A model generated the notes under the pieces. The model made no database searches. It saw nothing but the letters and a program-made list of their open reading frames with translations, and had not been told where the DNA came from. From contig CM000436.1 in NCBI GenBank assembly GCA_000165345.1, positions 1,024,001 through 1,088,000 on the forward strand: DNA of 64,000 nucleotides. The letters are read 5' to 3'. This document shows, piece after piece, positions 1 to 64,000 of this stretch; position 1 is the first letter of the stretch; each line of letters begins with the position of its first letter. Position numbers and translations under genes: made by a program.

Positions 1-345
1 ATCATCAATTCATTCTTTTACTTATTTTGAAGATTAAAACTATTACATCTATTTCATTTTCATATGATATCCCTAATCAAGATCAAAATACTGTTTCAAC
101 ATATCTTATTCCTTTTCCCAAAGCTAGTAATACACACTTTAAGGAAGAAATTAATAAATTACTTTCTAATAGAAATATTTGGAAAGATTAAACTAAAAAA
201 ATTAAAATGATAAAAATTATATACTTTACTATTGTTATTCATTAAATCTTTTTTCACTTTTTTTTAATTCTCCTTTAACATACCCATAAATATTTTTTAA
301 AATTATTATTCTCAAGTAACTTATTTTCTTTTAATAATATGCACA

Positions 346-373
346 TTCCCGCCGAAACGGGTACCGGCGCGCG
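346..373. promoter_or_regulatory. E2F-like GC-rich promoter element (TTCCCGCCGAAA ... CCGGCGCGCG) upstream of gene at 641
   Basis: GC-rich island in AT-rich spacer. Same class as the recurrent TTTGGCGCCAAA sites. Followed by GCGTCTTGTCT, which recurs at 53321. Confidence 0.4.
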
Positions 374-640
374 TCTTGTCTATGAAAAATAGCATGGAAT
401 AAAAAATAATAAAAAGATTGTGAATGGATAAAAGTGGAAATACGTTATTGGGTTTAAAATAATAGTTTGTAAAAAAAGGATTCAAATTAAAAAATATAAG
501 AATAACAGTAATAATAAAATATTAAGAATGTATTTTTTATTAATAATAAAAGGAAATTGAATACAAAATTAATTTAGAAAGAATTAAATAAATTGAATAA
601 TTTAAACAATTAATTAATTGAAAAGAAATTTAATGTCAAA

Positions 641-1477
641 ATGACTGAAAGTAACAGATATAAACGTTTGAGAGTATTTACAGCAGCTTTTAGTATGATT
701 GTTGCTGGAATATGGTGGATTTTGGCACTTTTTTCGAGATCGTATCATTATTTGATAATTTCCTTTCCCATAGGTAATTATCTTTCAATGGATATATCTT
801 TATGGAATATTTGGGCATCTTCCGATTGTAATCCAACAATGTTTAATGGTAGATTAAATTTTGATTTTTGTAGATGGGTTATTTCAAATATAGATGGTAA
901 TTCTATTGGTGAAGTTATGAGATTTCTATGTTTAAGAGGATATGGACTCACTTCAGAAGAATCAAATTGTACAACATTTTCTAATTTATATACAGCTTCA
1001 GCAGCAATGATTTCATCTATTATAATAATTGTTGTATTATTAATTTCAGCTCCTACTTGGCTATTAGTTTTATATTTTAGAGGATCAAAAAAGAAGATTA
1101 GGCCCATTGTACTTACTCAACTACTATTAGCATCTGCAGTTTCATTACTTTCTTTATTTCTCTATACTTCTATTGGTGGGTTTCAGGCTGAATTTAATGG
1201 TTTTAGTCATTCTATTAAAACTAATCGTCTTTCCTCTCTATTCTTCAATTCTTCTACTTTGAATTCAGGTTTTTATATTTCTATTGCTGCTTCAGCTTTA
1301 ACTATTTTCCTTATTCCATGGATCAGTTACATTATCAAAAATATTGAATCTGAAGAATTTGACTCCACTACTTATGTTTCAGCTCTTAAGCAAACTTACT
1401 ATAATTACAGATTGGAGGATGAAATTGCTGAAACTGAGAGATTAATACATAAACTAAGAACTGGTCCTATAATATAA
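641..1477 (+). CDS. hypothetical multi-pass membrane protein
   Basis: 278-aa ATG ORF with 4-5 hydrophobic helices (IVAGIWWILALF, IIIIVVLLISAPTWLLVLYF, LLLASAVSLLSLFLY, ISIAASALTIFLIPWISYII). No family recognised. Confidence 0.4.
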   Translation: MTESNRYKRLRVFTAAFSMIVAGIWWILALFSRSYHYLIISFPIGNYLSMDISLWNIWASSDCNPTMFNGRLNFDFCRWVISNIDGNSIGEVMRFLCLRGYGLTSEESNCTTFSNLYTASAAMISSIIIIVVLLISAPTWLLVLYFRGSKKKIRPIVLTQLLLASAVSLLSLFLYTSIGGFQAEFNGFSHSIKTNRLSSLFFNSSTLNSGFYISIAASALTIFLIPWISYIIKNIESEEFDSTTYVSALKQTYYNYRLEDEIAETERLIHKLRTGPII

Positions 1478-2003
1478 GAGACTACTAATTGTTTTTATAT
1501 TACTTAACTTTGTTTTGTTTATTAATAAATATTTAAATAAGATTGTGGACTAAGATTATTAAGATTATTATTTAAAAAAAAGATAAATTTCTATAGTTGA
1601 TAAAAGTAACGAGAAGATTGTAATCAAATATATACAATTATCCTAAAAATATTAACTTTAAGGCTTATAAATAATAATGCCTATTTAATATTAAGAACCG
1701 CATAAATTTCAATCTTATAAATTATTAAGCCTATAAGATATAAATTTATTAAGGCTTCAAAACTTATTAAATTCAAAGTATTATATTCTTTACATTTTTT
1801 TTTTTATAGATCAAGATTCTTTAATCCTGATCAAAAAATCACCTATATTTACTAATACCATTGGGTATATTGCTTTAGCTCCAATACTAATAAAATATTT
1901 TCTTTCTATTTGTTTTTTCAAAGAAAAAGTTCCTTTTCTTCAATCTCTCTGTTTTTCTTTTCAAATTTGATATTTAATAATCTTTTTTTGACCATTTAAA
2001 TAT

Positions 2004-2014
2004 TTTGGCGGGCT
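2004..2014. promoter_or_regulatory. E2F-like site TTTTGGCGGGC upstream of Prp43 gene
   Basis: Matches E2F consensus TTTSGCGC. About 305 bp upstream of ATG 2319. Confidence 0.4.
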
Positions 2015-2318
2015 TTTGACATTTATATTTAATAATATTAATAATAATAAACTGTAATTAGTTGAAAAAAATATATAAGAGAATTAAATACAAGTAGAAA
2101 AGAAGAATTGAATAGAGAAGAAGCCCTACAATCTATTCTTAGAGTCTTTTGAACAACTCTAAAGGCCTCCCTTTTTTTTAATACAATCAATTAGACTTGT
2201 TAAAAAATTTGAACTCTGTATATATTTAAGACTAATAGTATTAATTGATATCAATTAAGGAAAAAAAAATAGAGAAAGAGATAATAAATATAAAGATAGA
2301 TAAAGATTATAGATAGAA

Positions 2319-4463
2319 ATGGGGAGTGGAAGAAAAAGAATAAAAGTAGAAGAAAATGAGAAATCAATTGAAGTTGATAAAGAATTAAATCCATGGAACA
2401 ATGATAAACCATATTCAAATAAATATTATGAATTAAGAAAATTCAGAAAATCTCTTCCAGCTTGGTCAGAAAGAAAAACTTTCTGTAAATTAGTAAAAAA
2501 GAACCAAGTTGTGATTTTAGTTGGAGATACTGGTAGTGGAAAAACAACGCAATGCCCACAATTTATATTAGAATCTGGATTAGGAGGAAATTTAAAGATT
2601 GCATGTACTCAACCACGTAGAGTGGCGGCAATGAGTGTAGCTCAGAGAGTTTCAGAAGAAATGGATGTTTGTTTAGGTGATATTGTTGGATATACAATTA
2701 GATTTGAAGATAAGACAAATGAAAATACGAGACTTAAGTATGTAACAGATGGAATGTTACTTAGAGAAGCAATGTATGATAATGATTTATCTCAATATGG
2801 AGTAATTATTATTGATGAAGCACATGAGAGAACAATCTCAACAGATATTTTAATGGGATCGCTTAAAGAAATATTACTAAGAAGAAATTTTGAATCAAAA
2901 AATCCTTTAAGATTAGTAGTAATGAGTGCAACATTAGAATCAACAAAATTTCAAAGTTATTTTGGTAATGATTCACCAGTTTTTTCAATTCCAGGAAGAA
3001 TGTTCCCTGTTGAATTAATATATAATATAAAACCAGAAAAAGACTATTTAGAAGCATCAATACAAAAAGTACTTGATATACATGAGAATGAAGCACCAGG
3101 TGATATATTATTATTTTTAACAGGAGAAGAGGAAATAGAGCAGGCAAAACAACGTCTAGAATTTTTAAGTTCACCTTTAGAAGAACAATTTGGTGAATTA
3201 GTAATAATACCATTATATTCATCATTACCTCCATATAAACAACAGAAAATATTTGATAAAACTCCAGGACCAAAATATCCTGGTGGTCCTACAGGACGTA
3301 AAGTTGTAATAAGTACAAATATTGCAGAAACTAGTGTTACAATTGATGGAATAGTTTATGTAATAGATCCAGGATTTTCAAAACAAAAAGTATATAATCC
3401 CCGTACAAGAGTAGAATCATTACTCGTTTCACCAATATCAAAAGCTTCAGCAAAACAAAGAATGGGAAGAGCTGGTCGTACAAGAGAAGGTAAATGTTTT
3501 AGATTATATACTAAAGAAGCTTTTGAATCAGAATTGGCAGATCAAACACATCCTGAAATATTAAGAAGTAATTTAAGTAATGTTGTATTAATTTTAAAAA
3601 GTTTAGGTATTAATGATTTAGTTCATTTTGACTTTATGGATCCTCCAGCACCTGAAACTTTAATGAGAGCTCTTGAACAGCTTTATTTTTTAGAGGCAAT
3701 GGATGATGAAGGAGAACTAACTAAATTGGGAAAACTTATGACGGAATTTCCAATTGATCCTCAATTGGCTAGAATGTTAATAAAGTCATCAGAATTAGGA
3801 TGTGCTTCTCAGATATTATCTTTAGCAAGTTTATTAAATGTACCAAATATATTCTTAAGACCAAGAGATAAATCAAAAGAAGCTGATTATGCAAAATCTA
3901 GTTTTGTTGATCCAGATGGGGATCATTTAACTTTGTTATATGCATTTGAGTCTTTTAGAGAAGTATTATACAAGGATGAGAATAAAGCAAAAAAATTTGC
4001 AAAGGAGAATTTCTTGAATTATAGAGCACTAATTTCAGCAGAAAATGTAAGAAAACAGCTTGAAAGAACTTATCAAAAACATATACTTAATACAGGTAAT
4101 CATATTAATTCTGATAATGATCAAATTTCAGAATCAAAACTTAATATTTCTATTAGAAAAGCAATTACCCAGGGATTCTTCATGCAAGCAGCTTGTTTAC
4201 ATAGGTCTGGGCATTATACTACAGTTAGAGATAATCAAGTAGTACATCTTCATCCAAGTTGTGTTTTAAGTTCAAAACCAGAATGGGTATTATATAATGA
4301 GTTTGTTCTGACTTCTAGAAATTTTATCAGAACAGTAACTAAGATTAGAGGTGAATGGTTACTTGAGATTTCTCCAAAATACTATAATCTTGAAGATTTC
4401 CCGGAATGTGATTCTAAGAAGAAGCTTGCTCATCTTAATTATTTTTCTAATAAAAAATTCTAA
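2319..4463 (+). CDS. PRP43: DEAH-box ATP-dependent RNA helicase, Prp43/DHX15-like
   Basis: 714 aa. Walker A GDTGSGKTTQ, DEAH box IIIDEAHERT, SAT motif, QRMGRAGRTREGKCFRLYT motif VI, then HA2/OB C-terminal region. A short N-terminus before the helicase core favours Prp43 over Prp2/16/22. Confidence 0.88.
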   Translation: MGSGRKRIKVEENEKSIEVDKELNPWNNDKPYSNKYYELRKFRKSLPAWSERKTFCKLVKKNQVVILVGDTGSGKTTQCPQFILESGLGGNLKIACTQPRRVAAMSVAQRVSEEMDVCLGDIVGYTIRFEDKTNENTRLKYVTDGMLLREAMYDNDLSQYGVIIIDEAHERTISTDILMGSLKEILLRRNFESKNPLRLVVMSATLESTKFQSYFGNDSPVFSIPGRMFPVELIYNIKPEKDYLEASIQKVLDIHENEAPGDILLFLTGEEEIEQAKQRLEFLSSPLEEQFGELVIIPLYSSLPPYKQQKIFDKTPGPKYPGGPTGRKVVISTNIAETSVTIDGIVYVIDPGFSKQKVYNPRTRVESLLVSPISKASAKQRMGRAGRTREGKCFRLYTKEAFESELADQTHPEILRSNLSNVVLILKSLGINDLVHFDFMDPPAPETLMRALEQLYFLEAMDDEGELTKLGKLMTEFPIDPQLARMLIKSSELGCASQILSLASLLNVPNIFLRPRDKSKEADYAKSSFVDPDGDHLTLLYAFESFREVLYKDENKAKKFAKENFLNYRALISAENVRKQLERTYQKHILNTGNHINSDNDQISESKLNISIRKAITQGFFMQAACLHRSGHYTTVRDNQVVHLHPSCVLSSKPEWVLYNEFVLTSRNFIRTVTKIRGEWLLEISPKYYNLEDFPECDSKKKLAHLNYFSNKKF

Positions 4464-4878
4464 TGAACATGAATAAGTTATTTTTGTTATAAAATATTAC
4501 TAGAATTAAAAAGAATTGCCTTTTTCTCTTTATTTTAAATATATTGTTTAATATATTACGTGTCAATAATTTATTTATCACACATATTCATTAAAATAAT
4601 TATGCATCAATAGGTTTGGCGCTCTATAAGCATAATAATATATCATACCTTTTAATAGTTTTATTTTTTTCATTAAAACTTACTTCATTTTATTGTTTCA
4701 TCTTTTTTTCATTATTTCATTAATTCTTTCTTTCTCTCCTTAATATATATTAAAGAAAGATTAAATTTTCCTTCTACTATAATAAATATTTTTTATTTTT
4801 CAATCTATTCAAAATCTTTATCTACTAACACAACGCACTATTGCAATTAAAAAATATACATTTATAGAATACAACTGG

Positions 4879-4890
4879 TTTGGCGCCAAA
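4879..4890. promoter_or_regulatory. palindromic E2F-like site TTTGGCGCCAAA in a convergent 3'-3' spacer
   Basis: Exact 12-bp palindrome. A second half-site TTTGGCGC lies at 4615-4622. A TGCATGCA cluster lies at 4959-4984 and a G-box GGGAGGGGCAGGG at 5007-5019. No annotated gene begins here. Confidence 0.45.
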
Positions 4891-5492
4891 GACTATTTGC
4901 ATTTCTTTTCCTCCAGTCTATTTTATACCTGTAACAATTCAATTAGAATATTTCCTTACATGCATGCAAGTATATGCATGCATTTATGTGGACCAAAAAA
5001 TACACGTGGGAGGGGCAGGGAAAAGTTTGAAAGCAGAAAAGGTAAATTAAATATATAATTAATGAAAGTTAGATTTTAGGATTTTTTTTCACTTTTTTTT
5101 AAATCATTTTCATTTAACGCAAATAAAAAATATTAATTTAAAAACGTAGAAAAGATAAATATTTTAGTTACTTGAATTATACAAGAATATTTACAAATTG
5201 TAAATATGTGAGTATATAATCTTGTATAAAACACAAATCAATGAGTTTGTGAAAAATTATTTTTTTTAATTTGATACTGTGGATATTAACTTTTCTTATG
5301 TTGGATTAAAATTATAAGTTATAGTATGAACAGTGAAGGGAAATATCATCTTTTTGCCTTTTTTCTGTTTTGTTTTTTTAGCGTTTCTAAAATGACCATT
5401 ACTTTAGCAGTATTAAAATAATAGTATATCCTGTCGTAAACAATTTTTAAATAAAGCATAATCAACGTTTTCTTATTCACTTATTTCAATTA

Positions 5493-7298
5493 CTATTGTA
5501 CTCCAGGATATCTTCTTATACCAGGAGGGGGAGGCGGAGGAGGAGGAGGTGGAGGCGCAGCTCCTCCCAAAGAAGCACCGAAAGGTGAACCAGTATTCAT
5601 GGGTGAAGATTGCACTGGATTATTTCCTCCCATCATTGGTGGAATAGAAGTTGGGGCAGAATAAGAAGATGATGACGGAGGTAGTGGTGGTGGTGGCAAT
5701 GTAGAGGAAACTGTTTTTGGAAACCCTGAACCAGAAATGGCATCTCCTCCTGACATATATGATGAGCTTGGTCTGGGAGCTTGTGGGAATAATCCTTGCT
5801 GAGGTTTTGGAGGAGGTGGACTTGTTACAAACTGTGAATTCAAAGCCTGTGAGGGAGGAGATATTGCTGGAGAAGAGGCAGTTACCAGAGGAGCTTTTGG
5901 CATTGGAGGAACCGTTGGCATTGGAGGAGCTGCTGGCATTGGAGGAGCTGCTGGCATTGGAGGAGCTGTTGGCATTGAAGGAGCTGCTGGCATTGGAGGA
6001 GCTGCTGGCATTGAAGGAGCTGCTGGCATTGGAGGAGCTGCTGGCATTGGAGCTGCTGGTATTGAAGGAGCTGCTGGCATTGAAGGAGCTGCTGGCATTG
6101 GATGGAGAGGGGACTTTTGAGAATGAAGACCTTGTTCTGATGGAGAAAAGGCCTGGCCAAAGTGGTGCTGGCCATTGGCAGACAATAGTGGAGGAGAAGA
6201 AGAGGAGCTCTCGCCCTTAAATTGAAATTGGCTTGGAGTCTGGGCTCCAATAGTTCCAGAATTTTGTCCCCCCTGTTCTTGGAGAGAGGGCTCCTGAGTC
6301 GGATGTTGATTATTCATTGCAGATTGGAAGTCATTACTGAGCTCAGAGCCAATATGTTGTTGTTGTTGCTGGTGTTGTTCGTTTCCTGATATATTGGTAA
6401 GAACCTCCCATTTACCTTCCGAGTTTTCTCTAAAGAGAGTAACAACATCCTCTCCACTAGAAGCAGCTAAAACTGTTCCTGTTACACTCCAAGATACCCT
6501 CCAGACTGGCTCATTAAAGTTAAGTACTTGGCTACTATGCCAACCTTGTCCATCAGCATCTTGAGTCCAAATGACTACAATTTTATCATCACCGCAAGAA
6601 GCAATAGTCTCAGCAAGAAGATCTACAGATGGTCTCCAAGCAACATCTCTTACCCACTCAGAGTGAGCAACATCCAAAGTCTGATTCATCTCAGAAAGCT
6701 CCTTTGTTTGTGGATCCTGCTTCCAGATACGTATCTGGTTATCACACCCTCCAGAAACAAGTCTTATAGTTTGGGAAGATGGATTTGACGGTGAATTACC
6801 TACAGAGTTAGTTGCTGGAGCCCAAGATACTGAATTTGCTCCATTTGGGTGTCCAAATACCTGCTTCTTTGTCCAGCTCCTAGTTTCTGGACTATATGAA
6901 CAAACAGCTACCGAACCATCCGAAATAGCACAGGCAAATTGAAGCCCAAAATCCCATGGACACCAACAAACACCATTAATTGAAGATAAAAAATCATCAC
7001 AAGAGTAAACAATTTCCCATCTTGATCTTTGAGTTTCTTTCCAAACTAGAACCTTCTTATCATATGAACAAGAAGCTAATACACTCCCAAATGTGGGGTG
7101 AGCCCAACAAACCTGCCAAACTGGCCCTTCGTGACCTCTTAATTCTGCCAAGAAAGTTGGCTGATCCGTAGAGACATCAAATATTCTTATTGTGTGATCT
7201 GATGATGCTGTTGCCAGTCTACGGCCATAATAATCTAATTGTGTGTCATGCACTGGACCAGTATGGCCAGTATCAAAAGTTCCAATAACTTCCGCCAT
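5493..7298 (-). CDS. SEC13: Sec13 (COPII / nuclear pore WD40 protein) with about 300-aa Pro/Ala/Met-rich C-terminal extension
   Basis: The N-terminal 300 aa align along their length with Sec13 (LDYYGRRLATASSDHTIRIFDV, LRGHEGPVWQVCWAHPTFGSVLASCSYDKKVLVWKE, SGGCDNQIRIWK, WVRDVAWRPSV, VTLFRENSEGKWEV). The C-terminal half is low-complexity PMPAAPS repeats and a poly-Pro stretch. Confidence 0.85.
   Translation of the reverse strand: MAEVIGTFDTGHTGPVHDTQLDYYGRRLATASSDHTIRIFDVSTDQPTFLAELRGHEGPVWQVCWAHPTFGSVLASCSYDKKVLVWKETQRSRWEIVYSCDDFLSSINGVCWCPWDFGLQFACAISDGSVAVCSYSPETRSWTKKQVFGHPNGANSVSWAPATNSVGNSPSNPSSQTIRLVSGGCDNQIRIWKQDPQTKELSEMNQTLDVAHSEWVRDVAWRPSVDLLAETIASCGDDKIVVIWTQDADGQGWHSSQVLNFNEPVWRVSWSVTGTVLAASSGEDVVTLFRENSEGKWEVLTNISGNEQHQQQQQHIGSELSNDFQSAMNNQHPTQEPSLQEQGGQNSGTIGAQTPSQFQFKGESSSSSPPLLSANGQHHFGQAFSPSEQGLHSQKSPLHPMPAAPSMPAAPSIPAAPMPAAPPMPAAPSMPAAPPMPAAPSMPTAPPMPAAPPMPAAPPMPTVPPMPKAPLVTASSPAISPPSQALNSQFVTSPPPPKPQQGLFPQAPRPSSSYMSGGDAISGSGFPKTVSSTLPPPPLPPSSSSYSAPTSIPPMMGGNNPVQSSPMNTGSPFGASLGGAAPPPPPPPPPPPGIRRYPGVQ
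5882..6110. repeat. 18-bp tandem repeat (GCTGCTGGCATTGGAGGA)x~13, coding (PAAPSM hexapeptide) inside Sec13 tail
   Basis: Near-perfect 18-nt periodicity is visible directly. It produces spurious long ORFs in other frames on both strands. Confidence 0.9.
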
Positions 7299-7456
7299 TA
7301 TTGGTGATTGCTTCTTTTTGGAGCTTGTATTCCAATATATATATAAATATATATATCCGGATTTTTTTTTCTACTTTTTATTTATTCTCTTTCCGCTCCC
7401 CCATTTTCTTCCTCTTTCTTTTTTCTCCGGGAAAGTGGGGAACGCGTATTCACAAG

Positions 7457-7469
7457 AGCGCGCCAAAAG
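7457..7469. promoter_or_regulatory. E2F-like site GAGCGCGCCAAAAG in divergent Sec13/centrin promoter
   Basis: GC island in AT-rich spacer between divergent starts 7298(-) and 7942(+). Confidence 0.4.
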
Positions 7470-7941
7470 ATTAATACGGTACCTTTCCACGTAATATAAT
7501 AATAAATTTATATACTCATTTTTATATTAATGAAATAGAAAAAATAATCATTGTAGAATTGAATATTGTTCCAGAATTTTAATTGGCACAAGGTATACTG
7601 TTGAATTTAAAATCTTGGTGATACGTCTGTATCTTTCAACATACTTTAATTCTTAATTAAACTATGAACTATTAAGATAGATATCAAAATTAATATTAAT
7701 TTATGAATATATGTGTGCATATATATACCAATATTATTGAGTAATACTTTATTTTCTTTGAAATCTCAACTTTATTTGAAATACTTTAACCAGGGATTCT
7801 ATTTGAATCTTATTATTACCAAGAGCTGGATCTATAAATATTATTTAATAAATACAAATCCAGAACTTCAAGGCTTTCATCTAACTTTGAATTGAATTAA
7901 TTTTTTTAATTTAACATCAAATTCTTCTCTTAATAAAAGTT

Positions 7942-8634
7942 ATGGATTTGGGTGAACTGAATAAGGAGCAAATTGAGGATGCTCGTTCTGTTTTTCAAGC
8001 GTTTGATACTGATAGAAATGGCCTTGTTGATAAGAGAGAACTTAAAGCTGCATTAAGGGCTTTAGGCTTTGATGTTAAAAAGAAAGATATTGAATTAGTT
8101 TTTACTGGATGTTTTGGGAATAGTTATTTAAGTATGAGTTCTGGTTCTAATAATAAAGCATTAGGAAATTCTATCGGACCCTCTCATATGAATGAATACT
8201 TGCCAAACATTGGTGGAAAAGACTTTGAATTTGATAGAGGAGTCAACTTTGAAGAGTTTTGTCAAATTCTAGTTTATTTAATGACAAGTCAAAATCTATT
8301 TGGTGTTGGGGCATTCTACGGAACCTCTGATCCTTCTCATGAAGTCTCTCCAGAATATGTTAAAAGAGTTTTTTCTTTATTCGATATTAATAACACCGGA
8401 AAGGTTGGAATTAGAAGTTTAAGAACTCTTGTTTCACAAATTTCTAGAGAACCTCTTTCTTTAAGTATGAGAAATTCTATTGAAGCTACAGATACCACCA
8501 TATTTTCAGATGATGATCTTACACAAATGATCAAACATATTGATAGAGATGGTGATGGATTTCTTGATTTTGAAGATTTTTATAGAGTTTTCCAATATTG
8601 TCATTCCAGTACACAAAATGACATAAATTTCTAA
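7942..8634 (+). CDS. centrin/caltractin-like EF-hand calcium-binding protein with internal insertions
   Basis: EF-hand loops DTDRNGLVDKRELKAALRALGF, DINNTGKVGIRSL and DRDGDGFLDFEDF. The N-terminal EF pair aligns with centrin ([29 protein letters not shown]). 230 aa against about 170 for canonical centrin. Confidence 0.65.
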   Translation: MDLGELNKEQIEDARSVFQAFDTDRNGLVDKRELKAALRALGFDVKKKDIELVFTGCFGNSYLSMSSGSNNKALGNSIGPSHMNEYLPNIGGKDFEFDRGVNFEEFCQILVYLMTSQNLFGVGAFYGTSDPSHEVSPEYVKRVFSLFDINNTGKVGIRSLRTLVSQISREPLSLSMRNSIEATDTTIFSDDDLTQMIKHIDRDGDGFLDFEDFYRVFQYCHSSTQNDINF

Positions 8635-8817
8635 TTCAATAAAGACAAAACAAAAATAATATTATAATACCTTAATCATTTCTAGGCTCATTTATCCACT
8701 ATTTGAAACTAAGTATATATATGTTAGTAAAATTATATAATTAAAATACCTTATAAAGGCTTAAAATCTTGTCATTCCTGTAGAAAGGTAATAGATCGAA
8801 TTTCTATATTAATATTA

Positions 8818-10191
8818 TTAGAAAGTACTCGAAGTAATATTAAGTGAAGGTAATGAAACTATTGATTTTGTTCGAATTGTTGTTCTATTATACATTAACA
8901 ACTGTGTTTGATTAATAGTTCCAGATCTCATCCCAACAGAAAGTCCCATTTTCATCATTTGTATCATTTTTGGTCTATCGGTAACGTCTAGTGCTAGAGA
9001 AGGCCAGAATTGAAAATCACTCCAACTACTTGGAGTCAAGTAATGTCTGAAAGTTGCTTGTGGAAATGTCTCAACAGCTTCTTTAAGTTTTGAAAGCCCT
9101 CTAATATTAAAATGTAAAATATCAAAAGCTCTATTAATATGATAGCGAATATTGATATCTGGTGAAAACCATAACCAATTTGGTTTTATTGGTTGTGTTT
9201 CTATAAAATCAACAACAACTTTATCTATTGTAACATTTTTGAATTCCATGCAATGTCTAATAGGATCAATTAAATTAGCATTTCCTCTAATTCCACCATC
9301 CATATAATAACTCCCTCCCACATATATTGGTCTATATACTAATGGATAAGCTAAACTGGCAAAAACTGCATCCAAAAGTTCATCATCAGTACTATTCCAG
9401 CCATACCATGTTTTTGGTAATCCATCCTCTATTCTAGTAGCTGTAATTGTAACTGATCTAGAGGAGTTTCTCTTATTGGAACCAAATTTATTTTTAAGAA
9501 TCTTTCTTGGTGCTGCAATTCCACATAAATGTTGAAAAACTGCATCTGGATCAATCATTTTTTTTAATAACATTTGTATCCAGTTACCAATATTTTTTTT
9601 AAGAGGTACCTGACAATCAGAAAGTATTCCTTGTTGTGCTGTCCACCAATAATTCCAAAGCTCATTAACCCATTCATATATTGATTTTTGAAATAATGCA
9701 CTATAGGCTCCAATTGCTCCCACACTTACACCAGAAATAACATCCCAATTAATGATCTTCCCTTCATCTCTATATCTTGTAATTAATCCTCTTAAAGCAG
9801 CAACTTCCCATGCTCCTCTGTTTGAACCTCCACTTAAAACCAATACATAACATTTATCTTTATCATAGTCTTCAAACTTTGTTTCATTAAGAAATAACCT
9901 CCCTACCAACTTATTATGAATTTTCAATGATAAATCTTCAGGAAAGACGTCAGGGAATTCAGTTGTCATCAAATTATGTGGATATACTGTCCAAAGTTCC
10001 ACATACTTTTCTAACAAAGTTTCATTAATATCCTGTGGTAACTCCTCCTTAAGAACTTGTCTAATGAAATCTGGTTCAAACAGCTCAGATGGATATGGAG
10101 TCTGAGCTCCCCATGGTTCAAATCCGCCAATAAAAGAAATATACCCAAATAATAATGCAAATAAAGTCAAAAGTGAAGACTTTGAAAACAT
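8818..10191 (-). CDS. secreted patatin-like phospholipase
   Basis: N-terminal signal peptide MFSKSSLLTLFALLFGYISFIGG. Patatin oxyanion motif LSGGSNRG, nucleophile elbow GVSVGA (GxSxG) and catalytic-dyad DGG (YYMDGGIRGN). Confidence 0.75.
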   Translation of the reverse strand: MFSKSSLLTLFALLFGYISFIGGFEPWGAQTPYPSELFEPDFIRQVLKEELPQDINETLLEKYVELWTVYPHNLMTTEFPDVFPEDLSLKIHNKLVGRLFLNETKFEDYDKDKCYVLVLSGGSNRGAWEVAALRGLITRYRDEGKIINWDVISGVSVGAIGAYSALFQKSIYEWVNELWNYWWTAQQGILSDCQVPLKKNIGNWIQMLLKKMIDPDAVFQHLCGIAAPRKILKNKFGSNKRNSSRSVTITATRIEDGLPKTWYGWNSTDDELLDAVFASLAYPLVYRPIYVGGSYYMDGGIRGNANLIDPIRHCMEFKNVTIDKVVVDFIETQPIKPNWLWFSPDINIRYHINRAFDILHFNIRGLSKLKEAVETFPQATFRHYLTPSSWSDFQFWPSLALDVTDRPKMIQMMKMGLSVGMRSGTINQTQLLMYNRTTIRTKSIVSLPSLNITSSTF

Positions 10192-10245
10192 TATTCAAAG
10201 TTTTCCTATTTATTTTGATCTTGACTTTTTTTTAATAGGAACAAG

Positions 10246-10257
10246 TTTGGCGCCAAA
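10246..10257. promoter_or_regulatory. palindromic E2F-like site TTTGGCGCCAAA (divergent promoter)
   Basis: Exact palindrome between starts 10191(-) and 10474(+). Confidence 0.45.
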
Positions 10258-10473
10258 ACTGGAAATATTTATTATATAAGAAATATGTATTACTATTAAT
10301 TATATTTGTATATTTATATATTAATAAATAAATATATGAAAGGCTTAAGGCCTTAATTAATGCAAATAATAGTATTAATACAATACGAGTATATGTTATT
10401 TTTTCATCTAGAACCTTTTTTCTTTTGCTAATTTTAGAGATCCAGAGAATTAATTTCTCATAACAAGCTAAGA

Positions 10474-10884
10474 ATGGGTGAATCAAGATGGATGAAACAA
10501 ACACATTCCAAAATTAGAGTTGGCCCTGAATACCAAGCAGTAGTACCAGATCTAATAGTTCCTGAAAAGAAAACTCAAGATAAAAAAGATACTGAGTTTG
10601 GCGTACCTAATGGAACTAAATCTTCTTCTTTTTCTTCCTCCTCATCCTCTTCCAGCAATGCTGCTAGATCTTCAATCGGTACCAATCAGAATCATAGATT
10701 AAAAATTACTACGCAAAGCTTGGCTACTAGTAATAAATCTTCAAGATCTGAAAAAGATTTGTCACGAGACAGTAAAATCACAACTTTTGAATCTAGCAAT
10801 AAGCCAAAGAGCTCTATAAAGACTCAGAAAACAATATCAAAAACTAAAACCAATAATAAAACTAGCTCAAAATCTTCTAAATGA
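10474..10884 (+). CDS. hypothetical Ser-rich small protein with ELM2-like N-terminal motif
   Basis: 136-aa ATG ORF. IRVGPEYQAVVPDL resembles the start of ELM2 domains. The rest is S/K/T low complexity. Weak. Confidence 0.3.
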   Translation: MGESRWMKQTHSKIRVGPEYQAVVPDLIVPEKKTQDKKDTEFGVPNGTKSSSFSSSSSSSSNAARSSIGTNQNHRLKITTQSLATSNKSSRSEKDLSRDSKITTFESSNKPKSSIKTQKTISKTKTNNKTSSKSSK

Positions 10885-11298
10885 ACCTTTTTTTTCTCAA
10901 TTTTGATTTACTTTGTAAATTTATACTACAATTATAGCCAATAATACATATATTATTTATATATATCAATTATACCTATCTTTTACTATCAAAGTATTCA
11001 CTTTTATAATATTTATCATTTAAAGAGTAATTCATACAACTTTCTATTAGTCGCACACACACATTTGCTTGTAAATTAATTTTCGCATGTAATTTGACAC
11101 ATTTGATTATTCTAAATTTGTTAAATTAACTTCAACTACGATCCAGAAGGTAGATATTATGCATACCTTGGCTTGTAATTTTTCTAAATAATCAACCATT
11201 TTTACCTAAATAAGCTTATATATCAATATTTATCTTTATATTCTAAATGTGGAAGAAGAAAAATATTTCAAACTAGAATATATAAACAAAAATGCGAA

Positions 11299-11310
11299 TT
11301 TGGCGCCAAA
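11299..11310. promoter_or_regulatory. palindromic E2F-like site TTTGGCGCCAAA
   Basis: Exact palindrome about 500 bp upstream of ATG 11814. CGTCTCAAAC co-motif on opposite strand at 11320-11329. Confidence 0.45.
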
Positions 11311-11813
11311 ATGGGTATCGTTTGAGACGCGCCTAAATTAATATAATTAAATAATGAAAAAAAAAAGGGAAAAATAAGTTAACAAAAATAATTAAAAATA
11401 ATATAGAATTGTTAAGGAAAAAATAGAGAATTTTCTTACATTGATTAAATAATTTACATACTTAGGTTCTAATTAATATAATAGGAAATATTACCACATA
11501 CAAAGTCTTTAACCAACTATAGTGTTTGAAGCCAAACTTTATGTTAAAACAAAAATTAATTCGTTTTAGCTAAAGTATATAAGAATAATTTATAGCATCA
11601 TAATAAAATACTTGGATATACGAAAATTACTTTAAGGAAGTATTAAAGACAAGAGAAGATCTTTTGGAAAAGTAAAGAGAGTTATCTGAATTTAGTTTTC
11701 CTTTATATTTAAGAATTTAATTAGAAATTAAACATTAATTTCCATTAATTACAAAGAATTCAAACTAATTTCAGTTGAGTTTGCATCGTTTTTATATTAA
11801 TAAAACTAATCAT

Positions 11814-13292
<1,479 letters not shown>

Positions 13293-13362
13293 ATATATTC
13301 CTCTTTTTTTGAATTATTTAGTAGTAAACTTTAAGTAATTAGTAACGATTTAGGAACTTGTA

Positions 13363-14802
13363 TTAATCTAATGTGTTGATGCTTTCAAGGTTTATTGGCA
13401 TTTTACACTCATCTTGATTATTATGTACTTTGTATTTGTGATCATCTTGATGATTTTCAGATAAAAGATAGCAGGAAATAGCCTTAACAGGAGCGGATAC
13501 ACATAATTTAGGCTTAATTTCATCATTTGAATCTTCTTCATTGATTATTCTTCTTTTAAAACAAAGTTTAAAAACCCCAACATTATTAACTAAAACAATA
13601 AGTATAACCAAACAGCCAAAAAATGCAGCAATAGACATAGATTGACCAATCTTATATACTTCTTTAATAAATTTACTAGAAGCTTCAAGATGCAATACTG
13701 TTAAGCTGTTTGAATCTTGTTCAATATTAATATCTTCTCTAGTAGCTAATTTAATTCTATTAATAGCATTAACAAAGTTTTCATTATTTAAAGATGGATT
13801 AATAAAGTGACCAGAATGTATATTGTACATATAAAAACTTGAATTATGTTTATTAACTTTATTTGGTAAGAAGAATAAAATTAAATCCATAATATGATAT
13901 AAACTAAATTCTTCCGATCTGAATCTAATTAAACGTAAAAGAAATAGAGTAATATCTCCAAGTTTCATTATATGCCAAGTTGCAGTTTTTGGAAAGTCAC
14001 CATGTACTAAAGGAGTATTATTTCCATAAAGTCCAACCTTAACAATTCTTTTATTAGGATCTAAATGTTTATGGAACATCCAAAGTTCTAAATAATCAAC
14101 ATCTAATCTTCCTGATAAATTCAGTTCTGTTATATCTGATGAAGATTTTCCTCTAGTTTTACTGGTTTTCATAATAAATGTATCTTCAATAGGATGCTTA
14201 TCAAGAGTCTGATTATCTAAACTAGTAAAATCTCCTTGATTAGTTTCAAAACAAAGACAATTTCTTCCACATCTTCTTACTGGTGCCTTTTTATATCCTA
14301 ATATACCTTGACTTCTTAATACTAGAAAGAATTGATTGTCATCTAGAAATTCAATTTCATCATTTACTCCTCTTTTATTAAATATTTGATTTCCGGTAAC
14401 ATCAGGTACAGTAATTGGACAAATTAGTATAGATGGTGCTTCAAAATAAGGTTGTATACCAGTTGAGGCTAACATGGATACAAACCATCCAGTTTGAGCA
14501 AAAATAATGAATAATAAGCCGCATATGAAATATAATGGAAACCATACAATAAGTTTAATAAAGAATGCAAAATTCTCAGCTTTTCTTGCTTCAATAGATT
14601 TACCAAATGATCCATCTAAAATAAATAAATAAATATATATATATATATGCAAGTCAATAAAAATTAATTAGAAGATTAAAGAATAACTTTATCATTATAA
14701 TTTAATGATAAAATCTCTATTTCTAAAAACTTACATGGTACTACAAAATTTCGAAATGATGAATAAATACTGATAATTACTTCTTTGATTGTATGTATAA
14801 TC
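13363..14802 (-). CDS. two-exon membrane protein with N- and C-terminal TM helices (possibly CDC50/LEM3-like)
   Basis: Exon 1 is 14802..14724 (ATG, 26 codons+1). Intron 14723..14616 runs GTAAGT to TTTTAG. Exon 2 is 14615..13363. The track ORF starts at a TTG inside the intron. TM1 FFIKLIVWFPLYFICGLLFIIF, large loop, then TM2 IAAFFGCLVILIVLV. Family assignment is weak. Confidence 0.5.
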
Positions 14803-15185
14803 TTGCTAATCATATTAAATAATTTTTAAGATTGATTGCTTTTTTTTTTGTAATGAAATAACCAGATTAATTATTTTATAATTCTTTTTTATGGAATACT
14901 TTTTTTTTTAATTTTTATTTCCTTTTTTCTTATATCTACAAAGATTGAAGAAAAAAGAAATTTATTTATTAGAATGCAAGCAAGTTAATATGTTTATTCC
15001 AAAGTAATGCTTGAAATTTAATCCATTACTTAAATTAGTGTCATTTTATATTCATTCACAGAAATATAAATATATATCTTTATATATAAATATTACCTGT
15101 TATTTAGTTTTTTTTAATAATTTTCAATCAATTCTCTTTTCAACATATTTATTACATGATCATTTTACAATTTAATAAAGGGCAC

Positions 15186-15205
15186 GGCGCCAAAATTTTG
15201 GCGCC
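15186..15205. promoter_or_regulatory. perfect 20-bp palindrome GGCGCCAAAATTTTGGCGCC (double E2F-like site), divergent promoter
   Basis: Two head-to-head GGCGCCAAAA half sites plus downstream GGCGGTACCGG. Lies between starts 14802(-) and 15478(+). Confidence 0.5.
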
Positions 15206-15477
15206 GTTGGCGGTACCGGATAATATAAAAAGATGTAAAATGTCAAAAAAAAACGCTGCAATTTGTAAGGGAAGAAAAAAAAGTATAAAAACTTAAAAAA
15301 TAAGAAAATATTTGAATGTAAACTTATAACATATATAGATATATGTACATATGTATATAGGTTGGAATTCTTTAATTATTTTTTAAATTAAGATTAGAAC
15401 AAGATAGAAAATAGAGAATTTGGGAAAAGAATAAGAATAAGAAAAAAGGAAAGTATAATATTGGAGTCAAAAAAAAA

Positions 15478-18775
<3,298 letters not shown>

Positions 18776-18894
18776 TATATTAAAGTTAAGTTTTACTTAC
18801 TATTAGTTTTCTAATTATATATTTTAATTAGATTTGATCTTTTGACTTTTCTTCTCTTAGAGAGAGAGAGAAAAATGTTAATGTAAATTCTGAT

Positions 18895-20993
18895 TTATTT
18901 TTTAAATGTTTGTGGTAGAAAGGGATCTCTAATTCCAGTATTAGGATTAGTAGGAGTAGGATTGATTCCGNTTCCAGAAGTTGTATGATGAGGATTAACT
19001 CTGACTCCTGAAATAATGGGAGTAGGGTTCATACTCATCATATCAGGAGTGGGTGTAGTAGGATGAGGATTGATTCTGATTCCTGAAACAATTGGAGGAG
19101 GATTAACTCCAGTTCTGGGAGTTTTGGAAGGACTAATTCTGATACCAGAAGCAAAAGACTGGGGATTGGTCCCAGTACCGGAAGTGGTTGTAGGATGAGG
19201 GTTGACTCCAATTTTGGGGATTGTGGAAGGACTAACTCTAACACCTGATGCATAGTTTTGAGGATTTGTTCCGAGTTCAGAAGTAGGTATAGTAGGAGGA
19301 TGAACTCCAATTCCAGGGGCTGTGGGCGGAGTGGCTCTGACACCTGAGGCTGTTGGTGGAGTGACTCTGACACCTAAGGCAAAGGACTGGGGATTGATTC
19401 CAGTGCCGGGAGTGGCCGTAGGGTGGTGACTCACTCTGACTCCAGGAATAGATGTGGGAGGGTTTATTCCAACGCTTGAAGTGACAATGGGAGGATTCGC
19501 TCCAGTTCTGGGAATGACTGTAGTTTGGGGGCTCGCTTTGACTCCAGGAGTGGGTTTGGGAAGAAGATTGATTCCAGTTTCAGAAGCGACTGTAGAAGGG
19601 TTTACTCCAATTCCAGGTGCGACTGTAGGAGAATTCACTCCAATTCTAGGGGAAATTTGAGGGTTCANTCCAACTCCAGAAACGACTTGAGGGTTCACTC
19701 CGATTCCAGTAGTAATTTGAGGGTTCACTCCGANTCCAGAAGCAATTTGAGGGTTTACTCCAGTTCCAGAAACAACTTGAGGGCTAATTCCAGCTCCAGG
19801 AGTAATTTGAGGGTTCACTCCGATTCCAGTAGTAATTTGAGGGTTAATTCCAACTCCAGGAGTAATTTGAGGGTTCACTCCAATTCCAGAAACTACTTGA
19901 GGGTTTACTCCAATTCCAGGAGCAATTTGAGGGTTAGTTCCAATTCCAGTAGTAATTTGAGGGTTCACTCCGATTCCAGAAGCAACTTGAGAGTTTACTC
20001 CAATTCTAGGGGAAATTTGAGGGTTTACTCCAGTTCCAGGTGCGACTGTAGGAGGATTCNNTCCAACTCCAGNANNNNNTTGAGGGTTTACNNNAACTCC
20101 NGAAACNACTTGAGGGNTNANTCCANCTCCAGNANNNANTTGAGNGTTNACTCCNANTCCAGTNNTAANTNNANNNNNAANNCCNACTCCTANNNNTAAT
20201 TNNNNGNTTCANTNNGAATTNCANTANTAANNNNAGNGTTCACTNNNANTCCAGNANCTTCTGCTAAAGATGAAGATGGATTATTTTTATTAGTATTTGG
20301 TTGTTTCTGAATATAATAAGGATGTGAAATAATATTTCTACTAGTTGTTGTAATATTTGAATTCATATTTGAACTTATCTGAGAAGAAGAAGATAATGAT
20401 GAATTTATTATACCTGTTGGAACATTAAGATTACTTGAAATCATGTTATTTTTAACTTGTATTTGATTACCAATCAAATTCTGTAAATAATTTTGTTGTA
20501 ATTGCTCTAATTGTGATTTATTAATTTGTGAATTAATTACCATAGAAGATACTCCTTCATTCATATTATTCATCATCATCAAATTAGAATGACAAATATT
20601 TGAATTATCAACTTGGATAAATTGTTTCTCAAGTCTTTTCGATTCTATTTCTCCTTGTTCCTGTTCCACTTCTTTTACTCCATTTGTTTGTGTTCCAGTT
20701 ATTCCAATTCCTTGATTATAAATAATTGAAAATCTCTTCACATGTTCTGTGAATAATTCTTGTATTAATTTAAAATCTCTCTCTATCAATTTTAAACTTG
20801 TAAATATTTCATCTCTTGGCTTATTTTTTAATTCCTTCAATTTCTCTTTTAATTGCATTAATGGTGTAATATTTGTATTTAAAGAAGATAAAAGTCCATT
20901 CTCATTTTTATGATAGTTAATATTATTATTATCACTCTTATTAATCGTCTTATTTAATGTATCTCTACGTACCTTTTCTTCCCTTCTAATCAT
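18895..20993 (-). CDS. repeat protein: Q/N-rich N-terminal region followed by >25 tandem decapeptide repeats G(I/V)G(V/I)NPQ(I/V)(T/V)(T/S)
   Basis: Track ORFs 20190..20993 and 18895..19968 share frame and strand. They are separated only by an N-rich collapsed repeat region. No signal peptide. The C-terminal part is imperfect repeats. Confidence 0.5.
19600..20260. repeat. 30-bp tandem repeat array (coding), with ambiguous bases
   Basis: Units such as CCAGTTCCAGAAACAACTTGAGGGTTTACT repeat head-to-tail. Ns from 20060 to 20250 show the assembler could not resolve copy number. Confidence 0.85.
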
Positions 20994-21311
20994 TTTTTTT
21001 TTATTTTTTTTCTCCTAGTTCTCTCTATCACTTATTTATTAATTCAAAATCTAATTTAATCCAATCCAATCCAATTCAATCCGAAATGAACTCATTTATT
21101 ATTAATAATCTCAACAATTTTAAGAACTTAAATGTGTGTGTGCGTATAGTATTTATATCTATATCTTCTTTATACTAATAAACACCAATTTATTCATGTT
21201 ATTTCACTTGTTTCTTTCTCTTTTCTCCTTGTTATATATATATTCGTAATTTTCTTTCTTTTCTTTTATTCTTTTTCTAATTAATCTAAAATTACTTAAT
21301 AAAGCGTGATC

Positions 21312-21327
21312 TTGGCGCGCGCGCCAA
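21312..21327. promoter_or_regulatory. palindromic E2F-like site TTGGCGCGCGCGCCAA
   Basis: 16-bp perfect palindrome followed by GGTACC. Upstream of gene start 20993(-). Confidence 0.45.
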
Positions 21328-21394
21328 AGCAGGTACCTATTAATTTATTTAGACAAGATAATAAATATAAATATTTAATAATAAATTTATACAC

Positions 21395-21535
21395 GTATGT
21401 ATTATTATTAGTAATAGTAATAGCAATAGCAATAGCAATAGTAATAGCAATAGTAATACTAATATTAATACTAATACTACTACTAATAATAATAATAGTA
21501 ATAATAATAGTAATAATAATAAGTAATATTAATAT
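21395..21535. repeat. imperfect AAT/AGT/AGC hexa- and trinucleotide microsatellite
   Basis: (AGTAAT/AGCAAT)n then (AATAATAGT)n. Intergenic. Confidence 0.8.
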
Positions 21536-22240
21536 AATCGTGATATAATTAATGATATCGTTATAATGATTTAAAAATTTTCAAGAATTAAATTTAAAAA
21601 ATGAAAAAAATAAAAATCTATATAAATTAAAATACGCTATATATAAGCAAACAATTGAAAGCATGCTTTGAGTCGAGATTTCTTTAAAATGACAAATAAA
21701 TCATTGTATTAATGATTTTTTTGTTCATAACAAGTTATTTCGTATTAAGTACTGCAATAAAAAATTATTAATAGTTGATTGGAAAAGATTATCTACTTTA
21801 TCAACATATTGTAGGTAGTCTTACCAGTTATTCTATGATTAATAAACGTGATCGTTGGTAACTTTTGATTTAATTGAGAATTTCTCATTTCCCTTATTGA
21901 CTAAAAAGTTACTTCTATTGCACGCTTACATTATACAAAATAAATTAAATGACTTATTATTATTATTATTATTATTACATTCAATTTATGATTCCAGAGA
22001 AAATCAGCATTCTATTTGTCACGTCTTTTGTTCAAATATTGTTTAGGTTTTAGTTATGCTATTACTTATTCAATATTATTTAATTCTTTCAAATACTTAT
22101 TGGCGTATACCCAAGAATGCTATACTAATTATTATACTTCAAGATTATATACTTCTTCCTTTAATTAGGAAGTAGAAAGAATTGCTTTCTAGTAATCTCT
22201 TTCTTGTTATCTTGAAACACATTTTCTTTTTTTCTCTTCT

Positions 22241-24976
22241 TCATTCTCTTGGATGAATCCAACTTGTATCTTCTCTTAATCTTTTAGTCTTAATTGGTCC
22301 TTCTTCTAATAATATCCCATCTGAAGTCGTTCCAGATATAGAATTCATATGTGGTGACTCTAATACATTAGTATCTTTTTCATTAGAATTCACTTGTTTT
22401 ATTGTATCTAAAGGTCTATTTGATATTTGTTCTTGTTGAGAATTACTTGTATCAACAATATTCTCTATATTTGTATTATGAAATTCTTCCAAACATGTAT
22501 AAGCCATAAAAGCTGGATAAGATTGTGTTGCTGTTAATTGTAAAGCCCAATTTGAATCTTCTTCAAATTTATTTGCATAATAACCTATAAAGTCTAATGT
22601 TAATTGTTCCTCCATATCAGCAGCTTCTGAAACCATATTCTCATTTGTTAACAAAAATGTTGTTGTTAATGTATTTACTGGATTTCCTCCTAATCCACCA
22701 TGATTACCACCTTCCCCTCCCATACTTGGAGCTGGTCTTATTACAAATATTAATTCTCCTCCATGACTTGAAAATATATTTGAAAGCTTATAAGCTGTCA
22801 ATCCACCTTCTACATATATTATTTCAATTCTCCATCCCAAAATATTGGATATTGCATCCATTAAATTACTCCTTTCTTTTATATAATATTCACTCAGAGT
22901 TTGATTTCTTCTCTGTTCTTCGTAATACTTATCCCTCAAAACTGAATAACTTTCATTTCCATCAATAAACTCTCCAGTATCTTCTTTTCCATTTGTTTCT
23001 ATTGTAACAAAATTATTATGACTCAAATTTGTTTCTCCTGATGGTTTTGATGATAATTCATATATCTTAAGCTTCTCATTTAAAGAAACTAATTGAGATT
23101 TTAACTCCTTATTATATTCCTGAAGACTATTTGATGATTCTAATAATGAATCTCTTTCTTGAGTTAACGTATCGTATGCTACTCTTATACTCCAATATGT
23201 TTTAATTTCCTCGTTCCTCAATTTTAACTCACTCTCTAAATGAGTGATTATTTTCATCTTCTCATCTAAATCCTTCTTTTGAGCTTCTATCTTCATCATA
23301 CTTACATTCTCACGTTCTTCTAAATCCTGTTGTATATCAATACTTTGTTTCATTTCACTTCTCTCCTTACTTCCCTCAACCTCTTTTTGTGAATTATCAT
23401 TTAGTGAATGATAATTTATATTACTCCCTTCTTTATTTACATCAATTCCAAATACTTCTTTTCTGGACTCTCCAACCTTTCCATTAAGTGAAACTTCTCC
23501 TCGTATTAATGCTGACTTACTTTCCTTACTTAAACATTCTTTCAATACCTTAATCTCACACTCCAAGCGTTTACTACTCTCAGTCATTTTCTGAATCTCC
23601 TCAGATTTTGAACTTAATTCATCCTCATAATACTTAATCTCCCTTTGACAAACTTGTAACTTACTCTCCAACATATCAACCTTGTTTTCTAATTCTGTTT
23701 TGGATGTCTCAATAACAGTTTTTGAAACTAAAACATCCTGGTATCGTCTTTGAAATTCAAATATTGCACTCAAAACACTTGTTGGTGATATAACATTCCT
23801 CTTCTTTTCATCGGATACTCGCGTTGTTGTAGTTTTATTATCAGAGTCCAAATGATTATCAGTACAAGAATCACTATCATAAATTGAATTACGATGAACA
23901 GAATCAGTTTGTGATTCCATTCCCAATTCATCTGACTCATCCTTTATCTGACCACCAGTACTCTCCCTATTAAGAACTTTCAGATTATGAGTATATCTAT
24001 ATGCCATAGTCTCCCATTGTTTAATCTGTTGACTTAAAGTCGAATTCTCTTGCTCTAATTCTACCATCCTCTTTAACCAACCCTCAGCTTGTTCTAATCT
24101 TTGTGACTGTTGTTTTACCAATCTTTCCTGATTACTCCACTTTTCTTGAAGCTCCTGATAACTCTTTTCTGAATTTTCTAATACCAATAATCTATTCTTA
24201 TACTGTTCTATTAAAGATCTATAATTCTTACTTACTAATTGCTCATTCTCTGCCATCTTGAGCAATTTTTCCAACTCTGTTATTCGGTACTTATTATGCA
24301 TACATTCTTCATTTAAACTTTGAATCTTTAACTCCTTTTCCCCAATTTCTCTTGAAAAATCTTCCTTTAACTCCTTCTCCTTCACTTCCAGCATCTCCTC
24401 CAATTGTATACATCTATTTTCCAACTTAGTCTTCTCGATCTTATTACTATCTAATAATGACTTATATTCTTCTTCTTTTTTCATAAATCCTTTCTCAATC
24501 TCAATTTTCTCATGTACCTTTTGATTTACCTCTTTAACCTTCTCTTCCATACTTCTAATTAATTCCTCATTCTTTTTCAATACTTCTCTACTACCTTCCT
24601 CTAAACTTCTTCCTCTCAACTCTAATCGAGTCTTTTCTTCTTGTAATTCTTCATTTCTCTTCTCTAATTGATAAATTCTTCTTTCATTTTCTGATTTATA
24701 TTCCTCATATTCTTGAATGATTTCCTGTAACTTATTTTTAACTGACAAGTACTCTGACATCTCCAAATATCTCGAATTCAATTCCTCTAATTCCTTCTTG
24801 TACTCTTCATTAATTTTCTTCACCTCTACTAATTGTCTACTTAAACCCTCAACTGTATTATTCATTTCATATTCAATACTTTCATCCACACTTTCATCTT
24901 TAAGTATCCCATCTAGCCATTGGCATATTTCTAGAGCATATCGCTTTGCTCTTCTATTATGGCCTATTTCTGCCAT
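22241..24976 (-). CDS. MAD1: MAD1-like spindle-assembly-checkpoint coiled-coil protein
   Basis: About 700 aa of heptad-rich coiled coil, then a C-terminal domain (AYKLSNIFSSHGGELIFVIRPAPSMGG...TFLLTNENM...SYPAFMAYTCLEEF). This aligns with the MAD1 C-terminal domain ([32 protein letters not shown]...SIPAFLSSLTLELF). Track start 24982 is TTG; first ATG is at 24976. Confidence 0.6.
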   Translation of the reverse strand: MAEIGHNRRAKRYALEICQWLDGILKDESVDESIEYEMNNTVEGLSRQLVEVKKINEEYKKELEELNSRYLEMSEYLSVKNKLQEIIQEYEEYKSENERRIYQLEKRNEELQEEKTRLELRGRSLEEGSREVLKKNEELIRSMEEKVKEVNQKVHEKIEIEKGFMKKEEEYKSLLDSNKIEKTKLENRCIQLEEMLEVKEKELKEDFSREIGEKELKIQSLNEECMHNKYRITELEKLLKMAENEQLVSKNYRSLIEQYKNRLLVLENSEKSYQELQEKWSNQERLVKQQSQRLEQAEGWLKRMVELEQENSTLSQQIKQWETMAYRYTHNLKVLNRESTGGQIKDESDELGMESQTDSVHRNSIYDSDSCTDNHLDSDNKTTTTRVSDEKKRNVISPTSVLSAIFEFQRRYQDVLVSKTVIETSKTELENKVDMLESKLQVCQREIKYYEDELSSKSEEIQKMTESSKRLECEIKVLKECLSKESKSALIRGEVSLNGKVGESRKEVFGIDVNKEGSNINYHSLNDNSQKEVEGSKERSEMKQSIDIQQDLEERENVSMMKIEAQKKDLDEKMKIITHLESELKLRNEEIKTYWSIRVAYDTLTQERDSLLESSNSLQEYNKELKSQLVSLNEKLKIYELSSKPSGETNLSHNNFVTIETNGKEDTGEFIDGNESYSVLRDKYYEEQRRNQTLSEYYIKERSNLMDAISNILGWRIEIIYVEGGLTAYKLSNIFSSHGGELIFVIRPAPSMGGEGGNHGGLGGNPVNTLTTTFLLTNENMVSEAADMEEQLTLDFIGYYANKFEEDSNWALQLTATQSYPAFMAYTCLEEFHNTNIENIVDTSNSQQEQISNRPLDTIKQVNSNEKDTNVLESPHMNSISGTTSDGILLEEGPIKTKRLREDTSWIHPRE

Positions 24977-25381
24977 TTTCAATTACTATATATTTTAATA
25001 TTTATATTTATTATTTATTTCGCCTTCCTATAATAATCCTTCATTCATGTAACTTATTCAAAACCACAAAAAGTTGATTAATCCTATTATCTCTAACACT
25101 TTCCAAAAGTACTTATCCCACTCCTCTTTGTATAACCTTCCACTTTTAATTATTCAAAAGCCAGTAATAATAGTATTTTGTAAAACCAATTTTTTCACAA
25201 ATAGTTTAATTCCTTCAAATAATACAACTACAAACTCCACACTCTCTCTTCTTCTTATATTCCTATTATTTTCAACTTCCTCCTCTCTAGAATATAATTC
25301 ACTCAAGAAAAAAAAAGGATTAACTACTATAGATTTACATCATTAATATTAGCTTGAATATTATTTTTAATAAAAAAAAAG

Positions 25382-25393
25382 TTCCCGCCAAAA
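25382..25393. promoter_or_regulatory. E2F consensus site TTTTGGCGGGAA (reverse strand) upstream of MAD1-like gene
   Basis: TTCCCGCCAAAA on the plus strand is the reverse of canonical TTTSGCGC. About 400 bp upstream of ATG 24976(-). Confidence 0.45.
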
Positions 25394-25461
25394 CTTGTCC
25401 ATTTAATTTATATGAGTAATAACCGGTATAGAAGAAAAAAAAACACGTAATACGCATGAAA

Positions 25462-26361
25462 TTAAAAAGTGATACCAATAATTGTGCATATATTTGAAAT
25501 TATTTTATTTTGGAATTCATTTTTAATTTTCAAAAATTTGATTATATTTTCATTTTCACTTAATAAACGTGTGTTTTTCTCAGATAAAAATTCCATCGTA
25601 TTTTTTCCCTTGAGTTTTACTTCCCAATTAGAATTATCATTATCATATTCTTGATTTTGAGTGTAATAATTACAAGAGTTTTGAGCTAATTCATAACTTT
25701 CTCGTATTTTATAGATTTCCCTTAACTCATTGATCCTTCTTTCATAGTCATGCATTATTATTTCTTGCTTATCACAGTTCCTTTTTAATGTGTAATATTC
25801 TAAATATTCCTCATAACTTAATCCGAACTTCTGCATAGTATTCCTAAATTCAGTATAATGATTAATTTCTAGATTTCTTCCTTTATTACTAATCTGATGT
25901 TCTTTTCCGAACATTAGCTGCAAAGCTAAGTAGTTGAGAGTTTTTTTAATATCATATAATTTTATATGCAAACTCCTTTCTTCATTCCAAATACTTTTCA
26001 TAGTATTAGAGATTTCCTTTTCCTTCTTTTCTACTAATTTCCCATTCGCTTCTTTCAAATTTTCTAACTCTCCAAATAATTTCTCCAAATTCTCCCTTAT
26101 AGAAACTTCCTCGAATGAGCACCCAATCTCATGATCTTCAAGTGCCAAATATATATTCTCTACTATCCTCTTTAATTGATTATATTCATTAGAAAAATTG
26201 CTTCTATATTTATCTACCTCATCCACTCTTTCTTCTTCCTCTTCAACACAATTATCTGAATCTAGTCCAAAGTCCAATGAATTTAAAGATACACTCACTG
26301 TTCTTGGACTTGTGCCTGAATATTCTATTGTATGAGAACTTTGGGCTATTAATTCCTTCAT
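25462..26361 (-). CDS. hypothetical coiled-coil protein
   Basis: 299-aa ATG ORF, E/K-rich heptad pattern, no family recognised. E2F-like site GTGGCGCCAAAA at 26587-26598 with adjacent CACGTG. Confidence 0.4.
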   Translation of the reverse strand: MKELIAQSSHTIEYSGTSPRTVSVSLNSLDFGLDSDNCVEEEEERVDEVDKYRSNFSNEYNQLKRIVENIYLALEDHEIGCSFEEVSIRENLEKLFGELENLKEANGKLVEKKEKEISNTMKSIWNEERSLHIKLYDIKKTLNYLALQLMFGKEHQISNKGRNLEINHYTEFRNTMQKFGLSYEEYLEYYTLKRNCDKQEIIMHDYERRINELREIYKIRESYELAQNSCNYYTQNQEYDNDNSNWEVKLKGKNTMEFLSEKNTRLLSENENIIKFLKIKNEFQNKIISNICTIIGITF

Positions 26362-27211
26362 TTTTACTTATAATCAAAATATATGTATTTTAAATTAGTC
26401 AAGTGACTAGCTTTTGCATGCAACATATATTTATATTAAGCACTTATTTATAACTCCAACACTCAAATAGAGCTTTTGCTGTCTTTCTTTATATTTAAAC
26501 ATCCAAAAATTCTTCTATCCCTCATTTTTAATATTTTTTAGATGCATCTCCGCCCATACCTAATTTAATTTATTTGTTTGACACGTGTGGCGCCAAAATA
26601 CCCGGTACTTTGCTATTTTAATAATTGTTAAAATCTACTTGAAGAGAAAAAATGAAAAATAGTTAGTTACAATTATTTCACAAAGTTAGCAAAGTTTTTT
26701 GTATATCAAATATAAATAGCTTTTATAATCCTATAATAATCAAAACCTTAATTGATATCAATAAAACACGGGGAATTCAATAGTATTGATTCCTCTACCT
26801 CCTCCAAACAAATAAACTCATAATACTATTTGAAAACTCCTTTTTATCCCCTAAACAGTAATTAATGTTATCAATCTATCTAACCCCTCCAAAATACACA
26901 TTTTCTACGACTTAAAACGGATCAATATTCTTTTCATGTATCATTTGACTCCAAAAAAATAATTAATAATTGTAATCCACAAGTACCGTCTCTTAATAGA
27001 CATATCAACTACGCGTCAAAAAGGTACCAAAATAAAAATATAAGAAAATTAACCACTTCTTTGATATGAAATTTAACTTCCAAAGATTAAGAAATAAGTA
27101 TATAAGTAAGTACTGAACACTATCAGATTTCAGTAATACTTTCTAATTTAGACTTGCTTATCTCTTTAGTAAGTCTTGGAAGCAAATTCTTGCATTATTT
27201 AAGTTTTAAAG

Positions 27212-27994
27212 GTGGAGCATAAACCCATAATAAACACTCTAACGCCCGTACAAGGGCATGAGCTCTCGCATTTGCAGCACTGCTCTGTCTCGGGAGGTAG
27301 TATGTCAGTACTACCTCCTCAATTGGGATCAGCTCTACAATTAGGAGCAGTTATGCAAGCAAATGCAAATAATGCAAGTCCTGGATTAGTGACTCATAGG
27401 ACTCCCAGCCATTCTGTGCCAGGAGGACAATCCCCAACTGTCTCTCAAACGCATAATATTAGTCAACAATCCAGTTCTAGCATATTAGTACCACAAGCTC
27501 ATTTTGAAAGTAATTCATCTTCCAATTTATTGGTGGATATATTATGTGAAGTCGCAGATTTTAGTGTTGATTTGGCTTTAAGACTATCTCAAAGAACTGG
27601 CACCCAATGGAGGCCAAAAATACTCAACCATAATAAACATTTGAAAAGACCAATAACTAGACAACCATTAGAGGATCCAAATAAACCAAAAAGACCTCAT
27701 AATGCTTATACACTTTGGTGTGAACATATACGCCAAAAAGTTCGTGAAAAAGACCCAACTAGATCATTACATATTAAAGACCTTGCAGAAATGTGGAAAA
27801 ATCTTCCTGAGCTCGAAAGATCACCATGGGAAAGAAAAGCACAAGATGTTAAACAAAAGTATCTTGTAGATATGGCAGCTTATCGTACAACTTCTGGGTC
27901 TCCTGGACACCCTCAAGCTTCTTCAGGAACACCTCCGCCTAACTCAATGCAGCAACTTTCTGGAATCCCAAATCAAAGAGAGTTTTATTCGTAA
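27212..27994 (+). CDS. HMG-box DNA-binding protein
   Basis: HMG box KPKRPHNAYTLWCEHIRQKVREKDPTRSLHIKDLAEMWKNLPELERSPWERKAQDVKQKYLVDMAAYR. The track start is GTG, immediately preceded by an acceptor-like TTTTAAAG. An upstream ATG exon (27065-) with a GTAAGT donor is possible. Confidence 0.7.
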   Translation: MEHKPIINTLTPVQGHELSHLQHCSVSGGSMSVLPPQLGSALQLGAVMQANANNASPGLVTHRTPSHSVPGGQSPTVSQTHNISQQSSSSILVPQAHFESNSSSNLLVDILCEVADFSVDLALRLSQRTGTQWRPKILNHNKHLKRPITRQPLEDPNKPKRPHNAYTLWCEHIRQKVREKDPTRSLHIKDLAEMWKNLPELERSPWERKAQDVKQKYLVDMAAYRTTSGSPGHPQASSGTPPPNSMQQLSGIPNQREFYS

Positions 27995-28237
27995 TTTTCC
28001 AAAGTTGATACTTATATTTCTTTTAATATATTTAGGAGATAACCATATTAATCCCATTTCGATTTCAAGACTAACATTTATTTATATTCATGCTGTTTTA
28101 CCCCATATATAGATATATATAATATATAGTTTTTTATCAAATAATTATATATTTGATAACTATCATTGTATTTAGTACACTATTTTCTTTGTAAATTTTG
28201 TATATTATTTTATTGTCTTTTATTTATAATTGTTAGT

Positions 28238-30886
28238 TTAACACATATCATACATTATCTTTGTGATTGCATATCTTGACAATATCATGCTTGTTCCTAT
28301 TGGATTTGAACTTGTATGCTTGCTTAAAACTCCTTCATCTAATATAAATAAGTTTTCAGCCCCAATCAACTTAAGACAATCTGTCTCTACAACTTGCCCT
28401 ATAGCAGTTGTACCAACAAATTCATTTCCAGGTTTTACATTCTTCTTTATATATTCTCTGATTTGTTCAGGATAAGTTGGAAGTTTTGGAAGAATTAACG
28501 GTAAGGACTTCCATAAACTTGGCTCGTTATTCTTACTTCTATCTTCCCTCTCATTAATGATTGTTTCACCTTTTCTAAGACCAAAAAAATTATACCTTGA
28601 ATCAATTCTATTATTAATTGAAGCTGAAGCATCATATTTCATCAAAGTTATATCATCTTTTTCCTCATCTCTTCGTGATTTATCAAATTTATGCATAATA
28701 CTATAATATGAAGACTGCATTCCTTCATTTTGAAATCTAAATTTATCATGTATTTCCTTCAAATAATTAAATCTACCGTTATTACTTTTTGTTTGATCGT
28801 TAGATAAGTCACCTCTTTTATCAAATATCTCCAAACCTTTTCGCACATTAGCTACCTTTTCTTCCTCTTCTTCTTCTTCTTTCTGATCAATTTCTTGTCT
28901 CTCAGCTTCTAGATTATTAAAATTCATATTTGAATCATTTTCCTTTTCTTTAATATGCCCATAATTTTGATTTTGGCTTGCATAATAAAGTGATATATTG
29001 CTCAAATTACATCTCTCATGATTCATTTCTGTTCCAATTGCTCTTGAAGTACTTGTATAATTATGATTAGAATTACCAAAGTCTGCAAAATTTAAAAGTA
29101 ATTTCCTTTCCACATGGTCACCAAACAAGTTCACTCTTTTATGAGTACTATTATTTGGTACTAATAAAGTAGATATATTTATAGATCTAAATAATCTAAC
29201 GAGTCTTCTAAAGCCTGCCTCCAATATTAATAAATCATTAATATCTTCCAATAGTCCCAACCTTATTTTTGGTCTCTTGTTATTTTCATCCCATAATACC
29301 TCCCCTTCACTATATGGATTTGGAACTCGAATAGTTACACCACGAATTAGTGCTGAACATTCTTTACCGATGTTTTGTTCCGAAAAAACTTCACTAATAT
29401 TATTAGTAAAACCTTCGAATTCTGAAATACTCACAGACTCACAACCTTGTATAATATCATCCCTTTCTTCTTGTTTCTTGCATTTAGCTCCAAACTTACG
29501 CTTTGAAAAGAGTGCTTCCGAGCTAGGAATACGAACATTATCAGTACTTAATCCTCTAAAGAAACCAAATATACTTAGACTAGGATGATCTCTTAATCCT
29601 TTTCCAACATATTCATTTTCAATAATTGGATTTTTTATACCAGGACTTGAAATCTGAATATCTTCTTTACTTCCAACTCCACTTCTTTGAAGTATCATTG
29701 GAGTATTTAATGCACCAGCTGATAATATTATTTTTCCTTTTCCAGATTTGATACAGTATTTTTCAATTTTTGAATAAACTTCTTCTTTCATTCTTGAATA
29801 ATTATACCCTCCAGTTAACCTTTTTCCTTGAATACATTCCGCAAACTTGTCATTTTCTCTTTGATCTTTATCTAAACTTGAAAATATGACTTTATCCACA
29901 TGAAAATTAAGTATCTTAAATAATTTTTTATGATTAACTAATCTTGGATCAATTTTTAAAAGTCTAGTTGCACTTCTTCTTTCAAAACTTCTTCTAAATC
30001 CATAAGTTAAGAATGTATATGGAACATAATGAGAAGATGTGAAGTACTCTGGAGCACCGCTATTGAAAGATTCTAGGTTATTATCTTGATTGGTTGCCAT
30101 ATAATCTTGGTAATATTCATTTTCTACAATATCTGTTTTCCATTCCAAATTGTTATCTCGAATTCCAAATGAACTTACATATCCACTTTCTGTCATTTCA
30201 TTTTCAAATAATGAATCTTCTGGTGCTAAGTCTTCTTCATTTGTATCTCCAACGTGGAATGTTCCTGTTTCATTAAATGCTCTCTCTAAAGCTATTACCC
30301 ATGATGTTCTTACATTTGGTTGTACAATATCTCCAACACTTTTCACAAATTCAAAAGATTCTTGTAATCTTTGTGGATCAAAATTTAAACCTAATGATTT
30401 ATAATATTCTCCACTATATACATCTTCGGGAATAAATGGAGTATTGCCATAACTTGTCTTTCCTCCTTCAATACTTGAATCAAATATCATATATCCATCT
30501 TCAGATGTATATATATTAATATCGTTTTTATCAATGATGGGATTATAACTTGAATTCAATTTTTTATTATTTTCATTATTATTTTTTTTATTATCTTTAG
30601 TCTGTTTTTCATCATTCAATTCATTTTCTTTATATTCTCTTCCTTTATCCACAATCAAAATACTAATTTCGTCCCCTCTTCTGGTATATTTTTCTAGTAA
30701 GCTTCTTGCTGTTATTAGTCCATTTGCACCTGCACCAACAATTATATAATCAAATTTGATACCACTTGGTACTTGATCATTGTCATTGTAGGTTTCAATC
30801 CCATATGTATTTCTTGATTTTAAAATTATTGAAATAATTACCAACAAAATTGTCCTTTTTAATAAAAATATAACAGAAAAGGCCAT
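28238..30886 (-). CDS. secreted GMC-family (glucose-methanol-choline) FAD oxidoreductase with large insertions
   Basis: Signal peptide MAFSVIFLLKRTILLVIISIIL. FAD-binding DYIIVGAGANGLITA. GMC signature 2 GALNTPMILQRSGVG. C-terminal GMC domain GTTAIGQVVETDCLKLIGAENLFILDEGVLSKHTSSNP. 882 aa against about 550-600 typical. Confidence 0.8.
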   Translation of the reverse strand: MAFSVIFLLKRTILLVIISIILKSRNTYGIETYNDNDQVPSGIKFDYIIVGAGANGLITARSLLEKYTRRGDEISILIVDKGREYKENELNDEKQTKDNKKNNNENNKKLNSSYNPIIDKNDINIYTSEDGYMIFDSSIEGGKTSYGNTPFIPEDVYSGEYYKSLGLNFDPQRLQESFEFVKSVGDIVQPNVRTSWVIALERAFNETGTFHVGDTNEEDLAPEDSLFENEMTESGYVSSFGIRDNNLEWKTDIVENEYYQDYMATNQDNNLESFNSGAPEYFTSSHYVPYTFLTYGFRRSFERRSATRLLKIDPRLVNHKKLFKILNFHVDKVIFSSLDKDQRENDKFAECIQGKRLTGGYNYSRMKEEVYSKIEKYCIKSGKGKIILSAGALNTPMILQRSGVGSKEDIQISSPGIKNPIIENEYVGKGLRDHPSLSIFGFFRGLSTDNVRIPSSEALFSKRKFGAKCKKQEERDDIIQGCESVSISEFEGFTNNISEVFSEQNIGKECSALIRGVTIRVPNPYSEGEVLWDENNKRPKIRLGLLEDINDLLILEAGFRRLVRLFRSINISTLLVPNNSTHKRVNLFGDHVERKLLLNFADFGNSNHNYTSTSRAIGTEMNHERCNLSNISLYYASQNQNYGHIKEKENDSNMNFNNLEAERQEIDQKEEEEEEEKVANVRKGLEIFDKRGDLSNDQTKSNNGRFNYLKEIHDKFRFQNEGMQSSYYSIMHKFDKSRRDEEKDDITLMKYDASASINNRIDSRYNFFGLRKGETIINEREDRSKNNEPSLWKSLPLILPKLPTYPEQIREYIKKNVKPGNEFVGTTAIGQVVETDCLKLIGAENLFILDEGVLSKHTSSNPIGTSMILSRYAITKIMYDMC

Positions 30887-31377
30887 ATCTATTTATTTAA
30901 ATATATTAATATATATATTTATATATATTATATATTACTACAGATATCTTGTTTGCTACTTTATTTCCTCTCCTTTTTTTCCATTATATTTACTTAATTT
31001 CCTGACAAATTTGTTTTTCCTCGTTCCCTCATACTTTAATTAATTTAATGCAATTGACACGTAATGATTGCATGCGCATGCAAATTTGCAAGTTGATTTT
31101 TTTCTTTTCATGTGGACAATTTTTTGCATGTGCGAGGATTACATTAGTAAATTTATTATAATTAAAGGCTAAATCTGACTTTTAAGTGTTTTTTTTAAAT
31201 TTCCCTCTAAATTTAAATATTGGAATAATTTAAGAAAAATATTAGTTATTATTATTATTGGTATAAATAACTAATTATTAATTATAATAAGTTGATTATA
31301 TAAAAAAGATTGTCATAATGTCAATTTTACTATTATTAGTACCAAATAGTTTTGTGCCCCACTGTGGAACTCACAAC

Positions 31378-31395
31378 CCGCCATAGATTTGGCGG
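31378..31395. promoter_or_regulatory. E2F-like pair CCCGCC ... TTTGGCGG in divergent GMC/SF3B3 promoter
   Basis: Followed by CCGTCTCAA co-motif (31403). TGCATGCGCATGCA lies at 31071-31084. Confidence 0.4.
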
Positions 31396-31523
31396 TAAGC
31401 ACCGTCTCAATAAAAAAGTCTTGAATTAAGTAACAAGGGCAAAATTGACAAAGTAAATTGCATCATTGGGTATTTGGACAACAAGACTAAAAGTGTATTT
31501 CAGAGGTCTTATGGAAAGTCAAG

Positions 31524-34500
31524 ATGCCTCACTTTTACTCTTTAACTCTGGAGTCCCACGGGTCCATCTTGTCAGCAATCCAGGGGAGTTATAGTGCAGC
31601 AAAGGCCCATGAAATAGTTGTGAACAGAGGCAGAAGTCTTGAATTGTTGAGATTGGATGTGAATGCAGCCCAAATTCAGAGTATTTGTTTGATGGATACT
31701 TTCTCTTTGGTTAGAAGTATTAGCAATTTGAGATTGATTGGATCAGGCAAAGATCTAATAGTTGTAACAAGCGACAGTGGAAATATTGTAATTTTGGATT
31801 TTAACAAAGACAAAAACCAATTTGAAAGGATCCACTCTGAGCCATATGGCAAATCAGGATGTAGAAGAATTGTTCCAGGTCATTATCTTGCTGTTGATCC
31901 AATGGGCAGAAGTATAATGATTGCTGCAATTGAACGACAGAAGCTTGTTTATACTTTAACACGTAAAAATAAGGATGCAGATATTCTAGATATCTCATCT
32001 CCTATGGAGGCTCACAAAAGCCATATGGTTTGTTTTGCTCTAGTAGCAATGGATGTTGGATTTGATAATCCAATGTTTGCAACAATTGAACAATCATATT
32101 CTACAGAAAACGAAGAATTACAGCAAACAAAAAAACACCTAATTTTTTGGGAAGTTGATCTTGGTTTGAATTATGTTTCAAGAAAATCATCTCAAGTAAT
32201 TACAGAAAGTTCTCATACATTAATCTCAGTACCAGGTGGAAATGACGGACCAAGTGGAGTTTTGGTTTGTGATTATAAAGGTATTATATATTGTAAAATG
32301 GGCCATTCAAATATATTTTGTCCATATCCATTCAGATTTGGAGATTCTTCAGAGTATGGAACAATGATTGTGGCTTCATCTTTACATAAACTTAAAGGTT
32401 TCTTTTTAATACTAGTGCAAACAGAATTGGGAGATATTTACAGAATTAATTTAATACATAACGAAGGGATTGTTAAAGAAATGAGAATTTATTATTATGA
32501 TACTATACCTGTATGTAACTCGTTGCTTTTGTTAAGATCAGGGTTTCTTTTTGCATCACATGAATTTGGAAATCATACAAATTATCAAATTGTTTCACTT
32601 GGGGATGATAAAACTGATCCATATACTTCTTCTTTACCTGACTCTAATGATTTAAAAAGAGTTTATTTTAGGCCAAGAAATTGTCAATGCATACGTAAAT
32701 CCGAAGAAATACTATCTTTAAGCCCAATTACTGATATTAAAGTTATCGATACTAATAATGATGGTACACCACAAATTGTTGCTACTTGTGGTAGAGGTCC
32801 AAGATCTACATTACGTGTATGTTCATATGGAAAAAATGTTGAAGAAATTGCAGAAAATCCATTACCTGGTAGACCAAGATGTATATGGACTTTAAAGAAT
32901 GGTATTGATCCATCACTATCAGGTTCACAAGCTGAAGCTGCTATTTTGGATAATATACATCATTATATAATTATTTCATTTATTGATCGTTCGCTTGTGC
33001 TTACTATTGGTGAACATGTTGAAGAGACTAATGATACATTATTCACTTTAAATGAAACTACAATGTATGCTGCTTCTATGATATTTTATAATTCATTCCT
33101 CCAAGTTTTGGAGACACATGTAAAGTTAATTATTCAAGATAGAATTTATGACTGGAAAACTCCTGATTCAAGGAAAATTATTGCAGCTGATTCTAATGGT
33201 CGTCAAGTTTCTTTGGCATTAGAAGGAGGTTTAATAGTAATTTTGGAATTAAATGTTAATGGTGTTTCTGGAATTACCAATACGGGAATGGGAGGATTAG
33301 TTGAAGTGTGTAGAAGAGAAATCACTTGTGAAATCATATGTATTGGCATACAACAATTATCTTATTCAGGCCAGATGAGAAGTGATTATGTTGTTGTTGG
33401 TACATCTACAGAAAATGCCTTAAGACTTTATAAAATTGATTCAGCAGAAAAAAGGCTAAAGCAAACATGTACCCAGATCTTACCTAATTCAAATAGTATA
33501 CCAGAAAATGTTCAATTATATCATTCTAATAAATATGGCCACTTAATTTTATTTGTAGGTCTTACAACTGGTGTAATATTGAGTTGTAAAGTGGATGCAA
33601 GCAATGGTTCAATTAGTGATCCAAGAAGTAAATATTTGGGTAACAGAGGAGTGAATATATGTAGAATTATGAGAGAAGATTTTGGTGGTGAGATGAGTCT
33701 AGTATGTATGTCAAGCAGACCTTGGCTAGTTGATTCTCAGACTTCTGGTGTGAATTTTACACCATTACAATATAGATGTATTGATTCTATAGCTCCATTG
33801 AATACACATCAAGTTAACAATGGTTACGTAGCAGTTTCAGGATCCACCTTATTAATATTTCAAGTTACTCAAGGATTTGGTGAATCATTTTCTCAAAGTT
33901 CAATAAATTTAAGTTATACCCCACGTAAATTATTAACACTTCCTTCACCACAATTGTTTACTGGTTTAGAGACTTTAATGTCATCAGGTACTTTAGATAT
34001 TCCAAAGGATCAAATGATTGCAATAGTGGAGACAGATCATAATTCATTTGATTTTGGTACTAAAAAAGAGATTATTTTAGCACTTCAAAAACTTTATAAC
34101 GATAAACCTTTGGAAAATAATACAGATGTTAAAATGGAGGAAGTAGAAGAAGATGAAGAAAAACAAAAAAATGATTTAAAAGTTAAGGAAGATGGTGATA
34201 ATTTAGTAATGGATATTGCTCAAGATGAAGTTCAAGACTCTGAAAAAACAAAAATAGAAAAAATGTTATCAGAAATTGGTATACCAGGTGAAAGTGGTGT
34301 ACTACTTGCAGAGAGTGAAGTTGGAGGATTTTTTGCAGGAGAAGGTAAATGGGGTGGTTGTGTAAGGATAGTTAATTTAAAATCAATGGAAACTATACAA
34401 TTAATACCACTTGATACAAACGAAGGATGCATTTCTGCTTGCGTTTGTAAATTTGATGAGTTAGATTTGCCATGCTTAGTGCTTGGAACAGTATATGGAA

Positions 34501-35477
34501 TGAAACTTAATAGAGGATATAATAATAATAATAGTAATAATAGTACTGATTCAGCAAAGAATAATGATAAAGAAAATCACGATTCTTTTGGAGCAGCAAT
34601 AAAGATATTCAAGTATGATTCAAATTATAATTTTGAATTAGTGCATATAACTCCTATTGAAAATTCAGCAACAGCATTAACTGGTTGGAGAGGAAGATTA
34701 TTGGTAGGTATTAACAAGACTTTAAGGGTTTATTCACTAGGAAAGAAGAGACTTCTTAGGAAGTCAGAATATAGAAATATTCCACAAGGTTTAACTTGGA
34801 TTAAAGTAGTTAATGATCGTATTTTTGCTGGTGATATTTCAAATGGTGTTTTAGTTTTCAAGTTTAATAATACATCAAATCAATTTATACTTGTAGCAAA
34901 AGACCCAATGCCAAGATGGTTAACTTCTGCATGTGAGGTATTGGATTATCACACAATTGCAGTAAGCGACAAATTTGATAATATTATTGTATCAAGAGTA
35001 CCAGCTGAAGCTTCTGATGATTTTTCCTTTGTAACTTCATTTACTGATAATAATAATAGTCAATCATCTGCGCTAATGAGAACACACCAGATTAACACTG
35101 TAGCTCAATTTCATCTTGGCGATATTGTTACATGTTTACAAAAATCGCAATTAACACCAACGTCTGCAGAGGCAATTATATATGGTACAGTACTTGGTAG
35201 TATTGGATCGTTATCTCCTATATTAAATAATGAAGATATTGAGTTATTATCAAAACTTGAAATACTATTACGTAAGCAAAAATCAACTTTATTATCAAGA
35301 GATCATCTTATGTTTAGGTCATATTATTCTCCAGTACATAATGTAATTGACGGCGATTTTTGTCAGACTTTTACTATTTTAGATAGCCAAATTCAGTCAG
35401 AAATTGCTTCTAAACTAGATGTTACTGTTGAGGAAATCTACAAGAAGCTTGATGATTATAAGACAAGGTTATTTTAA
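31524..35477 (+). CDS. SF3B3: splicing factor 3B subunit 3 (SF3B3/SAP130/Rse1)
   Basis: The N-terminal 190 aa align nearly residue-for-residue with SF3B3 (EIVVNRGRSLELLRLD, GKSGCRRIVPGHYLAVDPMGRSIMIAAIERQKLVYTLTR, DVGFDNPMFATIE). Full-length triple-propeller architecture with acidic and poly-N insertions. Confidence 0.9.
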   Translation: MPHFYSLTLESHGSILSAIQGSYSAAKAHEIVVNRGRSLELLRLDVNAAQIQSICLMDTFSLVRSISNLRLIGSGKDLIVVTSDSGNIVILDFNKDKNQFERIHSEPYGKSGCRRIVPGHYLAVDPMGRSIMIAAIERQKLVYTLTRKNKDADILDISSPMEAHKSHMVCFALVAMDVGFDNPMFATIEQSYSTENEELQQTKKHLIFWEVDLGLNYVSRKSSQVITESSHTLISVPGGNDGPSGVLVCDYKGIIYCKMGHSNIFCPYPFRFGDSSEYGTMIVASSLHKLKGFFLILVQTELGDIYRINLIHNEGIVKEMRIYYYDTIPVCNSLLLLRSGFLFASHEFGNHTNYQIVSLGDDKTDPYTSSLPDSNDLKRVYFRPRNCQCIRKSEEILSLSPITDIKVIDTNNDGTPQIVATCGRGPRSTLRVCSYGKNVEEIAENPLPGRPRCIWTLKNGIDPSLSGSQAEAAILDNIHHYIIISFIDRSLVLTIGEHVEETNDTLFTLNETTMYAASMIFYNSFLQVLETHVKLIIQDRIYDWKTPDSRKIIAADSNGRQVSLALEGGLIVILELNVNGVSGITNTGMGGLVEVCRREITCEIICIGIQQLSYSGQMRSDYVVVGTSTENALRLYKIDSAEKRLKQTCTQILPNSNSIPENVQLYHSNKYGHLILFVGLTTGVILSCKVDASNGSISDPRSKYLGNRGVNICRIMREDFGGEMSLVCMSSRPWLVDSQTSGVNFTPLQYRCIDSIAPLNTHQVNNGYVAVSGSTLLIFQVTQGFGESFSQSSINLSYTPRKLLTLPSPQLFTGLETLMSSGTLDIPKDQMIAIVETDHNSFDFGTKKEIILALQKLYNDKPLENNTDVKMEEVEEDEEKQKNDLKVKEDGDNLVMDIAQDEVQDSEKTKIEKMLSEIGIPGESGVLLAESEVGGFFAGEGKWGGCVRIVNLKSMETIQLIPLDTNEGCISACVCKFDELDLPCLVLGTVYGMKLNRGYNNNNSNNSTDSAKNNDKENHDSFGAAIKIFKYDSNYNFELVHITPIENSATALTGWRGRLLVGINKTLRVYSLGKKRLLRKSEYRNIPQGLTWIKVVNDRIFAGDISNGVLVFKFNNTSNQFILVAKDPMPRWLTSACEVLDYHTIAVSDKFDNIIVSRVPAEASDDFSFVTSFTDNNNSQSSALMRTHQINTVAQFHLGDIVTCLQKSQLTPTSAEAIIYGTVLGSIGSLSPILNNEDIELLSKLEILLRKQKSTLLSRDHLMFRSYYSPVHNVIDGDFCQTFTILDSQIQSEIASKLDVTVEEIYKKLDDYKTRLF

Positions 35478-36254
35478 GTGAAATTTTAAACAATTTTATT
35501 CTTATTATAATACTTTTCCAACTTAATTCATTCAATCAGATAAATCAATCATTTCATTCCTGTAATTAATTATTAATACTATATATATTCACTAAAACTG
35601 ATTAATTTTATTCTAAATCTAATATTTTCTTTTTCTTTCTGACTTATTTTAACTTCATTGTTTTGTAACTTCATTCCTAAATTTTCTCTTATTGGTATTA
35701 TTACTATTATCTTCCCACTTGCCGCCCATGCAGTTATTTTTCTTTTTTAATTCAATGTGGATAAAAATTACGTATACAACGGTAACCACGTAATTTTTAT
35801 AACATGTATATATGCATGCAATGCAAAAATGCATGGCAAGAGGGGGGAATGAGATGCCTGAAAAAATTAAAAGTGTGATTTTAAGGGGGGTGGAGAAGAA
35901 AAAATGATTAATTTGAGAAAATTTTATAAATGAAACGAAAGAATTAAAGAAAGTGAAAATAGAAGTCGAATTTAAAAGTAAAAAAAAAAAGTTGGTCAAT
36001 ACATGTGAATAAGTAAATATTTCAATTTATTACTGCGGTTATTGTCTAATAAGAAATTTTATTTGTATTAAACTTTCAACATAAAATAAAGTGGATATAT
36101 GCAAGTTGAAGAACAGAAAATAATAATATTACTTAAACAGAAAGAATTTTTCTAAAGTTAATTAATTTTTTAAAAAATCCATTCATAAACAAAGATTATC
36201 AAAATAAATTCTTAATTTATTAAAGTTCTTGTTTACGATAATCTAACATAAATA

Positions 36255-37802
36255 ATGTTTAGAGTAATGGATAGTCAAGTTTCAATCATAAGTTACCTTG
36301 GATTAACTCTAAATATATATATTACCATATTTGTTTCATTAATATGGGCATTATTTGTTCATGGAATGAAGTTATGGTTTGAAATACTATTTGGTGTTTG
36401 GATTTTACGTAGAATTTCCCCATTTTCAAAAATTCTTATTGAAAGATTATACAGATTATTAGGATTAGAGTCTGTTGTTTTAGAAAATAAGGATTTAAGG
36501 GGAACTGTATGTATTGTTACAGGTGGAGCAACAGGTATTGGAAAGAAAGTATCCGAGTTTTTTGTTAAATGTGGAGCAACCGTAATAATTGCAGATATAC
36601 AAGAAAATAAAGGCAGAGTTACAGCTTACAAGATTAATACAAATAACTCCTCTACAGGATTAGCAAGATATATGTATATTGATTTATCTGATGAAAAGTC
36701 CATTCGAAGTTTTGTTAAAAGATTTACATAGTAAGTTTTCAACTTGGATATATTAAGATAAATCCAAGAATGAATATAAATTGATTAAATTATTTATTAG
36801 TGATTATGACAGGCTCGATATTCTTGTAAATAATGCAGGAATTGGATCAGGATCAGGATATAGAAAAGAAGAATCAAATGATTTTGAAAAGTATATTAAT
36901 AAAGTATTTCAAGTTAACTATATAGGAACATTTATTTTAACAGAGTTATTATTACCCATTTTAAAAGTAAGTTTTGAGCAAGGCTTATTATCTCAACTAT
37001 CTGAGAAAATATATATATATGTATATATAATAACTTTTATTATTTGAACTTAGAATACAAAAAATTCAAGAATTGTAAATACATGCTCCCCATTACATAG
37101 ATTCTTTGGTTCTAATTTAAGAAAGATACTTGATTATTCACAAATTTTGGAGACTGATTATTCATATGGAGCATCTAAAGCAGCAATACTCCTTTATACA
37201 CTAAAATTAAGAAGGGATGCAATGGGTTTGACATTCTGTCAAACTTTTCAGACTGATAAAGTTGATGAAGGAGGAAATTATGACAATTTTCCTTGGTCAA
37301 CCTGCGTAAATCCTGGATCTGTAAATACTGGAATATTTCCAAAAGTATTTCCATATAGTTTAATATACTATTTTAAATGGTTCTTACTTGATACAAAAAT
37401 GGTGAGTTTAATTTTCATTCAAATATTTTCAATAATTAATTTTCATATTTTTTCTTATCATTTTTTGATAAAATAAAATTTCACCTTTTATTAATATTTA
37501 AAGGGGTCAGAAACTACCATTTTTGCTTCAATATGCCCTAAAGAGCAAGCAACTTTATATATGAGCCCATATTGGTTACCTGGAAATGGATCTTGGTTTA
37601 TAGATAGATTTGCTGATATATTAAGTAAGTATATTTCATAATTATACTCAACTTATTTATTTAATAATACTATCAGGTATATATGTTGGACCCCACTTCA
37701 CCGTCCCAGATCTAAATGATGATGCAGCTTTATCAGCAGAATATCTCTATGAGTGGACATACAACTATTGGAGAGCAAGTAAAACAAAGGAGGAAATTTA
37801 AA
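36255..37802 (+). CDS. membrane-anchored short-chain dehydrogenase/reductase (SDR), 5 exons
   Basis: Exons are 36255..36730, 36801..36966, 37054..37401, 37504..37624, 37677..37802. Donors are GTAAGT x3 and GTGAGT x1; acceptors are YAG. Splicing restores contiguous SDR motifs: TGGATGIGK, RLDILVNNAG, SRIVNTCS, YSYGASKAA, PGSVNTGI. The track shows three separate ORFs, two of them starting at TTG. Confidence 0.7.
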
Positions 37803-37971
37803 AGATAATAAATATTAACAATATATGATATATTATATATATATGTATAGATATATTTATAAATATGCTATACATATACACAAATCTATGACTAAGTGAA
37901 TTGCCTAAGTTTAATAAAAAAAAAAAAAAGACGATACATATTCTCAATATTGTCTTTATTAAACGGATAGC

Positions 37972-38340
37972 TTACATTCTTATTCCTCCCCCAACTTGAG
38001 AAATCATTGCATCAATCAAATCTCCCTCCTGTAATCCAGCGTCTTCAGCTGTCATTTCTGGCCTTAAACGCTCACCTTCAAATAAGAAACGAATTGATTG
38101 TTCATTTTGGCCAGTTCTTTGACAGAAAGAATTCATCAATTTTTGTAAACGAGTTTTTTTCTTAATTCTATATAAAACTTGTTCCCCATCTGGACTTCTT
38201 ACCTTGACTGTTACATACTGACTATCATCAGAAGCTCCTCCTGTTCCTTGATCTATTACTGGCTTCTGCTCAATTTGATGTCCGTCATTACTCCCCTCGC
38301 CTGCACCCATACTACTATTATCTGTGAATCCTGGATCCAT
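37972..38340 (-). CDS. SMT3: SUMO (Smt3) ubiquitin-like modifier precursor
   Basis: Ubiquitin fold aligning with Smt3 (VKVRSPDGEQVLYRIKKKTRLQKLMNSFCQRTGQ...IRFLFEGERL). C-terminal QVGG di-Gly followed by cleavable tail GIRM. Confidence 0.85.
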   Translation of the reverse strand: MDPGFTDNSSMGAGEGSNDGHQIEQKPVIDQGTGGASDDSQYVTVKVRSPDGEQVLYRIKKKTRLQKLMNSFCQRTGQNEQSIRFLFEGERLRPEMTAEDAGLQEGDLIDAMISQVGGGIRM

Positions 38341-38508
38341 GTCTTTTTTTAAAAAAATAACTCAACACTTTTCCTAAATATCTATACTTCTCTCCCTTAT
38401 TATTACTATTACTATTGTTTTTCTCACTTTCACCTCCTGACCTTTCCCTAAATTCTTACTTCAATTCTTCTTCTCCACTAGTGTGGATTTTTAATATTAA
38501 TCATTCGA

Positions 38509-38536
38509 ATTTGGCGCCTATACGTGTTTGGCGCCG
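38509..38536. promoter_or_regulatory. tandem E2F-like sites ATTTGGCGCC / GTTTGGCGCC upstream of SUMO gene
   Basis: Two direct copies 18 bp apart with ACGTG between them. Confidence 0.45.
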
Positions 38537-38768
38537 CTGTGTTGCCGCCATTTGTATAATATATTTGTCGAAAATTTGTCAAAAGAAGAATGTATAGAGG
38601 AAAGTGGGAATATTTTCCGTAATTGAAGTTCACGAAGATGGATTTGAATTATTATTTAGCTCTTCAATATTGAAAAAGCGATTATTATTCTTTCTTGTTA
38701 ATTTCTTTTTCTTTTTTTCCAATTTTTGCCTTAAATATTAATACATGTTTAAGGAACTTACAATCCAA

Positions 38769-39839
38769 TTAGATCTTAGTGAATTTGGCTTGAATCCAAA
38801 CTCTTTGCATAGTAACTTGAGTTTTTCTATTAACAACTTCTCTAAGACAATAGTGATTTGAGATTACTTTGAATCCTGCATTAACAAATAAATTTTCAAT
38901 TTCTTCAATAGTAAAATAGTATGCGAATGTTCCATCATATCTAACATAAAAATTATCTGTGATTTTAGATTTACTTGATTTAGCAAATCTGAGTTGTGCC
39001 ATATCATACCTACCGTAATCTCTAAAAAGTAAAGTAGCTCCAGATTTCAGAGATTTTGAGCATCTTGTAATTACATCCTGGTGATGTTTTGGATGTATTG
39101 CAGATAATACAAAGATTAATAAGCCAAAATCTGCAAAACTTTCGGGACAAATATATGTTGGTATATCAGAATGTACTATATCAAATACAAATCCTCTAAA
39201 TCTAGTGCATGGCTTATCTGAATCTTTTAAACAATTAAATGGACATATTTTTGAATTTTTTTCATTATTTTCATTATTTTCAAGATTAGCCAAAATCTTA
39301 TTCCATCTTTCTTCAAATAAAGAAATTGCTCTTGAAGAACAATCAAATCCAATACAATGTAAATCCTTTGAAATTTGTAATAATGGTATTAAAGAATTAC
39401 CTACTCCACATCCAAATTCAATTAATACTTTAGGATTCATATCATCTGATATATTTGTACTATTAGAAATTAACTCTTTAAACTCCTTATCTATCCAATG
39501 TCTATCTAGAAAGAAGTTTATATTATTTCTTTTATAAAACTTATCCCAATTCTTTACAGATTCCTTTATATATTTGTCTATTAAAAAGTTAAACCAATAT
39601 TAATTACATTCAATTTTTTTTAATTTCTATTTAACTCACCTTTCCAAAATTCTGTAATTGTATCTTTATCTGAATTAATAATTTCTTGAGCTTTACTTAT
39701 TATATCCTCAGTTAATTCAAATTTTCGAACTTATTATTTAAGTTAATATTCCCCACTTTTTTTAAAATAATATTATAAACTTACCTACTTCACTGTCATA
39801 GAAATCTAAATTTCCATCCTTAATTGACTGAGCTTCCAT
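38769..39839 (-). CDS. METTL2/METTL6-like tRNA m3C methyltransferase, 3 exons
   Basis: Exons are 39839..39785, 39729..39640, 39577..38769. Introns run GTAAGT..AAG and GTGAGT..TAG. The spliced N-terminus gives WDKFYK..FFLDRHW. Motif I LIEFGCGVGN. CIGFDCSSRAI and the C-terminal NFYVRYDGTFAYYFTIEEIENLFVNAGF are all METTL2/6 hallmarks. The track shows only the 3' exon. Confidence 0.7.
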
Positions 39840-40116
39840 AATTACTTTAATTTCAAGATCTTTAGTCAAATCTAAGCTTATTCTTTGTTACCTCCCTTTT
39901 AATATATATATATATATCTATTTTTTAATATATTGAATATTGTGCAAAGTATTAAAAAAAAAAAAAAGAAAGAAGTCCTTATTCTAAACTTTTAAAAATC
40001 GAAATAAAAACTCAAAACCTCTTCCATTAATCACTAAACTTTTCCAATAGACTTAATATAGGAAATCCCATGAATTACTTCTTCAATGTTTTTCTTAATA
40101 CTAAGCGTTTAAAAAA

Positions 40117-40130
40117 GTTGGCGCCAAAAG
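40117..40130. promoter_or_regulatory. palindromic E2F-like site GTTGGCGCCAAAAG (divergent METTL/KRI1 promoter)
   Basis: Lies between starts 39839(-) and 40395(+). Confidence 0.45.
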
Positions 40131-40394
40131 TCAAATCAAGAATTTATTTTATATATTAAATAATAATTAAAAAGGTAATTTGAGGATTGAAATAAATATT
40201 AATAAATTGAGTTTTTTTTCTGCTTTTCAAGCAAAAGGGTATAGTTTTAGTAAATATTGTATATATTTTACTTTTGTTATTCCTTGAATTGTATGAACTA
40301 TTGCTTTCTAAAGAAAGCTTTAATAGGAAAATCAGGATCTGGGAAGGAATTGGGAAATATATAGAAATATTAAAACATAATTAAAAGTATTAAA

Positions 40395-42431
40395 ATGAAG
40401 GATTTATTAGATTCAGATGGAGAATCTGGAAATCTCCATGATACCAATACTTTAAAGATTAATGAAGATTACAAAAGAAAATATGATGAAAGAAAGAGAA
40501 AAGAAGCTTTATCAAAAGCAAAAGAACTATTAAAAAATGATAGAGAAGGAGAAGATGATGATGAGAGCTATTCTGAGTCAGATTCATCAGATGAAGATGA
40601 GGATTCTGATGCAGAACTTTTGGACTTAAAGACTCAAAATAAAATACTTGAAACTTTGGATAAAATAAAAAAGAAGGATCCTAGCATTTATGATAACTCG
40701 CATGTAATATTTCCAGATTCATCGGATGAATCTGATGATTCTAATGAATCTGATATAAAATCAAGTAATTCTAATACCCAAAAAAATAGTAAACCAATGA
40801 CTTTTAAAGATTACGAAAGAGAGATTTTATTAAAATCTCAAAATGATGAAGAAGATAATGAAATAGTTAAAAAAGGAATATCTAAGAAATTAGGTTATGA
40901 TAAGGAACAAGATGAGCTAAAGAAAGCATTTCTTAAAGCAGCAGAAGGATTAGATGAAAGTGAAGACGAGTTATTTTCTGGAACTCTGATTAAGAAAGAT
41001 AAAAGTAAGGAAGAGCTTGAAGAAGAAGAAAGAAATTTTAAATCATTCCTTACACGTAATATAGAGGAAGGAGGAGATCCAATAGAATCTTTAAATAGAT
41101 ATTGGGGTCCTGAGGAAGATTTGGATGAAAATGAAAAGTTTTTAAGAAATTATATATTAAATCAAGAATGGAAAGAATCCAATAGTCAGAAAAGAATTAA
41201 TGATGAAAACTCATCAAGTTATACAATTCAGACAGAAATGGACGAAGAAGAAGATGAGAAACATTTGGAATTATCAAATGAATTTGAAGGTATATATAAT
41301 TTTAGATACGAAGAACCAGGAGCTAACCAACAGATTATGGGATACTCTAGAGATATATCATCCCTAAGAAGGCCAGATGAACGTAGAAAACTGAAAAGAA
41401 AAGAAAAAAAAGAGAGAAAAGCTGAGGAAAAGCTTAGAATGGAGGAGGAATTAAAGGTTTTAAAGAGTATGAAGAGGAAGGAAATTATTGAAAAGCTTAA
41501 AAAGATTCAAGAAGTTTCAGGAATTAGCTGTATTTCAGATGAAAAGTTGGATTTGGAAGGAGATTTTGATCCTGATAAACATGATAAATATATGGAGGAG
41601 CTCTTTGATGATGATTATAATGAAAAGAAGGAAGATCTTTCATTATGTGAGATTTTGGAAAATAATGATGAAGGATTGAATGAATTAAGTGATGGGAATA
41701 TAAAAAATGAGAAAGAGGCCAAAAAACATAAAAAGAAGCTTTTAATGAAAGAAAACCAATTAAATGACGAATCAGAAATAAAACCACCATCTACTTATGA
41801 AGATGATGACTATGTATGGTGGCAATGTGATGGTTGTTTGAAAGAGATTCTTCCAAATAAGAAAAAATTTGATTGTAAAGTTTGTGAGAACTTTACTCTT
41901 TGTAAGTCTTGTTGTAGAAATACCAACCACGAGCATCCTCTTGAAAAGAGTCGTGTACCAGAGCCAATTAATAAAGAATTTAATGATAATGAAGAAGCGG
42001 AAATTGATGAAATGACCAGTTCTAACAGGCTGAATTTGAGATATGGAGACAATGAAAAGATTAATAGTTTGTTGGATGAATATTATAGTCTCCATTTTGA
42101 AGATGTTTTAGACAATGGTAAGATGCCAGTTAGATTTAAGTATACAAATGTCGAAAAGAATGACTATGGACTTAGTGTTGAAGATATTTTATCAATGGAT
42201 GATAAAGCATTGAATCAACATATTTCTTTAAAGAAGCTGGCTCCATATAGGGTTGATAAGAAGAGAAAGTATTCACCACCAGTAAATACTTCAAATGAAG
42301 CAAAATCTTCGAATAATATGAACAAGAAGCATCATAATAAGGGTAATAAATTCAAACGAAGTTATTCAAATAATAAGAATTCATTAAATACATCCCATAT
42401 TAATAAGCATCGTCTTGAATCTTACTATTAA
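40395..42431 (+). CDS. KRI1: KRI1 ribosome-biogenesis protein homolog carrying an embedded ZZ-type zinc finger
   Basis: Acidic Ser/Asp N-terminus. FRYEEPGANQ motif. C-terminal KRI1 domain LNQHISLKKLAPYRVDKKRKY. Between them sits WWQCDGCLKEILPNKKKFDCKVCENFTLCKSCCRNTNHEHP, matching the ZZ finger pattern C-x2-C...C-x2-C...H-x-H. Confidence 0.65.
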   Translation: MKDLLDSDGESGNLHDTNTLKINEDYKRKYDERKRKEALSKAKELLKNDREGEDDDESYSESDSSDEDEDSDAELLDLKTQNKILETLDKIKKKDPSIYDNSHVIFPDSSDESDDSNESDIKSSNSNTQKNSKPMTFKDYEREILLKSQNDEEDNEIVKKGISKKLGYDKEQDELKKAFLKAAEGLDESEDELFSGTLIKKDKSKEELEEEERNFKSFLTRNIEEGGDPIESLNRYWGPEEDLDENEKFLRNYILNQEWKESNSQKRINDENSSSYTIQTEMDEEEDEKHLELSNEFEGIYNFRYEEPGANQQIMGYSRDISSLRRPDERRKLKRKEKKERKAEEKLRMEEELKVLKSMKRKEIIEKLKKIQEVSGISCISDEKLDLEGDFDPDKHDKYMEELFDDDYNEKKEDLSLCEILENNDEGLNELSDGNIKNEKEAKKHKKKLLMKENQLNDESEIKPPSTYEDDDYVWWQCDGCLKEILPNKKKFDCKVCENFTLCKSCCRNTNHEHPLEKSRVPEPINKEFNDNEEAEIDEMTSSNRLNLRYGDNEKINSLLDEYYSLHFEDVLDNGKMPVRFKYTNVEKNDYGLSVEDILSMDDKALNQHISLKKLAPYRVDKKRKYSPPVNTSNEAKSSNNMNKKHHNKGNKFKRSYSNNKNSLNTSHINKHRLESYY

Positions 42432-42657
42432 TTTTATATGATTAAATTATAAGAATGGTTTGAATCTTGTTAATCATATTTTATTTGTCTAATATTGTAA
42501 AGATTTGATGAAATATTTACCATTCATATTCCTCATTATTAGTGTTTTTAAAGTTAATTTATAAGTATTATTTATATTTTAAAAAAAAACCAACTTGTTT
42601 CTTTTTAAATAAGTGTTATTTAATAATCAGTTAATACTTGTTTATTATTGACTAATA

Positions 42658-43740
42658 TTATACAACTTTTTCACCATTCACAGTAATTTGAGGATTAAAC
42701 CCAAGTGAATCTTTAACAACAACATGTTGGTTTCCTTTGGATTTCAACCAATTAACAACATTAGACTGTACATTTCCTGCCATTTGAATTTGTTTCCTTG
42801 CAATTTGTTCAATCCATCTTTAAATTTTAATAATTAGTAAGAAAATAAAATGATATAAACTTGAAATATAAATATACTACATATACTTACCTTAAATCTT
42901 TTGTAGTAAGTGCAGGTACTCCTAATGAAGAATCTGATAATCCAGTATTTTCTATAGTACCCATATTTTTTGAGAATGTAATTCCACTATTCTTGCAGAA
43001 TATCTGAGTAATTATCAAATAAGTTAATATGATAATTTTGTATAAATTTGAATTAATTCAAATAAATAAAAAAAACTTACAGCTTCTGTCAACTTATTCA
43101 TCATTTCGTTTCTCTCTTCGTCAGACTTTGCACACATAACTACAGGTGATCCATCGAAATACATTCTGAAACATTTTCTGCTATTTTGAACAGATTCCAA
43201 AGGAACCTCAATTTTATTAAGTGAGAAACTTCTTACAAGGCTTTCTGGATTTTTTAGGTCTGTCATAAATAATAAATCATCCTTAGTAATTTTTACTCCA
43301 AGAAGATCGACATCGAAAATATTTCTTGGATCCAAAGCTAAAGCTAATTCACCTGAAATCATTACAGAACAGACAGGATCTCTTGGTGAATCAACTACTG
43401 GCATACTAGTAACAACATCTCTTTGCTTTAATTTATTATTTGTAGCATCATTCATTGCTTTTTGGTAAACTGAAACAGCTGATGAAACTGCTTCACTATA
43501 AAGCTTTTCAGAATCTTTCTGGCTTATCTGGGATTTACCTTCCCCAATTACTGATACTGGTTCGACATTTGCACCGATTATTTTTCTTGCAGTTTGTATT
43601 AAAGTTGTGATTGTACCAGGTAAAAATTGTGGCTCTAATAAACCAAAATCTGATGTTGAACGGGTTAATCTTGCATGAGCATATTGGCTCAATCCTGCTA
43701 TTGATAGTAAATTAATCAAAAAGAAAATTCTCATTTTCAT
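42658..43740 (-). CDS. hypothetical secreted protein, 3 exons
   Basis: Exons are 43740..43081, 43003..42891, 42817..42658. Both donors are GTAAGT; acceptors are CAG and AAG. Signal peptide MKMRIFFLINLLSIAGLSQYAHA. No family recognised. Confidence 0.5.
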
Positions 43741-44397
43741 TATTTCTTTTTTTTTCTAGATTAAACTATATCAAATACTCTCTTCTTTGATTAATAATTA
43801 ATTTTTTTTCTCTGTAGAATATTATTATTATTCTACAATTCCATCCGAATTAATTAATCACAATTTTTTTTTCTTTAGTTATGTGTTATTTTAATTAAAT
43901 TGCATTATAATTAATTTATCGACATTTTTTAATGATTTTTTGGTGCATGTAATTGATGACGTCATTTTTTTTTTTTAAATTGAATTACGTCATTTTATCC
44001 ACATAAATATATACCGGTATTACATACATGCAAAAAATTATTATTCATAATACAATTTTTGCGCATGCAAAAAAAAAATGCAAGTTTGCTAATTTAGTCC
44101 ACATGAAATTGCATGCAAGTTTTTTAAGCTTAAAGAGATAAATAGAAAGAATTAAAAAAAAAATAATTGTTTTTGCATGTATATGCAAAGCCGGTATTCA
44201 ATAAAAGTCAGAAAATGAAAATTCATGCATAAATACATGTAAAAAAAAAATACATTTATGCATACAAGAAAGGAGTAATTCGTGATAATCTAAATTAAAT
44301 CAAAACAAGGGTATTTTCAAAATAATCTTCTTGTTATTTAATATTTAAAAAAATTATCAAATAAATAAAAAAGGTATTTAATTTTGAAAGAAGAATT
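43741..44397. promoter_or_regulatory. divergent promoter densely packed with TGCATGCA-type (ApiAP2-like) motifs plus ATACCGGTAT, TTATCCACAT and TGACGTCA
   Basis: At least 8 GCATGCA/CATGCA copies (44030-44265). ATACCGGTAT at 44011-44020 and 44189-44198. TTATCCACAT at 43995-44004. TGACGTCATTTT at 43954-43967 and ACGTCATTTT at 43987-43996. Confidence 0.5.
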
Positions 44398-45742
44398 ATG
44401 GTGAAATTATCAAATTTAAAAAAGGCTATTTTACTTTTGGGTTGCATTGGAATGAGTAATGCCTTGACAGTTTTTCATTTAACCAATCCATTCGATTTAT
44501 TACAAGGATTGAGTCATGTTAAGCTTGAGAGAACTACAGAATTACCAGTTTCTCATAAAACTTTGAGGTTTTTACAAGAAAAAATTAAGTCATTTTCTGT
44601 TGATGGGGATAATGTAGCAAAAGAAGCTATTCAAGGTATTAGTTCAACAACAGGAGTCAACTTCAAAACTACTCCTTTATCACAAGAAGCTTTTAAATTA
44701 CAAAGCAATACATTATTTGCTGAAGCTGCTGAAAAGAGAAAGGTTGCTAAATATTTACAAGAGCAAAGTGGAATGACTGAAACTGAACTCACACAGGCAG
44801 AAATTGATCCAAAGAAGAATCCAGAAAAAGCTGCTGCTATCACAAATATGAAACGTGCTAAGGTACTTCTTGCTCAGGCTTATATTTTAGAAGGTAAGGT
44901 TTTATATTTAAACAAAAAATTAATAAGGTGAATAGAAGAAATCAAATAATGTATTTATATTTCTATTCCTCTTTATTGACAAATAAATCAGAAAGTTATT
45001 AACTTAATCTTTTCACCCTAATTTAAATTATAATTAATATAGAGGAAGCTAAAAGAATGCAATTAGCTTCCACTAGAAGTGGAAACAACGAAAGCTTTAA
45101 ATGCGATATTCTCAAGATTGGCCCTCTTGCATTTGCTCCAAATAGTGAAGAAATTACTGATATTATGGATGGATCTCTTGGATTCTTGAATGGTAATATG
45201 TTATCAATTTACTACAACTCAGTAAGTTTATTCTTGATTTCTTCTTTTCTATTCAATATTTAATTCATCATTATCATTCTTGAAATTTAAAGATTCCAAA
45301 AGCATCATTTTCATTAGAAAGTATTGAACTACCAGTTCATAATGTTGACGCTGCTCCAGGATGTATTGGCTTTAAATACCATGGAACAGACCAAATTATT
45401 TGTGCTACAGGAAAAGATAGTCAATCTGCATGGATTAATGCAATCACTGAAGCATGGTTTTGCAGAAACTTAGGTTTAGCAGGAACTTTACCATCAATTT
45501 CTGATAATCAGAGTAAGTTTACAAAAAAAAACCTTAATAATTTGAACCTTTATATTCACCTATTATTATTAATAGAAGAAGAAGAACAAGAAGAAGGTGA
45601 GACTGAAGAAAATGAGGAAAATAGTGACAAGAAACAAAAAGAAAACAAAAAGAAAAAGAAATCATCAAGACTAGTCAGATCTTCAGTAAAAACATTCACT
45701 GTCGAATTAGAAGATGGAAAACCAAAAATTACTCAAAACTAA
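44398..45742 (+). CDS. hypothetical signal-peptide protein with PH-like domain and charged tail, 4 exons
   Basis: Exons are 44398..44893, 45043..45221, 45293..45512, 45576..45742. Donors are GTAAGG, GTAAGT, GTAAGT; acceptors are TAG, AAG, TAG. The four track ORFs sit in three different frames and are joined in phase by these introns. N-terminal h-region AILLLGCIGMSNA. C-terminal EEEEQEEGETEE..KKKKK. Confidence 0.5.
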
Positions 45743-45954
45743 GAGGGAGGGAAGAAAGAAAAAAACGAGATGAGCATTTACATTAATACCAAACAATAAA
45801 TAATACAAATTTTTTTGCATGTAAATGAATCTATAGTTTATTATTATAATTATTAATGATACAAACAGAAATTAACACTATTATATGATTAACAAATAAT
45901 TAATTTGTATCTTCTGTAATATGATCAAAACAAACTATTTTTTACTAATACAAC

Positions 45955-46581
45955 TTATTCATCATTTGATCCTATCTTCATGTTTGCAAGTTGTTGTAAA
46001 GCAAGTGTATCGGAAATAGACATGCTACCGAATCTAACAGGTGCAAAAGATATTGATGATTCTCTTTGAATTGGGCTAGAAACCTCGAAACTTGCATTAA
46101 AATCTTCATTTGGCTCATCATAGTGCTCAGTTTTTGACTTAATGGGAATATTAGTCTCGTCTGAATCACTCTTATCTTTATGTTTGAGACCTCTTTTAAA
46201 CTTCGCAACCGCTTCAAATTGAGCTCTTACATGTTGTAATGTTACACGTCTTCTAGATACCATTGCAGCTAATCTTGCTCTTTGTTTATAAGCATCCACT
46301 ACCTCCTCTTTAGTGTGTGCTAGTGATTGCTGCCTAACTAAATAAGAACGCTCTATGGCTCCTTTCAAACCACCTGAATTGCTAAAACTGATATTTCTTA
46401 GCAATTCACGAGTATTTTGATTAATTATTTGTCTTGTTTCCTCTGGTAACTGTGTTTCATCAAACTCTATATTACTCTCAAACGGAATCAACTTCTTATG
46501 AATCTCTTCATCAAGCTGAGAATCCTCAGCTTCTTCTGAAGCCATCAGCTGTTCTCCATATTCGTTTACTCCATTATCCAT
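45955..46581 (-). CDS. hypothetical acidic protein
   Basis: 208-aa ATG ORF, no motif recognised. Confidence 0.35.
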   Translation of the reverse strand: MDNGVNEYGEQLMASEEAEDSQLDEEIHKKLIPFESNIEFDETQLPEETRQIINQNTRELLRNISFSNSGGLKGAIERSYLVRQQSLAHTKEEVVDAYKQRARLAAMVSRRRVTLQHVRAQFEAVAKFKRGLKHKDKSDSDETNIPIKSKTEHYDEPNEDFNASFEVSSPIQRESSISFAPVRFGSMSISDTLALQQLANMKIGSNDE

Positions 46582-46975
46582 TTAATTTAATTCCCTAATT
46601 TTTTTTTCCCAAAATTGGTCTTTCTGAATTGTTTCTTTACAATTTCCCCCTTGAATCTACTCCCTTTATTATCCTAAGGTCTTAAATTCGTTGTCAGTAT
46701 TTTTTTTCTATTCAAACAATAATCTATTCAATAACGACTTCTTCGCACAATTTTACAACCTAAAGTCAATTCATGACCCGACTACTCCATAAACACACTT
46801 CCCAAGTCGCACTTAGACATGGGCACAAACAGACCTACAGGCAGAGGAGATAAAGTACCTCAGTAACCGCAATATCATGGCGGCACCCGGATATGAAAGC
46901 CGCCAAAATGGCGGCGGGCGAATTCTGCCGCCGCCTTTCGTAGACGGCAGAACCTACAAGCTTTAAAGGAGAGAC

Positions 46976-47280
46976 AGAGACAAAAAGGAAACATCGGGCC
47001 ACTCCCTTTTCCTTCGGCCGTTCAGAATCATCCACACCGCTCGGAGTTCCAACCCAAGAAACTCCGCTGGGTCATCAATGCCGTGCAAGCATACATAAGC
47101 GCATTATCTGGACCAACTTAAACTCCAAAGGAGATAAGAGGAACCAGATAAGAGCAGAGTAGAAACAGGCTACGCTTCCCGTTTCCGGCGGGATGGATAA
47201 CTCATCGTCACGGACAGAGGTGTTGTCAAGAGCTGTAGCCCAATACGATCGGATTCACTATAGAAATGATCCCGTTCGAG
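46976..47280 (-). ncRNA. U3: U3 small nucleolar RNA (box C/D)
   Basis: The minus strand reads ...GUCGACUGUACUCGAACGGGAUCAUUUCUAUAGUGAAUCC. That covers the 5' GACUNUACU element and the invariant box A GGGAUCAUUUCUAUAGU (47246-47262). Downstream are box C UUGAUGACC (47059-47067), a 7-bp hairpin CGGAGUU/AACUCCG, box D CUGA (47011-47014), then UUUCCUUUUU. TTATAC sits at -30 and a GGTCCAAT repeat lies upstream. The 3' end is uncertain: either about 47005 or the T-run at 46971. Confidence 0.75.
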
Positions 47281-47638
47281 TACAGTCGACATTGGACCGT
47301 TGAATTGGAAAAAGGTATAATCCGGTACTGCACGTTTTGGTGATGGTTCTCGAAGAGAATTATACGTATTGGACCGCATTATGTTAGAAGAAAAGTAATG
47401 TAATGTCTTTGACAAATTTCTTTAAGTTGAAAAGCTTATTGATTAGCAACAGGACTGCATGTAGTTAGTAAATTTCATAAATCATAGAATAAAAGGGGAT
47501 AAAATAGAAGGAATAGGAAATATTATGTCATCAATTTAAGTTAGAATAAGGTAGAAATTAGAAATAACAAATGTTGATTACTTATTATAGACTATATCTA
47601 AATGCAGTAGAGATATTTAGAACTAAATAGGCTGAGTT

Positions 47639-48544
47639 TTACTCCTTCTTCTTAATAGGTCTATAAACCCCAATAACTACAGCATGATCTCTATGATAAG
47701 GTTCAAGAGTAAGCTGTTCCTTTGGTTTACATTTTTCGGCTCTTAGTTTATCTATTTCAGATGCAAAAACAGCCTCTGGTTTTGCAGTAGAATCTACGCA
47801 ACTTGCCTTAATAGATATTATAAAGTATCCATTATTCTTAAGGAAAAGATGAGCATTTAAAGCTACTATACGAGCTTGGTCAGGCTGGGCAACATCAGAA
47901 AAGATAACATCGACCATTGGAACAAGCATTCTATACTTTTGAGGAGTTCTTGCATCCTCTACAATAGGAACAATATTCTGACGTCTTTTAGCCATATCTG
48001 TCAAATCTCTTCCAGATCTGTGACTAAACTCTACAGCATAAACACTACCTTCCGGGCCGACCATATCTGATACATGAGAAACTGTTGTTCCATTAGCTGC
48101 TCCCAAGTATAATACCTTTGCTCCTGGTTTAATTGGCATATTAGCAACACCTCCAATAATAGTTGCTCCCAACTTCGATCTAAATGGATTCCAAACACGG
48201 TATTCAATCTTTTCATTAGTCTCAGGATCTGTTGTCTCTACTCTTTTTTCACCATAAATTGAAACACCTGGTACCATATTTCTGGTTACTAATGCATCAC
48301 TCTTACCTTTTGCCATAAAAACACCTTCATGTCTGTGAGGAACAATTATTACTTTTGACCCTCCCTTCATTCCTCCACCTCCTCCTCTACCTCCTTTACC
48401 TCCACCTCTTCCTCTACCTCCACCTGGACTTCTTCCTCCTCCACCTCGGCCTCCACCCGGACTTCTACCTCCACCTCCTCTTCCTCCACCTCTCCCTCCT
48501 CCACCTCGGCCTCTTCCTCCAAATGGACTGCCTCTTGAACTCAT
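47639..48544 (-). CDS. NOP1: fibrillarin (Nop1), box C/D snoRNP 2'-O-methyltransferase
   Basis: N-terminal GAR domain ([13 protein letters not shown]...). The methyltransferase core aligns throughout with fibrillarin ([66 protein letters not shown]). Confidence 0.95.
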
Positions 48545-48896
48545 ATTTATTCTCTACTCTTGGCTTTTTTTTTCACTATTATTCTATCCTTGAGTTTTCT
48601 TTGTCAATACCTGACTTTTTCAATTTCCCTTTATCGCATCCCTTTTTGACTATATATAAATACTTATCCCGTTTTGGCGGCACGTGGCTGTCTCCAGTAT
48701 ATTAATATTTACTAAGGGGAGAAAAAAAAATGGAATTTTACATCACTTTAAATTCCTATCTTTATTTTTATTATCCAGATCTCTTTTTATTTAGGCCAAG
48801 TCCTTCGCTTTCTCCTACCTTTTCCTTCCTTTTATCTCTTCTCCTTCCTTTTTATTCAACAAATCTCATTTCTTCAATATTACGCTGATCTCAACC

Positions 48897-48909
48897 TTTT
48901 TGGCGCCAA
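48897..48909. promoter_or_regulatory. E2F-like site TTTTGGCGCCAAT (divergent fibrillarin/USP promoter)
   Basis: A second site TTTTGGCGGCACGTGG lies at 48672-48687. Confidence 0.4.
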
Positions 48910-49313
48910 TAACTTATGTCATAATTTACTTGCCAACTTTAATCAATTCAAAATTCTTCTGAATTTATTGCTTTGAAAAATTATTAGTAAATACTCTTCT
49001 AACCTAAACATTTATTGTTGAAAACTTCTTGCTATCTCCCACTAACACTTCTATCTTACTTTCTCTCATTCGTTTTCTACATACTCATTTTCCTAGACTT
49101 GAAATTTTAAGATACAAATTTAGGCGGGAATTCTTCTTATTAACTACTTGTCAAAAGTTCAACAGTGAAGAAGAGTAAAATTTTAAGGGAGAAGGAGAGA
49201 AAAGGATTAAGTTTTAAATTTAGGAAGGCTAATATAGTCCAAAGACTTGATATCTAATCTAAAATCCCCTTTTTTTTACATACTAAAAGGTTAAAGATTG
49301 ATTCTTTTCATTT

Positions 49314-51611
49314 ATGGCTTCAATTTTAAGTCAAGAAGCTGAGAAGCGGCAAGATTCTCATCCTGTGACCCTTCAATTGTCAAATCGTCTAGTCAATTTC
49401 GTTTCTGGAGGATTTTTGGCCAACAAAACAGGTATAGAGTCTTCTTCTTACGTTTCAGATAATTCCCAGATCTCAGATAAAACACAGAAACATATGGACA
49501 AATTAAAAGAAAAAGAACAAATTGAAAATAATGTTCCATTAGCAAAGCCAGAATACTATTATTTCCCTCCAGAATTACTCACTGATGCAAGAGATTTTCT
49601 TGAACCAAAAGAAATCTCTCACTTCAGACCATATGGTAGAGGATTAGCTAATCCTGGTTGGAATACATGTTATTTTAATTCTATTTTACAAGCATTAACT
49701 TATGCACCTTATCTTTCAATTGATTGCTTAAGGAGGAATCACCAAAAGATTTGTAAACATATGAAAGACCATTTGGTTTGTATTATGTGTATGTTTGAAG
49801 ATCATGTTAATATTATGTTGGATAATACATCCAAATCTAATACAAAAAATGACCAACCAGTAGTTTCTAGTTTTATCAAATGTGCTCAAAAATTAATATG
49901 GAAAAGATTTAGAATTGGAATGATGCATGATGCACAAGAATTTCTAAGGTATTTCTTAGAAGCTTTACATAAATCTTGTTTACCTAAGAATTTACAAACT
50001 GATCAAACTTTTAGGAAAATACATCCTATTGCAGCTTCAACAACTTATATTGGTCAACTATTTTGTGGATTCTTTCTTTCTAGGATTGTATGTCATAATT
50101 GTCAATATACTTCCAATACATATGACCCATTTATGGATGTACCACTTGATATTATGGGGGTATCGAATTTAGAAAATGCTCTCAAATTATTTACTAAAAT
50201 TGAATATCTTAAAGGTGAAAATAGATATATGTGTCCAAAATGTAATCAGAGATCTGATGCTTCAAAACAACTTCTAATTGAGAAACTTCCTCCACTATTA
50301 ACAATTCAACTTAAGAGATTTAGTTATGTAGGACATGGAAGTAGAAAACCTAACAAAGCTATCAATTTTTCAGATGTTTTGGATTTACAACCATATATGT
50401 CTTCTAAGACTTATTCTGAATCTAAAGTATCTTCATCTAAATCTGAATCCTCTTATATTTACAAATTATGGGCTGTAGTATGTCATTCTGGTAATACTTT
50501 ATCTTGTGGTCATTATTATACCCATGCTAAGAGTATTGACAACAAATGGTATTGCTTTAATGATGATTACGTTAAACCAACAAGAATAGAAAATGTATTA
50601 AATGAGAATCATAAGGCTTATTTGTTGTTTTACTATAGGAGTGATTTTAATAAATATGACTTACTTAAGGATTCTGGTGTCTCCATAGAGTCTTTAGGGA
50701 AATCTCAGATCATTACTCCTTTAGCTCCTGAAATATCATTTATAAATCTTCAACTTAAATCAAACTCAAAATCCTCTATAAATGGTAAAAATAATAATTC
50801 TAAAGAATCATCAAATTCTGAATCAAATTTGAATGAATTTTTGGATCAATTATTAACAAATAAGTCTAAAGGAGAAAGAGATTTAGCCCAAAATCAAGAT
50901 CAAGATCCAAATTTACAATTTTATCAGAACCAACAAAATAATAACAATATTAGACTAGTTTTGAATCCAATAATAAATACGGATGTAAATAATGAAAAAT
51001 TAGATTCAAAGATTTCTATAATATCTAAAAATGAGCAAACAGAAAAGATTATTAAGGCTAAGATTTGTAATTTCAAGCTTAGATCCTTATTACTATGCGA
51101 TAATTGGATTACTAGATCCAAATCAAGAAGGAATTTAGCAACCATTTTTTATCTTAAGAAATTAAAGAAACTTGGATTATCAATGAACTACTTTATTAAA
51201 TCAAAATCAGGAAATTGTTCAAATGGAAAAGTTTTGATTAGTAATATTAACAAGAGTCAAATAGACACTTGGGAAGATCTTAATTTATCTAATGATACTA
51301 TTACAAGCTTGGAACAAGCTCAAAAATCTCTTCTTGCTCGTTCAAATATTAGATCAGATTATGATAAGGAATATGATAAAGGTAAAGTTAAAAAACCTCT
51401 AAGACAGGCTATTCTAGCTTCTACAAGTTCCAATAATAATAATGAAAAGAATACTAATAGTAAATTCCAAGCTAAAAAATCAGCATTTATGGAAAAGAGC
51501 AATATAAAAGATTTGGATACCTTAAGTACTAGTGAACTATTTGATATTGCTTTTAAGAATAAAGGTAACTTAAAGAACAAAAATAAAAGAAAAAATGTTA
51601 GAATTAGATAA
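49314..51611 (+). CDS. ubiquitin carboxyl-terminal hydrolase (USP/UBP family deubiquitinase)
   Basis: Cys box GLANPGWNTCYFNSILQAL and His box YKLWAVVCHSGNTLSCGHYYTHAK..WYCFNDDYV. Long S/N/K-rich C-terminal tail. Confidence 0.85.
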   Translation: MASILSQEAEKRQDSHPVTLQLSNRLVNFVSGGFLANKTGIESSSYVSDNSQISDKTQKHMDKLKEKEQIENNVPLAKPEYYYFPPELLTDARDFLEPKEISHFRPYGRGLANPGWNTCYFNSILQALTYAPYLSIDCLRRNHQKICKHMKDHLVCIMCMFEDHVNIMLDNTSKSNTKNDQPVVSSFIKCAQKLIWKRFRIGMMHDAQEFLRYFLEALHKSCLPKNLQTDQTFRKIHPIAASTTYIGQLFCGFFLSRIVCHNCQYTSNTYDPFMDVPLDIMGVSNLENALKLFTKIEYLKGENRYMCPKCNQRSDASKQLLIEKLPPLLTIQLKRFSYVGHGSRKPNKAINFSDVLDLQPYMSSKTYSESKVSSSKSESSYIYKLWAVVCHSGNTLSCGHYYTHAKSIDNKWYCFNDDYVKPTRIENVLNENHKAYLLFYYRSDFNKYDLLKDSGVSIESLGKSQIITPLAPEISFINLQLKSNSKSSINGKNNNSKESSNSESNLNEFLDQLLTNKSKGERDLAQNQDQDPNLQFYQNQQNNNNIRLVLNPIINTDVNNEKLDSKISIISKNEQTEKIIKAKICNFKLRSLLLCDNWITRSKSRRNLATIFYLKKLKKLGLSMNYFIKSKSGNCSNGKVLISNINKSQIDTWEDLNLSNDTITSLEQAQKSLLARSNIRSDYDKEYDKGKVKKPLRQAILASTSSNNNNEKNTNSKFQAKKSAFMEKSNIKDLDTLSTSELFDIAFKNKGNLKNKNKRKNVRIR

Positions 51612-52079
51612 TGATTATTACTAGGTAAATATACTATTTATTTTTGTTTACTTTTATCTTGTATTTATAATGCATTTTTGTCTCTGTAATAACATTTTTA
51701 ATATATTTTCATCACTAAGAGTACTTAAAGAGAAATGTGATAATGAAAGACATTAAAGAAAAATGGACAGTTTGGTATCGTATAGTAAATACAGGTACCG
51801 TATAGTATATAATGGAAGAGACTGGGGTAGAAGAGGAAAAGAATTCAGATCTGGAGATAAGATCTTAAAATGGAATCATCTAATCAATTTCAAGTAAAAT
51901 AAGTCTCAAATAAGTACTATTACGTCTAGATAAATCTTACAATTTCCTTGTCTCTAGTAATGTGTAATTAAGTAGATAATAGATGTTTACATTTCCCCTT
52001 AACTTTCTTTTCCTTGTAATATTAATTAAGAAAAGAGAGAAATTAGACAAATGCTTTTGGTCTTTTAATTCTAATTAGC

Positions 52080-52835
52080 CTAACACATTCTATCAATAAG
52101 TTTGTTGATCAAATTTTCTCTGTTACCGCAATCTCCACCTCTGGCTTCAGTAAATCTGGTAGATTTACGAACAAATCCACCATTTGGAGAGGAAAGCTTG
52201 AATGGCCATAATAAAGAAGTAACAGCCTTAAATTGCTCTCCACAAAAGAATAATTCACGAACCATACCTTCAATACCATAAACACCTTTAGAAGCAAGTT
52301 TCTTTTGAATAATAGAATTATCTTGAATACGTATTCTCTGATAACTACCTCTCTTTCCAACCTTTAAGTATCCTCTCTTATAAAGTAACTTACGAATCAT
52401 AGAAATAGATGGGTATCCATAAGCAACAAATGGATCAATAACCTTGAGCATTTCAATAGTTGCTTTATTTAAAGGTAAGAATACACCATTATTAATTTGA
52501 CGTAATCTAAATAACTGGAAGATTTTTCTAACTTTTGGAGATAATTTATTAATACCTTTAAGACGTATAACAAAAACAACCTTTGGTTCAGCTGGACGAT
52601 ATAATCCTCCATTTTGTTTGGCTTGTCTCTTTAAATCGATAATAGATTTAACATGTTCTTTGTATTGTTTTTGTAATTTCAATGCCTCGATCTTAGCCTT
52701 CTTACGTAAATCATTTAATTTGACTCTATCAGACTTGATCTTGGATTGAAAATCGGAGAATATCTTCATATTACGCTCCAATTTTAGTTTCTTTGACTCA
52801 CTTGGAGGAACCTTCTTTGTTACGAATCTTGACAT
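52080..52835 (-). CDS. RPL7: 60S ribosomal protein L7 (uL30)
   Basis: VFVIRLKGINKLSPKVRKIFQLFRLRQINNGVFLPLNKATIEMLKVIDPFVAYGYP, LWPFKLSSPNGG and GGDCGNRENLINKLIDRM are near-identical to eukaryotic L7. Track start 52856 is GTG; first ATG is at 52835. Confidence 0.9.
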   Translation of the reverse strand: MSRFVTKKVPPSESKKLKLERNMKIFSDFQSKIKSDRVKLNDLRKKAKIEALKLQKQYKEHVKSIIDLKRQAKQNGGLYRPAEPKVVFVIRLKGINKLSPKVRKIFQLFRLRQINNGVFLPLNKATIEMLKVIDPFVAYGYPSISMIRKLLYKRGYLKVGKRGSYQRIRIQDNSIIQKKLASKGVYGIEGMVRELFFCGEQFKAVTSLLWPFKLSSPNGGFVRKSTRFTEARGGDCGNRENLINKLIDRMC

Positions 52836-53039
52836 ATTTTCTAATTTATTTACCACAACAGTTAGAGAAAAAAGAATAAATGTACTAAATTGTTGGGATT
52901 TATAACTTGAATTTGGTAACTTCTTCCTTATTCAAGAATTAAAGTCAATTTTGCAGCAATTTTATTATTGAAATTAATTTTGAATTAGACAAGACAGTCG
53001 TAATTTTAAAGTTTATTATTTTAAATAAAATAAATAAAT

Positions 53040-53079
<40 letters not shown>

Positions 53080-53295
53080 TTATTTAATTTTAAACAAATA
53101 TTATTATTATGATTAATATTATTAAATTATGAATATGAATATTAATTAATTTAATTTAAATTAACTTTTTTTAATATTTTACTTTTAATACAAATTATAT
53201 TATTCTTTTTGATTAATAAAAATAATTCATAACTTATTACTTTTGTCATTTTTAAACCTTTATTAATTATTCATTATATTAACTAATATTTCCGT

Positions 53296-53331
53296 CTCAA
53301 ACAGGCGGGAAGACGAGTGCGTCTTGTCTCC
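53296..53331. promoter_or_regulatory. E2F-like GGCGGGAA with CGTCTCAAAC and GCGTCTTGTCT co-motifs upstream of RPL7
   Basis: TTCCGTCTCAAACAGGCGGGAAGACGAGTGCGTCTTGTCTCC. GCGTCTTGTCT is shared with 370-380. CGTCTCAA is shared with 31405 and, in reverse, 11320. Confidence 0.4.
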
Positions 53332-54014
53332 GGAAAATATATATATTATGTAAAGATGATTTATGGCTTAAAGTATCTAGATCTTGCAAGTATTTTTTGA
53401 ATTAATGTTTTTTTTATTTTTTTAAAGTATGATTTAATAAAATTAATATTAGTAAGATTGATATGTAATGAACCATATAATTATTAGTAATAGAAAGAGT
53501 AAAATAGTATTGGTATAAATAAATTAGTGGATCTGATGAATTTAGCATAAGAGTGTGACAATAGGAGCATGTAAAATAAAGACTGGATATTTAAGTACAG
53601 AAAAATAATGTAGTGAGACTAAAAGTATTATTCATCTGATAAAAAAATAAAACTAATCTATGATAAGATAATCAAATGGTTTTAATTTTTCGTCAAGAAA
53701 GTTACTGTTTTCATGTATTATTAATATTACCAGAAATAAAAGTAATAATAATAAACAAAAGATCATATAATTAAAGAAAAAAATTGTGAATTGATAGAAT
53801 CTCTAGATTTTTTTTCCTTCATTTCTTTCTTTCTATTTCTTTTTTCTTTTCTTTGTTTTCTTCTTCTGGAATGATTAATAATTTCATTTAAAACCTTTTA
53901 TTAGAGATAACTATTAGCAATTAATTAGTAATAAGTTAAGGCTAAAAGTTGAAATTAATAATTTAAATAAAGAAAAAAAGGAAAAATGTTATGAGATTGA
54001 ATCATTTTCAATGT

Positions 54015-54407
54015 TTAAAAGAAGAAACCAAGGATTTTACCACCAGTGTGTTTTCTTCTTGCCTCTTCTTGGTCCATAATACCATAAGATGTTGACAAAA
54101 CAATGTAACCAAATTGTCTGGATGGAAGTAAATCGGTACTAATTTGCTCAATATCAGATAAAGGAACATCATAACGTGGGGAGATGACTCCACATTTGTT
54201 GAGACGTCCAAGTAATTCAATGCAAATTTTTCCAGCTCTACGATCATCAACAACTTCGAATTCTCCAATATAACCACGTCTCTGCATACATTGTAAGAAT
54301 TTGATAATAACCTTTGAAGAAGGACGAATTAAAACTTGACGACGTCCCATCTTCTCAGCATTTAAAATAGCCTTTAAACAATCACTTAAAACTGAAACGC
54401 GAACCAT
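54015..54407 (-). CDS. RPS15A: 40S ribosomal protein S15a (uS8)
   Basis: 130 aa, near-identical throughout to eukaryotic S15a/S22 ([83 protein letters not shown]). Confidence 0.92.
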
Positions 54408-54817
54408 TTTTTCTGTATTTTTGCTTCTTTAATATAGATATAACACAAATTTCTAATTATGTGGTAACCTGGAGTTGTCCTTTTTTATATATAAATATCT
54501 ATAAATTTTAAACGACTAATTAAAATTTAATTAGGTCAAATTACGCCTTTCAAAAAAAAAGAATTCCTTTTTTTCTTTGTTTAAATTTAATTGATGTTTA
54601 ATACGTATTAATTATTAAAGTAATTTCATTTACCGCTATTAATAATTTAATTTTTATTAATTGATAAAATTAATAACTCATTACATTTATTATATAAATA
54701 AATATTAGTCAATTATTATTTACAATATTTTATTTTCTTTATGCATTTTTTTTTTTTTTAAAGCATTTAATTATAATTTTATTACTATTAATAGAGACGC
54801 CGTCGTCCTAAGTTCAC

Positions 54818-54830
54818 GTTTGGGCGCCAA
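54818..54830. promoter_or_regulatory. E2F-like site GTTTGGGCGCCAA (divergent RPS15A/Nop14 promoter)
   Basis: Lies between starts 54407(-) and 55192(+). Confidence 0.4.
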
Positions 54831-55191
54831 CTTTTGTTACCTATTAATATTTTATGAAGAAAAAAAATTTTTTTTTTAATCTAAAAATAGGTAACTCGGT
54901 ATAACAGTAATTTATAGCCCGCCTTTTTTTTAAAAAAAAGTTTCACTATTAAAGAATTTTAGATAAGAGTCAAAAATTACAAGGGAATTTTAAGTGAGAA
55001 GAAATAAAAAAGCAGAGGGGGAAAATTGTTTAAGGTCATTAATTCAATTGAAATTATTGAATATGTATTAAAGTTAAAGTGGAAATATTAATTGATTCGA
55101 ATATTATCTAGTAATATAATTTAATAATTATTTGTAAATATCTTAAAATTTTGCATATTTAGATGAAATAAGTTCCAAATTAATGTGAAAG

Positions 55192-58100
55192 ATGGCTAAA
55201 AATAATGGAATAAAAGATCTGAGTTCAGCTTTTAATGTAGTAAAGTATNANNAGNAAGATCCTCATTTGAAAGTAATAAAGAGTAGAAATTCTAGTAAAA
55301 TAGAAAATTCATTAGATAAGAGAAAAGATAAATTGGGATTTAACGATCGTGATTTCCTTGAAAGAAAGAGGTCTATACTTAAAGAGTTATATTCAGAGGG
55401 AAGGAAGAGTGAATTTAATGATGAGAGAGAGAAGTTTGCTTTAAGAAAAGATTCTATTGGAGATAATTATCAGACTTTAATAGCTACTAAGCAATTAAAG
55501 AAGAAAGTTAAGAAGAGAAAGAATAACTTTAATTTGGACGAAGAAGAAGATGATGATAATGATTATAGAGGACATTCTGGTGAAAATTTAAATAATACTA
55601 GTACTAATGATTTAGAATTCACTCATCAAGGAAAATCTATTTCAGCCTTGGATGATAAGGCTATTCGTAAATATGATGGTAATATAGATGAGGATAATGA
55701 TTTCGATGATAATGATTATACTGGTAGCCGTAAAGGAGATAGTATTTTAGATGAGAAGAATATGCCAGGTTTTTTCTTTGGACAAGGAAATTCAGATGGA
55801 ACTTCTACTAAGTCTAGACAGGAGATATTTAAAGAAATTATGCAAAAGAGTAAGCTTGCAAAGATGGAGATGAAGAGACATAGAGAAAGTCTAGAGGAGG
55901 AGTTGGTTAATTTAGATAGTGCATTTTCTCAAGTTCAATCAATGCTTAGTTATAAACAGTCAAGAAAAGACAGAGTCAATTCTTTACTGAATAATATTAA
56001 TTCTAATTCTTCTGTTACTGATAATAATGGTAATGATAATAATATTCAGTCATCTGACAAGAATATTGAAGAATTGGATGAATATGAACAACTCAGAAAT
56101 CTTCTAAAGTTTGATACAAGAACTGGTGTTTCTGATAGAATTAAAACTGATGAAGAAATTGCAAAACTTAATGCTGAAAAACTTGAGAGGCTTGAAAAGG
56201 AGAGAAAAGAAAGAATGAATCTTGATGATTCCAATATTGACATTGACTTGAGTACTGAATCGGAAAATGAGTACTTTAAGGACGACTTTGATGATGAAGA
56301 TGGTGAAGAAGAGGACGGCTTTGAAGATGAAGAAGAAGATGAAGAAGAGGAAGAAGAAGAGGAAGAAGAAGAGGAGGAGGAAGAGGAGGAAGAAGAGGAG
56401 GAAGAAGAGGAGGAAGAAGAGGAAGATGAGGGACGGAAAGTAGAAAAGGACTGCTTTGAAGAGGAAGAAGAAGATGGGGAGGGGGAAGAAGAGGACGGTG
56501 AGGATGATGAGGAGAGAGTGAAACCCGCATCTAAAGGATTCATTGATTTCGAATTAAATGAAATTGATGAAATTGATTGGTTGGTGAACGATGAATCTGA
56601 ACCAAATTTACCATTTAGTGTTAATTTGAAGAAAATCTTGAAGGAATATAGTTTGAAGGGACTTATGGAATTTATGAATGGATTTTCTCCAAAATCTCAA
56701 TGGAAATTTATTTGCAGATTTAGATCATGCTTTAATAAGGGAGATACTGCAATGTTGAATGACTTAAAACTTCTTATTGGTTTTCTTATTAAATATCCAT
56801 TAAATTGTCTAAGAACAGCAGAATCAGATTCTGAAAAGAAGAATATTTTTCAATTTATTATTAATTATCTTAAGCTTATGAGTAGTCATTTATTATTTAT
56901 GGCAGAAACTGATCCAAAAGAATGCCTTATCATTTTCACTTACTTTACATTTGAAATTTGTCATACAACATTTCCAAGTGTTTATCACAAATATAAAAAA
57001 GTTGAAAAGTTTTTAAATGATAATCTTTTAAATGTAGAAAATGAAAACTATTATACTGAAATATTAGAAGAATGTCCATCTTTATACCAACTTTCTGAAG
57101 ATATATATGAACTGACTTTAGAACATATTGTGATATGTAGAATGATGTTTATATTATTCCCAGTTACTGATGCTCAACATCCAATATTAACTCCAGTTAT
57201 TATATGCTTGGAACAATGGGCTCACAGATGGAGTCAAGTTGGGAAATCTTTACTAAACACTAACACACCAGATCAAGATAGTGAAGAGTTTAAATACAAC
57301 CAAATAAGGCTTGTTGGGGGTAGTAACCCAAATATTAGTTGCATGATTGGAGTAATCTGTCTATTGGAGATATCTAGTATTGGTTATGCAAATAGTAAAT
57401 CAAATAATAATGGTAATGAATTGCTTGAAAGATTTAGTATTGGTTACTTTACTTTATCATTAAGTTGCCTTAAATGGCTGTTATTGTCTGATCCTGATAA
57501 TAATATTTCCATTGAAGAAAAAAGAATTTCATTATCAATAGGAATTCTTAAATCTTTAATTAGAGTAATTTCTGCTTTTAAAGATTTACAAGGGTTCCAT
57601 GCTATTATTATTCATCTTATCCGTGAAAATATCAAACAAATTAATGAATCATTAATGAAGATGGATAATTGTAAAGTATTGTTAAATTTGGTTTCTGAAA
57701 TTGAATCGATCTCTACAGAAATTGCCAATAGACCTCAAAAACCAATTAGTCTTTGTCCAAGACAAACTCCAACAATTAGATCTTTGATTCCCAAAATTGA
57801 TGATCCATCTGTTCCATTTGCTGCAAAAGCTATGCTTAGAGCCAAACATGGTCCCAAAGAATCCCAATATGAACATGAAAAGAAACATTATTTGTCTAGA
57901 TTGAAAAAAGAAGTCAATACTGCTAGAAGACAAGCCAGTAGACAACTTAGAAAAGATTCACAAGTGATTGCAAGTGCATGGCATGAAAATAGAACGGAAA
58001 AATCCAATAAACAAAATGCCAAGTATAATTCCTTCATGAAGATGTTAGAAGACGACCAAGCTGAATATAAGAGGATGAAGACTACAGGTGGAACCATGGA

Positions 58101-58194
58101 TACTTCAATTCAATCTTATAGAGCCAATAAACAAAACAAGAAGAAGAATCAAAAGATGGCTGGTAATAAAACTGCCAATGGTCTTGTCCACTAG
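55192..58194 (+). CDS. NOP14: Nop14 (Utp2)-like nucleolar SSU-processome protein with poly-Glu tract
   Basis: IKTDEEIAKLNAEKLERLEKERKERM and the C-terminal LIPKIDDP...LSRLKKEV..RQLRKDSQVIA match conserved Nop14 blocks (RTKTEEEKAKEEAERL..LEAERLRRM; FIPKFEENFNP...LRELRKDSRFLA). A 26-residue E-run is encoded by a GAA/GAG repeat at 56330-56450. Ambiguous bases at 55249-55255. Confidence 0.6.
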   Translation: MAKNNGIKDLSSAFNVVKYXXXDPHLKVIKSRNSSKIENSLDKRKDKLGFNDRDFLERKRSILKELYSEGRKSEFNDEREKFALRKDSIGDNYQTLIATKQLKKKVKKRKNNFNLDEEEDDDNDYRGHSGENLNNTSTNDLEFTHQGKSISALDDKAIRKYDGNIDEDNDFDDNDYTGSRKGDSILDEKNMPGFFFGQGNSDGTSTKSRQEIFKEIMQKSKLAKMEMKRHRESLEEELVNLDSAFSQVQSMLSYKQSRKDRVNSLLNNINSNSSVTDNNGNDNNIQSSDKNIEELDEYEQLRNLLKFDTRTGVSDRIKTDEEIAKLNAEKLERLEKERKERMNLDDSNIDIDLSTESENEYFKDDFDDEDGEEEDGFEDEEEDEEEEEEEEEEEEEEEEEEEEEEEEEEEEDEGRKVEKDCFEEEEEDGEGEEEDGEDDEERVKPASKGFIDFELNEIDEIDWLVNDESEPNLPFSVNLKKILKEYSLKGLMEFMNGFSPKSQWKFICRFRSCFNKGDTAMLNDLKLLIGFLIKYPLNCLRTAESDSEKKNIFQFIINYLKLMSSHLLFMAETDPKECLIIFTYFTFEICHTTFPSVYHKYKKVEKFLNDNLLNVENENYYTEILEECPSLYQLSEDIYELTLEHIVICRMMFILFPVTDAQHPILTPVIICLEQWAHRWSQVGKSLLNTNTPDQDSEEFKYNQIRLVGGSNPNISCMIGVICLLEISSIGYANSKSNNNGNELLERFSIGYFTLSLSCLKWLLLSDPDNNISIEEKRISLSIGILKSLIRVISAFKDLQGFHAIIIHLIRENIKQINESLMKMDNCKVLLNLVSEIESISTEIANRPQKPISLCPRQTPTIRSLIPKIDDPSVPFAAKAMLRAKHGPKESQYEHEKKHYLSRLKKEVNTARRQASRQLRKDSQVIASAWHENRTEKSNKQNAKYNSFMKMLEDDQAEYKRMKTTGGTMDTSIQSYRANKQNKKKNQKMAGNKTANGLVH

Positions 58195-58840
58195 TTTTCT
58201 ATATTAGTATATATACTTTTTTCGTCATATATATGATTTTTGTTTTTAACTTAATTAACTTATATGTTTACGCTTTATTCTTTTTATTTCAAAGTGAAAT
58301 TTTATGATTTATGTCCAAATTCCTTTCTTTTTTTTTATCCACATTTCAAATTATTAATCAATTATTTAATTACTGGTTGCATGCATGCACGTATTCATTT
58401 TTGCAATTCTTACTACACCGGTATATAAGCAATTGATTTATGTAATTAATGTGGACATTACGTGTCTATTAATAATTACCGGTATACAGTTTAAAGAAAA
58501 AAAAAATGTAAATAGCAAATTGCGGGAAAAAAAATCATTGCAATTATTAAATAATATACAATTATGCAGGAAAATTGAAGGAATTAACAAAACTTCTAAA
58601 ACAATTATATTGCTTTTAATGCTGGTATATGAAGATCAAAAAAACGATTAATTATTATTTTCTTTTATCGTTTACTCTGGAATAGAGATAAGTTGATTAA
58701 CTTCAAGTATTTAAAAATAAATTGTGATAAATTTTAATAGAAATATTATTATTGAAGAAGATTTAATCAATTTAAGTTAATTTATGATTTACAAAGTTTT
58801 TTTAAAATACTGAGGTAATAATTCAGATGAATAAAAAACA

Positions 58841-60136
58841 ATGAAGAAAAATCAATTAGCGTTAGAATTACATAAAAGTGCTAATATAACGGATTTGTCT
58901 GTATTAGAAGATGAAAAAAAGTTGGTAAGATTTGGTAATAGTGGAAAATTAAAACACAGAGGAGAACATTTGAAAAGACCTACGGAGTCAGAAGAATTAG
59001 AGATTTATGAAAAAACTAAAAAAGCTTTGAATTTAGTAATTGATAGAAAACAGGATACTCTTTATCCATTTAAAGAAAGCAAAAAAGAAGCTAAGACTGA
59101 ATTCATAAAATATAGATCGAGTTCCGATACTATTGGATACGATCCAAGGTTTGCTGAAAGAATAATTAAAGTAGTGGAAAGACCTAAAGATCCTTTAGAA
59201 CTTCCTAAATTTAAAAATAGAATATTGGGAGGTACAAAAAGGGAGGAAATGGTTCCTATTTTAAGACCACCATCAAAAAAGCTTACTCAAGAGGAAATTA
59301 AAGAGTGGAATATTCCCCCAAGTATTTCAAATTGGAAAAACCCTATGGGTTATACTGTTCCTTTAGATAAAAGAGTACAAGCTGATACTCGTGATTTAAT
59401 TAATATCTCAGTTAATGATAGATTTGCAACATTAAGTGAATCTTTACAACTTGCAGAGAAGAATGCAAGAGAACAAATTAAACTTAGAAATGAACTTCAA
59501 AAACAGAAGAAAATTAGAGAAGAAATGGAAAGAGAGGAAAAACTTAGAAAATTAGCAGAGTCGTCCAGATATGAAAGAAGTAGCCATCATCTTCTTTCAA
59601 AAATTCCAGAATTTTATCAGGATAAAAAAGAAGGTTCAGATGAAGATAATGACGAATTTGATCATATTAGAAGAATAGAATTAGAAAAAAGGAGAGAAAT
59701 TGAAAGAGAATTTAGGCAGGAAAGAGCAGGGAAAAAATCAAAAACATTACGTGATAGCGATAGAGATATTTCTGAACATATTGCTTTAGGCCAAGCTCAG
59801 TCTGCTAATATTGGGTCTTCTTCTGAGTCCCAGTTTGATGCAAGACTATTTAACAAGGTATCAGGATTAGATTCAGGATTTTCCAATGATACTATAAGTG
59901 TTTATGATAAGCCATTATTTAATACAAATAATTTAAAACATAGAGGATTATATACTTTTGAAGAAAGTAGAGTTGAAGAAAGTATTGGAGGAAGAGTTCA
60001 TGTACCTTCATTTTCAGGTACTGATAATTCCAAAACAGCTCTCAGAACAAAACCTGTTGAATTTGAAAGGGATGAAGATGATCCTTTTGGATTGGATAAA
60101 TTAATTGATTCAGTAAGAAAGGATTACAAAAAGTAA
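58841..60136 (+). CDS. SNW-domain protein (SKIP/Prp45 spliceosome component), probably lacking a 5' exon
   Basis: SNW domain RILGGTKREEMVPILRPPSKKLTQEEIKEWNIPPSISNWKNPMGYTVPLDKRVQADTR. The N-terminal (GYRKGW / FGDGGAFPEI) region seen in orthologs is absent from this ORF. Confidence 0.8.
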   Translation: MKKNQLALELHKSANITDLSVLEDEKKLVRFGNSGKLKHRGEHLKRPTESEELEIYEKTKKALNLVIDRKQDTLYPFKESKKEAKTEFIKYRSSSDTIGYDPRFAERIIKVVERPKDPLELPKFKNRILGGTKREEMVPILRPPSKKLTQEEIKEWNIPPSISNWKNPMGYTVPLDKRVQADTRDLINISVNDRFATLSESLQLAEKNAREQIKLRNELQKQKKIREEMEREEKLRKLAESSRYERSSHHLLSKIPEFYQDKKEGSDEDNDEFDHIRRIELEKRREIEREFRQERAGKKSKTLRDSDRDISEHIALGQAQSANIGSSSESQFDARLFNKVSGLDSGFSNDTISVYDKPLFNTNNLKHRGLYTFEESRVEESIGGRVHVPSFSGTDNSKTALRTKPVEFERDEDDPFGLDKLIDSVRKDYKK

Positions 60137-60417
60137 TTACAGGTTTTATTTATTTCAAGTATATTGAAAGAAATGTAATCAATTTTACACTCGTTAAGTT
60201 CATATTAAAAATATATTAAGATTATTAATGTTTTTATACTCAGTATATTATATATATTGTAATAAGATATTACCCTAGTTAAGTATATTGTATTAGTAGT
60301 TATGATGCAGTTATATTGTCTGTTAGTATTCTCTTACAATTAAATGAGAAGCAATTTCAACATTAATAATTAACATCATATAATTCTTTTTATAGGGACA
60401 ACTTTTGATGTTCTTTT

Positions 60418-60951
60418 TTATGCTTGTGATTCAACGCTGACACCTCTTCTTAAAGCTTCATAATAAGAGCTTGCAACCCAAGCAGCAAAGTAATCAAATC
60501 CAACAGTAATAATGGAAATAATCAAAACTACAAATGAAAATACTGAGAATCCAAGTCTGATAATTGCAAAGAATATTGCTGAAACAAGCAATAATGAGCT
60601 GATAGTAAGTAATAGTGCTTGAGCATATGCGAACATCTTGGAAGTTGATTCTTGTTTTTGATAAGCTGCAATAAGACCAATAACTCCAACTCCAAATCTT
60701 GCAATTGCTACAATGAGTCCTGGAAAACTCATTGCAGTGAAAATTTGAAAGATTGAAAAAGCCAAAGTAACTGATGAAAGGATTGTCACCACTCTTCTTA
60801 ATGGAAGAGGTCCAACTTTTCCTAATGGGTGTGGAAACAAGAAACCTGAAGCTTTTTCATAGTCTGCATATTCACGTGCTTTATCAATTCCTTGTTGGGC
60901 TGAAGATAAAAGTGATTCACTTTGATTCTTTAAAGTTTCTGCGTATGACAT
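60418..60951 (-). CDS. hypothetical small 4-TM membrane protein
   Basis: 177 aa, four hydrophobic helices, no family recognised. Confidence 0.4.
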   Translation of the reverse strand: MSYAETLKNQSESLLSSAQQGIDKAREYADYEKASGFLFPHPLGKVGPLPLRRVVTILSSVTLAFSIFQIFTAMSFPGLIVAIARFGVGVIGLIAAYQKQESTSKMFAYAQALLLTISSLLLVSAIFFAIIRLGFSVFSFVVLIISIITVGFDYFAAWVASSYYEALRRGVSVESQA

Positions 60952-62277
60952 TTTTCTTTGCTTTAAATATATTAACGATTAAGTTTATTCTAATATAGTT
61001 GAATCAGCAGATGATATATGCTTATATACTGCTTTCTTTTGAGTCTTTTAACTAGTAATAATCTTCCTTTAAGAAGCTTAATTAGCTAATATTATCAGCT
61101 CGAAATTAATTCAAATATTATGTACACTCGTACAAATTTAATTTAATGTTTATTAACTGATTGACTACTCTCTAGTTATCTACTTTTTATCTTGAGTTAT
61201 TTTTTCATGCATGCAATTGCCTGTGGCTTGCTTGCATTATTATTTCAATAATAAAATTTTTATTATTATTTTTTTTATGTGGATAATTTGCATACATGCA
61301 TGCAAACTTGCATTCACAAAAATGTCAGTTTTTCTATACCGGTATGCACAAATTTTTATTATTAATTTTTTTGTCCACATTCATACACATGTAATAATAA
61401 AATTAAACTGATAAAAGCAGAAAAATTTAATATGATTTATGAAATTAAAAAAAAATTTGTTTATGTGGGAAAATATTGGAAAAATAGAAAGATCATATAT
61501 TATTGGATTGAATTAAAATTGATAAAACCATAATTTTTAAGATAAGAAATCATTTTTTTTTAATGGTAAATTGCGATTCGTGGTTTTTGAATTTAAACAA
61601 TACCTAAAAGCTAAAGAAGAAAGAAAGTATATAATAAATATATCTTAAATTATTATAAACAGAATATTATCTCTTATTTTGCAATAATAAGTTTGATAAA
61701 ATAATTTATTTGATAATGTTTTATTATTAACGCAAAGTTAAATAATAATTATAATAATTAATTTAATGGAAAAGAAAGCATTTATTAATGTGGATAAAAT
61801 GATACAATATAATTAATCTGCAAACTTATTTCGTCGAATTAAATTGAATTCAAGTTAATTAAATATTATTAAATTATATGTCATTCTTTAAAGTTTTAAA
61901 AATTGGTTAATTTTTTTTTCCCTAAATATCATGTAAATGGGCAAGATGTTGGACAAGGCGGTAATATTTAATTAATTGATAATCGAATACAAGCTAATAA
62001 TCAAACATAAGAAAAAAAAAATTCTTCTAAAAATAAGAATTAAGAATATAACTTTGTATATTCCAATATAATAAGAATTAGCTTTTAGAGAATTATAAGC
62101 AAAGTTAACTGATGAAATTTGGTGGTTCCAAATTTACTTAGAAAGCTAAAATTATTCCAAATTAAAGAAGAATACAAGAAATTTCTGTAAGAGAAAAAGG
62201 CACACAATAACAAGCATATAAATAAAAATATATCTTTCATTTTGATTAATTTGGGGATCTTTGCTATTTTAATTAAT

Positions 62278-63276
62278 ATGAGTGATTCAAAAGATATTAT
62301 TCTTGAAATTAAATTAATGAAGGAAAGTTTGGAAAGACTCATTTTAAACAAAGAGTCAGAATCTACATATGACGAAGTAATGAAAATTTTAGAAAAGCTT
62401 GAATCAGTTTGTATTAATCGAGAAATACTCAAGCAGACTAAAATAGGGGTAGTCATGACTGCAGTTAAAAAGGGGTTTTGCACAGTAAATAATATTGCCA
62501 TAGTCACAAAGGCTGATGAATTAATTAGAAAATGGAAGGATTCATTAGCAACTAATACTCAACAAGCACCAAATAATAATGAGAAATTAAATGATCAAAA
62601 CGTCTCATCTACAGCTAAGAAACTCAAACAATCTGCAGAAAATAAAACAAAAGATATTCAAGAAAGCCAAAACCAAGTTAAAAACGAAACAAAAGAAGAA
62701 ATTAAAGAAGAAGAAATTTTACATAAAGAATATACTGGACCTTTGACAGGTGATGTAATGAGAGACAAAGCAAGACATTTTCTATGGAAGGCTATGGTAA
62801 CAGGAGTGCCTTATTCTCAAGCAAAATTAATGAAAGAATCACAAGTTTGTGAAATTGCTGCAGAAATTGAATCTGTATTACATCGAGAGTATATAGTCAA
62901 AGGTGATAATTCAGTTCGTGATTATAATTTACAACTTAAAACAATTAAATGGAATTTAAGCGATTTAAAAAACCCTGAACTGAACTCTAAATTATATGTT
63001 GGTAAAATTACTCCAGAAGAAATTGCTAGAATGCAAAGTAGAGAAATGGCATCAGATGCAAAACAGAAGGAGAGAGAGAAACACAAACAGGAAAGTTTGG
63101 AAGCTTGCCAGTCCGATTGGGATTTGAGGAATTTAATACAAAAAGAGGGTCAATTTACTTGCGGAAAATGCAAGACAAATAAAACAACATATTACCAAAT
63201 GCAGACAAGATCAGCTGACGAACCCATGACAACATTTGTACGTTGTTTAAATTGTGGCAATCGTTGGAAGTTTTAA
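62278..63276 (+). CDS. TFIIS: transcription elongation factor TFIIS
   Basis: N-terminal TFIIS domain I (VMKILEKLESVCINREILKQTKIGVVMTAVKK). Central domain (RDKARHFLWKAM...). C-terminal Zn-ribbon FTCGKCKTNKTTYYQMQTRSADEPMTTFVRCLNCGNRWKF. Track start 62242 is TTG; first ATG is at 62278. Confidence 0.9.
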   Translation: MSDSKDIILEIKLMKESLERLILNKESESTYDEVMKILEKLESVCINREILKQTKIGVVMTAVKKGFCTVNNIAIVTKADELIRKWKDSLATNTQQAPNNNEKLNDQNVSSTAKKLKQSAENKTKDIQESQNQVKNETKEEIKEEEILHKEYTGPLTGDVMRDKARHFLWKAMVTGVPYSQAKLMKESQVCEIAAEIESVLHREYIVKGDNSVRDYNLQLKTIKWNLSDLKNPELNSKLYVGKITPEEIARMQSREMASDAKQKEREKHKQESLEACQSDWDLRNLIQKEGQFTCGKCKTNKTTYYQMQTRSADEPMTTFVRCLNCGNRWKF

Positions 63277-63487
63277 CCTTTTTGTTCTTTTTTGTTTCTG
63301 ATATTCCAAGTATATATTAATATTTATAATAATCGAGGACAATTAAAATAATGGTTTTAATAGAAACCTAAATAAATAATTCAAAAAATTTGATCCAAAA
63401 CACAGGAAAAATAAATAAAAATTGTAATATATTATATTCATGAATATATTTACAAATTTGTCTATAACTGGAGAATTCTCTATCATC

Positions 63488-64000
63488 CTACTCTTTACCA
63501 TGATAAGAATTGAGAAGATTACATGAAAGAAATTTTGTCAAGGGCGAAACAGTTAATTTAGGTACTTCCCCTCGGTAATAGGGGAATACAGAATGGAACA
63601 GGTTGAGATAATTGAGGGAAAATATGATGGACATGATTAGTCCAAAAGTCTTAAGAAGGAAATGTTTATTTGCAACTCTTACAGTATTAGGAGTAACAAA
63701 GATTTGATACTCTGATCTTACCCAAAGCGTTGAATATTTTGACTTTAAAAGTTCTGATGGTTCATTGGTTAAATTTGATAACTTATCACTCATTTGGAAT
63801 GTTGGGCTATTGAAAAAATCATACTCAATGTTAGATTTTTCATTATCGTCCATTATACTACTATTTGTATTATTGTTTTTTGAGATTTCTTGGTGCATAA
63901 TCAACCATTGATACCAATCATTCGGTAGTAATTTACCATGAAATTGGGCAATATCAGCAATAATTTGTTGAGATTCTGTTACAAGATATGATTTATCTTT
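63488..64000 (-). CDS. hypothetical membrane protein, 5'-truncated by window end
   Basis: The reading frame stays open upstream of the track Met through to the window edge (...KDKSYLVTESQQIIADIAQFHGKLLPNDWYQWLIMHQEISK...). One or two C-terminal hydrophobic helices. Confidence 0.35.
   Translation of the reverse strand, partial: KDKSYLVTESQQIIADIAQFHGKLLPNDWYQWLIMHQEISKNNNTNSSIMDDNEKSNIEYDFFNSPTFQMSDKLSNLTNEPSELLKSKYSTLWVRSEYQIFVTPNTVRVANKHFLLKTFGLIMSIIFSLNYLNLFHSVFPYYRGEVPKLTVSPLTKFLSCNLLNSYHGKE

Follow-up and report, generated by a model that had tools for sequence, protein, structure and literature searches.

The proline-rich C-terminal tail of Cryptosporidium SEC13: a polymorphic coding minisatellite and an invariant terminal motif

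The SEC13 gene and its propeller

The window analyzed here, a 64-kb stretch of DNA whose positions lie on chromosome 8 of Cryptosporidium parvum, carries SEC13 as a single uninterrupted reading frame in the list of open reading frames and translations (Table 1). Three C. parvum chromosome 8 assemblies give the same 601-amino-acid (aa) product, and GCA_035232765.1 is 100% identical to the window across 7,093 bp. The gene is probably cgd8_4110, a name deduced from the numbering of its neighbors. Look-up in a protein collection gave no exact match to the protein, which was found in a gene index, and the presumed gene identifiers and the assembly and chromosome accessions gave no match in the literature. 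Antisense open reading frames over the repeat array, such as the one listed in Table 1, were considered as genes and rejected as by-products of the repeat. In the C. canis record, an equivalent antisense frame over the array has been miscalled as a gene.

Table 1. Features of the SEC13 locus, in window positions
Feature	Positions	Strand	Residues (aa)	Basis and details
Complete SEC13 coding sequence	5493..7298	-	1-601	Single exon; ATG 7296-7298, TAG 5493-5495
SEC13 WD40 beta-propeller	6384..7298	-	1-305	phmmer against PDB, WD40 Pfam matches, AlphaFold2
Proximal tail, polar, Gln-rich	6108..6383	-	~306-397	Translation; QHQQQQQH at ~6354-6377
In-frame minisatellite	5888..6107	-	~398-471	Tandem Repeats Finder: 18 bp x 12.3 copies
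Distal tail, Ser/Pro-rich	5556..5887	-	~472-581	Translation
Terminal module, P11 then GIRRYPGVQ	5496..5555	-	582-601	8-species alignment
Antisense open reading frame, LLALEE repeats	5717..6220	+		Overlaps array; open reading frame list

The first-pass annotation, made from the letters of the window, had described a Sec13 body continuing into about 300 aa of low-complexity, proline-rich sequence. That division stands within the one 601-aa frame, with a propeller at aa 1 to 305 and a tail at aa 306 to 601, and we regard the identity as SEC13 and the anatomy of both parts as practically certain. SEC13 is a beta-propeller shared by the COPII outer coat, the nuclear-pore Y-complex, and SEA/GATOR2; its open six-bladed fold takes up a further blade from Sec31, Nup145C, or Sec16. 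Residues 1 to 305 align end to end with solved SEC13 structures in a phmmer search against the PDB (best E value, 9.6e-90; Xenopus and human SEC13, ~1e-89), while matches to the paralogue SEH1 are much weaker (best E values, 1.5e-40 and ~1e-33). AlphaFold2 models this region with pLDDT above 90 throughout and predicts 24 beta-strands, or six four-stranded blades, and aa 1 to 305 are a canonical six-bladed SEC13 propeller. Its protein sequence is 100% identical among C. parvum, C. hominis, and C. tyzzeri.

Anatomy and variation of the tail

The 296-aa tail is 25% Pro (74 residues), 15% Ser, and 11% Ala, and Trp is absent from the tail of every Cryptosporidium species examined. There are only two FG dipeptides. 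Charge is balanced, with eight Lys plus Arg against eight Asp plus Glu, and the sole notable cluster is an Arg-Arg pair beside the terminal proline run. PPP-type motifs (PPPn, PPAP, or PAPP under the definition of PMC7594496) number three in the window allele and 6 to 14 in the other Cryptosporidium species that we examined. AlphaFold2 gives the tail a pLDDT mostly below 55, with a 7-residue poly-Q helix at aa 307 to 313 as its only secondary structure and no helix or strand beyond it, and the tail is therefore predicted to be disordered. When the tail by itself was used to look for homologues, 8,000 candidates came up, all of them low-complexity proteins, none of which scored. G+C content is 0.50 to 0.57 across the tail, compared with ~0.42 in the propeller and ~0.2 in the flanks.

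The segments on either side of the array are loosely conserved, each with 6% of its columns invariant in an alignment of eight species spanning Cryptosporidium. In the proximal tail, pLDDT is below 50 outside the short helix, and poly-Q length varies from Q5 in the window to Q6 in Japanese short-read isolates and C. hominis and Q4 in C. tyzzeri. The distal tail contains two PPPP motifs (aa 494 to 497 and 535 to 538), and a block, SPPSQ..NSQF..SPPPPKPQQGLFPQ.PRPSS, is kept within the intestinal clade.

The array between them is the second-strongest tandem array that Tandem Repeats Finder reports within the window (89% matches; score, 333), and the features of tail and array lie far outside chance expectation. 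On the coding strand the unit is CCAGCAGCTCCTCCAATG, translated as PAAPPM or PAAPSM; the array comprises eleven such 6-aa PAAP[P/S]M units plus a single 5-aa one. The first-pass annotation thus had the 18-bp unit right, with about 12 copies in place of its roughly 13. Copy number differs by assembly within species, at 11.8 or 10.7 units in C. parvum and 12, 13, or 17 in C. hominis, with 18 units in C. tyzzeri and 10 in C. meleagridis. SEC13 alleles are accordingly 601 or 594 aa long in C. parvum and 602, 602, 608, and 633 aa in C. hominis, some of these lengths coming from short-read assemblies, in which repeats may collapse; such collapse may account in part for the 602- and 633-aa C. hominis lengths. 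Allele differences include one 21-bp and one 3-bp indel, both in frame. Between lineages the repeat unit itself changes, to 18, 21 plus 15, 72, or 24 bp, all multiples of 3.

Because its unit is 10 bp or longer and its copy number differs among isolates of one species, the array is a polymorphic coding minisatellite (variable-number tandem repeat [VNTR]). It resembles the minisatellites used for Cryptosporidium subtyping, such as the gp60 serine repeat and published VNTR loci, in being in frame and varying in copy number among isolates or species. Unlike such loci, it was not found in the literature: a search with the repeat unit on both strands and in several rotations found no paper using or listing it. 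Short-read assemblies break inside this 220-bp near-perfect array, another difference from the subtyping loci. Its variable length makes the array a candidate marker, though one poorly suited to short reads. Length polymorphism among isolates bears out the variability expected in the first-pass annotation, but its terms "hypervariable" and "useful for strain typing" exceed data from few alleles, some of them from short reads.

Several lines of comparison show that the tail is coding sequence and neither an intron nor an artefact. All 12 alleles or orthologues, from nine Cryptosporidium taxa, are one open frame, their length differences are all multiples of 3, and each taxon has a tail of 240 to 440 aa, in keeping with the first-pass view that no intron removes the repeat; nor did the comparison turn up an orthologue that lacks the tail. 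The ratio dN/dS in the tail is 0.24 to 0.57, which is below 1 although higher than the 0.01 to 0.13 of the propeller, and tail dN is 4 to 20 times propeller dN. An untranslated tail, whether through an intron, a frameshifted pseudo-extension, or assembly error, would find its support in deposited models that end early: 339 aa in C. canis, with a predicted intron, 439 aa in C. meleagridis, and 488 aa in C. hominis TU502. However, the C. canis and C. meleagridis DNA holds the full frame to the terminal peptide PPPPGIRRYPG[V/I]Q, which the deposited models miss, and every indel keeps frame; an intron is rejected because introns would conserve neither reading frame nor terminal peptide. TU502 is the exception, as a frameshift within the array gives QCQQLL repeats, which is what the +1 frame of the array reads, and hence the 488-aa model. 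Five further assemblies, from C. hominis and C. tyzzeri, show no such break, so that the artefact reading is effectively refuted, and the guess of Kehrer et al. (PMC6062611) that sequencing error lay behind the C. hominis model is confirmed.

The tail ends in its one strongly conserved element. The proline run is P11 (aa 582 to 592), not the P13 first counted, and the core PPPPGIRRYPG[V/I]Q, the last 13 residues (5496-5534), is invariant across the genus. In the eight-species alignment, 18 of the 20 residues of the terminal module (90%) are invariant, compared with 74% of propeller columns and 4 to 6% of those in the remaining tail. The motif is absent from the SEC13 tails of Toxoplasma, Neospora, Plasmodium, Cardiosporidium, and Cyanidium that we compared. 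The genus-invariant PPPPGI at aa 589 to 594 fits, as a sequence match only, the PPG-hydrophobic (not Trp) ligand consensus documented for Smy2/GIGYF-type GYF domains (PMC10187677), and Smy2p has been linked to COPII (PMC2239301). P(n)-GIRRYPG[V/I]Q might be an undescribed Cryptosporidium-specific linear motif that recruits a partner to SEC13, with the array tuning the reach and avidity of the arm, a suggestion we consider unlikely. Candidate partners would include the gelsolin domain of Sec23 and domains that bind polyproline, whether of the GYF type or another.

Relation to known extensions and possible roles

A tail on SEC13 is not itself new. Kehrer et al. (2018, Sci Rep 8:11249, PMC6062611) described a poly-proline extension of apicomplexan SEC13, naming C. 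parvum and C. muris, so that the observation made from the window is correct but had been published, and the tail is no unusual discovery. In that work, on PbSEC13 (PBANKA_1445400) and TgSEC13 (TGGT1_201700), attempts to obtain an extension-less P. berghei mutant failed, the P. falciparum tail could replace the P. berghei extension even though the two align poorly, SEC13 lay in COPII-like extranuclear foci, and PfSEC13 copurified SEC31, SEC23, and SEC24b; the extension was compared with the proline-rich domain of SEC31. The C. parvum tail is an extension of this apicomplexan type, disordered, proline rich, and C terminal: it shares the layout of six WD blades followed directly after the sixth by about 300 disordered, proline-rich residues, and its 74 Pro residues fall within the published range of 73 to 115 (PMC6062611). 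Plasmodium, Neospora, Toxoplasma, and one red alga have tails of similar length with two to six PPP-type motifs, and tails are also present in coccidia and Cardiosporidium. Queries from one apicomplexan group rank low against another, and Plasmodium and Toxoplasma SEC13 were not among the best 120 matches listed in our protein search. SEC13 tails of other protists differ in composition, being Gln and Glu rich. With the tail already published and its loss unobtainable in P. berghei, the window does not contribute a novel type of feature; the invariant Cryptosporidium terminus, the in-frame minisatellite, the lineage-specific repeat units, and the allelic length variation are absent from the Kehrer description.

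We infer that the tail may affect COPII or the nuclear pore. Its likeliest role would be that of a flexible, multivalent polyproline-II docking arm borne by the SEC13-SEC31 outer coat. Such an arm would add proline-motif contacts to the inner COPII coat, given that in both yeast and human the gelsolin domain of Sec23 is bound by PPP motifs. The array would then be a spacer or a source of avidity that tolerates changes in length and sequence, and the invariant terminal motif would be the sole sequence-specific ligand of the tail. Like the tail, the disordered Sec31 domain (yeast Sec31 749-1174; human SEC31A) is long and proline rich, contains PPP-type motifs, and is carried by the same outer-coat heterotetramer. 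The yeast domain acts via PPP motifs, charge, and length, and unrelated PPP-rich disordered regions substitute for it (PMC7594496). This tolerance of sequence replacement fits a SEC13 tail that keeps its composition through sequence turnover, and the turnover of repeat units with composition kept supports a mechanism in which composition and motifs matter and sequence does not.

The likeness to Sec31 has limits. In Sec31, the proline-rich domain binds Sec23 and connects the inner with the outer coat, it has clusters of net positive charge with no net negative charge, and its active fragment inserts a Trp-Asn pair at the Sar1-Sec23 interface. The SEC13 tail lacks this fragment, by which the Sec31 domain acts on Sar1 GTP hydrolysis, and differs further in residing on SEC13 and, in the C. 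parvum allele, in having few PPP motifs and no net positive charge; the comparison, drawn in the first-pass annotation and in the literature alike (PMC6062611), holds for proline richness and not for the active fragment. The positive-cluster feature is weak in C. parvum because there are only three PPP-type motifs and zero net charge. Plasmodium SEC31 retains its own proline-rich domain, so a second on SEC13 is not obviously needed, and the terminal motif, absent outside Cryptosporidium, offers no explanation for a function common to Apicomplexa. Moreover, SEC13 is a component of the nuclear pore as well, where the tail could act instead. Taken alone, the multivalent COPII arm is thus a tentative mechanism, with the balance of probability against it. 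Identity and mechanism taken jointly come close to an even balance while staying slightly on the doubtful side, a judgment weighted towards the mechanism.

At the pore, the tail would give SEC13 a flexible segment for cohesion or linkage within the outer-ring (Y) complex, offsetting reduced or divergent apicomplexan scaffold nucleoporins or tethering chromatin or other nuclear factors. SEC13 is a nucleoporin, and linker nucleoporins use short motifs within disordered regions; even so, we think such a role unlikely. PfSEC13, likewise an apicomplexan SEC13 with a long C-terminal extension, was placed at pores and chromatin, with the proposal that it is a fusion of Sec13 and Nup145C (Dahan-Pasternak et al. 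2013, cited through PMC6062611). A fusion of this type was rejected for Cryptosporidium, as AlphaFold2 predicts no blade-insertion or helical ACE1 domain after the propeller, nor any Nup145C-like helix or beta element, and there is no Nup96/Nup145C Pfam match. An FG-nucleoporin or FG-linker reading was also rejected, the tail having only its two FG dipeptides where FG nucleoporins have many FG, GLFG, or FxFG repeats in a disordered region, and P. berghei sporozoite SEC13 departs from the FG-nucleoporin pattern (PMC6062611). Pull-downs of PfSEC13 gave COPII proteins, not nucleoporins (PMC6062611). A largely nonadaptive origin is about equally improbable. Here the tail would be low-complexity sequence expanded by tolerated replication slippage, with any selected role confined to spacing the terminal peptide or to general solubility or phase behavior. 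The wholesale replacement of the repeat unit between lineages, copy-number variation within species, the scarcity of invariant columns outside the terminal module, elevated dN with relaxed dN/dS, and the quite different composition of other protist tails all accord with slippage. Yet no Cryptosporidium that we examined lacks the tail, which also persists in Plasmodium, coccidia, and Cardiosporidium, its dN/dS is below 1, Pro content is kept despite sequence turnover, and the tail-less P. berghei mutant was unobtainable (PMC6062611).

What the locus adds to the 2018 description is small: an invariant terminal motif, turnover of the repeat unit, and several wrong gene models, those of C. canis, C. 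meleagridis, and C. hominis TU502, which are truncated and need correction. The invariant 13-residue terminus provides a precise target for mutagenesis in genetically tractable Cryptosporidium. If the reading of this terminus as a partner-recruiting motif is true, SEC13 would gain a contact of its own, direct and independent of SEC31, either in ER export or at the pore.

A SEC13 propeller with a disordered, proline-rich tail

SEC13 is encoded in the window by a single 601-codon open reading frame (ORF) with an ATG start and a TAG stop, and is probably cgd8_4110, judging from the locus tags of its C. meleagridis neighbors (cmbei_8004090 and cmbei_8004120). Residues 1 to 305 match solved SEC13 structures end to end (E values of 9.6e-90 for Xenopus and ~1e-88 for human SEC13), with the paralogue SEH1 matching at 1e-40 or worse, and a Pfam search of the 601-aa protein returned WD40 and beta-propeller models and no others. 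Chromosome 8 of GCA_035232765.1 is 100% identical to the window across 7,093 bp, three C. parvum assemblies encode the identical SEC13 protein, and six neighboring window proteins are identical to C. parvum proteins, strain Iowa II included. The gene order patatin, EF-hand, SEC13, and PRP43 helicase is kept across Cryptosporidium. The other window genes are housekeeping genes: PRP43, an RSE1/DDB1/CPSF1-family (CPSF_A) protein, Nop14, Kri1, fibrillarin, a UCH protease, and SKIP.

The presence of a tail after the propeller (aa 306 to 601) is confirmed. The first-pass annotation, which had proposed about 13 copies of a repeat and a terminal P13 run, described this tail accurately except that the array holds ~12 units and the proline run is P11 (aa 582 to 592). 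In the coding frame, the array reads as PAAP[P/S]M, with 11 six-residue units and one five-residue unit. Proline makes up 25% of the tail, serine 15%, and alanine 11%, and PPPP motifs lie at aa 494 to 497 and 535 to 538. AlphaFold2, run with a 66-sequence alignment, predicts the propeller confidently (pLDDT of >90, 24 strands) and gives the tail a pLDDT mostly below 55, without secondary structure save a seven-residue poly-Q helix.

The strongest tandem array of the window lies outside SEC13 and encodes a decapeptide repeat of the G-I-G-V-N-P-Q-I-T-P/T type. The window's 75 N characters are grouped into small clusters, most of them within or near this repeat, and appear as X residues in translations. 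The repeats of the fibrillarin-like and Nop14-like proteins are ordinary for their families, and the hexanucleotide microsatellite is a possible additional length marker.

Coordinates of repeats and related features in the window
Feature	Position	Strand	Description
SEC13 ORF	5493..7298	-	
Array in SEC13 tail	5888..6107		18-bp unit x 12.3, 89% matches, Tandem Repeats Finder (TRF) score 333
30-bp array	19634-20039		30 bp x 13.5, TRF score 441
ORF containing the 30-bp array	18895-19968	-	357 aa, Pro/Thr/Gly-rich
N runs within and beside the 30-bp array	19668-19734, 20060-20257		
Other N clusters	18546-18548, 18971, 55249-55255		
Low-complexity coding repeat, fibrillarin-like protein	48370-48513 (ORF 47639-48544)	-	RGG-rich N terminus
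Low-complexity coding repeat, Nop14-like protein	56279-56492 (ORF 55192-58194)	+	GAA-rich acidic stretch
Hexanucleotide microsatellite	21409-21549		TAGTAA x 23, AT-rich, between ORFs

Translation and turnover of the tail

The locus was recovered from nine Cryptosporidium taxa, via the SEC13 protein or its EF-hand neighbor. In all 12 coding sequences examined, the frame stays open between the SEC13 start and a stop codon and the length is divisible by 3, and every array period is likewise a multiple of 3 (18 bp in C. parvum, 21 and 15 bp in chipmunk genotype I, 72 bp in C. canis, and 24 bp in C. andersoni). Alleles of C. parvum have zero differences in the propeller; in the tail, they are set apart by a deletion of 21 bp and an insertion of CAA, both in frame, and by a few substitutions. 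Among eight species across the genus, 74% of propeller residues, 4 to 6% of the remaining tail, and 90% of the last 20 residues, PPPPPP.PPPPGIRRYPG[V/I]Q, are invariant. As neither an intron nor an untranslated region would keep the reading frame or this terminal peptide, both are rejected, including the intron across the repeat that the first-pass annotation had named as a refuting condition, and an artefactual tail is effectively excluded. The dN/dS ratios, 0.24 to 0.57 in the tail versus 0.01 to 0.13 in the propeller, indicate that constraint on the tail is relaxed, yet present.

Short deposited SEC13 models are annotation or sequencing errors. In C. canis (GCA_027243975.1; positions 3001-4908 of the recovered locus), the 339-aa model contains a spurious intron, with an antisense "gene" called over the tail, while the DNA holds a 635-aa ORF with the conserved motif at its end; in C. 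meleagridis (GCA_039657295.1; positions 788-2563 of the recovered locus), the model has 439 aa versus an ORF of 591 aa. The 2004 C. hominis TU502 assembly (GCF_000006425.1) carries a frameshift in the array, giving 13 copies of QCQQLL (the C. parvum unit read in the +1 frame) and a stop at 488 aa. The C. felis contig stops within the tail, and all 24 C. parvum short-read assemblies break within the array. The C. parvum Logan assemblies (runs DRR7292xx) all end in it at codon 431, these isolates having a Q6 rather than Q5 poly-Q stretch and an array start like that of the 594-aa allele; the sole Logan contig reached via the C. hominis/C. tyzzeri EF-hand neighbor, SRR29134127, ends in SEC13 at codon 411.

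The PAAP[P/S]M unit is common to C. parvum (601 and 594 aa; 11.8 and 10.7 units), C. hominis (602, 602, 608, and 633 aa; 12, 12, 13, and 17 units), C. tyzzeri (623 aa; 18 units), and C. meleagridis (591 aa; 10 units), with unrelated units instead in chipmunk genotype I, C. canis, and the gastric C. muris, C. andersoni, and C. serpentis. These differences in protein length and unit count among alleles mark the array as a real length-polymorphic coding minisatellite, although part of them may reflect short-read collapse, and the earlier term "hypervariable" goes beyond the allele data. A literature search found no paper on typing use of the array.

SEC13 tails elsewhere and a possible role in the COPII coat

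The tail is an already published finding, as Kehrer et al. explicitly name C. parvum, listing extensions in Plasmodium, Toxoplasma, Neospora, C. parvum, C. muris, and the red alga Cyanidioschyzon and likening them to the proline-rich part of SEC31 (PMC6062611). In P. berghei, deletion of the extension was not achieved, and it could be replaced by the poorly alignable P. falciparum tail (PMC6062611). Our survey agrees: among the SEC13 proteins recovered by an exhaustive propeller search, those of P. malariae (651 aa), P. relictum (754 aa), Neospora caninum (645 aa), and Cyanidium caldarium (584 aa) have long tails, with 10 to 29% Pro and three to six PPP-type motifs. Cardiosporidium SEC13 also has a tail; none is present in a Selenidium transcript or in a related sequence of 374 aa. 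Some protist SEC13s (P0207, P0238, and P0182) carry C-terminal tails of 150 to 250 aa in which Gln, Glu, and Trp abound instead of Pro, so disordered SEC13 extensions take more than one form and also occur outside Apicomplexa. The new points here are incremental: the invariant terminal motif, lineage-specific turnover of the repeat unit, allele lengths, and the mismodelled orthologues.

The disordered domain of yeast Sec31 binds the inner COPII coat by a Trp-Asn active fragment, charge, and PPP motifs, which use the Sec23 gelsolin domain as their docking site; each element is singly dispensable, and other, unrelated PPP-rich disordered regions can stand in for the entire domain, if long enough (PMC7594496). 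Such behavior fits the SEC13 tail, which keeps its length, proline content, and PPP motifs as its sequence turns over, and also fits the Plasmodium interspecies swap. We therefore favor the reading that the tail may be a flexible, multivalent proline arm of the SEC13-SEC31 outer coat, and the interpretation offered in the first-pass annotation is reasonable and in part supported.

Weighing against a COPII role are the lack of Trp in the tail, the low number of PPP motifs (three) and zero net charge of the C. parvum allele, the retention by Plasmodium SEC31 of its own proline-rich domain, and the confinement of the terminal motif to Cryptosporidium. Rival explanations are that the tail is a nuclear-pore linker, against which stand its mere two FG dipeptides and an AlphaFold2 model in which it shows no likeness to the helical Nup145C domain or to an inserted blade, or that it is a largely neutral low-complexity expansion around the conserved terminal peptide, for which the relaxation of constraint speaks and against which its persistence does. 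Within that peptide, PPPPGI fits, as a motif match only, the PPG-hydrophobic consensus of Smy2/GIGYF-type GYF domains (PMC10187677); in yeast, a link between Smy2p and COPII has been documented (PMC2239301). As a proline arm of the outer coat, the tail would add contacts to Sec23/24; the array would act as a spacer or contribute avidity, and the invariant terminus would be a specific ligand.

Follow-up and report, generated by a model that had tools for sequence, protein, structure and literature searches.

RTCCACAT, a candidate transcription-factor site beside GCATGC boxes in female-gamete promoters of Cryptosporidium parvum

Analysis of a 64-kb window of Cryptosporidium parvum chromosome 8, spanning cgd8_4090 to cgd8_4410, revealed a recurrent short word, RTCCACAT, that is likely to be a transcription-factor site and one of at least four boxes of a promoter module active in female gametes (macrogamonts). 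The word occurs non-randomly, is tightly linked to GCATGC, lies next to all five strongly female-specific genes of the window and is conserved at several of its sites. Because it recurs beside TGCATGCA and about half of the promoters concerned drive female-gamete-only genes, RTCCACAT is probably, judged by sequence, a candidate docking site of a sexual-stage regulator.

The original prediction listed five exact copies of the ten-base form TTATCCACAT, all of which are present; a sixth, at 29892–29901 (+) in the ORF of a GMC oxidoreductase, had been missed. These 6 matches compare with 0.34 expected, and none of 100 shuffles reached 6. Five degenerate copies (GTCCACAT) likewise exist, all in non-ORF DNA, although their coordinates had been given 1–2 nt off. 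The core RTCCACAT occurs 12 times in the window, 10 of them outside long ORFs, where non-ORF DNA makes up 36% of the window. The 10 non-ORF sites were observed against 0.77 expected and were matched in 0 of 1,000 dinucleotide shuffles; both 10-mer and core are thus enriched. The invariant part of the core is TCCACAT, the extended form reads TTTT-R-TCCACAT-N-AA, and on the reverse complement (ATGTGGAY) all 10 sites read GGA[CT]. Since sites are present in both orientations, and neither long repeats nor Rfam families were found in the RTCCACAT spacers, a protein site at the DNA level is indicated. The copies share no extended similarity beyond the boxes.

RTCCACAT is closely tied to GCATGC. All six spacers with RTCCACAT also contain GCATGC, which is found in 8 of the 32 spacers of the window (hypergeometric P = 3e-5; P = 1.6e-4 when restricted to spacers ≥400 bp). 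GCATGC occurs 13 times in the window, every time in non-ORF DNA, and TGCATGCA 9 times against 0.43 expected. Nine of the 10 sites lie 10–75 bp from a GCATGC (0.73 expected under random placement, P < 1e-4), and the remaining 26 non-ORF segments of the window lack RTCCACAT; the predicted limitation to TGCATGCA-rich promoters and the co-occurrence were therefore borne out. At least four box types, RTCCACAT, TGCATGCA, TACCGGTA and an ACGT core, gather within about 60–250 bp. Enrichment, co-occurrence, proximity and partial conservation in orthologous promoters together support the proposed discrete composite cis-module. Direct junctions with an ACGT element had been reported in three cases; they are found as ACGTCATTTT-ATCCACAT at 43987 and ACGTAATTTTT-ATCCACAT at 35755 (−), but the third, at 58449 (−), reads ACGTAAT-GTCCACAT and has no T run.

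Expression of the neighboring genes was taken from sorted-cell RNA-seq of female gametes (Tandel 2019). Transcripts of cgd8_4230, 4290, 4300, 4310, and 4390 rose from about 1–2.4 to 8.9–11.2 log2CPM (log2FC 6.5–10.2); these five are the only window genes with a female log2FC >6, and all flank spacers with RTCCACAT and GCATGC (three of the six). Motif spacers overlapped female promoters (P = 0.0075), as did clusters that combine three or more box types (P = 0.003). When female spacers were taken as the foreground, TCCACAT occurred 6 vs 5 times (Fisher 5.7e-4), ATACCGG 5 vs 3, ACGTCAT 3 vs 0, and CATGCAA 10 vs 6; with so few spacers, a link to female genes is indistinguishable from a link to GCATGC. 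The genes that define the subset are the neighbors cgd8_4390, cgd8_4230, and cgd8_4290/4300/4310, not SKIP, TFIIS, or SF3B3. What had been labeled a secreted pair are crystalloid-body proteins, whose promoter does carry the module: cgd8_4290, 4300, and 4310 are PH-domain members of a 13-gene crystalloid-body set, and cgd8_4290 is listed as AP2-F-regulated (2025 review). In a 72-h time course, cgd8_4300 and cgd8_4390 cluster with CCP1, CCP2, TRAP-C2, FNPA, and a NIMA kinase, and cgd8_4230 clusters with cgd7_5140. KRI1 (female log2FC 4.0) has no module. As a prediction test outside the window, cgd8_4450 (log2FC 4.7) showed GCATGC, TACCGGT, and TGACGTGT, with RTCCACAT only as the two-mismatch CCCCACAT.

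One arrangement lies in the divergent promoter between cgd8_4290 (first exon 43024–43740, −; a PH-domain-like, AP2-F-dependent crystalloid-body protein, female log2FC 9.8) and cgd8_4300/4310 (+; log2FC 7.9 and 9.1, respectively), where cgd8_4300 (44398–44931, +) is the first exon of the merged cpbgf_8004310, a crystalloid-body protein. Here TTATCCACAT stands at 43995–44004 (+), immediately preceded by TTACGTCATT, and GTCCACAT at 44097–44104 (+) is followed after 5 nt by TGCATGCA (44110–44117). The stretch 44063–44117 holds GCATGC (44063), this TGCATGCA, and several TGCAT half-sites; the palindrome TACCGGTA (44012–44019) is a third box type, with a second such box, CCGGTAT, at 44191–44197, and ACGT-core boxes (TGACGTCA at 43957–43964, TTACGTCA at 43985–43992) are a fourth. 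C. meleagridis retains the 43995 site, which C. felis replaces with copies at other places in this spacer; both C. felis and C. bovis have preserved CCGGTA at 44191.

Upstream of cgd8_4390 (60418–60951, −), which encodes an uncharacterised 177-aa protein with the window's highest female log2FC (10.2), TTATCCACAT lies at 61277–61286 (−), 326 bp from the ATG and 10 nt from CATGCATGCA. C. meleagridis, C. ubiquitum, and C. felis preserve it as ATGTGGAT/ATGTGGAC; in C. canis it has shifted and fused into CATGCATGTGGAT. In the same cgd8_4390/TFIIS spacer, GTCCACAT at 61373–61380 (+) is unchanged in C. meleagridis, C. ubiquitum, and C. canis, where spacer identity is 46–65%. Between these two sites lies TACCGGTA (61337–61344), which C. 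meleagridis, C. ubiquitum, and C. felis preserve and which carries one change in C. canis, and the TGCATGCA boxes at 61208 and 61297 (61208–61304) are both conserved as far as C. felis. An isolated TTATCCACAT at 61788–61797 (−), 490 bp from the nearest GCATGC, was found only in C. parvum and C. meleagridis. The third female promoter, that of the GMC oxidoreductase cgd8_4230 (28238–30886, −; female log2FC 6.5), carries GTCCACAT at 31110–31117 (−), 224 bp upstream of the ATG, together with GCATGCGCATGC (31070–31081; two AP2_1-type cores) and TTACGTGT, part of CATTACGTGTCAA, at 31057–31064 (−). The 31110 site is lost in C. felis, although the adjoining TGCATGC and ATTACGTGTCAA boxes are kept there and TTACGTGT is identical.

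The other three spacers, upstream of SNW, upstream of an SDR gene, and a convergent spacer without a promoter, are not accounted for by a known female gene; SNW is cgd8_4380, which has no entry in the differential-expression table. The Nop14-SNW spacer contains TTATCCACAT at 58335–58344 (+), found only in C. parvum and C. meleagridis, two overlapping AP2_1 boxes (TGCATGCATGCA, 58378–58389), CCGGTAT (58418) and TACCGGTA (58477) within 58418–58484, kept in 4–5 species, and GTCCACAT at 58449–58456 (−) abutting the ACGT-core box TTACGTGTC (58458–58466, +). C. meleagridis and C. canis retain the combined block AATGTGGACATTACGTGTCTAT at 58449, C. ubiquitum has it with one change, and TTACGTGTC persists in these three species and in C. 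felis. In the SDR spacer, TTATCCACAT at 35755–35764 (−), 491 bp upstream of the gene (presumed cgd8_4250), adjoins a TTACGT...ACGTAA palindrome and TGCATGCA at 35813–35820; this copy of TTATCCACAT survives in C. meleagridis and has been lost from C. felis and C. muris. In the 3'-3' spacer between PRP43 and a WD40 gene, GTCCACAT (4986–4993, −) lies 3 nt past the second of two TGCATGCA boxes (AP2_1 motif, 4961–4982). The exact copy within the GMC coding sequence (29892–29901) is antisense to the gene, has no partner boxes nearby, and is probably a chance copy.

Conservation was partial. C. meleagridis retains all 7 RTCCACAT sites examined, and three of them (61277, 61373, and 58449) persist in C. 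ubiquitum, C. canis, or C. felis, where spacer identity is only 34–65%. The copies at 58335, 61788, 35755, and 31110 are lineage-specific, and the cgd8_4290/4310 spacer of C. felis has new copies, with one copy flipping strand. RTCCACAT is rare (0–1 per 21 kb) in the C. bovis, C. muris, and C. serpentis loci, and is therefore neither necessary nor ancient.

We infer that a protein binds RTCCACAT, that the boxes cooperate, and that they cause female-specific expression. In late females, AP2 factors recognising TGCATGCA would occupy the AP2_1 boxes, namely cgd2_3490 and, according to a 2025 review, AP2-F (cgd4_1110). A second sequence-specific factor, for which ApiAP2 and Myb proteins had been put forward as candidates, would bind RTCCACAT, and further factors may sit on TACCGGTA and on the ACGT core, a putative bZIP-type site. 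Together they would switch on transcription of one or more flanking genes, in many cases bidirectionally.

Alternatively, the module might be a "late/maternal" rather than a strictly female-gamete element, marking late transcripts (late female, zygote, sporulating oocyst) stored for sporozoites, which we regard as possible but rather unlikely; with the same reserve, it might serve non-coding or antisense transcripts at the SNW and SDR upstream regions, in the 3'-3' spacer, and inside cgd8_4420. Crystalloid-body proteins belong to a sporozoite organelle and are transcribed in females, the Plasmodium orthologue of the TGCATGCA binder is the sporozoite factor AP2-Sp, and a table of three groups (sporozoite, 24 h, 48 h; column order assumed) gives SNW values of 9.3, 5.0, and 5.5. 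A full module also lies within the cgd8_4420 coding sequence, where the boxes fall on the only conserved peptide islands, and AP2_1 motifs occur upstream of some C. parvum lncRNAs. However, the lncRNA supplement has no entries for these genes, and sporozoite ATAC-seq peaks contain E2F motifs and no AP2 motifs.

That RTCCACAT is a variant site of a characterised AP2 domain (the cgd8_810 G-box binder, a CACACA-type domain, or an uncharacterised domain of the three-domain AP2-F) seems doubtful. The cgd8_810 motif, DTGTGGGG or G[T/C]GGGG, has TGTGG in common with RTCCACAT, AP2 domains often accept secondary motifs, and AP2-F has two DNA-binding domains with logos given in a figure only. Yet 10 of 10 sites read GGA[CT], and the defining GGGG run of the G-box is absent from all of them. 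Among the motifs named in the text of the protein-binding microarray (PBM) paper are TGCAT, CACACA, the G-box, and GGTGCACC, plus a few more, and the paper states that many over-represented upstream motifs are non-AP2; Oberstaller 2013 judged the related A[T/A]G[T/A]GGA.A unrelated to its 25 motifs, G-box included.

An RNA-level 5'-UTR element, for instance for maternal mRNA storage or translational repression, is very improbable. Female mRNAs are stored and translationally controlled in C. parvum, and 5 of the 6 copies beside female genes could lie in sense orientation relative to such a gene. Against this, both strands are used within one spacer (61277− and 61373+; 58337+ and 58449−), the strand flips in C. 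felis, and sites lie 220–840 bp upstream of the ATG in spacers common to divergent genes; one module occupies a convergent spacer and another a CDS, and the female RNA motif in the literature, CAMCAACAR, is a different one located in coding sequence. Recurrence without function (chance, base composition, dispersed-repeat remnants, or mutational bias beside GCATGC) is already disfavoured and hardly credible: the sample is small (one 64-kb window and about 10 kb), four copies are lineage-specific, and one exact copy is in a CDS, but the shuffles never reached the observed count, the copies are not extended repeats, three sites are conserved against a diverged background, and an independent study recovered this consensus upstream of Class II COWP genes on other chromosomes.

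The proposed transcription-factor site can be set beside several known elements. The bacterial DnaA box is TTATCCACA, and plant MYB sites are TATCCAC and the I-box (GGATAA). Five TTATCCACAT copies are identical to these in letters; this is a coincidence, and we rejected such an identity for a eukaryotic nuclear chromosome where half of the sites, TTGTCCACAT or other G variants, break TATCC/GATAA. A parallel in design is the composite of Plasmodium female gametocytes, the AP2-FG site TGCACA with the ten-base PFG element TGTRNNYACA. There too sex-specific promoters combine an AP2 site with a second element read by a partner factor, although the sequences and the genus differ and we claim no orthology of the factors. 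With the G-box of cgd8_810, itself female-specific, RTCCACAT shares the 5' part (A/T/G)TGTGG, but all window sites read GGA[CT] in place of the defining G run.

The motif had not been recognised as a published consensus. An "unknown motif", 5'-A[T/A]G[T/A]GGA.A-3', was nevertheless described upstream of Class II COWP genes together with AP2_1-like motifs (Oberstaller, Joseph & Kissinger 2013, BMC Genomics 14:516). This consensus is RTCCACAT in reverse complement, with ATGTGGAYA fitting it at 8 of the 10 window sites, and its genes peak at 72 h, in the late female and oocyst programme. It differs in that it came from a handful of COWP promoters in one sentence, stands outside both the 25-motif table of that paper and the motif table of the 2025 review, and was never tied to female genes (crystalloid-body or other), partner boxes, or conservation.

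The AP2_1 motif, TGCATGCA or TGCATG(T/C)(G/A), is bound by cgd2_3490 and cgd1_3520 (De Silva 2008; Oberstaller 2013, 2014; Hasan 2024). It is the partner box in every RTCCACAT spacer, a short box in compact promoters of the same female or macrogamont genes; RTCCACAT, however, is non-palindromic and shares only the letters ATG with it. As the sequences differ, and spacing (3 to 75 bp) and orientation vary, we regard RTCCACAT as a separate element. The TGCATGTG of the 2024 logo may derive in part from fused TGCATGTGGA arrangements, as in the orthologous promoters of C. canis, C. felis, and C. bovis. In 65 macrogamont promoters TGCATG(T/C)(G/A) is over-represented, and it agrees with the site of cgd2_3490, the female AP2 factor (Hasan 2024); this TGCATGYR enrichment is already known, and RTCCACAT is its lesser-known partner.

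The exact 10-mer TTATCCACAT was found at all five positions at which the original prediction had placed it, and a sixth copy that it had missed lies at 29892-29901 (+), within the GMC ORF. These 6 copies compare with 0.34 expected, and no shuffle gave 6. The five degenerate GTCCACAT copies were likewise present, 1-2 nt away from where they had first been located, and 5/5 are non-ORF. For the core word RTCCACAT (reverse complement ATGTGGAY), 10 of 12 copies lie outside long ORFs, i.e., in 36% of the window, where 0.77 are expected; the ten non-ORF copies were matched by 0 of 1000 dinucleotide-preserving shuffles. A logo of these ten sites consists of a T-rich run, R, the invariant TCCACAT and N-A-A.

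GCATGC, the core of the AP2_1 box TGCATGCA, occurs in 13 copies in the window, all of them non-ORF. The proposed co-occurrence of the two words in a subset of promoters was borne out, as GCATGC is present in 6/6 RTCCACAT spacers (P = 3e-5) and RTCCACAT in 0/26 of the remaining non-ORF segments. Nine of the 10 RTCCACAT sites are situated 10-75 bp from a GCATGC, where random placement gives 0.73. Most of the 26 RTCCACAT-free segments carry E2F-like [GC]GCGC[GC] boxes instead (38/42 matches outside ORFs), and the spacers can be sorted, almost without overlap, into an E2F type and a GCATGC/RTCCACAT/CCGGTA type; the convergent spacer 4464-5492 is the only one in which E2F-like boxes and RTCCACAT occur together. 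Direct adjacency to an ACGT box, which had been claimed for three sites, was found at 43987 and 35765, and at 58458 in a shorter form. An inverted repeat, TTACGTATAC...CCACGTAA (window 35768-35793), adjoins the 35755 copy and is kept in C. meleagridis. A G-rich, G-box-like run, CACGTGGGAGGGGCAGGG (window 4994-5020), directly follows a group of ATGTGGAC and a double TGCATGCA; its spacer lies between two gene 3' ends, with no promoter annotated there.

The G+C content of the window is about 29%, and its long ORFs are densely packed. The SNW/SKIP protein encoded at 58841-60136 and the 177-aa protein encoded at 44398-44931 are identical to EAK89576.1 and EAK89570.1 of C. parvum Iowa II, respectively. 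Gene order was read from Pfam matches and published tables: PRP43 (cgd8_4100), HMG-box (cgd8_4220), GMC oxidoreductase (cgd8_4230), SF3B3-like (cgd8_4240), SDR (presumed to be cgd8_4250), SUMO (cgd8_4260), methyltransferase (cgd8_4270), KRI1 (cgd8_4280), cgd8_4290, cgd8_4300/4310, fibrillarin (cgd8_4330), UCH, L7, S15a, Nop14 (cgd8_4370), SNW (cgd8_4380), cgd8_4390, TFIIS (cgd8_4400), and cgd8_4410. In newer assemblies cgd8_4300 (177 aa) and cgd8_4310 (204 aa) form a single intron-containing gene of 353 aa, and cgd8_4290 (43024-43740) is a 238-aa ORF in the window vs. 306-325 aa in orthologues (244 aa in C. bovis).

Expression values were taken from sorted asexual and female parasites (Tandel et al., 2019), with column headers confirmed. 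Only five genes in the window exceeded a female vs. asexual log2FC of 6, namely cgd8_4390 (1.0 to 11.2 log2CPM, log2FC 10.2), cgd8_4290 (1.0 to 10.8, log2FC 9.8), cgd8_4310 (1.0 to 10.1, log2FC 9.1), cgd8_4300 (1.0 to 8.9, log2FC 7.9), and the GMC gene cgd8_4230 (2.4 to 8.9, log2FC 6.5). Their 5' spacers (30887-31523, 43741-44397, and 60952-62277) account for half of the six RTCCACAT spacers. When the 21 spacers with a promoter were considered, the overlap between motif spacers and female promoters gave P = 0.0075, and P = 0.003 for clusters with at least three box types inside 200 bp. TFIIS rose in females by 2.2 log2 units only. Because of these data, the informative neighbours of the module are the female genes and not SKIP, TFIIS or SF3B3. 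Three of the five (cgd8_4290, cgd8_4300, and cgd8_4310) belong to the 13-gene crystalloid-body set of Tandel et al. (2023), and a 2025 review counts cgd8_4290 as a target of AP2-F, a female factor. An older 72-h time course groups cgd8_4300 and cgd8_4390 with CCP1, CCP2, TRAP-C2, FNPA and NIMA kinase 5, and GMC with cgd7_5140.

The claim of a composite cis-module was thereby supported, and the genes to which the module is now linked are specific to the female gamete. The best-supported reading, which we draw from a small sample, is a combinatorial female-stage promoter module, in which female AP2s would read TGCATGCA and a second factor would read RTCCACAT. A broader reading, in which the module marks late or maternal transcription including non-coding transcripts, is a live alternative. 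Three RTCCACAT spacers have no known female gene beside them (upstream of SNW, upstream of SDR, and the convergent PRP43/WD40 spacer), and KRI1 is raised in females (log2FC 4.0) yet has no module. lncRNAs were considered as an explanation for such orphan modules, but no entry in the supplement of Li et al. (2021) bears the name of a cgd8_4xxx gene.

The proposed female-stage module was also followed into a 10-kb extension of the C. parvum locus past the right end of the window (L014). In a test of its prediction there, the sequence upstream of the moderately female-specific gene cgd8_4450 (female log2FC 4.7) reads ATGCATGC..TACCGGTT..CCCCACATGACGTGTA, that is, three box types plus an RTCCACAT with two mismatches (L014 3880-3940). 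At this promoter the module concept holds, but RTCCACAT is not obligatory. The group lies about 430-480 bp upstream of the gene, and GGCGCC follows CCCCACATGACGTGTA. Only two exact RTCCACAT copies were found in the extra 10 kb, both within the coding sequence of cgd8_4420, where TACCGGTAT, TGCATG/ACATGCAA and TGACGTGT complete the module (L014 12305-12420; L001 18640-18750 in C. meleagridis). Across six species these boxes fall on the sole conserved peptide islands (SCGQ, HAK, YMQ, IPVR, and VYVDN) of an otherwise poorly conserved protein stretch, which suggests an intragenic, or perhaps antisense, promoter. Between cgd8_4440 and cgd8_4430, at L014 9233-9306 (-), there is a tRNA-Ala(AGC) gene, and the GCATGC inside it is not a promoter box.

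In a word-enrichment comparison that took the three female spacers as foreground, over-representation was found for the TGCAT(G) family, TCCACAT (6 vs. 5, P = 5.7e-4), ATACCGG (5 vs. 3) and ACGTCAT (3 vs. 0). CCGGTAT has 8 copies in the window, all non-ORF, vs. 0.49 expected, and TACCGGTA palindromes are present in three modules. The remaining box type comprises the ACGT-core boxes TGACGTCA, TTACGTCA and TTACGTGTC; this core is a weak marker across the window (TACGTGT has 11 matches, 5 in ORFs), although individual copies are deeply conserved. CCGGTAT and ACACGTA also occur 20 bp apart at 25423-25449, upstream of cgd8_4200, without GCATGC or RTCCACAT. The order, spacing and orientation of the boxes vary from module to module, no longer similarity is shared and no Rfam family is found there; judged by these features, the module is a putative cluster of protein-binding sites rather than a repeat or an RNA gene. 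Readings as chance, a repeat element, an RNA element or a DnaA box are disfavoured. A dispersed repeat or mobile-element remnant was rejected, as no repeat of at least 14 nt joins the spacers except AT-rich low complexity, and the flanks differ. A structured ncRNA was rejected as well: Rfam matched the window only once, at a full-length U3 snoRNA gene (RF01848, 126.5 bits) at 47016-47289 (-), between cgd8_4320 and fibrillarin, and not in the motif-bearing spacers.

Orthologous loci of eight species, including C. meleagridis, C. ubiquitum, C. canis, C. felis, C. bovis, C. serpentis and C. muris, were compared together with the C. parvum extension. C. meleagridis has intact copies of 7/7 RTCCACAT sites examined. 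Of the boxes in the cgd8_4390 promoter, ATGTGGAY at 61277 is shared by C. ubiquitum and C. felis and is fused to the AP2 box in C. canis (CATGCATGTGGAT), C. ubiquitum and C. canis retain GTCCACAT at 61373, and the neighbouring GCATGC and TACCGGTA boxes persist as well, at an overall spacer identity of only 34-65%. Upstream of SNW, the block AATGTGGACATTACGTGTCTAT and two CCGGTAT boxes are kept in four to five species. Other copies (58335, 61788, and 35755) are shared by C. parvum and C. meleagridis only; C. felis has lost the copy at 31110 while retaining TGCATGC and ATTACGTGTCAA, and its cgd8_4290/4310 spacer has relocated copies. Few copies of RTCCACAT are present in the loci of C. bovis, C. 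muris and C. serpentis. As some sites are kept and others are lineage-specific or relocated, RTCCACAT behaves like a functional site with turnover, younger or more plastic than the GCATGC, CCGGTA and ACGT boxes. The CATTACGTGTC box, identical in C. parvum and C. felis within an otherwise highly diverged GMC promoter (31057-31064; 3800-3812 of locus L015) and kept in five species upstream of SNW (58458-58466), is conserved more deeply than RTCCACAT. At a synteny break in C. bovis (L010 417-3601), a seryl-tRNA synthetase and an alpha-amylase-family gene replace the SF3B3 and SDR of other species.

Known binding sites were compared with RTCCACAT. It differs from the AP2_1 site in lacking GCATGC and in not being palindromic; the AP2_1 palindrome is found in the co-occurring boxes at 4961, 4975, 35813, 44110, 58378, 58382, 61208 and 61297. 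The four-G run of the G-box (G[T/C]GGGG) occurs in 0/10 sites, all of which read GTGGA[CT]. The GATA site WGATAR fails too: only the five ATCCACAT copies contain GATAA, and the five GTCCACAT copies give GACA, GACT and GACC. The plant TATCCAC box and the DnaA box are both broken by the G variants, the invariant part being TCCACAT, and a bacterial oriC does not suit promoter boxes beside transcription-factor motifs on chromosome 8 of C. parvum, in a window whose genes include spliceosomal and ribosome-biogenesis ones.

Candidate readers of RTCCACAT are the female G-box AP2 cgd8_810, with which TGTGG is common and the G run missing at all sites, the early female zinc-finger protein F-ZF (cgd4_1360), and the female-upregulated GATA/AT-hook protein cgd1_1700, though the G variants lack GATA. 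The bZIP cgd6_740 is a candidate reader of the ACGT box. We put forward, as a tentative and rather doubtful proposal, that RTCCACAT is the site of a non-AP2 female-lineage factor (F-ZF or cgd1_1700), which in a combinatorial code with TGCATGCA AP2s and with TACCGGTA and ACGT-box factors would specify which maternal transcripts, those of crystalloid-body and late oocyst-wall genes, are made in the C. parvum-like intestinal clade. In this view, the convergent-spacer and cgd8_4420 modules would drive antisense or internal transcription specific to females.

Cryptosporidium cannot form oocysts or be transmitted without female-gamete development, and how female gene expression is specified was described as an open question in a 2026 F-RBP preprint. 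The three female AP2s appear late. Because AP2 factors of every stage bind TGCATGCA, this box alone is insufficient for specificity; RTCCACAT, beside all five strongly female-specific genes of the window, offers a testable second input. It could serve as bait for its factor (DNA pull-down, e.g., with TTTTATCCACATAAA, or DAP-seq), for sequence-based prediction of female or crystalloid-body genes, and as a small promoter element for engineering stage-specific expression. The scope is specialist, and half of the finding is already published, as TGCATGYR in macrogamont promoters.

One partner motif is thus known, and the RTCCACAT partner is barely described. Both cgd2_3490 and cgd1_3520 are documented to bind TGCATGCA (AP2_1), AP2-F is also AP2_1-like according to the 2025 review, and TGCATG(T/C)(G/A) is the most enriched motif in 65 macrogamont promoters (Hasan et al., 2024). 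RTCCACAT had not been recognized as a published consensus, which holds for the motif tables: it is absent from the 25-motif table of Oberstaller (2013), the text of the AP2 PBM paper, whose main text has neither TCCACA nor TGTGGA, and the motif table of the 2025 review, and a literature string search returned primer-like matches only. [quoted passage not shown] This motif is the reverse complement of RTCCACAT; 10/10 non-ORF sites in the window read ATGTGGA, and the ninth-position A of the consensus is present in 8/10. Pairing with AP2_1-like motifs is common to both (6/6 spacers in the window), as is location at late genes (72 h, female or oocyst), seen in 3/6 RTCCACAT spacers with five genes of log2FC 6.5-10.2. 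The motif of Oberstaller (2013), which comes from other chromosomes, independently supports this pairing at late female genes.

Follow-up and report, generated by a model that had tools for sequence, protein, structure and literature searches.

The plus-strand gene at 40395-42431 of the window (the 64,000-nt stretch of Cryptosporidium DNA that was analyzed) is, by sequence homology, the orthologue of KRI1, which interacts with Krr1 in the early 90S/small-subunit processome. The linker between its Kri1 helix and its C-terminal Kri1_C domain carries a ZZ-type zinc finger, an old insertion found in alveolates, which most likely provides an extra docking module in pre-40S platform assembly.

Identification and domain organization of the KRI1 orthologue

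The gene formed one continuous, uninterrupted reading frame, a complete ORF without introns that encodes 678 aa and ends in a stop codon. KRI1 homologues were recovered in the hundreds by protein searches, and a C. hominis KRI1-like protein was 99% identical to the protein of the window. Both Pfam domains of the family were detected above their gathering scores, namely Kri1 (PF05178; aa 340-425; E = 4.3e-15; 56.5 bits for a gathering score of 25.2) and Kri1_C (PF12936; aa 554-627; E = 2.2e-25; 89.1 bits for a gathering score of 25), and a family profile matched yeast Kri1 (PDB 9g25_I) along three collinear stretches (E = 1.6e-42). These matches bore out the KRI1 identity given in the first-pass annotation, and the two motifs it had named were both located in the ORF, FRYEEPGA at aa 303-310 (nt 41301-41324) and the C-terminal LKKLAPYR at aa 612-619 (nt 42228-42251). 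Residues F249, L250 and E298 were invariant across 144 KRI1 sequences.

In yeast, Kri1 is a Krr1-binding protein that takes part in 90S / 18S rRNA maturation as a member of the Krr1-Utp23-Kri1-snR30 platform module in 90S assembly (PMC12095548). Krr1 binding and the role in 18S rRNA maturation are known for yeast only, and by orthology the Cryptosporidium protein is presumed to have the same role.

All domains are given on the plus strand. The N-terminal and central region (aa 1-339; 40395..41411), which includes FLRNYIL and NFRYEEPGA, aligned with yeast Kri1 residues 52-203 and 213-449 and was predicted as helices with moderate pLDDT in the full-length model; by homology with yeast, it would be the Krr1-binding part (PMC12095548; bioRxiv 10.64898/2026.09.04.749427). 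It is followed by the Pfam Kri1 domain, a long K/E-rich helix (aa 340-425; 41412..41669), with a helix predicted at aa 330-375, and by a poorly conserved linker predicted to be disordered (linker 1; aa 429-471; 41679..41807; pLDDT <50), whose mean identity across Cryptosporidium species was 16%. The 50 residues at this linker (aa 425-474) had a net charge of -5. The ZZ-type zinc finger and a conserved C-terminal strand (aa 475-522; 41817..41960) are separated by an acidic, poorly conserved and largely disordered second linker (linker 2; aa 523-553; 41961..42053; pLDDT <50 at aa 528-547; 27% identity across Cryptosporidium species) from the Kri1_C domain (aa 554-627; 42054..42275), which includes LKKLAPYR and aligned with yeast Kri1 residues 478-572.

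The N-terminal helices, FRYEE, the K/E-rich Kri1 helix and Kri1_C were collinear with those of yeast Kri1 and human KRI1 (PDB 9g25, 9g28), and other KRI1 proteins likewise consist mostly of extended helices and disordered acidic linkers. The difference lies between the Kri1 helix and Kri1_C, where yeast Kri1 has ~28 residues whereas the linker, ZZ and second linker of Cryptosporidium KRI1 span ~125 residues.

Evidence for a true ZZ-type finger

The core of the inserted segment was the peptide WWQCDGCLKEILPNKKKFDCKVCENFTLCKSCCRNTNHEHP (aa 475-515; nt 41817-41939). The first-pass annotation had placed it at 41815-41945; the peptide content was correct, but the start was offset by 2 nt and translation from 41815 therefore gives nonsense. 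Residues 475-522 contained the full C-x2-C / C-x2-C / C-x2-C / H-x-H pattern, with ligand positions C478/C481, C494/C497, C503/C506 and H512/H514. The spacing between successive pairs (x12, x5, x5) was close to that of p62 (x10, x5, x5), and the ligand order was that of ZZ domains, in which three C-x2-C pairs are followed by H-x(1-3)-H and the two sites are filled in a zig-zag, Zn1 by Cys4 and Zn2 by Cys2His2 (PMC6098011). By this scheme, Zn1 would be held by C478, C481, C503 and C506, and Zn2 by C494, C497, H512 and H514. All eight ligand positions were invariant in the 69 homologues carrying the finger (hereafter, the KRI1-ZZ set), and seven of the nine cysteines of the protein fell within aa 478-507.

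As for the Pfam ZZ model (PF00569; gathering score 21.4), which the first-pass annotation had put forward as a check, the full-length protein of the window scored 13.2 bits (E = 0.079) and the isolated segment 17.9 bits (E = 0.0027). On this one sequence the match was below threshold, while the Cys/His spacing exactly fitted two ZZ zinc sites. The ZZ identity was accepted despite this score because profiles of the orthologous segments and fold comparison support it. All 21 aligned homologous segments matched Pfam ZZ (best E = 3e-9), 16 of them at E ≤ 2.4e-4, i.e. about its gathering score, and many KRI1-ZZ homologues carry a precomputed PF00569 assignment. When compared with solved structures, the orthologous-segment profile retrieved only ZZ domains, with p300 as the best match (E = 3.3e-9), followed by Nbr1, CBP, HERC2, BIG, p62, KCMF1, MIB1 and Ada2. 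The search of a large protein database with a 66-column ZZ alignment matched a single fragment and was not informative. Structure prediction, also proposed in the first-pass annotation, agreed with the profiles: fold comparison of the predicted insert indicated a confident ZZ fold, and the model of the whole protein gave its highest confidence to the finger (pLDDT 93-95), which is flanked by a disordered linker on either side. Profile, predicted fold and eight-ligand pattern all identify the insert as a genuine ZZ-type finger, as had been suggested.

The finger was also the best-conserved part of the protein across 11 Cryptosporidium species and beyond. Within Cryptosporidium its identity was 84%, whereas Kri1 and Kri1_C reached 70-78% and the linkers 16-27%; in comparisons with non-Cryptosporidium homologues it was 45%, against 32-34%. 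This conservation bears on the reading of the segment as an artefact, whether from chance clustering of Cys and His, from mis-assembly or from an intron left unspliced and absent from the mature protein. Apart from the sub-threshold Pfam score of this one sequence, the observations speak against such a reading, including the unbroken reading frame, the presence of the finger at the identical position in Besnoitia and others, the confidently predicted fold, and the failure of any of 5000 shuffles of the protein to reproduce the Cys/His pattern. An artefact is effectively refuted. In particular, conservation and shuffles rule out an intron or a chance pattern, and the splicing scenario raised in the first-pass annotation does not apply, since an intron would not be conserved more strongly than the rest of the protein.

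Taxonomic distribution and origin of the insertion

Among the KRI1 homologues recovered, no ZZ was detected in those of animals, fungi or plants, including yeast Kri1 (PDB 9g25), so that the earlier statement that KRI1 proteins normally have no zinc-binding module holds for these groups, unlike for Cryptosporidium. In contrast, the named sources of the 69 ZZ-bearing proteins were Cryptosporidium spp., Besnoitia, Eimeria, Cardiosporidium, Rhytidocystis, Perkinsus and Paramecium. A further group of ZZ-bearing proteins was attributed to ciliates because eight in-frame stop codons were read as Gln, as in the ciliate code; a protein search with one ciliate-like member yielded no close relative with a name. 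In every assignable case (coccidia, Cardiosporidium, Rhytidocystis, Perkinsus and ciliates) the insertion was at the same linker position and the architecture was that of the Cryptosporidium protein, examples being Besnoitia besnoiti XP_029221533.1, Cardiosporidium cionae KAF8821900.1, Perkinsus marinus XP_002774257.1 and Paramecium bursaria pb186bvf_013939.

All KRI1-ZZ homologues with an identifiable source were alveolates (apicomplexans, Perkinsus and ciliates). This spread rules out a Cryptosporidium-specific fusion; the lineage-specific fusion suggested by the first-pass annotation stands only at the level of Alveolata. In a neighbour-joining tree for which the ZZ had been masked, a single split gathered 69 of 69 ZZ-bearing proteins and only six others, of which four had a degenerate half-ZZ. 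The insertion is old and, since all source-identifiable homologues were alveolates, was probably acquired once, as judged from a simple distance tree and from the taxa sampled, in which alveolates were represented by Cryptosporidium, coccidia, Cardiosporidium, Rhytidocystis, Perkinsus and ciliates.

The alveolate proteins shared the subfamily signature W-[WF]-x-C-D-x-C ... [KR]-[FY]-[DE]-C-x2-C-[ED]-[DN]-[YF]-T-L-C-K-x-C ... H-x-H-x-[ML]-x-K-x2-V-P. Cryptosporidium has Cys507 where most other KRI1-ZZ proteins have Phe or Tyr. A second ZZ-like finger in tandem, within the linker 2 region, was found in 21 of the 69 homologues; many ciliate proteins have two fingers, whereas Cryptosporidium has one. 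A half-degenerate ZZ copy was also observed in a few lineages.

The combination is not new to the databases, where automated annotation has already recorded this domain accretion: GenBank names mention the ZZ domain for the orthologues of C. canis, C. felis and the chipmunk genotype ('zz domain'), as well as for those of Besnoitia and Cardiosporidium ('zinc finger, zz type domain-containing protein' in C. cionae). A literature search found no paper discussing KRI1 together with a ZZ-type finger, and nothing on KRI1 in the context of Toxoplasma and the nucleolus. The additions made here are modest, namely the restriction of identifiable sources to alveolates, a probable single gain, the finding that no other part of the protein is as constrained as the finger, and a pocket that differs consistently from those of characterized N-terminus readers.

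Ligand pocket and possible functions

The p62/SQSTM1 and HERC2 ZZ domains (PDB 5yp8, 6ww3) grip a free α-amino group with an acidic triad (p62 D129/D147/D149; HERC2 D2709/D2728/D2730; PMC6197226, PMC9001736), in which p62 Asp129 and HERC2 Asp2709 contact the α-amino group of the ligand (PMC6197226, PMC6098011, PMC9001736) and substitution of the last residue abolished binding in both proteins (p62 D149K, PMC6197226; HERC2 D2730A, PMC9001736). Asp479, located between the first two cysteines and equivalent to p62 Asp129 and HERC2 Asp2709, was invariant in the KRI1-ZZ set (69/69), and position 491, equivalent to p62 Arg139, was Lys or Arg in 64 of 69. At position 499 (p62 Asp147/HERC2 Asp2728) the set had Asp or Asn, with Asp in the ciliate proteins versus Asn499 in Cryptosporidium. 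Position 501 (p62 Asp149/HERC2 Asp2730) was Thr in 52 of 69, including Cryptosporidium (Thr501), and Asp in none. The Cryptosporidium finger, then, keeps one residue of the triad, with Asn499 and Thr501 in place of the other two.

The p300/CBP ZZ domains (PDB 6ds6, 1tot), which gave the best sequence matches, end as the KRI1 finger does with H-x-H followed by a K-[ML]-x-K strand. They read C-E-D-Y-D-L-C where KRI1 has C-E-[ND]-[FY]-T-L-C, p300 has Asn in place of the invariant Asp479, and their ZZ lies within a HAT catalytic core and not in a ribosome-assembly factor.

The incomplete triad (Asn499, Thr501) weakens the suggestion of the first-pass annotation that the finger binds protein N-termini or H3 tails. 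Were it to bind the free α-amino group of an N-terminus (e.g. that of an Arg N-degron, or Ala1 of H3), in the manner of p62, HERC2, p300 and Nbr1, KRI1 would be linked to chromatin, rDNA or degradation signalling. The invariant Asp479, the basic residue at 491, Asp or Asn at 499 and the sequence match to the H3-binding p300/CBP domains are consistent with this; against it stand Thr501, where an essential Asp is found in p62 and HERC2, the Asn499 of Cryptosporidium, and the fact that the N-degron residues are not conserved across ZZ domains in general (PMC6098011). We consider canonical N-terminus reading unlikely: because the pocket differs from those of p62, HERC2 and p300 at Thr501, the ligand is probably not a canonical free N-terminus. 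It is quite unlikely that the finger is an RNA-contacting or architectural zinc knot, i.e. a rigid, slightly basic bead lacking a specific peptide ligand that touches pre-18S rRNA or a snR30-like snoRNA, or spaces Kri1_C from the helical core, as all ZZ domains matched in the PDB searches are described as protein- or peptide-binding modules and the surface residues D479, W475 and T501 are kept far beyond the needs of a spacer. Also quite unlikely is a reader of new specificity whose Asp479 / Thr501 / Lys-Arg491 pocket would recognize a defined terminus or tail on a pre-ribosomal partner in alveolates, which might be Gar1, a ribosomal protein such as uS15 or uS11, or a factor particular to the lineage. 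If true, it would constitute an alveolate-only checkpoint in 40S platform assembly and, because the host KRI1 has no such module, a possible parasite-selective vulnerability.

The reading preferred here is that the ZZ finger most likely gives KRI1 an additional docking module for the early steps of small-subunit ribosome assembly. Between the Kri1 helix and Kri1_C, the linker carries one autonomous globular unit, the ZZ, which by homology would hold two Zn ions and would tether KRI1, or the adjoining Kri1_C, to a protein partner in the module that assembles the pre-40S platform (snR30/Krr1/uS11/uS15). The involvement of this platform module is suggested by the structure and biochemistry of yeast Kri1 (PMC12095548; bioRxiv 10.64898/2026.09.04.749427), and the docking role by the behaviour of solved ZZ domains (PMC6197226, PMC6098011, PMC9001736). 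A short peptide-binding groove would probably be used, with the invariant Asp479 and Lys/Arg491 kept and Thr501 divergent, and the ligand would probably be neither the H3 tail nor an Arg N-degron; even in this general form peptide binding is proposed by analogy, the acidic pocket being incomplete. Should the finger have a specific ligand, it would represent an alveolate-specific wiring of the universal and essential 18S platform assembly (Krr1, Kri1, snR30). As human KRI1 does not possess the module, the finger sets the parasite protein apart structurally from its host counterpart within an essential pathway, in Cryptosporidium and in the sampled coccidia. More modestly, KRI1-ZZ is a case of domain accretion, and nothing points to an unusual mechanism.

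Upstream motif

The palindrome TGGCGCCA, an E2F/DP-like promoter motif, was present at 40119..40126, 269 bp upstream of the KRI1 ATG. It occurred in seven copies in the window, compared to 0.07 expected, and its core fits [C/G]GCGC[G/C], which has been described as the most frequent upstream motif of C. parvum (PMC3734150). The copy at 40119-40126 is a possible promoter element of the KRI1 gene.

A ZZ-type zinc finger within the Cryptosporidium KRI1 orthologue

In the AT-rich window (29% G+C; source Cryptosporidium), a single uninterrupted reading frame at 40395-42431 (+) encoded a protein of 678 aa that shared 99% identity with a C. hominis protein and 98% with the C. tyzzeri 'KRR1 interacting protein 1'. 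Pfam Kri1 (PF05178; aa 340-425, 56.5 bits) and Kri1_C (PF12936; aa 554-627, 89.1 bits) both scored far over threshold, and the FRYEEPGA and LKKLAPYR motifs were found at aa 303-310 and 612-619, respectively. With every testable hallmark of the family present, the protein is KRI1, as the first-pass annotation had proposed. That annotation had also reported an inserted ZZ-type finger, here placed at aa 475-522 (nt 41817-41960). The peptide quoted for it maps to aa 475-515 (nt 41817-41939); the interval assigned to it, 41815-41945, was off register by 2 nt and correct in other respects.

The segment contained the pattern C478-x2-C481-x12-C494-x2-C497-x5-C503-x2-C506-x5-H512-x-H514, which corresponds to the ZZ ligand scheme, where four Cys bind Zn1 and two Cys and two His bind Zn2 in zig-zag order (PMC6098011), with both zinc sites predicted here. 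Seven of the nine Cys of the protein are clustered in this 30-residue stretch, and the pattern did not arise in any of 5000 shuffles of the protein. The Pfam ZZ model (PF00569) reached 13.2 bits (E=0.079) on the whole protein and 17.9 bits on the isolated segment, both short of the gathering score (21.4), but it matched all 21 homologous segments, 16 of them at about the gathering score. In a phmmer search of the PDB with the 59-aa segment, all significant matches and nearly all weaker ones were ZZ domains (p300, 1.5e-4; HERC2, 4e-4; then Nbr1, p62, CBP, BIG and KCMF1). With a profile of 21 sequences of the orthologous segment, the p300 match improved to 3.3e-9, and 39/39 matches were ZZ domains.

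The full-length structure model, built on a 144-sequence alignment, was most confident at aa 481-520 (pLDDT 93-95), with disordered linkers predicted on either side (429-471 and 528-547). Within Cryptosporidium, mean pairwise identity came to 84% across the ZZ, compared with 70-78% in the two KRI1 domains and 16-27% in the linkers on either side of it; comparison with non-Cryptosporidium homologues gave 45% for the ZZ, against 32-34%, so that the ZZ was the best-conserved region of the protein within and beyond the genus. Ligand pattern, PDB matches, segment profile, constraint and a predicted ZZ fold together identify the cluster as a real ZZ finger, the single-sequence Pfam threshold being the sole miss. 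The first-pass annotation had held that a non-significant Pfam score with incompatible Cys spacing would argue against a ZZ; the score was indeed below threshold, but the spacing fits the scheme. A chance motif, or an intron splicing the segment out, is ruled out by the shuffles, the PDB and profile matches, the conservation and the model confidence.

In Cryptosporidium, an additional Cys507 (nt 41913-41915) directly follows the sixth ligand (C-K-S-C-C). It is probably not a zinc ligand, as Cys occurred at this position in 13/69 homologues, namely every Cryptosporidium protein in the set, and Phe/Tyr in 39/69.

Distribution and origin of the finger

The finger was present in 12/12 Cryptosporidium orthologues retrieved and, in the first search, in 20 more distant KRI1 homologues, including one from Paramecium bursaria. 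Searching 1.84 billion cluster representatives with a profile brought in 39 more ZZ-bearing KRI1 representatives, with Besnoitia besnoiti, Eimeria flavescens, Cardiosporidium cionae, Rhytidocystis pertsovi and Perkinsus marinus as named sources. In one anonymous group, eight in-frame stops are translated as Gln, as in the nuclear code of ciliates; every assignable ZZ-bearing KRI1 is therefore alveolate. No ZZ was found in any named animal, fungal, plant, green-algal or ichthyosporean KRI1 in the match lists, in agreement with the earlier view that KRI1 normally lacks a zinc module. The supposed lineage specificity holds for alveolates among assignable sources, not for Cryptosporidium, and the fusion is an old alveolate domain accretion, correctly observed, with no sign of an unusual mechanism.

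The ZZ lay between the Kri1 helix and Kri1_C in all cases. In a neighbour-joining tree (456 alignment columns, ZZ masked), one split united all 69 ZZ-bearing proteins with only six others: four with degenerate half-fingers, one without the first C-x2-C and one without the region entirely. This pattern fits one ancient gain followed by occasional decay across the lineages sampled, whose assignable ZZ-bearing members are coccidia, Cryptosporidium, Cardiosporidium, Rhytidocystis, Perkinsus and ciliates. The natural half-fingers within the clade (P0186, P0209, P0202, P0217) kept the WW/WF motif, the four Zn1 Cys and the V-P that follows, and had lost the third and fourth Cys and both His.

A second ZZ-like finger, 55-75 residues beyond the first, occurred in 21/69 ZZ-bearing proteins, mostly ciliate-like (P0070, P0074, P0075, P0099-P0117, P0151, P0153, P0172), with others in the unassigned P0168, P0170, P0215 and P0263; Cryptosporidium and other apicomplexans had one finger only. 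In the ciliate-like second finger, the second pair was unusually spaced, as C-x4-C, and the CRGIGKSxHEH end was conserved. The KRI1-ZZ gene with eight stops read as Gln at 1001-3250 of locus L001 (GCA_024449665.1, JAANSW011414363.1) belongs to an NCBI assembly that, judging by its contig numbering, has millions of contigs; it is probably ciliate sequence within another organism's draft genome. The double-ZZ genes of the P0168 and P0170 clusters were found on contigs reaching 76 kb in metagenomes from several sources (JGI, ENA, Logan), and the organism that carries them could be an uncultured small-genome protist.

Literature searches found no paper pairing KRI1 with a ZZ-type finger. The combination is already known at the annotation level: PF12936, PF00569 and PF05178 occur together in precomputed Pfam tables for many homologues, and orthologues from C. 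canis, C. felis, the chipmunk genotype, Besnoitia and Cardiosporidium appear under the names 'zz domain' or 'zinc finger, zz type domain-containing protein'.

Putative role of the finger

In yeast, the N-terminal helices of Kri1 bind the KH domains of Krr1, and the protein clamps the snR30 H/ACA snoRNP onto the 18S platform module, touching snR30 bases and Gar1 and holding uS15 between its two helical parts (PMC12095548); its engagement is licensed by uS11 loading (bioRxiv 10.64898/2026.09.04.749427). KRI1 is therefore an extended protein folding onto its partners. At the ZZ site, yeast Kri1 (PDB 9g25, 9g28; snR30-platform particle) has only about 28 residues, whereas the alveolate ZZ would form a single rigid globular unit, flexibly tethered, beside Kri1_C. 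Since all matched solved ZZ domains are protein- or peptide-binding modules, it would most economically be read as a further site at which a partner in the snR30/18S-platform assembly module docks. An RNA-contacting or purely architectural role seems rather unlikely beside such docking, even with the finger carrying a net charge of +2 between stretches of -5 each, and with only half of it kept in some lineages.

The residues of the pocket make binding of protein N-termini or histone H3 tails, suggested in the first-pass annotation, less likely. Asp479 (p62 D129, HERC2 D2709) was invariant (69/69), and Lys/Arg491 matches p62 R139. However, the site of p62 D147 (HERC2 D2728) is Asp or Asn family-wide and Asn499 in Cryptosporidium, and that of p62 D149 (HERC2 D2730), whose mutation abolishes ligand binding (PMC6197226, PMC9001736), is Thr501, with Thr in 52/69 and Asp in none. 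The acidic triad defining N-terminus-reading ZZ domains is thus incomplete. As these residues depart from p62 and HERC2, the alveolate KRI1 ZZ, with its own signature (W-[WF]-x-C-D-x-C ... [DN]-[YF]-T-L-C ... H-x-H-x-[ML]-x-K-x2-V-P), probably has its own specificity.

Genomic context

The neighbours of KRI1 are ordinary eukaryotic housekeeping genes, encoding a GMC-oxidoreductase-like protein (28238-30886, -), an RSE1/DDB1/CPSF-A family beta-propeller protein (31524-35477, +), a methyltransferase fragment (38769-39440, -) and a UCH-type ubiquitin hydrolase (49314-51611, +). Fibrillarin (47639-48544, -; PF01269, E=6e-105), about 5 kb downstream, is a second nucleolar ribosome-biogenesis gene, with nothing pointing to functional linkage. 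Two ORFs had no match in the Pfam search, one of 238 aa (43024-43740, -) with a hydrophobic signal-peptide-like start (MKMRIFFLINLLSIAGLSQYAHA) and one of 208 aa (45955-46581, -). Low-quality base calls in the assembly, marked by some 75 scattered N characters, single or in short runs, at 18546-20257 and 55249-55255, overlap ORFs 18895-19968 (-), 19525-20199 (+) and 20190-20993 (-) as well as the start of 55192-58194 (+), which makes the gene models in these places unreliable.

The E2F/DP-like 8-bp palindrome TGGCGCCA occurred seven times (4881, 10248, 11301, 12872, 26588, 40119 and 48901) compared to 0.07 expected from shuffles, with one copy preceding the KRI1 ATG by 269 bp. This excess is consistent with the abundance of the motif in C. 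parvum promoters: the palindrome matches the E2F/DP-like [C/G]GCGC[G/C] core, which is reported to be the commonest upstream motif in that species (PMC3734150).

Follow-up and report, generated by a model that had tools for sequence, protein, structure and literature searches.

Two genes on chromosome 8 of Cryptosporidium parvum diverge from a short intergenic spacer in which one short word recurs on both strands, and this arrangement raises the question of whether the spacer serves as a single promoter for both genes and, if so, for which programme of the parasite and through which factor. The spacer (43741-44397, no strand assigned) lies between cgd8_4290 and cgd8_4300 and was analyzed within a window of 64 kb, the whole stretch of DNA under study, to which all coordinates refer. 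It is the complete ATG-to-ATG gap, since the minus-strand gene starts at 43740 and the plus-strand gene at 44398, and it coincides exactly with the interval delimited in an earlier note made from the sequence. The two start codons are divergent and 657 bp apart, within the 1 kb that defines head-to-head genes. The surrounding window has a G+C content of about 28% and long open reading frames, mostly devoid of introns. Its cgd8 numbering was anchored by product names found in published tables, those of PRP43 (cgd8_4100, 2319-4463), a GMC oxidoreductase (cgd8_4230, 28238-30886, minus strand), Nop14 (cgd8_4370) and TFIIS (cgd8_4400); cgd8_4250 (adh_short) and cgd8_4380 (SNW) were also named.

The left-hand gene, cgd8_4290 (42658-43740, minus strand), encodes a 310-aa 'PH domain-like protein' with a signal peptide from three exons (43740-43081, 43003-42891 and 42817-42658). 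A one-intron model of this gene failed, and the model with two introns (43004-43080, 77 bp, and 42818-42890, 73 bp) gave a spliced translation identical to the annotated protein. Exon 1 is 100% identical to that of C. parvum CPHLJ_8g4290, including the residue that separates C. parvum from C. hominis. The right-hand gene (44398-45742, plus strand) also starts with a signal peptide, and a splice model with two introns, at about 44894-45042 and 45222-45292, predicts a single open frame of about 374 aa. Annotation divides it into two genes in C. parvum, cgd8_4300 and cgd8_4310, the second being named 'PH domain-like protein' in a published table. In C. hominis, it is merged into a gene of 377 aa in one of the three assemblies examined and split in the other two, and a single right-hand gene of 325-368 aa is annotated in each of C. 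ubiquitum, C. felis, C. canis, C. bovis and C. serpentis. Two introns would thus be present on either side, as the earlier note had anticipated in calling both genes multi-intron, the left-hand structure matching the annotated protein and the right-hand one being predicted from the splice model. That both products carry signal peptides, another of its claims, is supported by inspection of their N-termini (MKMRIFFLINLLSIAGLSQYAHA and MVKLSNLKKAILLLGCIGMSNA), which resemble classical signal peptides, by the UniRef name 'Secreted protein' of the C. ubiquitum orthologue and by the presence of CGD8_4290 in the 'Signal' keyword list.

The two genes are moreover related to each other. The PH-like part of cgd8_4290 and the C-terminal PH-like part of the right-hand gene share 28% identity over 105 aa (BLASTP, E 2e-12) and are paralogous, so the locus is a head-to-head pair of diverged duplicates. 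A Pfam scan of the first exons of both genes returned no domain at E <= 0.01, and the AlphaFold2 model of cgd8_4290, built on an orthologue alignment of five sequences, was unusable (mean pLDDT 36, pTM 0.32); the designation 'PH-like' is therefore owed to database annotation. A word-seeded search with exon 1 for homology to a Plasmodium crystalloid PH protein yielded 10 matches, all of them Cryptosporidium proteins.

The word that recurs in the spacer belongs to the GCATGCA class, which had been attributed to ApiAP2 factors from the sequence and does correspond to the published AP2_1 motif, both in its consensus and in protein binding microarray (PBM) data. Oberstaller et al. 2013 (PMC3734150) described this motif as BGCATGCAH and reported its over-representation in the upstream regions of 1034 C. 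parvum genes. The spacer contains six distinct exact CATGCA/TGCATG sites (43944, 44027, 44064, 44110, 44174 and 44224), equivalent to seven strand matches, so the figure of at least eight cores put forward earlier was an over-count; four more sites (43901, 44078, 44183 and 44258) match only the pentamer TGCAT/ATGCA. Five of the six agree with the published 8-mer TGCATG(T/C)(G/A), or TGCATGYR. From left to right, the first is TGCATGTA (43944-43951, plus strand), whose aligned site is kept as TGCATGCA in C. ubiquitum and C. canis. It is followed by TACATGCA (44025-44032), which reads TGCATGTA on the minus strand, and by CGCATGCA (44062-44069), which reads TGCATGCG on the minus strand and is trailed by a run of ten A residues and a half-site ATGCA at 44078. 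The longer string GCGCATGCAAAAAAAAAATGCAAG quoted in the earlier note is indeed found here, at 44061. The fourth site is the palindrome TGCATGCA (44110-44117, no strand), kept in C. hominis and C. ubiquitum and present as TACATGCA in C. canis; the fifth, again TGCATGTA (44174-44181, plus strand), is adjoined by a half-site ATGCA at 44183. The sixth, CATGCA within TTCATGCAT (44224-44229, plus strand), has the hexamer only and does not match TGCATGYR. All motif sites are confined to the central part of the spacer (43901-44263), which puts them 135-497 bp away from the ATG on the right and 161-523 bp away from that on the left, and the AP2_1 sites proper are all in non-coding DNA, 169-489 bp from both ATGs and thus within 1 kb upstream of either gene. 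Such a distribution, on both strands and midway between the two start codons, is as expected for orientation-independent elements acting at the DNA level and serving both genes.

A cluster of this kind might in principle be no more than part of a general surplus of TGCATGCA in the non-coding DNA of Cryptosporidium, or an accident of AT-rich sequence. The motif is over-represented genome-wide in non-coding DNA (PMC3734150), and the window as a whole contains 46 matches where 19 are expected. Against this background, 22 of the window's 32 non-coding segments are devoid of sites and the spacer has the most, with a density of 9.1 sites per kb compared with 0.84 per kb in the rest of the non-coding DNA and 0.29 per kb in open reading frames (Poisson P about 2e-5 for the spacer count). 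When the spacer was shuffled 5000 times with its dinucleotides preserved, six sites were never reached, the mean being 0.38. A motif density equal to the intergenic background had been named beforehand as an outcome that would speak against a regulatory role, and the observed density exceeds the local rate about 10-fold. The clusters of the window for which expression data exist adjoin the female-specific genes cgd8_4230, cgd8_4290/4300/4310 and cgd8_4390. Finally, the sites are kept across species whose spacers otherwise share a background identity of 32-68%. Taken with these observations, a generic or fortuitous origin of the cluster appears extremely improbable.

The divergent pair, along with its synteny (fibrillarin ... 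Kri1 ... methyltransferase), is shared by six other species: C. hominis, C. ubiquitum, C. felis, C. canis, C. bovis and C. serpentis. Their orthologous spacers range from 215 to 736 bp and each contains three to six AP2_1 sites. In comparisons with C. ubiquitum, C. canis and C. felis, identity is 76% in motif columns as against 53% over all columns, and none of 5000 block permutations attained the former value. Conservation extends to other words: TACCGGTA is found in the orthologous spacers of all seven species examined, and TGACGTCA in five of the seven, each time with an AP2_1 site about 13 bp away. Among close species, the order TGCATG - TACCGGTA - ATGTGG ... TGACGTCA - TGCATGCA is maintained. 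The C. serpentis spacer, only 215 bp long, still accommodates TACCGGT, TGCATGCATGCA, ATGTGG, CATGCA and TACCGGTA.

Locus identity, motif enrichment, conservation and paralogy are direct observations on the DNA; the stage at which the genes are expressed, the fate of their products, the effect of AP2-F and in vitro binding are known from published work. In a study of macrogamonts, TGCATG(T/C)(G/A) was found enriched in the promoters of 65 co-regulated macrogamont-specific genes that include cgd8_4290 and cgd8_4300 (Hasan et al. 2024, PMC11078545). The cgd8_4300 promoter of that study (S6 File) is 657 bp long, starts with TATTTCTTTTTTTTTCTAGATTAAAC and is identical to 43741-44397 of the window; the cgd8_4290 promoter is given there as 528 bp. 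The spacer is accordingly itself among the promoters from which the regulon motif was derived, and both flanking genes are regulon members. Expression ratios of female over asexual stages, in log2, amount to 9.83 for cgd8_4290, 7.92 for cgd8_4300 and 9.10 for cgd8_4310 (PMC11078545, S3 File), and the three genes respond in parallel to nine compounds (PMC11078545). Lack of co-expression had been set as another possible refutation; with both genes in the 65-gene set and log2 ratios of 9.8, 7.9 and 9.1, the pair is co-expressed, and the proposal of a divergent promoter common to two co-expressed, stage-specific signal-peptide genes is supported.

The same data bear on the programme that the pair would serve. 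The earlier note suggested a secretory or invasion gene pair, a reading under which the genes would encode microneme, rhoptry or dense-granule proteins made as invasive stages form. Signal peptides in both proteins would fit such a role, and in Plasmodium AP2-Sp drives sporozoite genes through the same motif (PMC3734150). Both genes are nonetheless female-specific, female expression exceeding asexual expression 240- to 900-fold, and a list derived from sporozoite hyperLOPIT puts their products in the crystalloid body rather than in micronemes, rhoptries or dense granules: the analysis code of Tandel et al. 2023 (PMC10233709) places cgd8_4290, cgd8_4300 and cgd8_4310 in its crystalloid-body set. 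Crystalloid bodies are organelles of the sporozoite, with proteins that are synthesized in females; they have been linked to oocyst and sporozoite formation. An invasion function is therefore highly improbable, and the note's idea of a stage-specific pair driven by an ApiAP2 factor stands on published data while its invasion and secretory-organelle part is abandoned in favour of female-gamete genes for the crystalloid body.

Which ApiAP2 factor would read the motif is best approached by comparing two candidates. One is cgd2_3490, orthologous to Plasmodium AP2-Sp/AP2-EXP. Its AP2 domain binds TGCATGCA in vitro in PBM experiments, and this factor has been proposed as regulator of the macrogamont set (PMC11078545); it thus combines in vitro specificity with matching expression. 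For AP2-F (cgd4_1110), the evidence is genetic: its ablation lowered cgd8_4290 mRNA (log2FC -0.999), making it one of 16 decreased genes, and cgd8_4300 and cgd8_4310 are absent from the list of significant differential expression (PMC10233709). Dependence on AP2-F is consequently shown on one side of the spacer only, and is 2-fold. As to the motif of AP2-F, a 2025 review classes it as AP2_1-like, in disagreement with the main text of the PBM paper (Oberstaller 2014), which names four other proteins, cgd8_3230, cgd1_3520, cgd5_4250 and cgd2_3490, as TGCAT binders.

The motif could alternatively be read in RNA. The TGCATG words would then act as UGCAUG in long 5′ UTRs of maternal transcripts, where an RNA-binding protein would direct storage or translational repression. 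Macrogamont differentiation is indeed accompanied by translational repression (PMC11078545), and female transcripts have been reported to be bound by maternal RNA-binding proteins. Some AP2_1 sites could even be located inside 5′ UTRs. The sites nevertheless occur on both strands, one being palindromic, so that only about half of them would read UGCAUG in either transcript, and AP2 domains bind the exact word in vitro. They are 169-489 bp away from the ATGs, which would make for long 5′ UTRs by Cryptosporidium standards. Scanned against Rfam at E <= 1, the interval 43000-45200 gave two chance-level matches only (mir-297, E 0.86; SNORD12, E 0.92) and no sign of an RNA family or structure, and on these grounds a non-coding RNA as explanation of the spacer was rejected. 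Because the sites are on both strands and Rfam gave no signal, an RNA-level role is unlikely, and we consider it improbable to a marked degree.

We return to a promoter function and to the other words of the spacer. The first co-motif, TTATCCACAT, which had been noticed earlier and is present at 43995-44004, reads ATGTGGATAA on the minus strand and is 100% kept in C. ubiquitum and C. canis. A second copy, GTCCACATG (CATGTGGAC on the minus strand), occupies 44096-44104, with TCCACAT at 44098, and is only 6 bp from the palindromic TGCATGCA. The palindromic co-motif ATACCGGTAT had been counted twice; it occurs at 44011-44020 (no strand) as the sole copy in the spacer, and the supposed second one is the partial copy GCCGGTAT (44190-44197, plus strand), whose aligned ATACCGG is kept in C. 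hominis, C. ubiquitum and C. canis. A CRE-like palindrome, TGACGTCA, was likewise confirmed; its copy at 43957-43964 (no strand) is the only one in the 64-kb window, and a related ACGT-core word, TTACGTCA, is found at 43985-43992 on the plus strand. In 18 independent macrogamont promoters, CRE/bZIP-type words (TGACGT/ACGTCA) recurred once against 0.72 expected, and TGACGTCA was rejected as a general regulon motif for want of enrichment in this set; it may be specific to the locus. Other ACGT-core words, TACGTGT and ATTACGT, are enriched in 38 macrogamont promoters relative to shuffled sequences.

The two co-motifs accompany AP2_1 clusters beyond the spacer. Across the window, ATGTGGA/TCCACAT and ACCGGT/CCGGTAT adjoin such clusters at six intergenic places, namely the focal spacer, 4959-4992, 31048-31130 (upstream of the female-specific cgd8_4230), 35727-35835, 58338-58485 and 61206-61380 (upstream of the female-specific cgd8_4390). 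Within the non-coding DNA of the window, nine of the 11 ATGTGGA sites are within 100 bp of a CATGCA (11% expected, P 1e-7), as are four of the five ACCGGT sites (11% expected, P 7e-4). An unbiased ranking of 7-mers was performed on 38 independent macrogamont promoters from chromosomes 1-6 (PMC11078545, S6 File), taking the first <=390 nt of each. GCATGCA ranked first (21 of 38 promoters, 1.1 expected) and ATACCGG/CCGGTAT second (8 of 38, 0.27 expected); CATGTGG (10 of 38, 0.48 expected), ACCGGTA (6 of 38, 0.18 expected) and ATGTGGA (10 of 38, 1.1 expected) were also enriched, all relative to shuffling and not to non-female promoters, so that generic promoter words may be among them. Known E2F and G-box words were enriched in the same ranking. 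The three classes occur together in seven of the 38 promoters, for instance in that of COWP8, which contains CATGTGGACAA ... ATACCGGTATGCA ... ACATGCATGCATTCATGTGGATAA.

The co-occurrence of ATACCGGTAT and CATGTGGA(Y)A with TGCATGCA in the spacer, at five other places of the window and in independent female promoters suggests that the macrogamont signal might be a tripartite, genus-wide module made of TGCATGYR, (C/T)ATGTGGA(C/T)A and ATACCGGTAT, often together with an ACGT-core word; we advance this generalization tentatively, as one with a real though uncertain chance of being correct. Literature searches on ACCGGT or ATACCGGTAT with ApiAP2, and on ATGTGG with Cryptosporidium and TGCATGCA, found nothing relevant, and a 2025 ATAC-seq/polycistron preprint does not mention TGCAT; in the literature searched, ATACCGGTAT and CATGTGGA(Y)A appear to have no earlier report as conserved co-motifs of TGCATGCA. 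One of them has a published counterpart elsewhere, the 'unknown' motif A[T/A]G[T/A]GGA.A found upstream of class II oocyst-wall-protein (COWP) genes (Oberstaller 2013), to which ATGTGGATAA at 43995-44004 conforms exactly. COWP genes are likewise female-specific, and COWP8 (cgd6_200) carries both CATGTGGACAA and CATGTGGATAA. The COWP motif was described for a handful of COWP genes with no tie to AP2_1, whereas here it is a systematic AP2_1 neighbour.

The spacer can be placed among systems already described. The macrogamont regulon (PMC11078545), whose motif is AP2_1 (PMC3734150), involves the same word in the same organism and in the same class of position, at most 1 kb upstream, and nothing essential differs, except that the spacer would serve two genes at once and is richer in sites; it has six, compared with at most five and a mean of 1.7 in 38 other regulon promoters (their first <=390 nt). 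With the AP2-F study of the crystalloid-body set (PMC10233709), it has in common the decrease of cgd8_4290 and the presence of all three genes in the set; the effect reported there is 2-fold and concerns cgd8_4290 only, and the paper, in which the word 'motif' appears a single time, defines no cis-element. More distantly, the Plasmodium AP2-Sp/AP2-EXP regulon (PF3D7_1466400) and the Toxoplasma gondii TRP-2 element rely on the same palindromic 8-mer, TGCATGCA, which the orthologous AP2 domains of cgd2_3490 and PF14_0633 both recognize. The target programme has been rewired between these parasites, comprising sporozoite genes in Plasmodium, ribosomal protein genes in Toxoplasma and female-gamete genes here.

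Altogether, the spacer is very probably a shared bidirectional, AP2-controlled promoter for a paralogous pair of crystalloid-body genes, cgd8_4290 and cgd8_4300/4310, expressed in female gametes only. A female-stage ApiAP2 protein, for which the candidates are cgd2_3490, with its in vitro binding to TGCATGCA, and AP2-F, without which cgd8_4290 mRNA is halved, would bind five to six AP2_1 sites (TGCATGYR) spaced over roughly 290 bp at the centre and would activate transcription both ways, toward cgd8_4290 and toward cgd8_4300/4310. The conserved neighbours CATGTGGAYA, ATACCGGTAT and TGACGTCA probably bind further factors or AP2 domains that would tune timing or strength. We infer the occupancy and necessity of these particular sites, and also which factor binds them.

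The proposal of a stage-specific pair driven by an ApiAP2 factor is right and was already in the literature: since the sites of the spacer are the published AP2-family motif, the finding is real and not new, and the rediscovery of a documented cis-element in a documented promoter adds little. What retains interest is the conserved co-motifs and the locus itself as a compact bidirectional female promoter. If the tripartite module is true, it would imply at least one or two further sequence-specific readers, either separate factors or additional domains of the three-domain AP2-F, and the cgd8_4290/4300 spacer would be its densest and best-conserved example and a natural test bed. In practical terms, this compact, conserved and unusually site-rich fragment of 657 bp, belonging to two maternal crystalloid-body genes, is convenient for deciding between cgd2_3490 and AP2-F in vivo, for testing the need for the co-motifs and as a dual-reporter driver. 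How female-gamete and oocyst genes are controlled has a direct bearing on the transmission of a major diarrhoeal pathogen.

The composite module of the female-gamete promoter at 43741-44397, in which an AP2_1 word stands together with its proposed co-motifs, is found in full a second time within the window, at 61206-61380, where two copies of CATGCATGCA are accompanied by ATGTGGATAA, ATACCGGTAT and TCCACAT; this is the sole further exact copy of ATACCGGTAT in the window. The module lies in the spacer separating cgd8_4390 (60418-60951, minus strand) from the TFIIS gene cgd8_4400, which starts at 62278 on the plus strand. cgd8_4390 is an uncharacterised ORF of 177 aa with a published log2 female/asexual ratio of 10.2. 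Related words, namely TGCATGCGCATGCA, CATGTGGACAA and TGCATG, occur at 31048-31130 in the divergent spacer shared by the SF3b3/RSE1 gene and cgd8_4230 (28238-30886, minus strand), a GMC oxidoreductase-like gene listed as female-specific with a log2 value of 6.48.

Three more clusters of TGCATGCA are present in the window, each adjoined by ATGTGGA. The first (58338-58485) also carries two ACCGGTAT words and is located upstream of an SNW/SKIP gene at 58841, and the second (35727-35835) precedes an adh_short gene at 36255. The third (4959-4992) is flanked by two convergent ORFs and may therefore belong to a small unrecognised gene.

Local peaks of G+C content (0.45-0.47, against a background of ~0.28) were observed at 5001-7000 and 18001-20000 of the window, and GC skew is strong at 18-19 kb.

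Other words are over-represented in the 38 macrogamont promoters taken from outside the window (PMC11078545, S6 File). Among those with an ACGT core, TACGTGT is found in 7 of the 38 (0.43 expected) and ATTACGT in 8 (1.5 expected); enrichment also extends to GGCGCC, which is E2F-like, and to TGTGGGG, a G-box. With regard to the ACGT-core words, the spacer at 43741-44397 contains TGACGTCA and TTACGTCA.

On the minus-strand side of this spacer, several public models of cgd8_4290 (42658-43740) orthologues (protein models P0015, P0005 and P0009) miss introns or read through them, including those of C. parvum Iowa II (XP_627318, 238 aa) and C. bovis (244 aa), and that of C. felis (325 aa), which retains intron sequence. 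On the plus-strand side, cgd8_4300 and cgd8_4310 look like a single gene spanning 44398-45742: a GT..AG intron at ~44894-45042 links them in frame, their expression responses are near-identical, and five other species, like one C. hominis assembly of the three examined, have a single protein of 325-377 aa annotated here.

Follow-up and report, generated by a model that had tools for sequence, protein, structure and literature searches.

E2F-like motifs are the most over-represented upstream motifs in Cryptosporidium parvum (PMC3734150; review PMC12246861). They have been described as DTTGSCGCCH and TTTGGCGGGAAV with the cores [C/G]GCGC[G/C] and GGCGGG (motifs 3 and 4 of Oberstaller et al. 2013; PMC3734150), and a G-box motif, 5′-G.GGGG-3′, was published as well (PMC3734150). 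In ATAC-seq peaks upstream of genes the E2F-like motif is dominant, followed by a poly-T motif, and spacers within the polycistronic transcripts of C. parvum show an enrichment of the E2F motif as well (Xiao et al. 2025, bioRxiv 10.1101/2025.01.17.633476). With regard to structured RNAs, one copy each of U1, U2, U4, U5 and U6 has been described elsewhere in the genome, together with U3, SRP RNA and RNase P RNA (Li et al., PMC9465071). For U3, the sRNA-seq assembly was found fused with the downstream mRNA (Li et al. 2022, PMC9465071).

The locus studied here lies in a 64 kb window of C. parvum DNA, the whole stretch that was analyzed, and all coordinates refer to positions within it. The U3 snoRNA gene at 47016..47289 on the minus strand matches the Rfam model ACEA_U3 with 126.5 bits over its full length (1-209). 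Upstream of it lies the fibrillarin gene (47639-48544, minus strand) and downstream a protein-coding gene of 208 amino acids (45955..46581, minus strand, ATG at 46581), so that all three are co-oriented. The 208-aa ORF is identical to the C. parvum Iowa II hypothetical protein EAK89571.1 / CPATCC_004292 (exact protein match); a Pfam search of the protein yielded no domain, and orthologues were found in 10 further Cryptosporidium species or lineages. Given the geometry of the locus, with a sole gene downstream of the single-copy U3, CPATCC_0004520 would correspond to this ORF. A spacer of 434 nt lies between the 3′ end of U3 and the start codon of the 208-aa gene. An initial annotation had singled out positions 46760-46975 inside this spacer as a GC-rich, hairpin-dense element of about 50% GC and proposed an additional small RNA, with a promoter island for the gene at 46581 and a read-through UTR of U3 among the alternatives. 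The base composition is as described: GC content at 46760-46975 is 0.509, compared to 0.291 for the whole window and 0.256 for non-coding 100-nt windows.

U3 itself is preceded by an ACCATCAY-N5-CGTG block (GAGAACCATCAY-N5-CGTG) at 47331-47347 on the minus strand, about 42-58 nt upstream of its 5′ end. This block is conserved in nine of nine aligned Cryptosporidium species, including C. andersoni and C. serpentis, and occurs once in the window; intestinal species additionally carry ATTATA at about -30. We regard the block as a candidate snRNA-type promoter element (PSE/USE-like). The window contains one other large GC-rich island outside the called ORFs, at 18950-19800 with up to 61% GC, in which Rfam searches found nothing above chance. 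The island is a degenerate tandem repeat with coding-like character, and no long ORF was called there because the sequence is interrupted by ambiguous bases (N at 18972, 19669 and 19734). Its 19094-19712 part was rejected as a second non-coding island and is regarded as repeat-rich coding sequence.

The GC-rich element next to U3 is built around a cluster of E2F-like cores at 46877..46938. Read on the plus strand, it comprises ATGGCGGC (46877-46884), GCCGCCAAAAT (46899-46909), ATGGCGGCGGGCGAA (46908-46922) and GCCGCCGCCTTT (46927-46938), four closely spaced sites of the form WWGGCGGC, one of which is GGCGGCGGGCGAA. In a scan of both strands of the whole window for GGCG[CG][CG], the six cores within the 57 bp at 46879-46935 formed the densest cluster. 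Cores of this type are concentrated outside genes: 33 of 36 are non-coding, although non-coding DNA makes up 36% of the sequence, and nearly all of these precede an ATG by 58-700 bp, most often in the form TTTGGCGCCAAA; some are paired, as in GGCGCCAAAATTTTGGCGCC at 15186. The cluster is situated 298 bp upstream of the ATG at 46581 on the same strand, a distance larger than for many core instances in the window. We compared the 150 nt that follow U3 in C. parvum with dinucleotide shuffles and found six cores against a mean of 0.91; none of 2000 shuffles reached six.

GGCGGCGGGCGAA contains the published core GGCGGG, and TTTTGGCGGC, AAAGGCGGCGGC and ATGGCGGC are one-base variants of it. Only one exact published core is present on each strand of the cluster (GGCGGG / CCCGCC), the remainder being GGCGGC, by its sequence a close variant of the published C. 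parvum cores (GGCGGG, [C/G]GCGC[G/C], T/A flanks). The cluster resembles published E2F-like promoter motifs in its core family (GGCGGG, GGCGCC and near variants) with T/A flanks, in its non-coding position upstream of a gene, in its palindromic or inverted pairs and in the adjacent poly-T/pyrimidine tract. However, it differs from them in its unusual density, in consisting mostly of the GGCGGC variant and in abutting the 3′ end of a snoRNA gene. A second close system is the inter-cistronic E2F spacer (Xiao et al. 2025), which likewise places an E2F region between co-oriented units with overlapping or fused transcripts; here, however, the upstream unit is the U3 snoRNA and not a protein-coding cistron. 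The upstream region of fibrillarin carries a GGCGGC variant too (TTTGGCGGCACG at 48676). As canonical E2F-like sites, TTTGGCGCCAAT (48902) and TTAGGCGGGAAT (49123) accompany it in the divergent spacer between fibrillarin on the minus strand and a UCH-domain gene on the plus strand, an arrangement that fits a shared bidirectional promoter for these two genes.

Both hairpins and the Sm-like string on which the small-RNA proposal was built are contained in the cluster, and the strings are present in the sequence as described. On the minus strand, stem-loop 1 (GGCGGCGGCAGAAUUCGCCCGCCGCC, reverse-complementary to 46910-46935) is able to fold into a stem of 8 bp, AUUUUGG follows at 46903-46909, and stem-loop 2 (GGCGGCUUUCAUAUCCGGGUGCCGCC, reverse-complementary to 46879-46904) is able to fold into one of 6 bp. 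The proposed layout of an Sm site flanked by hairpins thus holds as far as the order of stem, AUUUUGG and stem is concerned. It fails in the conformation: the GG of the heptamer constitutes the first two bases of stem 2, which leaves no free single strand on both sides. A repeat finder returned ATGGCGGC twice in direct orientation, at 46877 and 46908, and TGGCGGC/GCCGCCA and GGCGGC/GCCGCC as inverted pairs, TGGCGGC being part of direct as well as inverted repeats. The two hairpins are four WWGGCGGC copies in alternating orientation, and such alternating sites look like GC hairpins on either strand because they are mutually complementary. When 46760-47015 was folded, neither strand had a remarkable energy and the two values were similar (z = -1.76 for the minus and -2.08 for the plus strand), which is the expected outcome of inverted repeats at the DNA level. 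The Sm-like AUUUUGG is simply the T-rich flank and the first GG of one E2F-like site (TTTTGGCGGC). The window contains 39 copies of ATTTTGG where 25 would be expected. In six of these CG comes next, which corresponds to the flank of TTTTGGCG motifs; the over-representation of the heptamer results partly from its being the flank of E2F-like sites.

In order to compare the locus between species we collected syntenic loci via orthologues of the 208-aa protein from C. meleagridis, chipmunk genotype I, the SRR31860986 lineage, C. canis, C. ubiquitum, C. felis, C. ryanae, C. bovis, C. serpentis and C. andersoni, as well as from other C. parvum assemblies. An Rfam scan of nine loci recovered U3 at the syntenic position in each, and every locus collected contains the box D region of U3. 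The spacer between U3 and the ATG varies in length: it measures 434-443 nt in C. parvum, C. bovis and C. ryanae, 225 nt in C. felis, 129 nt in C. serpentis and 117 nt in C. andersoni. In the latter two, the gastric species (L010/L011, about 2870-3001), one or two GC cores are located between U3 and ATG (GGGCGGGC; CCCGCCCGGCGGGGGGG), resulting in an extremely compact arrangement of snoRNA, promoter and gene. The spacer (46582-47015) is also the fastest-evolving part of the locus in comparison to C. meleagridis (L016) and contains many indels. Its four blocks are 59-65% identical between C. parvum and C. meleagridis, compared to 96% for U3, 95-98% for coding sequence and 85-93% for the three other intergenic spacers of the locus. 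This fast change might be due to transcription-associated mutation 3′ of a strongly expressed snoRNA gene or to turnover of sites.

Despite this sequence turnover the presence of the motif is kept across species, as it is for published E2F-like promoter motifs. One to six E2F-like cores were found at 30-140 nt after U3 in 11 of 11 species or lineages, and in eight of these the enrichment over dinucleotide shuffles was significant at P<0.05. At the aligned positions C. meleagridis carries TTGGCGCCA twice, TTGGCGGG and CCCGCC; its sites there read CCTTGGCGCCACG, GCCCGCCGC, GATTGGCGGGT and GGTGGCGCCATGATATTG. In C. canis we found TTTGGCGGGC and TTGGCGCCATGATA, in the SRR31860986 lineage TTCCCGCCTTTTAATTAGGCGGGAAC and TTCCCGCC...GGCGGGAA, and TTAGGCGGGAAC is found among the orthologous cores alongside TTGGCGCCA and TTTGGCGGGC. 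Canonical core forms thus occur in C. meleagridis, C. canis and the SRR31860986 lineage, with sites nearer to the consensus than those of C. parvum. In C. meleagridis both stems are down to 4 bp, since each arm has moved closer to the E2F consensus instead of matching its partner. Variation was also observed within C. parvum: assemblies L001 and L002 differ from the window, L003 and L014 within 46840-46900, where an insertion of 3 nt into the loop of stem 2 converts GGCGGCTTTCAT to GGCGGCTATTTTCAT, a deletion of 3 nt converts ATCTCCTCTGCC to ATCTCTGCC, and a T/C SNP distinguishes GTCTACG from GTCCACG.

Could the element nevertheless encode a small RNA? An independent, lineage-specific snRNA-like RNA on the minus strand, with two GC hairpins around an Sm site just downstream of U3, would be in line with the strings present in C. 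parvum, with a GC-richness that resembles that of U3 and with transcription of the minus strand of the region (PMC9465071). However, Rfam searches of the whole window at gathering thresholds and of 46500-47400 at E<=10 recovered U3 only, the sole RNA gene found in the 64 kb. The best match inside the element was the bacterial Xoo2 model with 19 bits (E = 0.46), a value expected by chance. The covariation analysis in related species that had been suggested was carried out with an alignment of eight sequences of intestinal-clade species, the 14 pairs of the two stems and column shuffles. Pairs were formed in 68.0% of cells compared to a shuffle mean of 67.7%, with 268 of 500 shuffles as high or higher, and changes on both sides of a pair numbered 2 against 1.9 expected. 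RNAalifold gave a consensus of -5.4 kcal/mol with a covariation term of +0.25 and proposed only a weak alternative 7-bp helix built from the same GGC/GCC cores. Pairing is thus at the level of shuffles and covariation is nil. The Sm-like heptamer CAUUUUGG occurs in C. parvum only; at its position we found AGAUUGG in C. meleagridis, GAUAGGG in chipmunk genotype I, CAAAGGG in C. ubiquitum, CUUUGG in C. canis and AUUUAGG in C. felis, with AAUUAGG also among the replacements in other species. A conserved, single-stranded Sm site of the form RAU3-6GR was not found at this position. The spacers of C. andersoni and C. serpentis are too short for the proposal in that, with 117-129 nt, no RNA gene of ~250 nt can be conserved here across the genus. 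The identity of the spacer blocks to C. meleagridis, far below that of U3, is likewise at odds with a conserved structured RNA. A second copy of the conserved U3 upstream block, the candidate snRNA-type promoter element, was not found in the window, which may also speak against an independent snRNA-like gene. Furthermore, Li et al. describe the region only as an overlap of the U3 and mRNA transcripts (PMC9465071). The element thus shares with the 3′ Sm domain of snRNAs a superficial layout of stem, AU4G and stem in C. parvum, but its heptamer overlaps a stem, is not conserved and comes with neither covariation nor a covariance-model match, and the likeness is coincidental. We consider an Sm-class RNA at this position very improbable, and the proposal of a lineage-specific structured ncRNA is not supported. 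Two snoRNA classes were inspected by eye and rejected: for a C/D snoRNA, which would have boxes C (RUGAUGA) and D (CUGA) at its termini, AUGAUAU and CUGA are only 10 nt apart and CUGA is lost in C. meleagridis; for an H/ACA snoRNA, the hinge sequence AUUUUG does not correspond to an H box (ANANNA), and stem 2 is not followed by an ACA. The plus strand had attracted attention through two further strings, which might suggest a telomerase RNA (template CAACCUAAAG for TTTAGG) or a U1-like RNA (GGCAGAGGAGAUA). The U1-like 13-mer is indeed present, as GGCAGAGGAGATA at 46840-46852, and matches the U1 string given at the time in 12 of 13 positions; with up to two mismatches, however, it has one match in the window against 0.37 expected, and 32% of shuffles contain at least one. 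Two C. parvum assemblies, L001 and L002, have lost 3 nt of it, and C. meleagridis does not contain it. The telomere-like string CAACCTAAAG exists as well, at 46756-46765 and not at 46745-46754 where it had been placed. Its 8-mer AACCTAAA (46757-46764, plus strand) is complementary to 1.33 TTTAGG repeats, but it occurs four times in the window against 5.85 expected, and in C. meleagridis the site reads CTAAAAGTC, which breaks the template. A conserved template of at least about 1.5 repeats was not found, the complementary stretch being 8 nt only. Rfam returned neither a U1 nor a telomerase match, the published transcription is on the other strand (PMC9465071), and U1 is annotated elsewhere as a single copy (PMC9465071). 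Both plus-strand proposals are effectively refuted by non-conservation.

The stretch directly 3′ of U3 (46939..47015, minus strand) is pyrimidine-rich with a T5 run and a GC content of 0.48, and it may serve as a U3 trailer or termination zone and/or as the poly-T part of a promoter. Its composition is conserved across species but its sequence is not (59% identity between C. parvum and C. meleagridis), and a local hairpin in it is no better than in shuffles (z about 0). One could ask whether the whole GC-rich region is a U3 3′ trailer or termination zone, in which the GC hairpins provide signals for processing or termination and the promoter of the mRNA is situated elsewhere. The fusion of the U3 assembly with the downstream mRNA (PMC9465071) would agree with this, as would the pyrimidine/T-rich tract after U3 in every species, with T4-T6 runs in most, and the distance from U3 to the GC cluster, which is less variable (30-140 nt) than that from the cluster to the ATG (86-394 nt). 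However, hairpins in the first 55 nt after U3 scored no better than shuffles in 10 of 11 species (z -1.4 to +1.3), C. serpentis alone reaching -2.06, and the GC stems are not conserved as pairs. We make no claim for a conserved hairpin and U-run terminator after U3, for which purine and pyrimidine arms can be seen by eye in several species, given an MFE z about 0 in 10 of 11. The conserved item is the E2F-like core, which elsewhere in the window stands upstream of genes with no snoRNA nearby, and the depletion of ATG described below points to an mRNA leader. A trailer that takes the place of the promoter is thus unlikely. Read-through as such is compatible with a promoter, since transcription from U3 can cross one, and the suggestion of U3 read-through into a UTR fits the published fusion of assembly and mRNA (PMC9465071). 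With similarly low odds, U3 and the 208-aa gene might constitute a snoRNA-mRNA tandem unit. The cluster would in that case serve the monocistronic mRNA as an internal promoter and, as a protein roadblock, help to end U3 transcription. Such an arrangement would explain why the cluster stays near the U3 3′ end while the distance to the ATG varies; if true, transcripts initiated at the U3 promoter would extend across the spacer, akin to the recently described C. parvum polycistrons.

A promoter of the 208-aa gene followed by its 5′ leader is better in line with the remaining part of the spacer. We take 46582..46869 (minus strand) to be the presumed 5′ leader or proximal promoter of this gene, based on ATG depletion and on the fused U3-mRNA assembly; this part contains the U1-like 13-mer, AACCTAAA and a G-box-like GATTCAAGGGGGAA and is 61-65% identical between C. 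parvum and C. meleagridis. Counted between the last core and the start codon and pooled over 11 species (2620 nt), the sense strand contains 14 ATG compared to 55-81 occurrences for each of AGT, TAG, TGA, GAT and GTA, a 4-6-fold depletion; the effect is weaker on the antisense strand, with 11 against 17-44. In chipmunk genotype I the whole 391-nt spacer contains zero ATG, and in C. canis and C. ubiquitum the lone spacer ATG is found inside CGCCATGATA, at the conserved ATGATATTG block. C. parvum itself has four upstream ATGs between -297 and -193, so that its uAUG-free stretch measures only 193 nt. As a property of sequence composition, this depletion points to selection against upstream AUG in an mRNA leader. 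The fused assembly, the single-copy U3 and the presence of one downstream gene together indicate that the spacer is transcribed on the minus strand, continuous with the mRNA.

The ATGATATTG block (46870..46878, minus strand) directly abuts the last E2F-like core (...GCCGCC-ATGATATTG). It reads CGCCATGATATTG in C. parvum and C. meleagridis, CGCCATGATATTT in C. canis, CGCCATGATACTT in C. ubiquitum and GGATATTGC in chipmunk genotype I and C. ryanae. As the best-conserved piece of the spacer between U3 and the ATG, the CGCCATGATATTG block is a candidate for the transcription-start region of the 208-aa gene. A further element, the G-box-like GATTCAAGGGGGAA at 46644-46657 (minus strand), is located about 65 bp upstream of the ATG at 46581 and is conserved in C. 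meleagridis. It may represent a second, proximal promoter element of the gene, and given this motif at -65 the main transcription start could lie nearer to the ATG.

Taken together, we assign a probability of roughly 80% to the reading that the element comprises the upstream control region of the 208-aa gene along with the beginning of its 5′ leader and is not a separate structured RNA. Among the explanations offered initially, the promoter island for the gene at 46581 on the minus strand agrees with the enriched and conserved E2F-like cores and with the ATG-depleted leader that follows them. The assignment draws on the identity, enrichment and conserved presence of the motif, on the lack of conserved RNA structure and on the depletion of ATG; protein binding, the position of the transcription start and read-through are inferred. 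E2F/DP heterodimers would bind the cluster at 46877-46938 and keep it nucleosome-free. The E2F proteins are cgd1_1560 and cgd6_1430, the DP proteins cgd7_3650 and cgd8_1850. Transcription of the 208-aa gene would then start just 3′ of the cluster, around CGCCATGATATTG, and would give a leader of roughly 200-290 nt that is nearly free of upstream AUGs, while transcripts reading through from the strongly expressed U3 gene probably traverse the region as well.

Promoters dominated by E2F-like motifs have already been published for Cryptosporidium, and the element is most likely of this known kind. Its recognition removes a false ncRNA candidate, including the idea of a telomerase RNA, from the list. 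GC-rich hairpin islands in the AT-rich intergenic DNA of Cryptosporidium usually represent E2F-type sites in inverted orientation instead of RNA genes, which provides a useful filter for genome scans. Furthermore, the locus represents a tidy case of transcription-factor-site turnover: the motif is kept genus-wide, while its surroundings diverge faster than the neighboring spacers.
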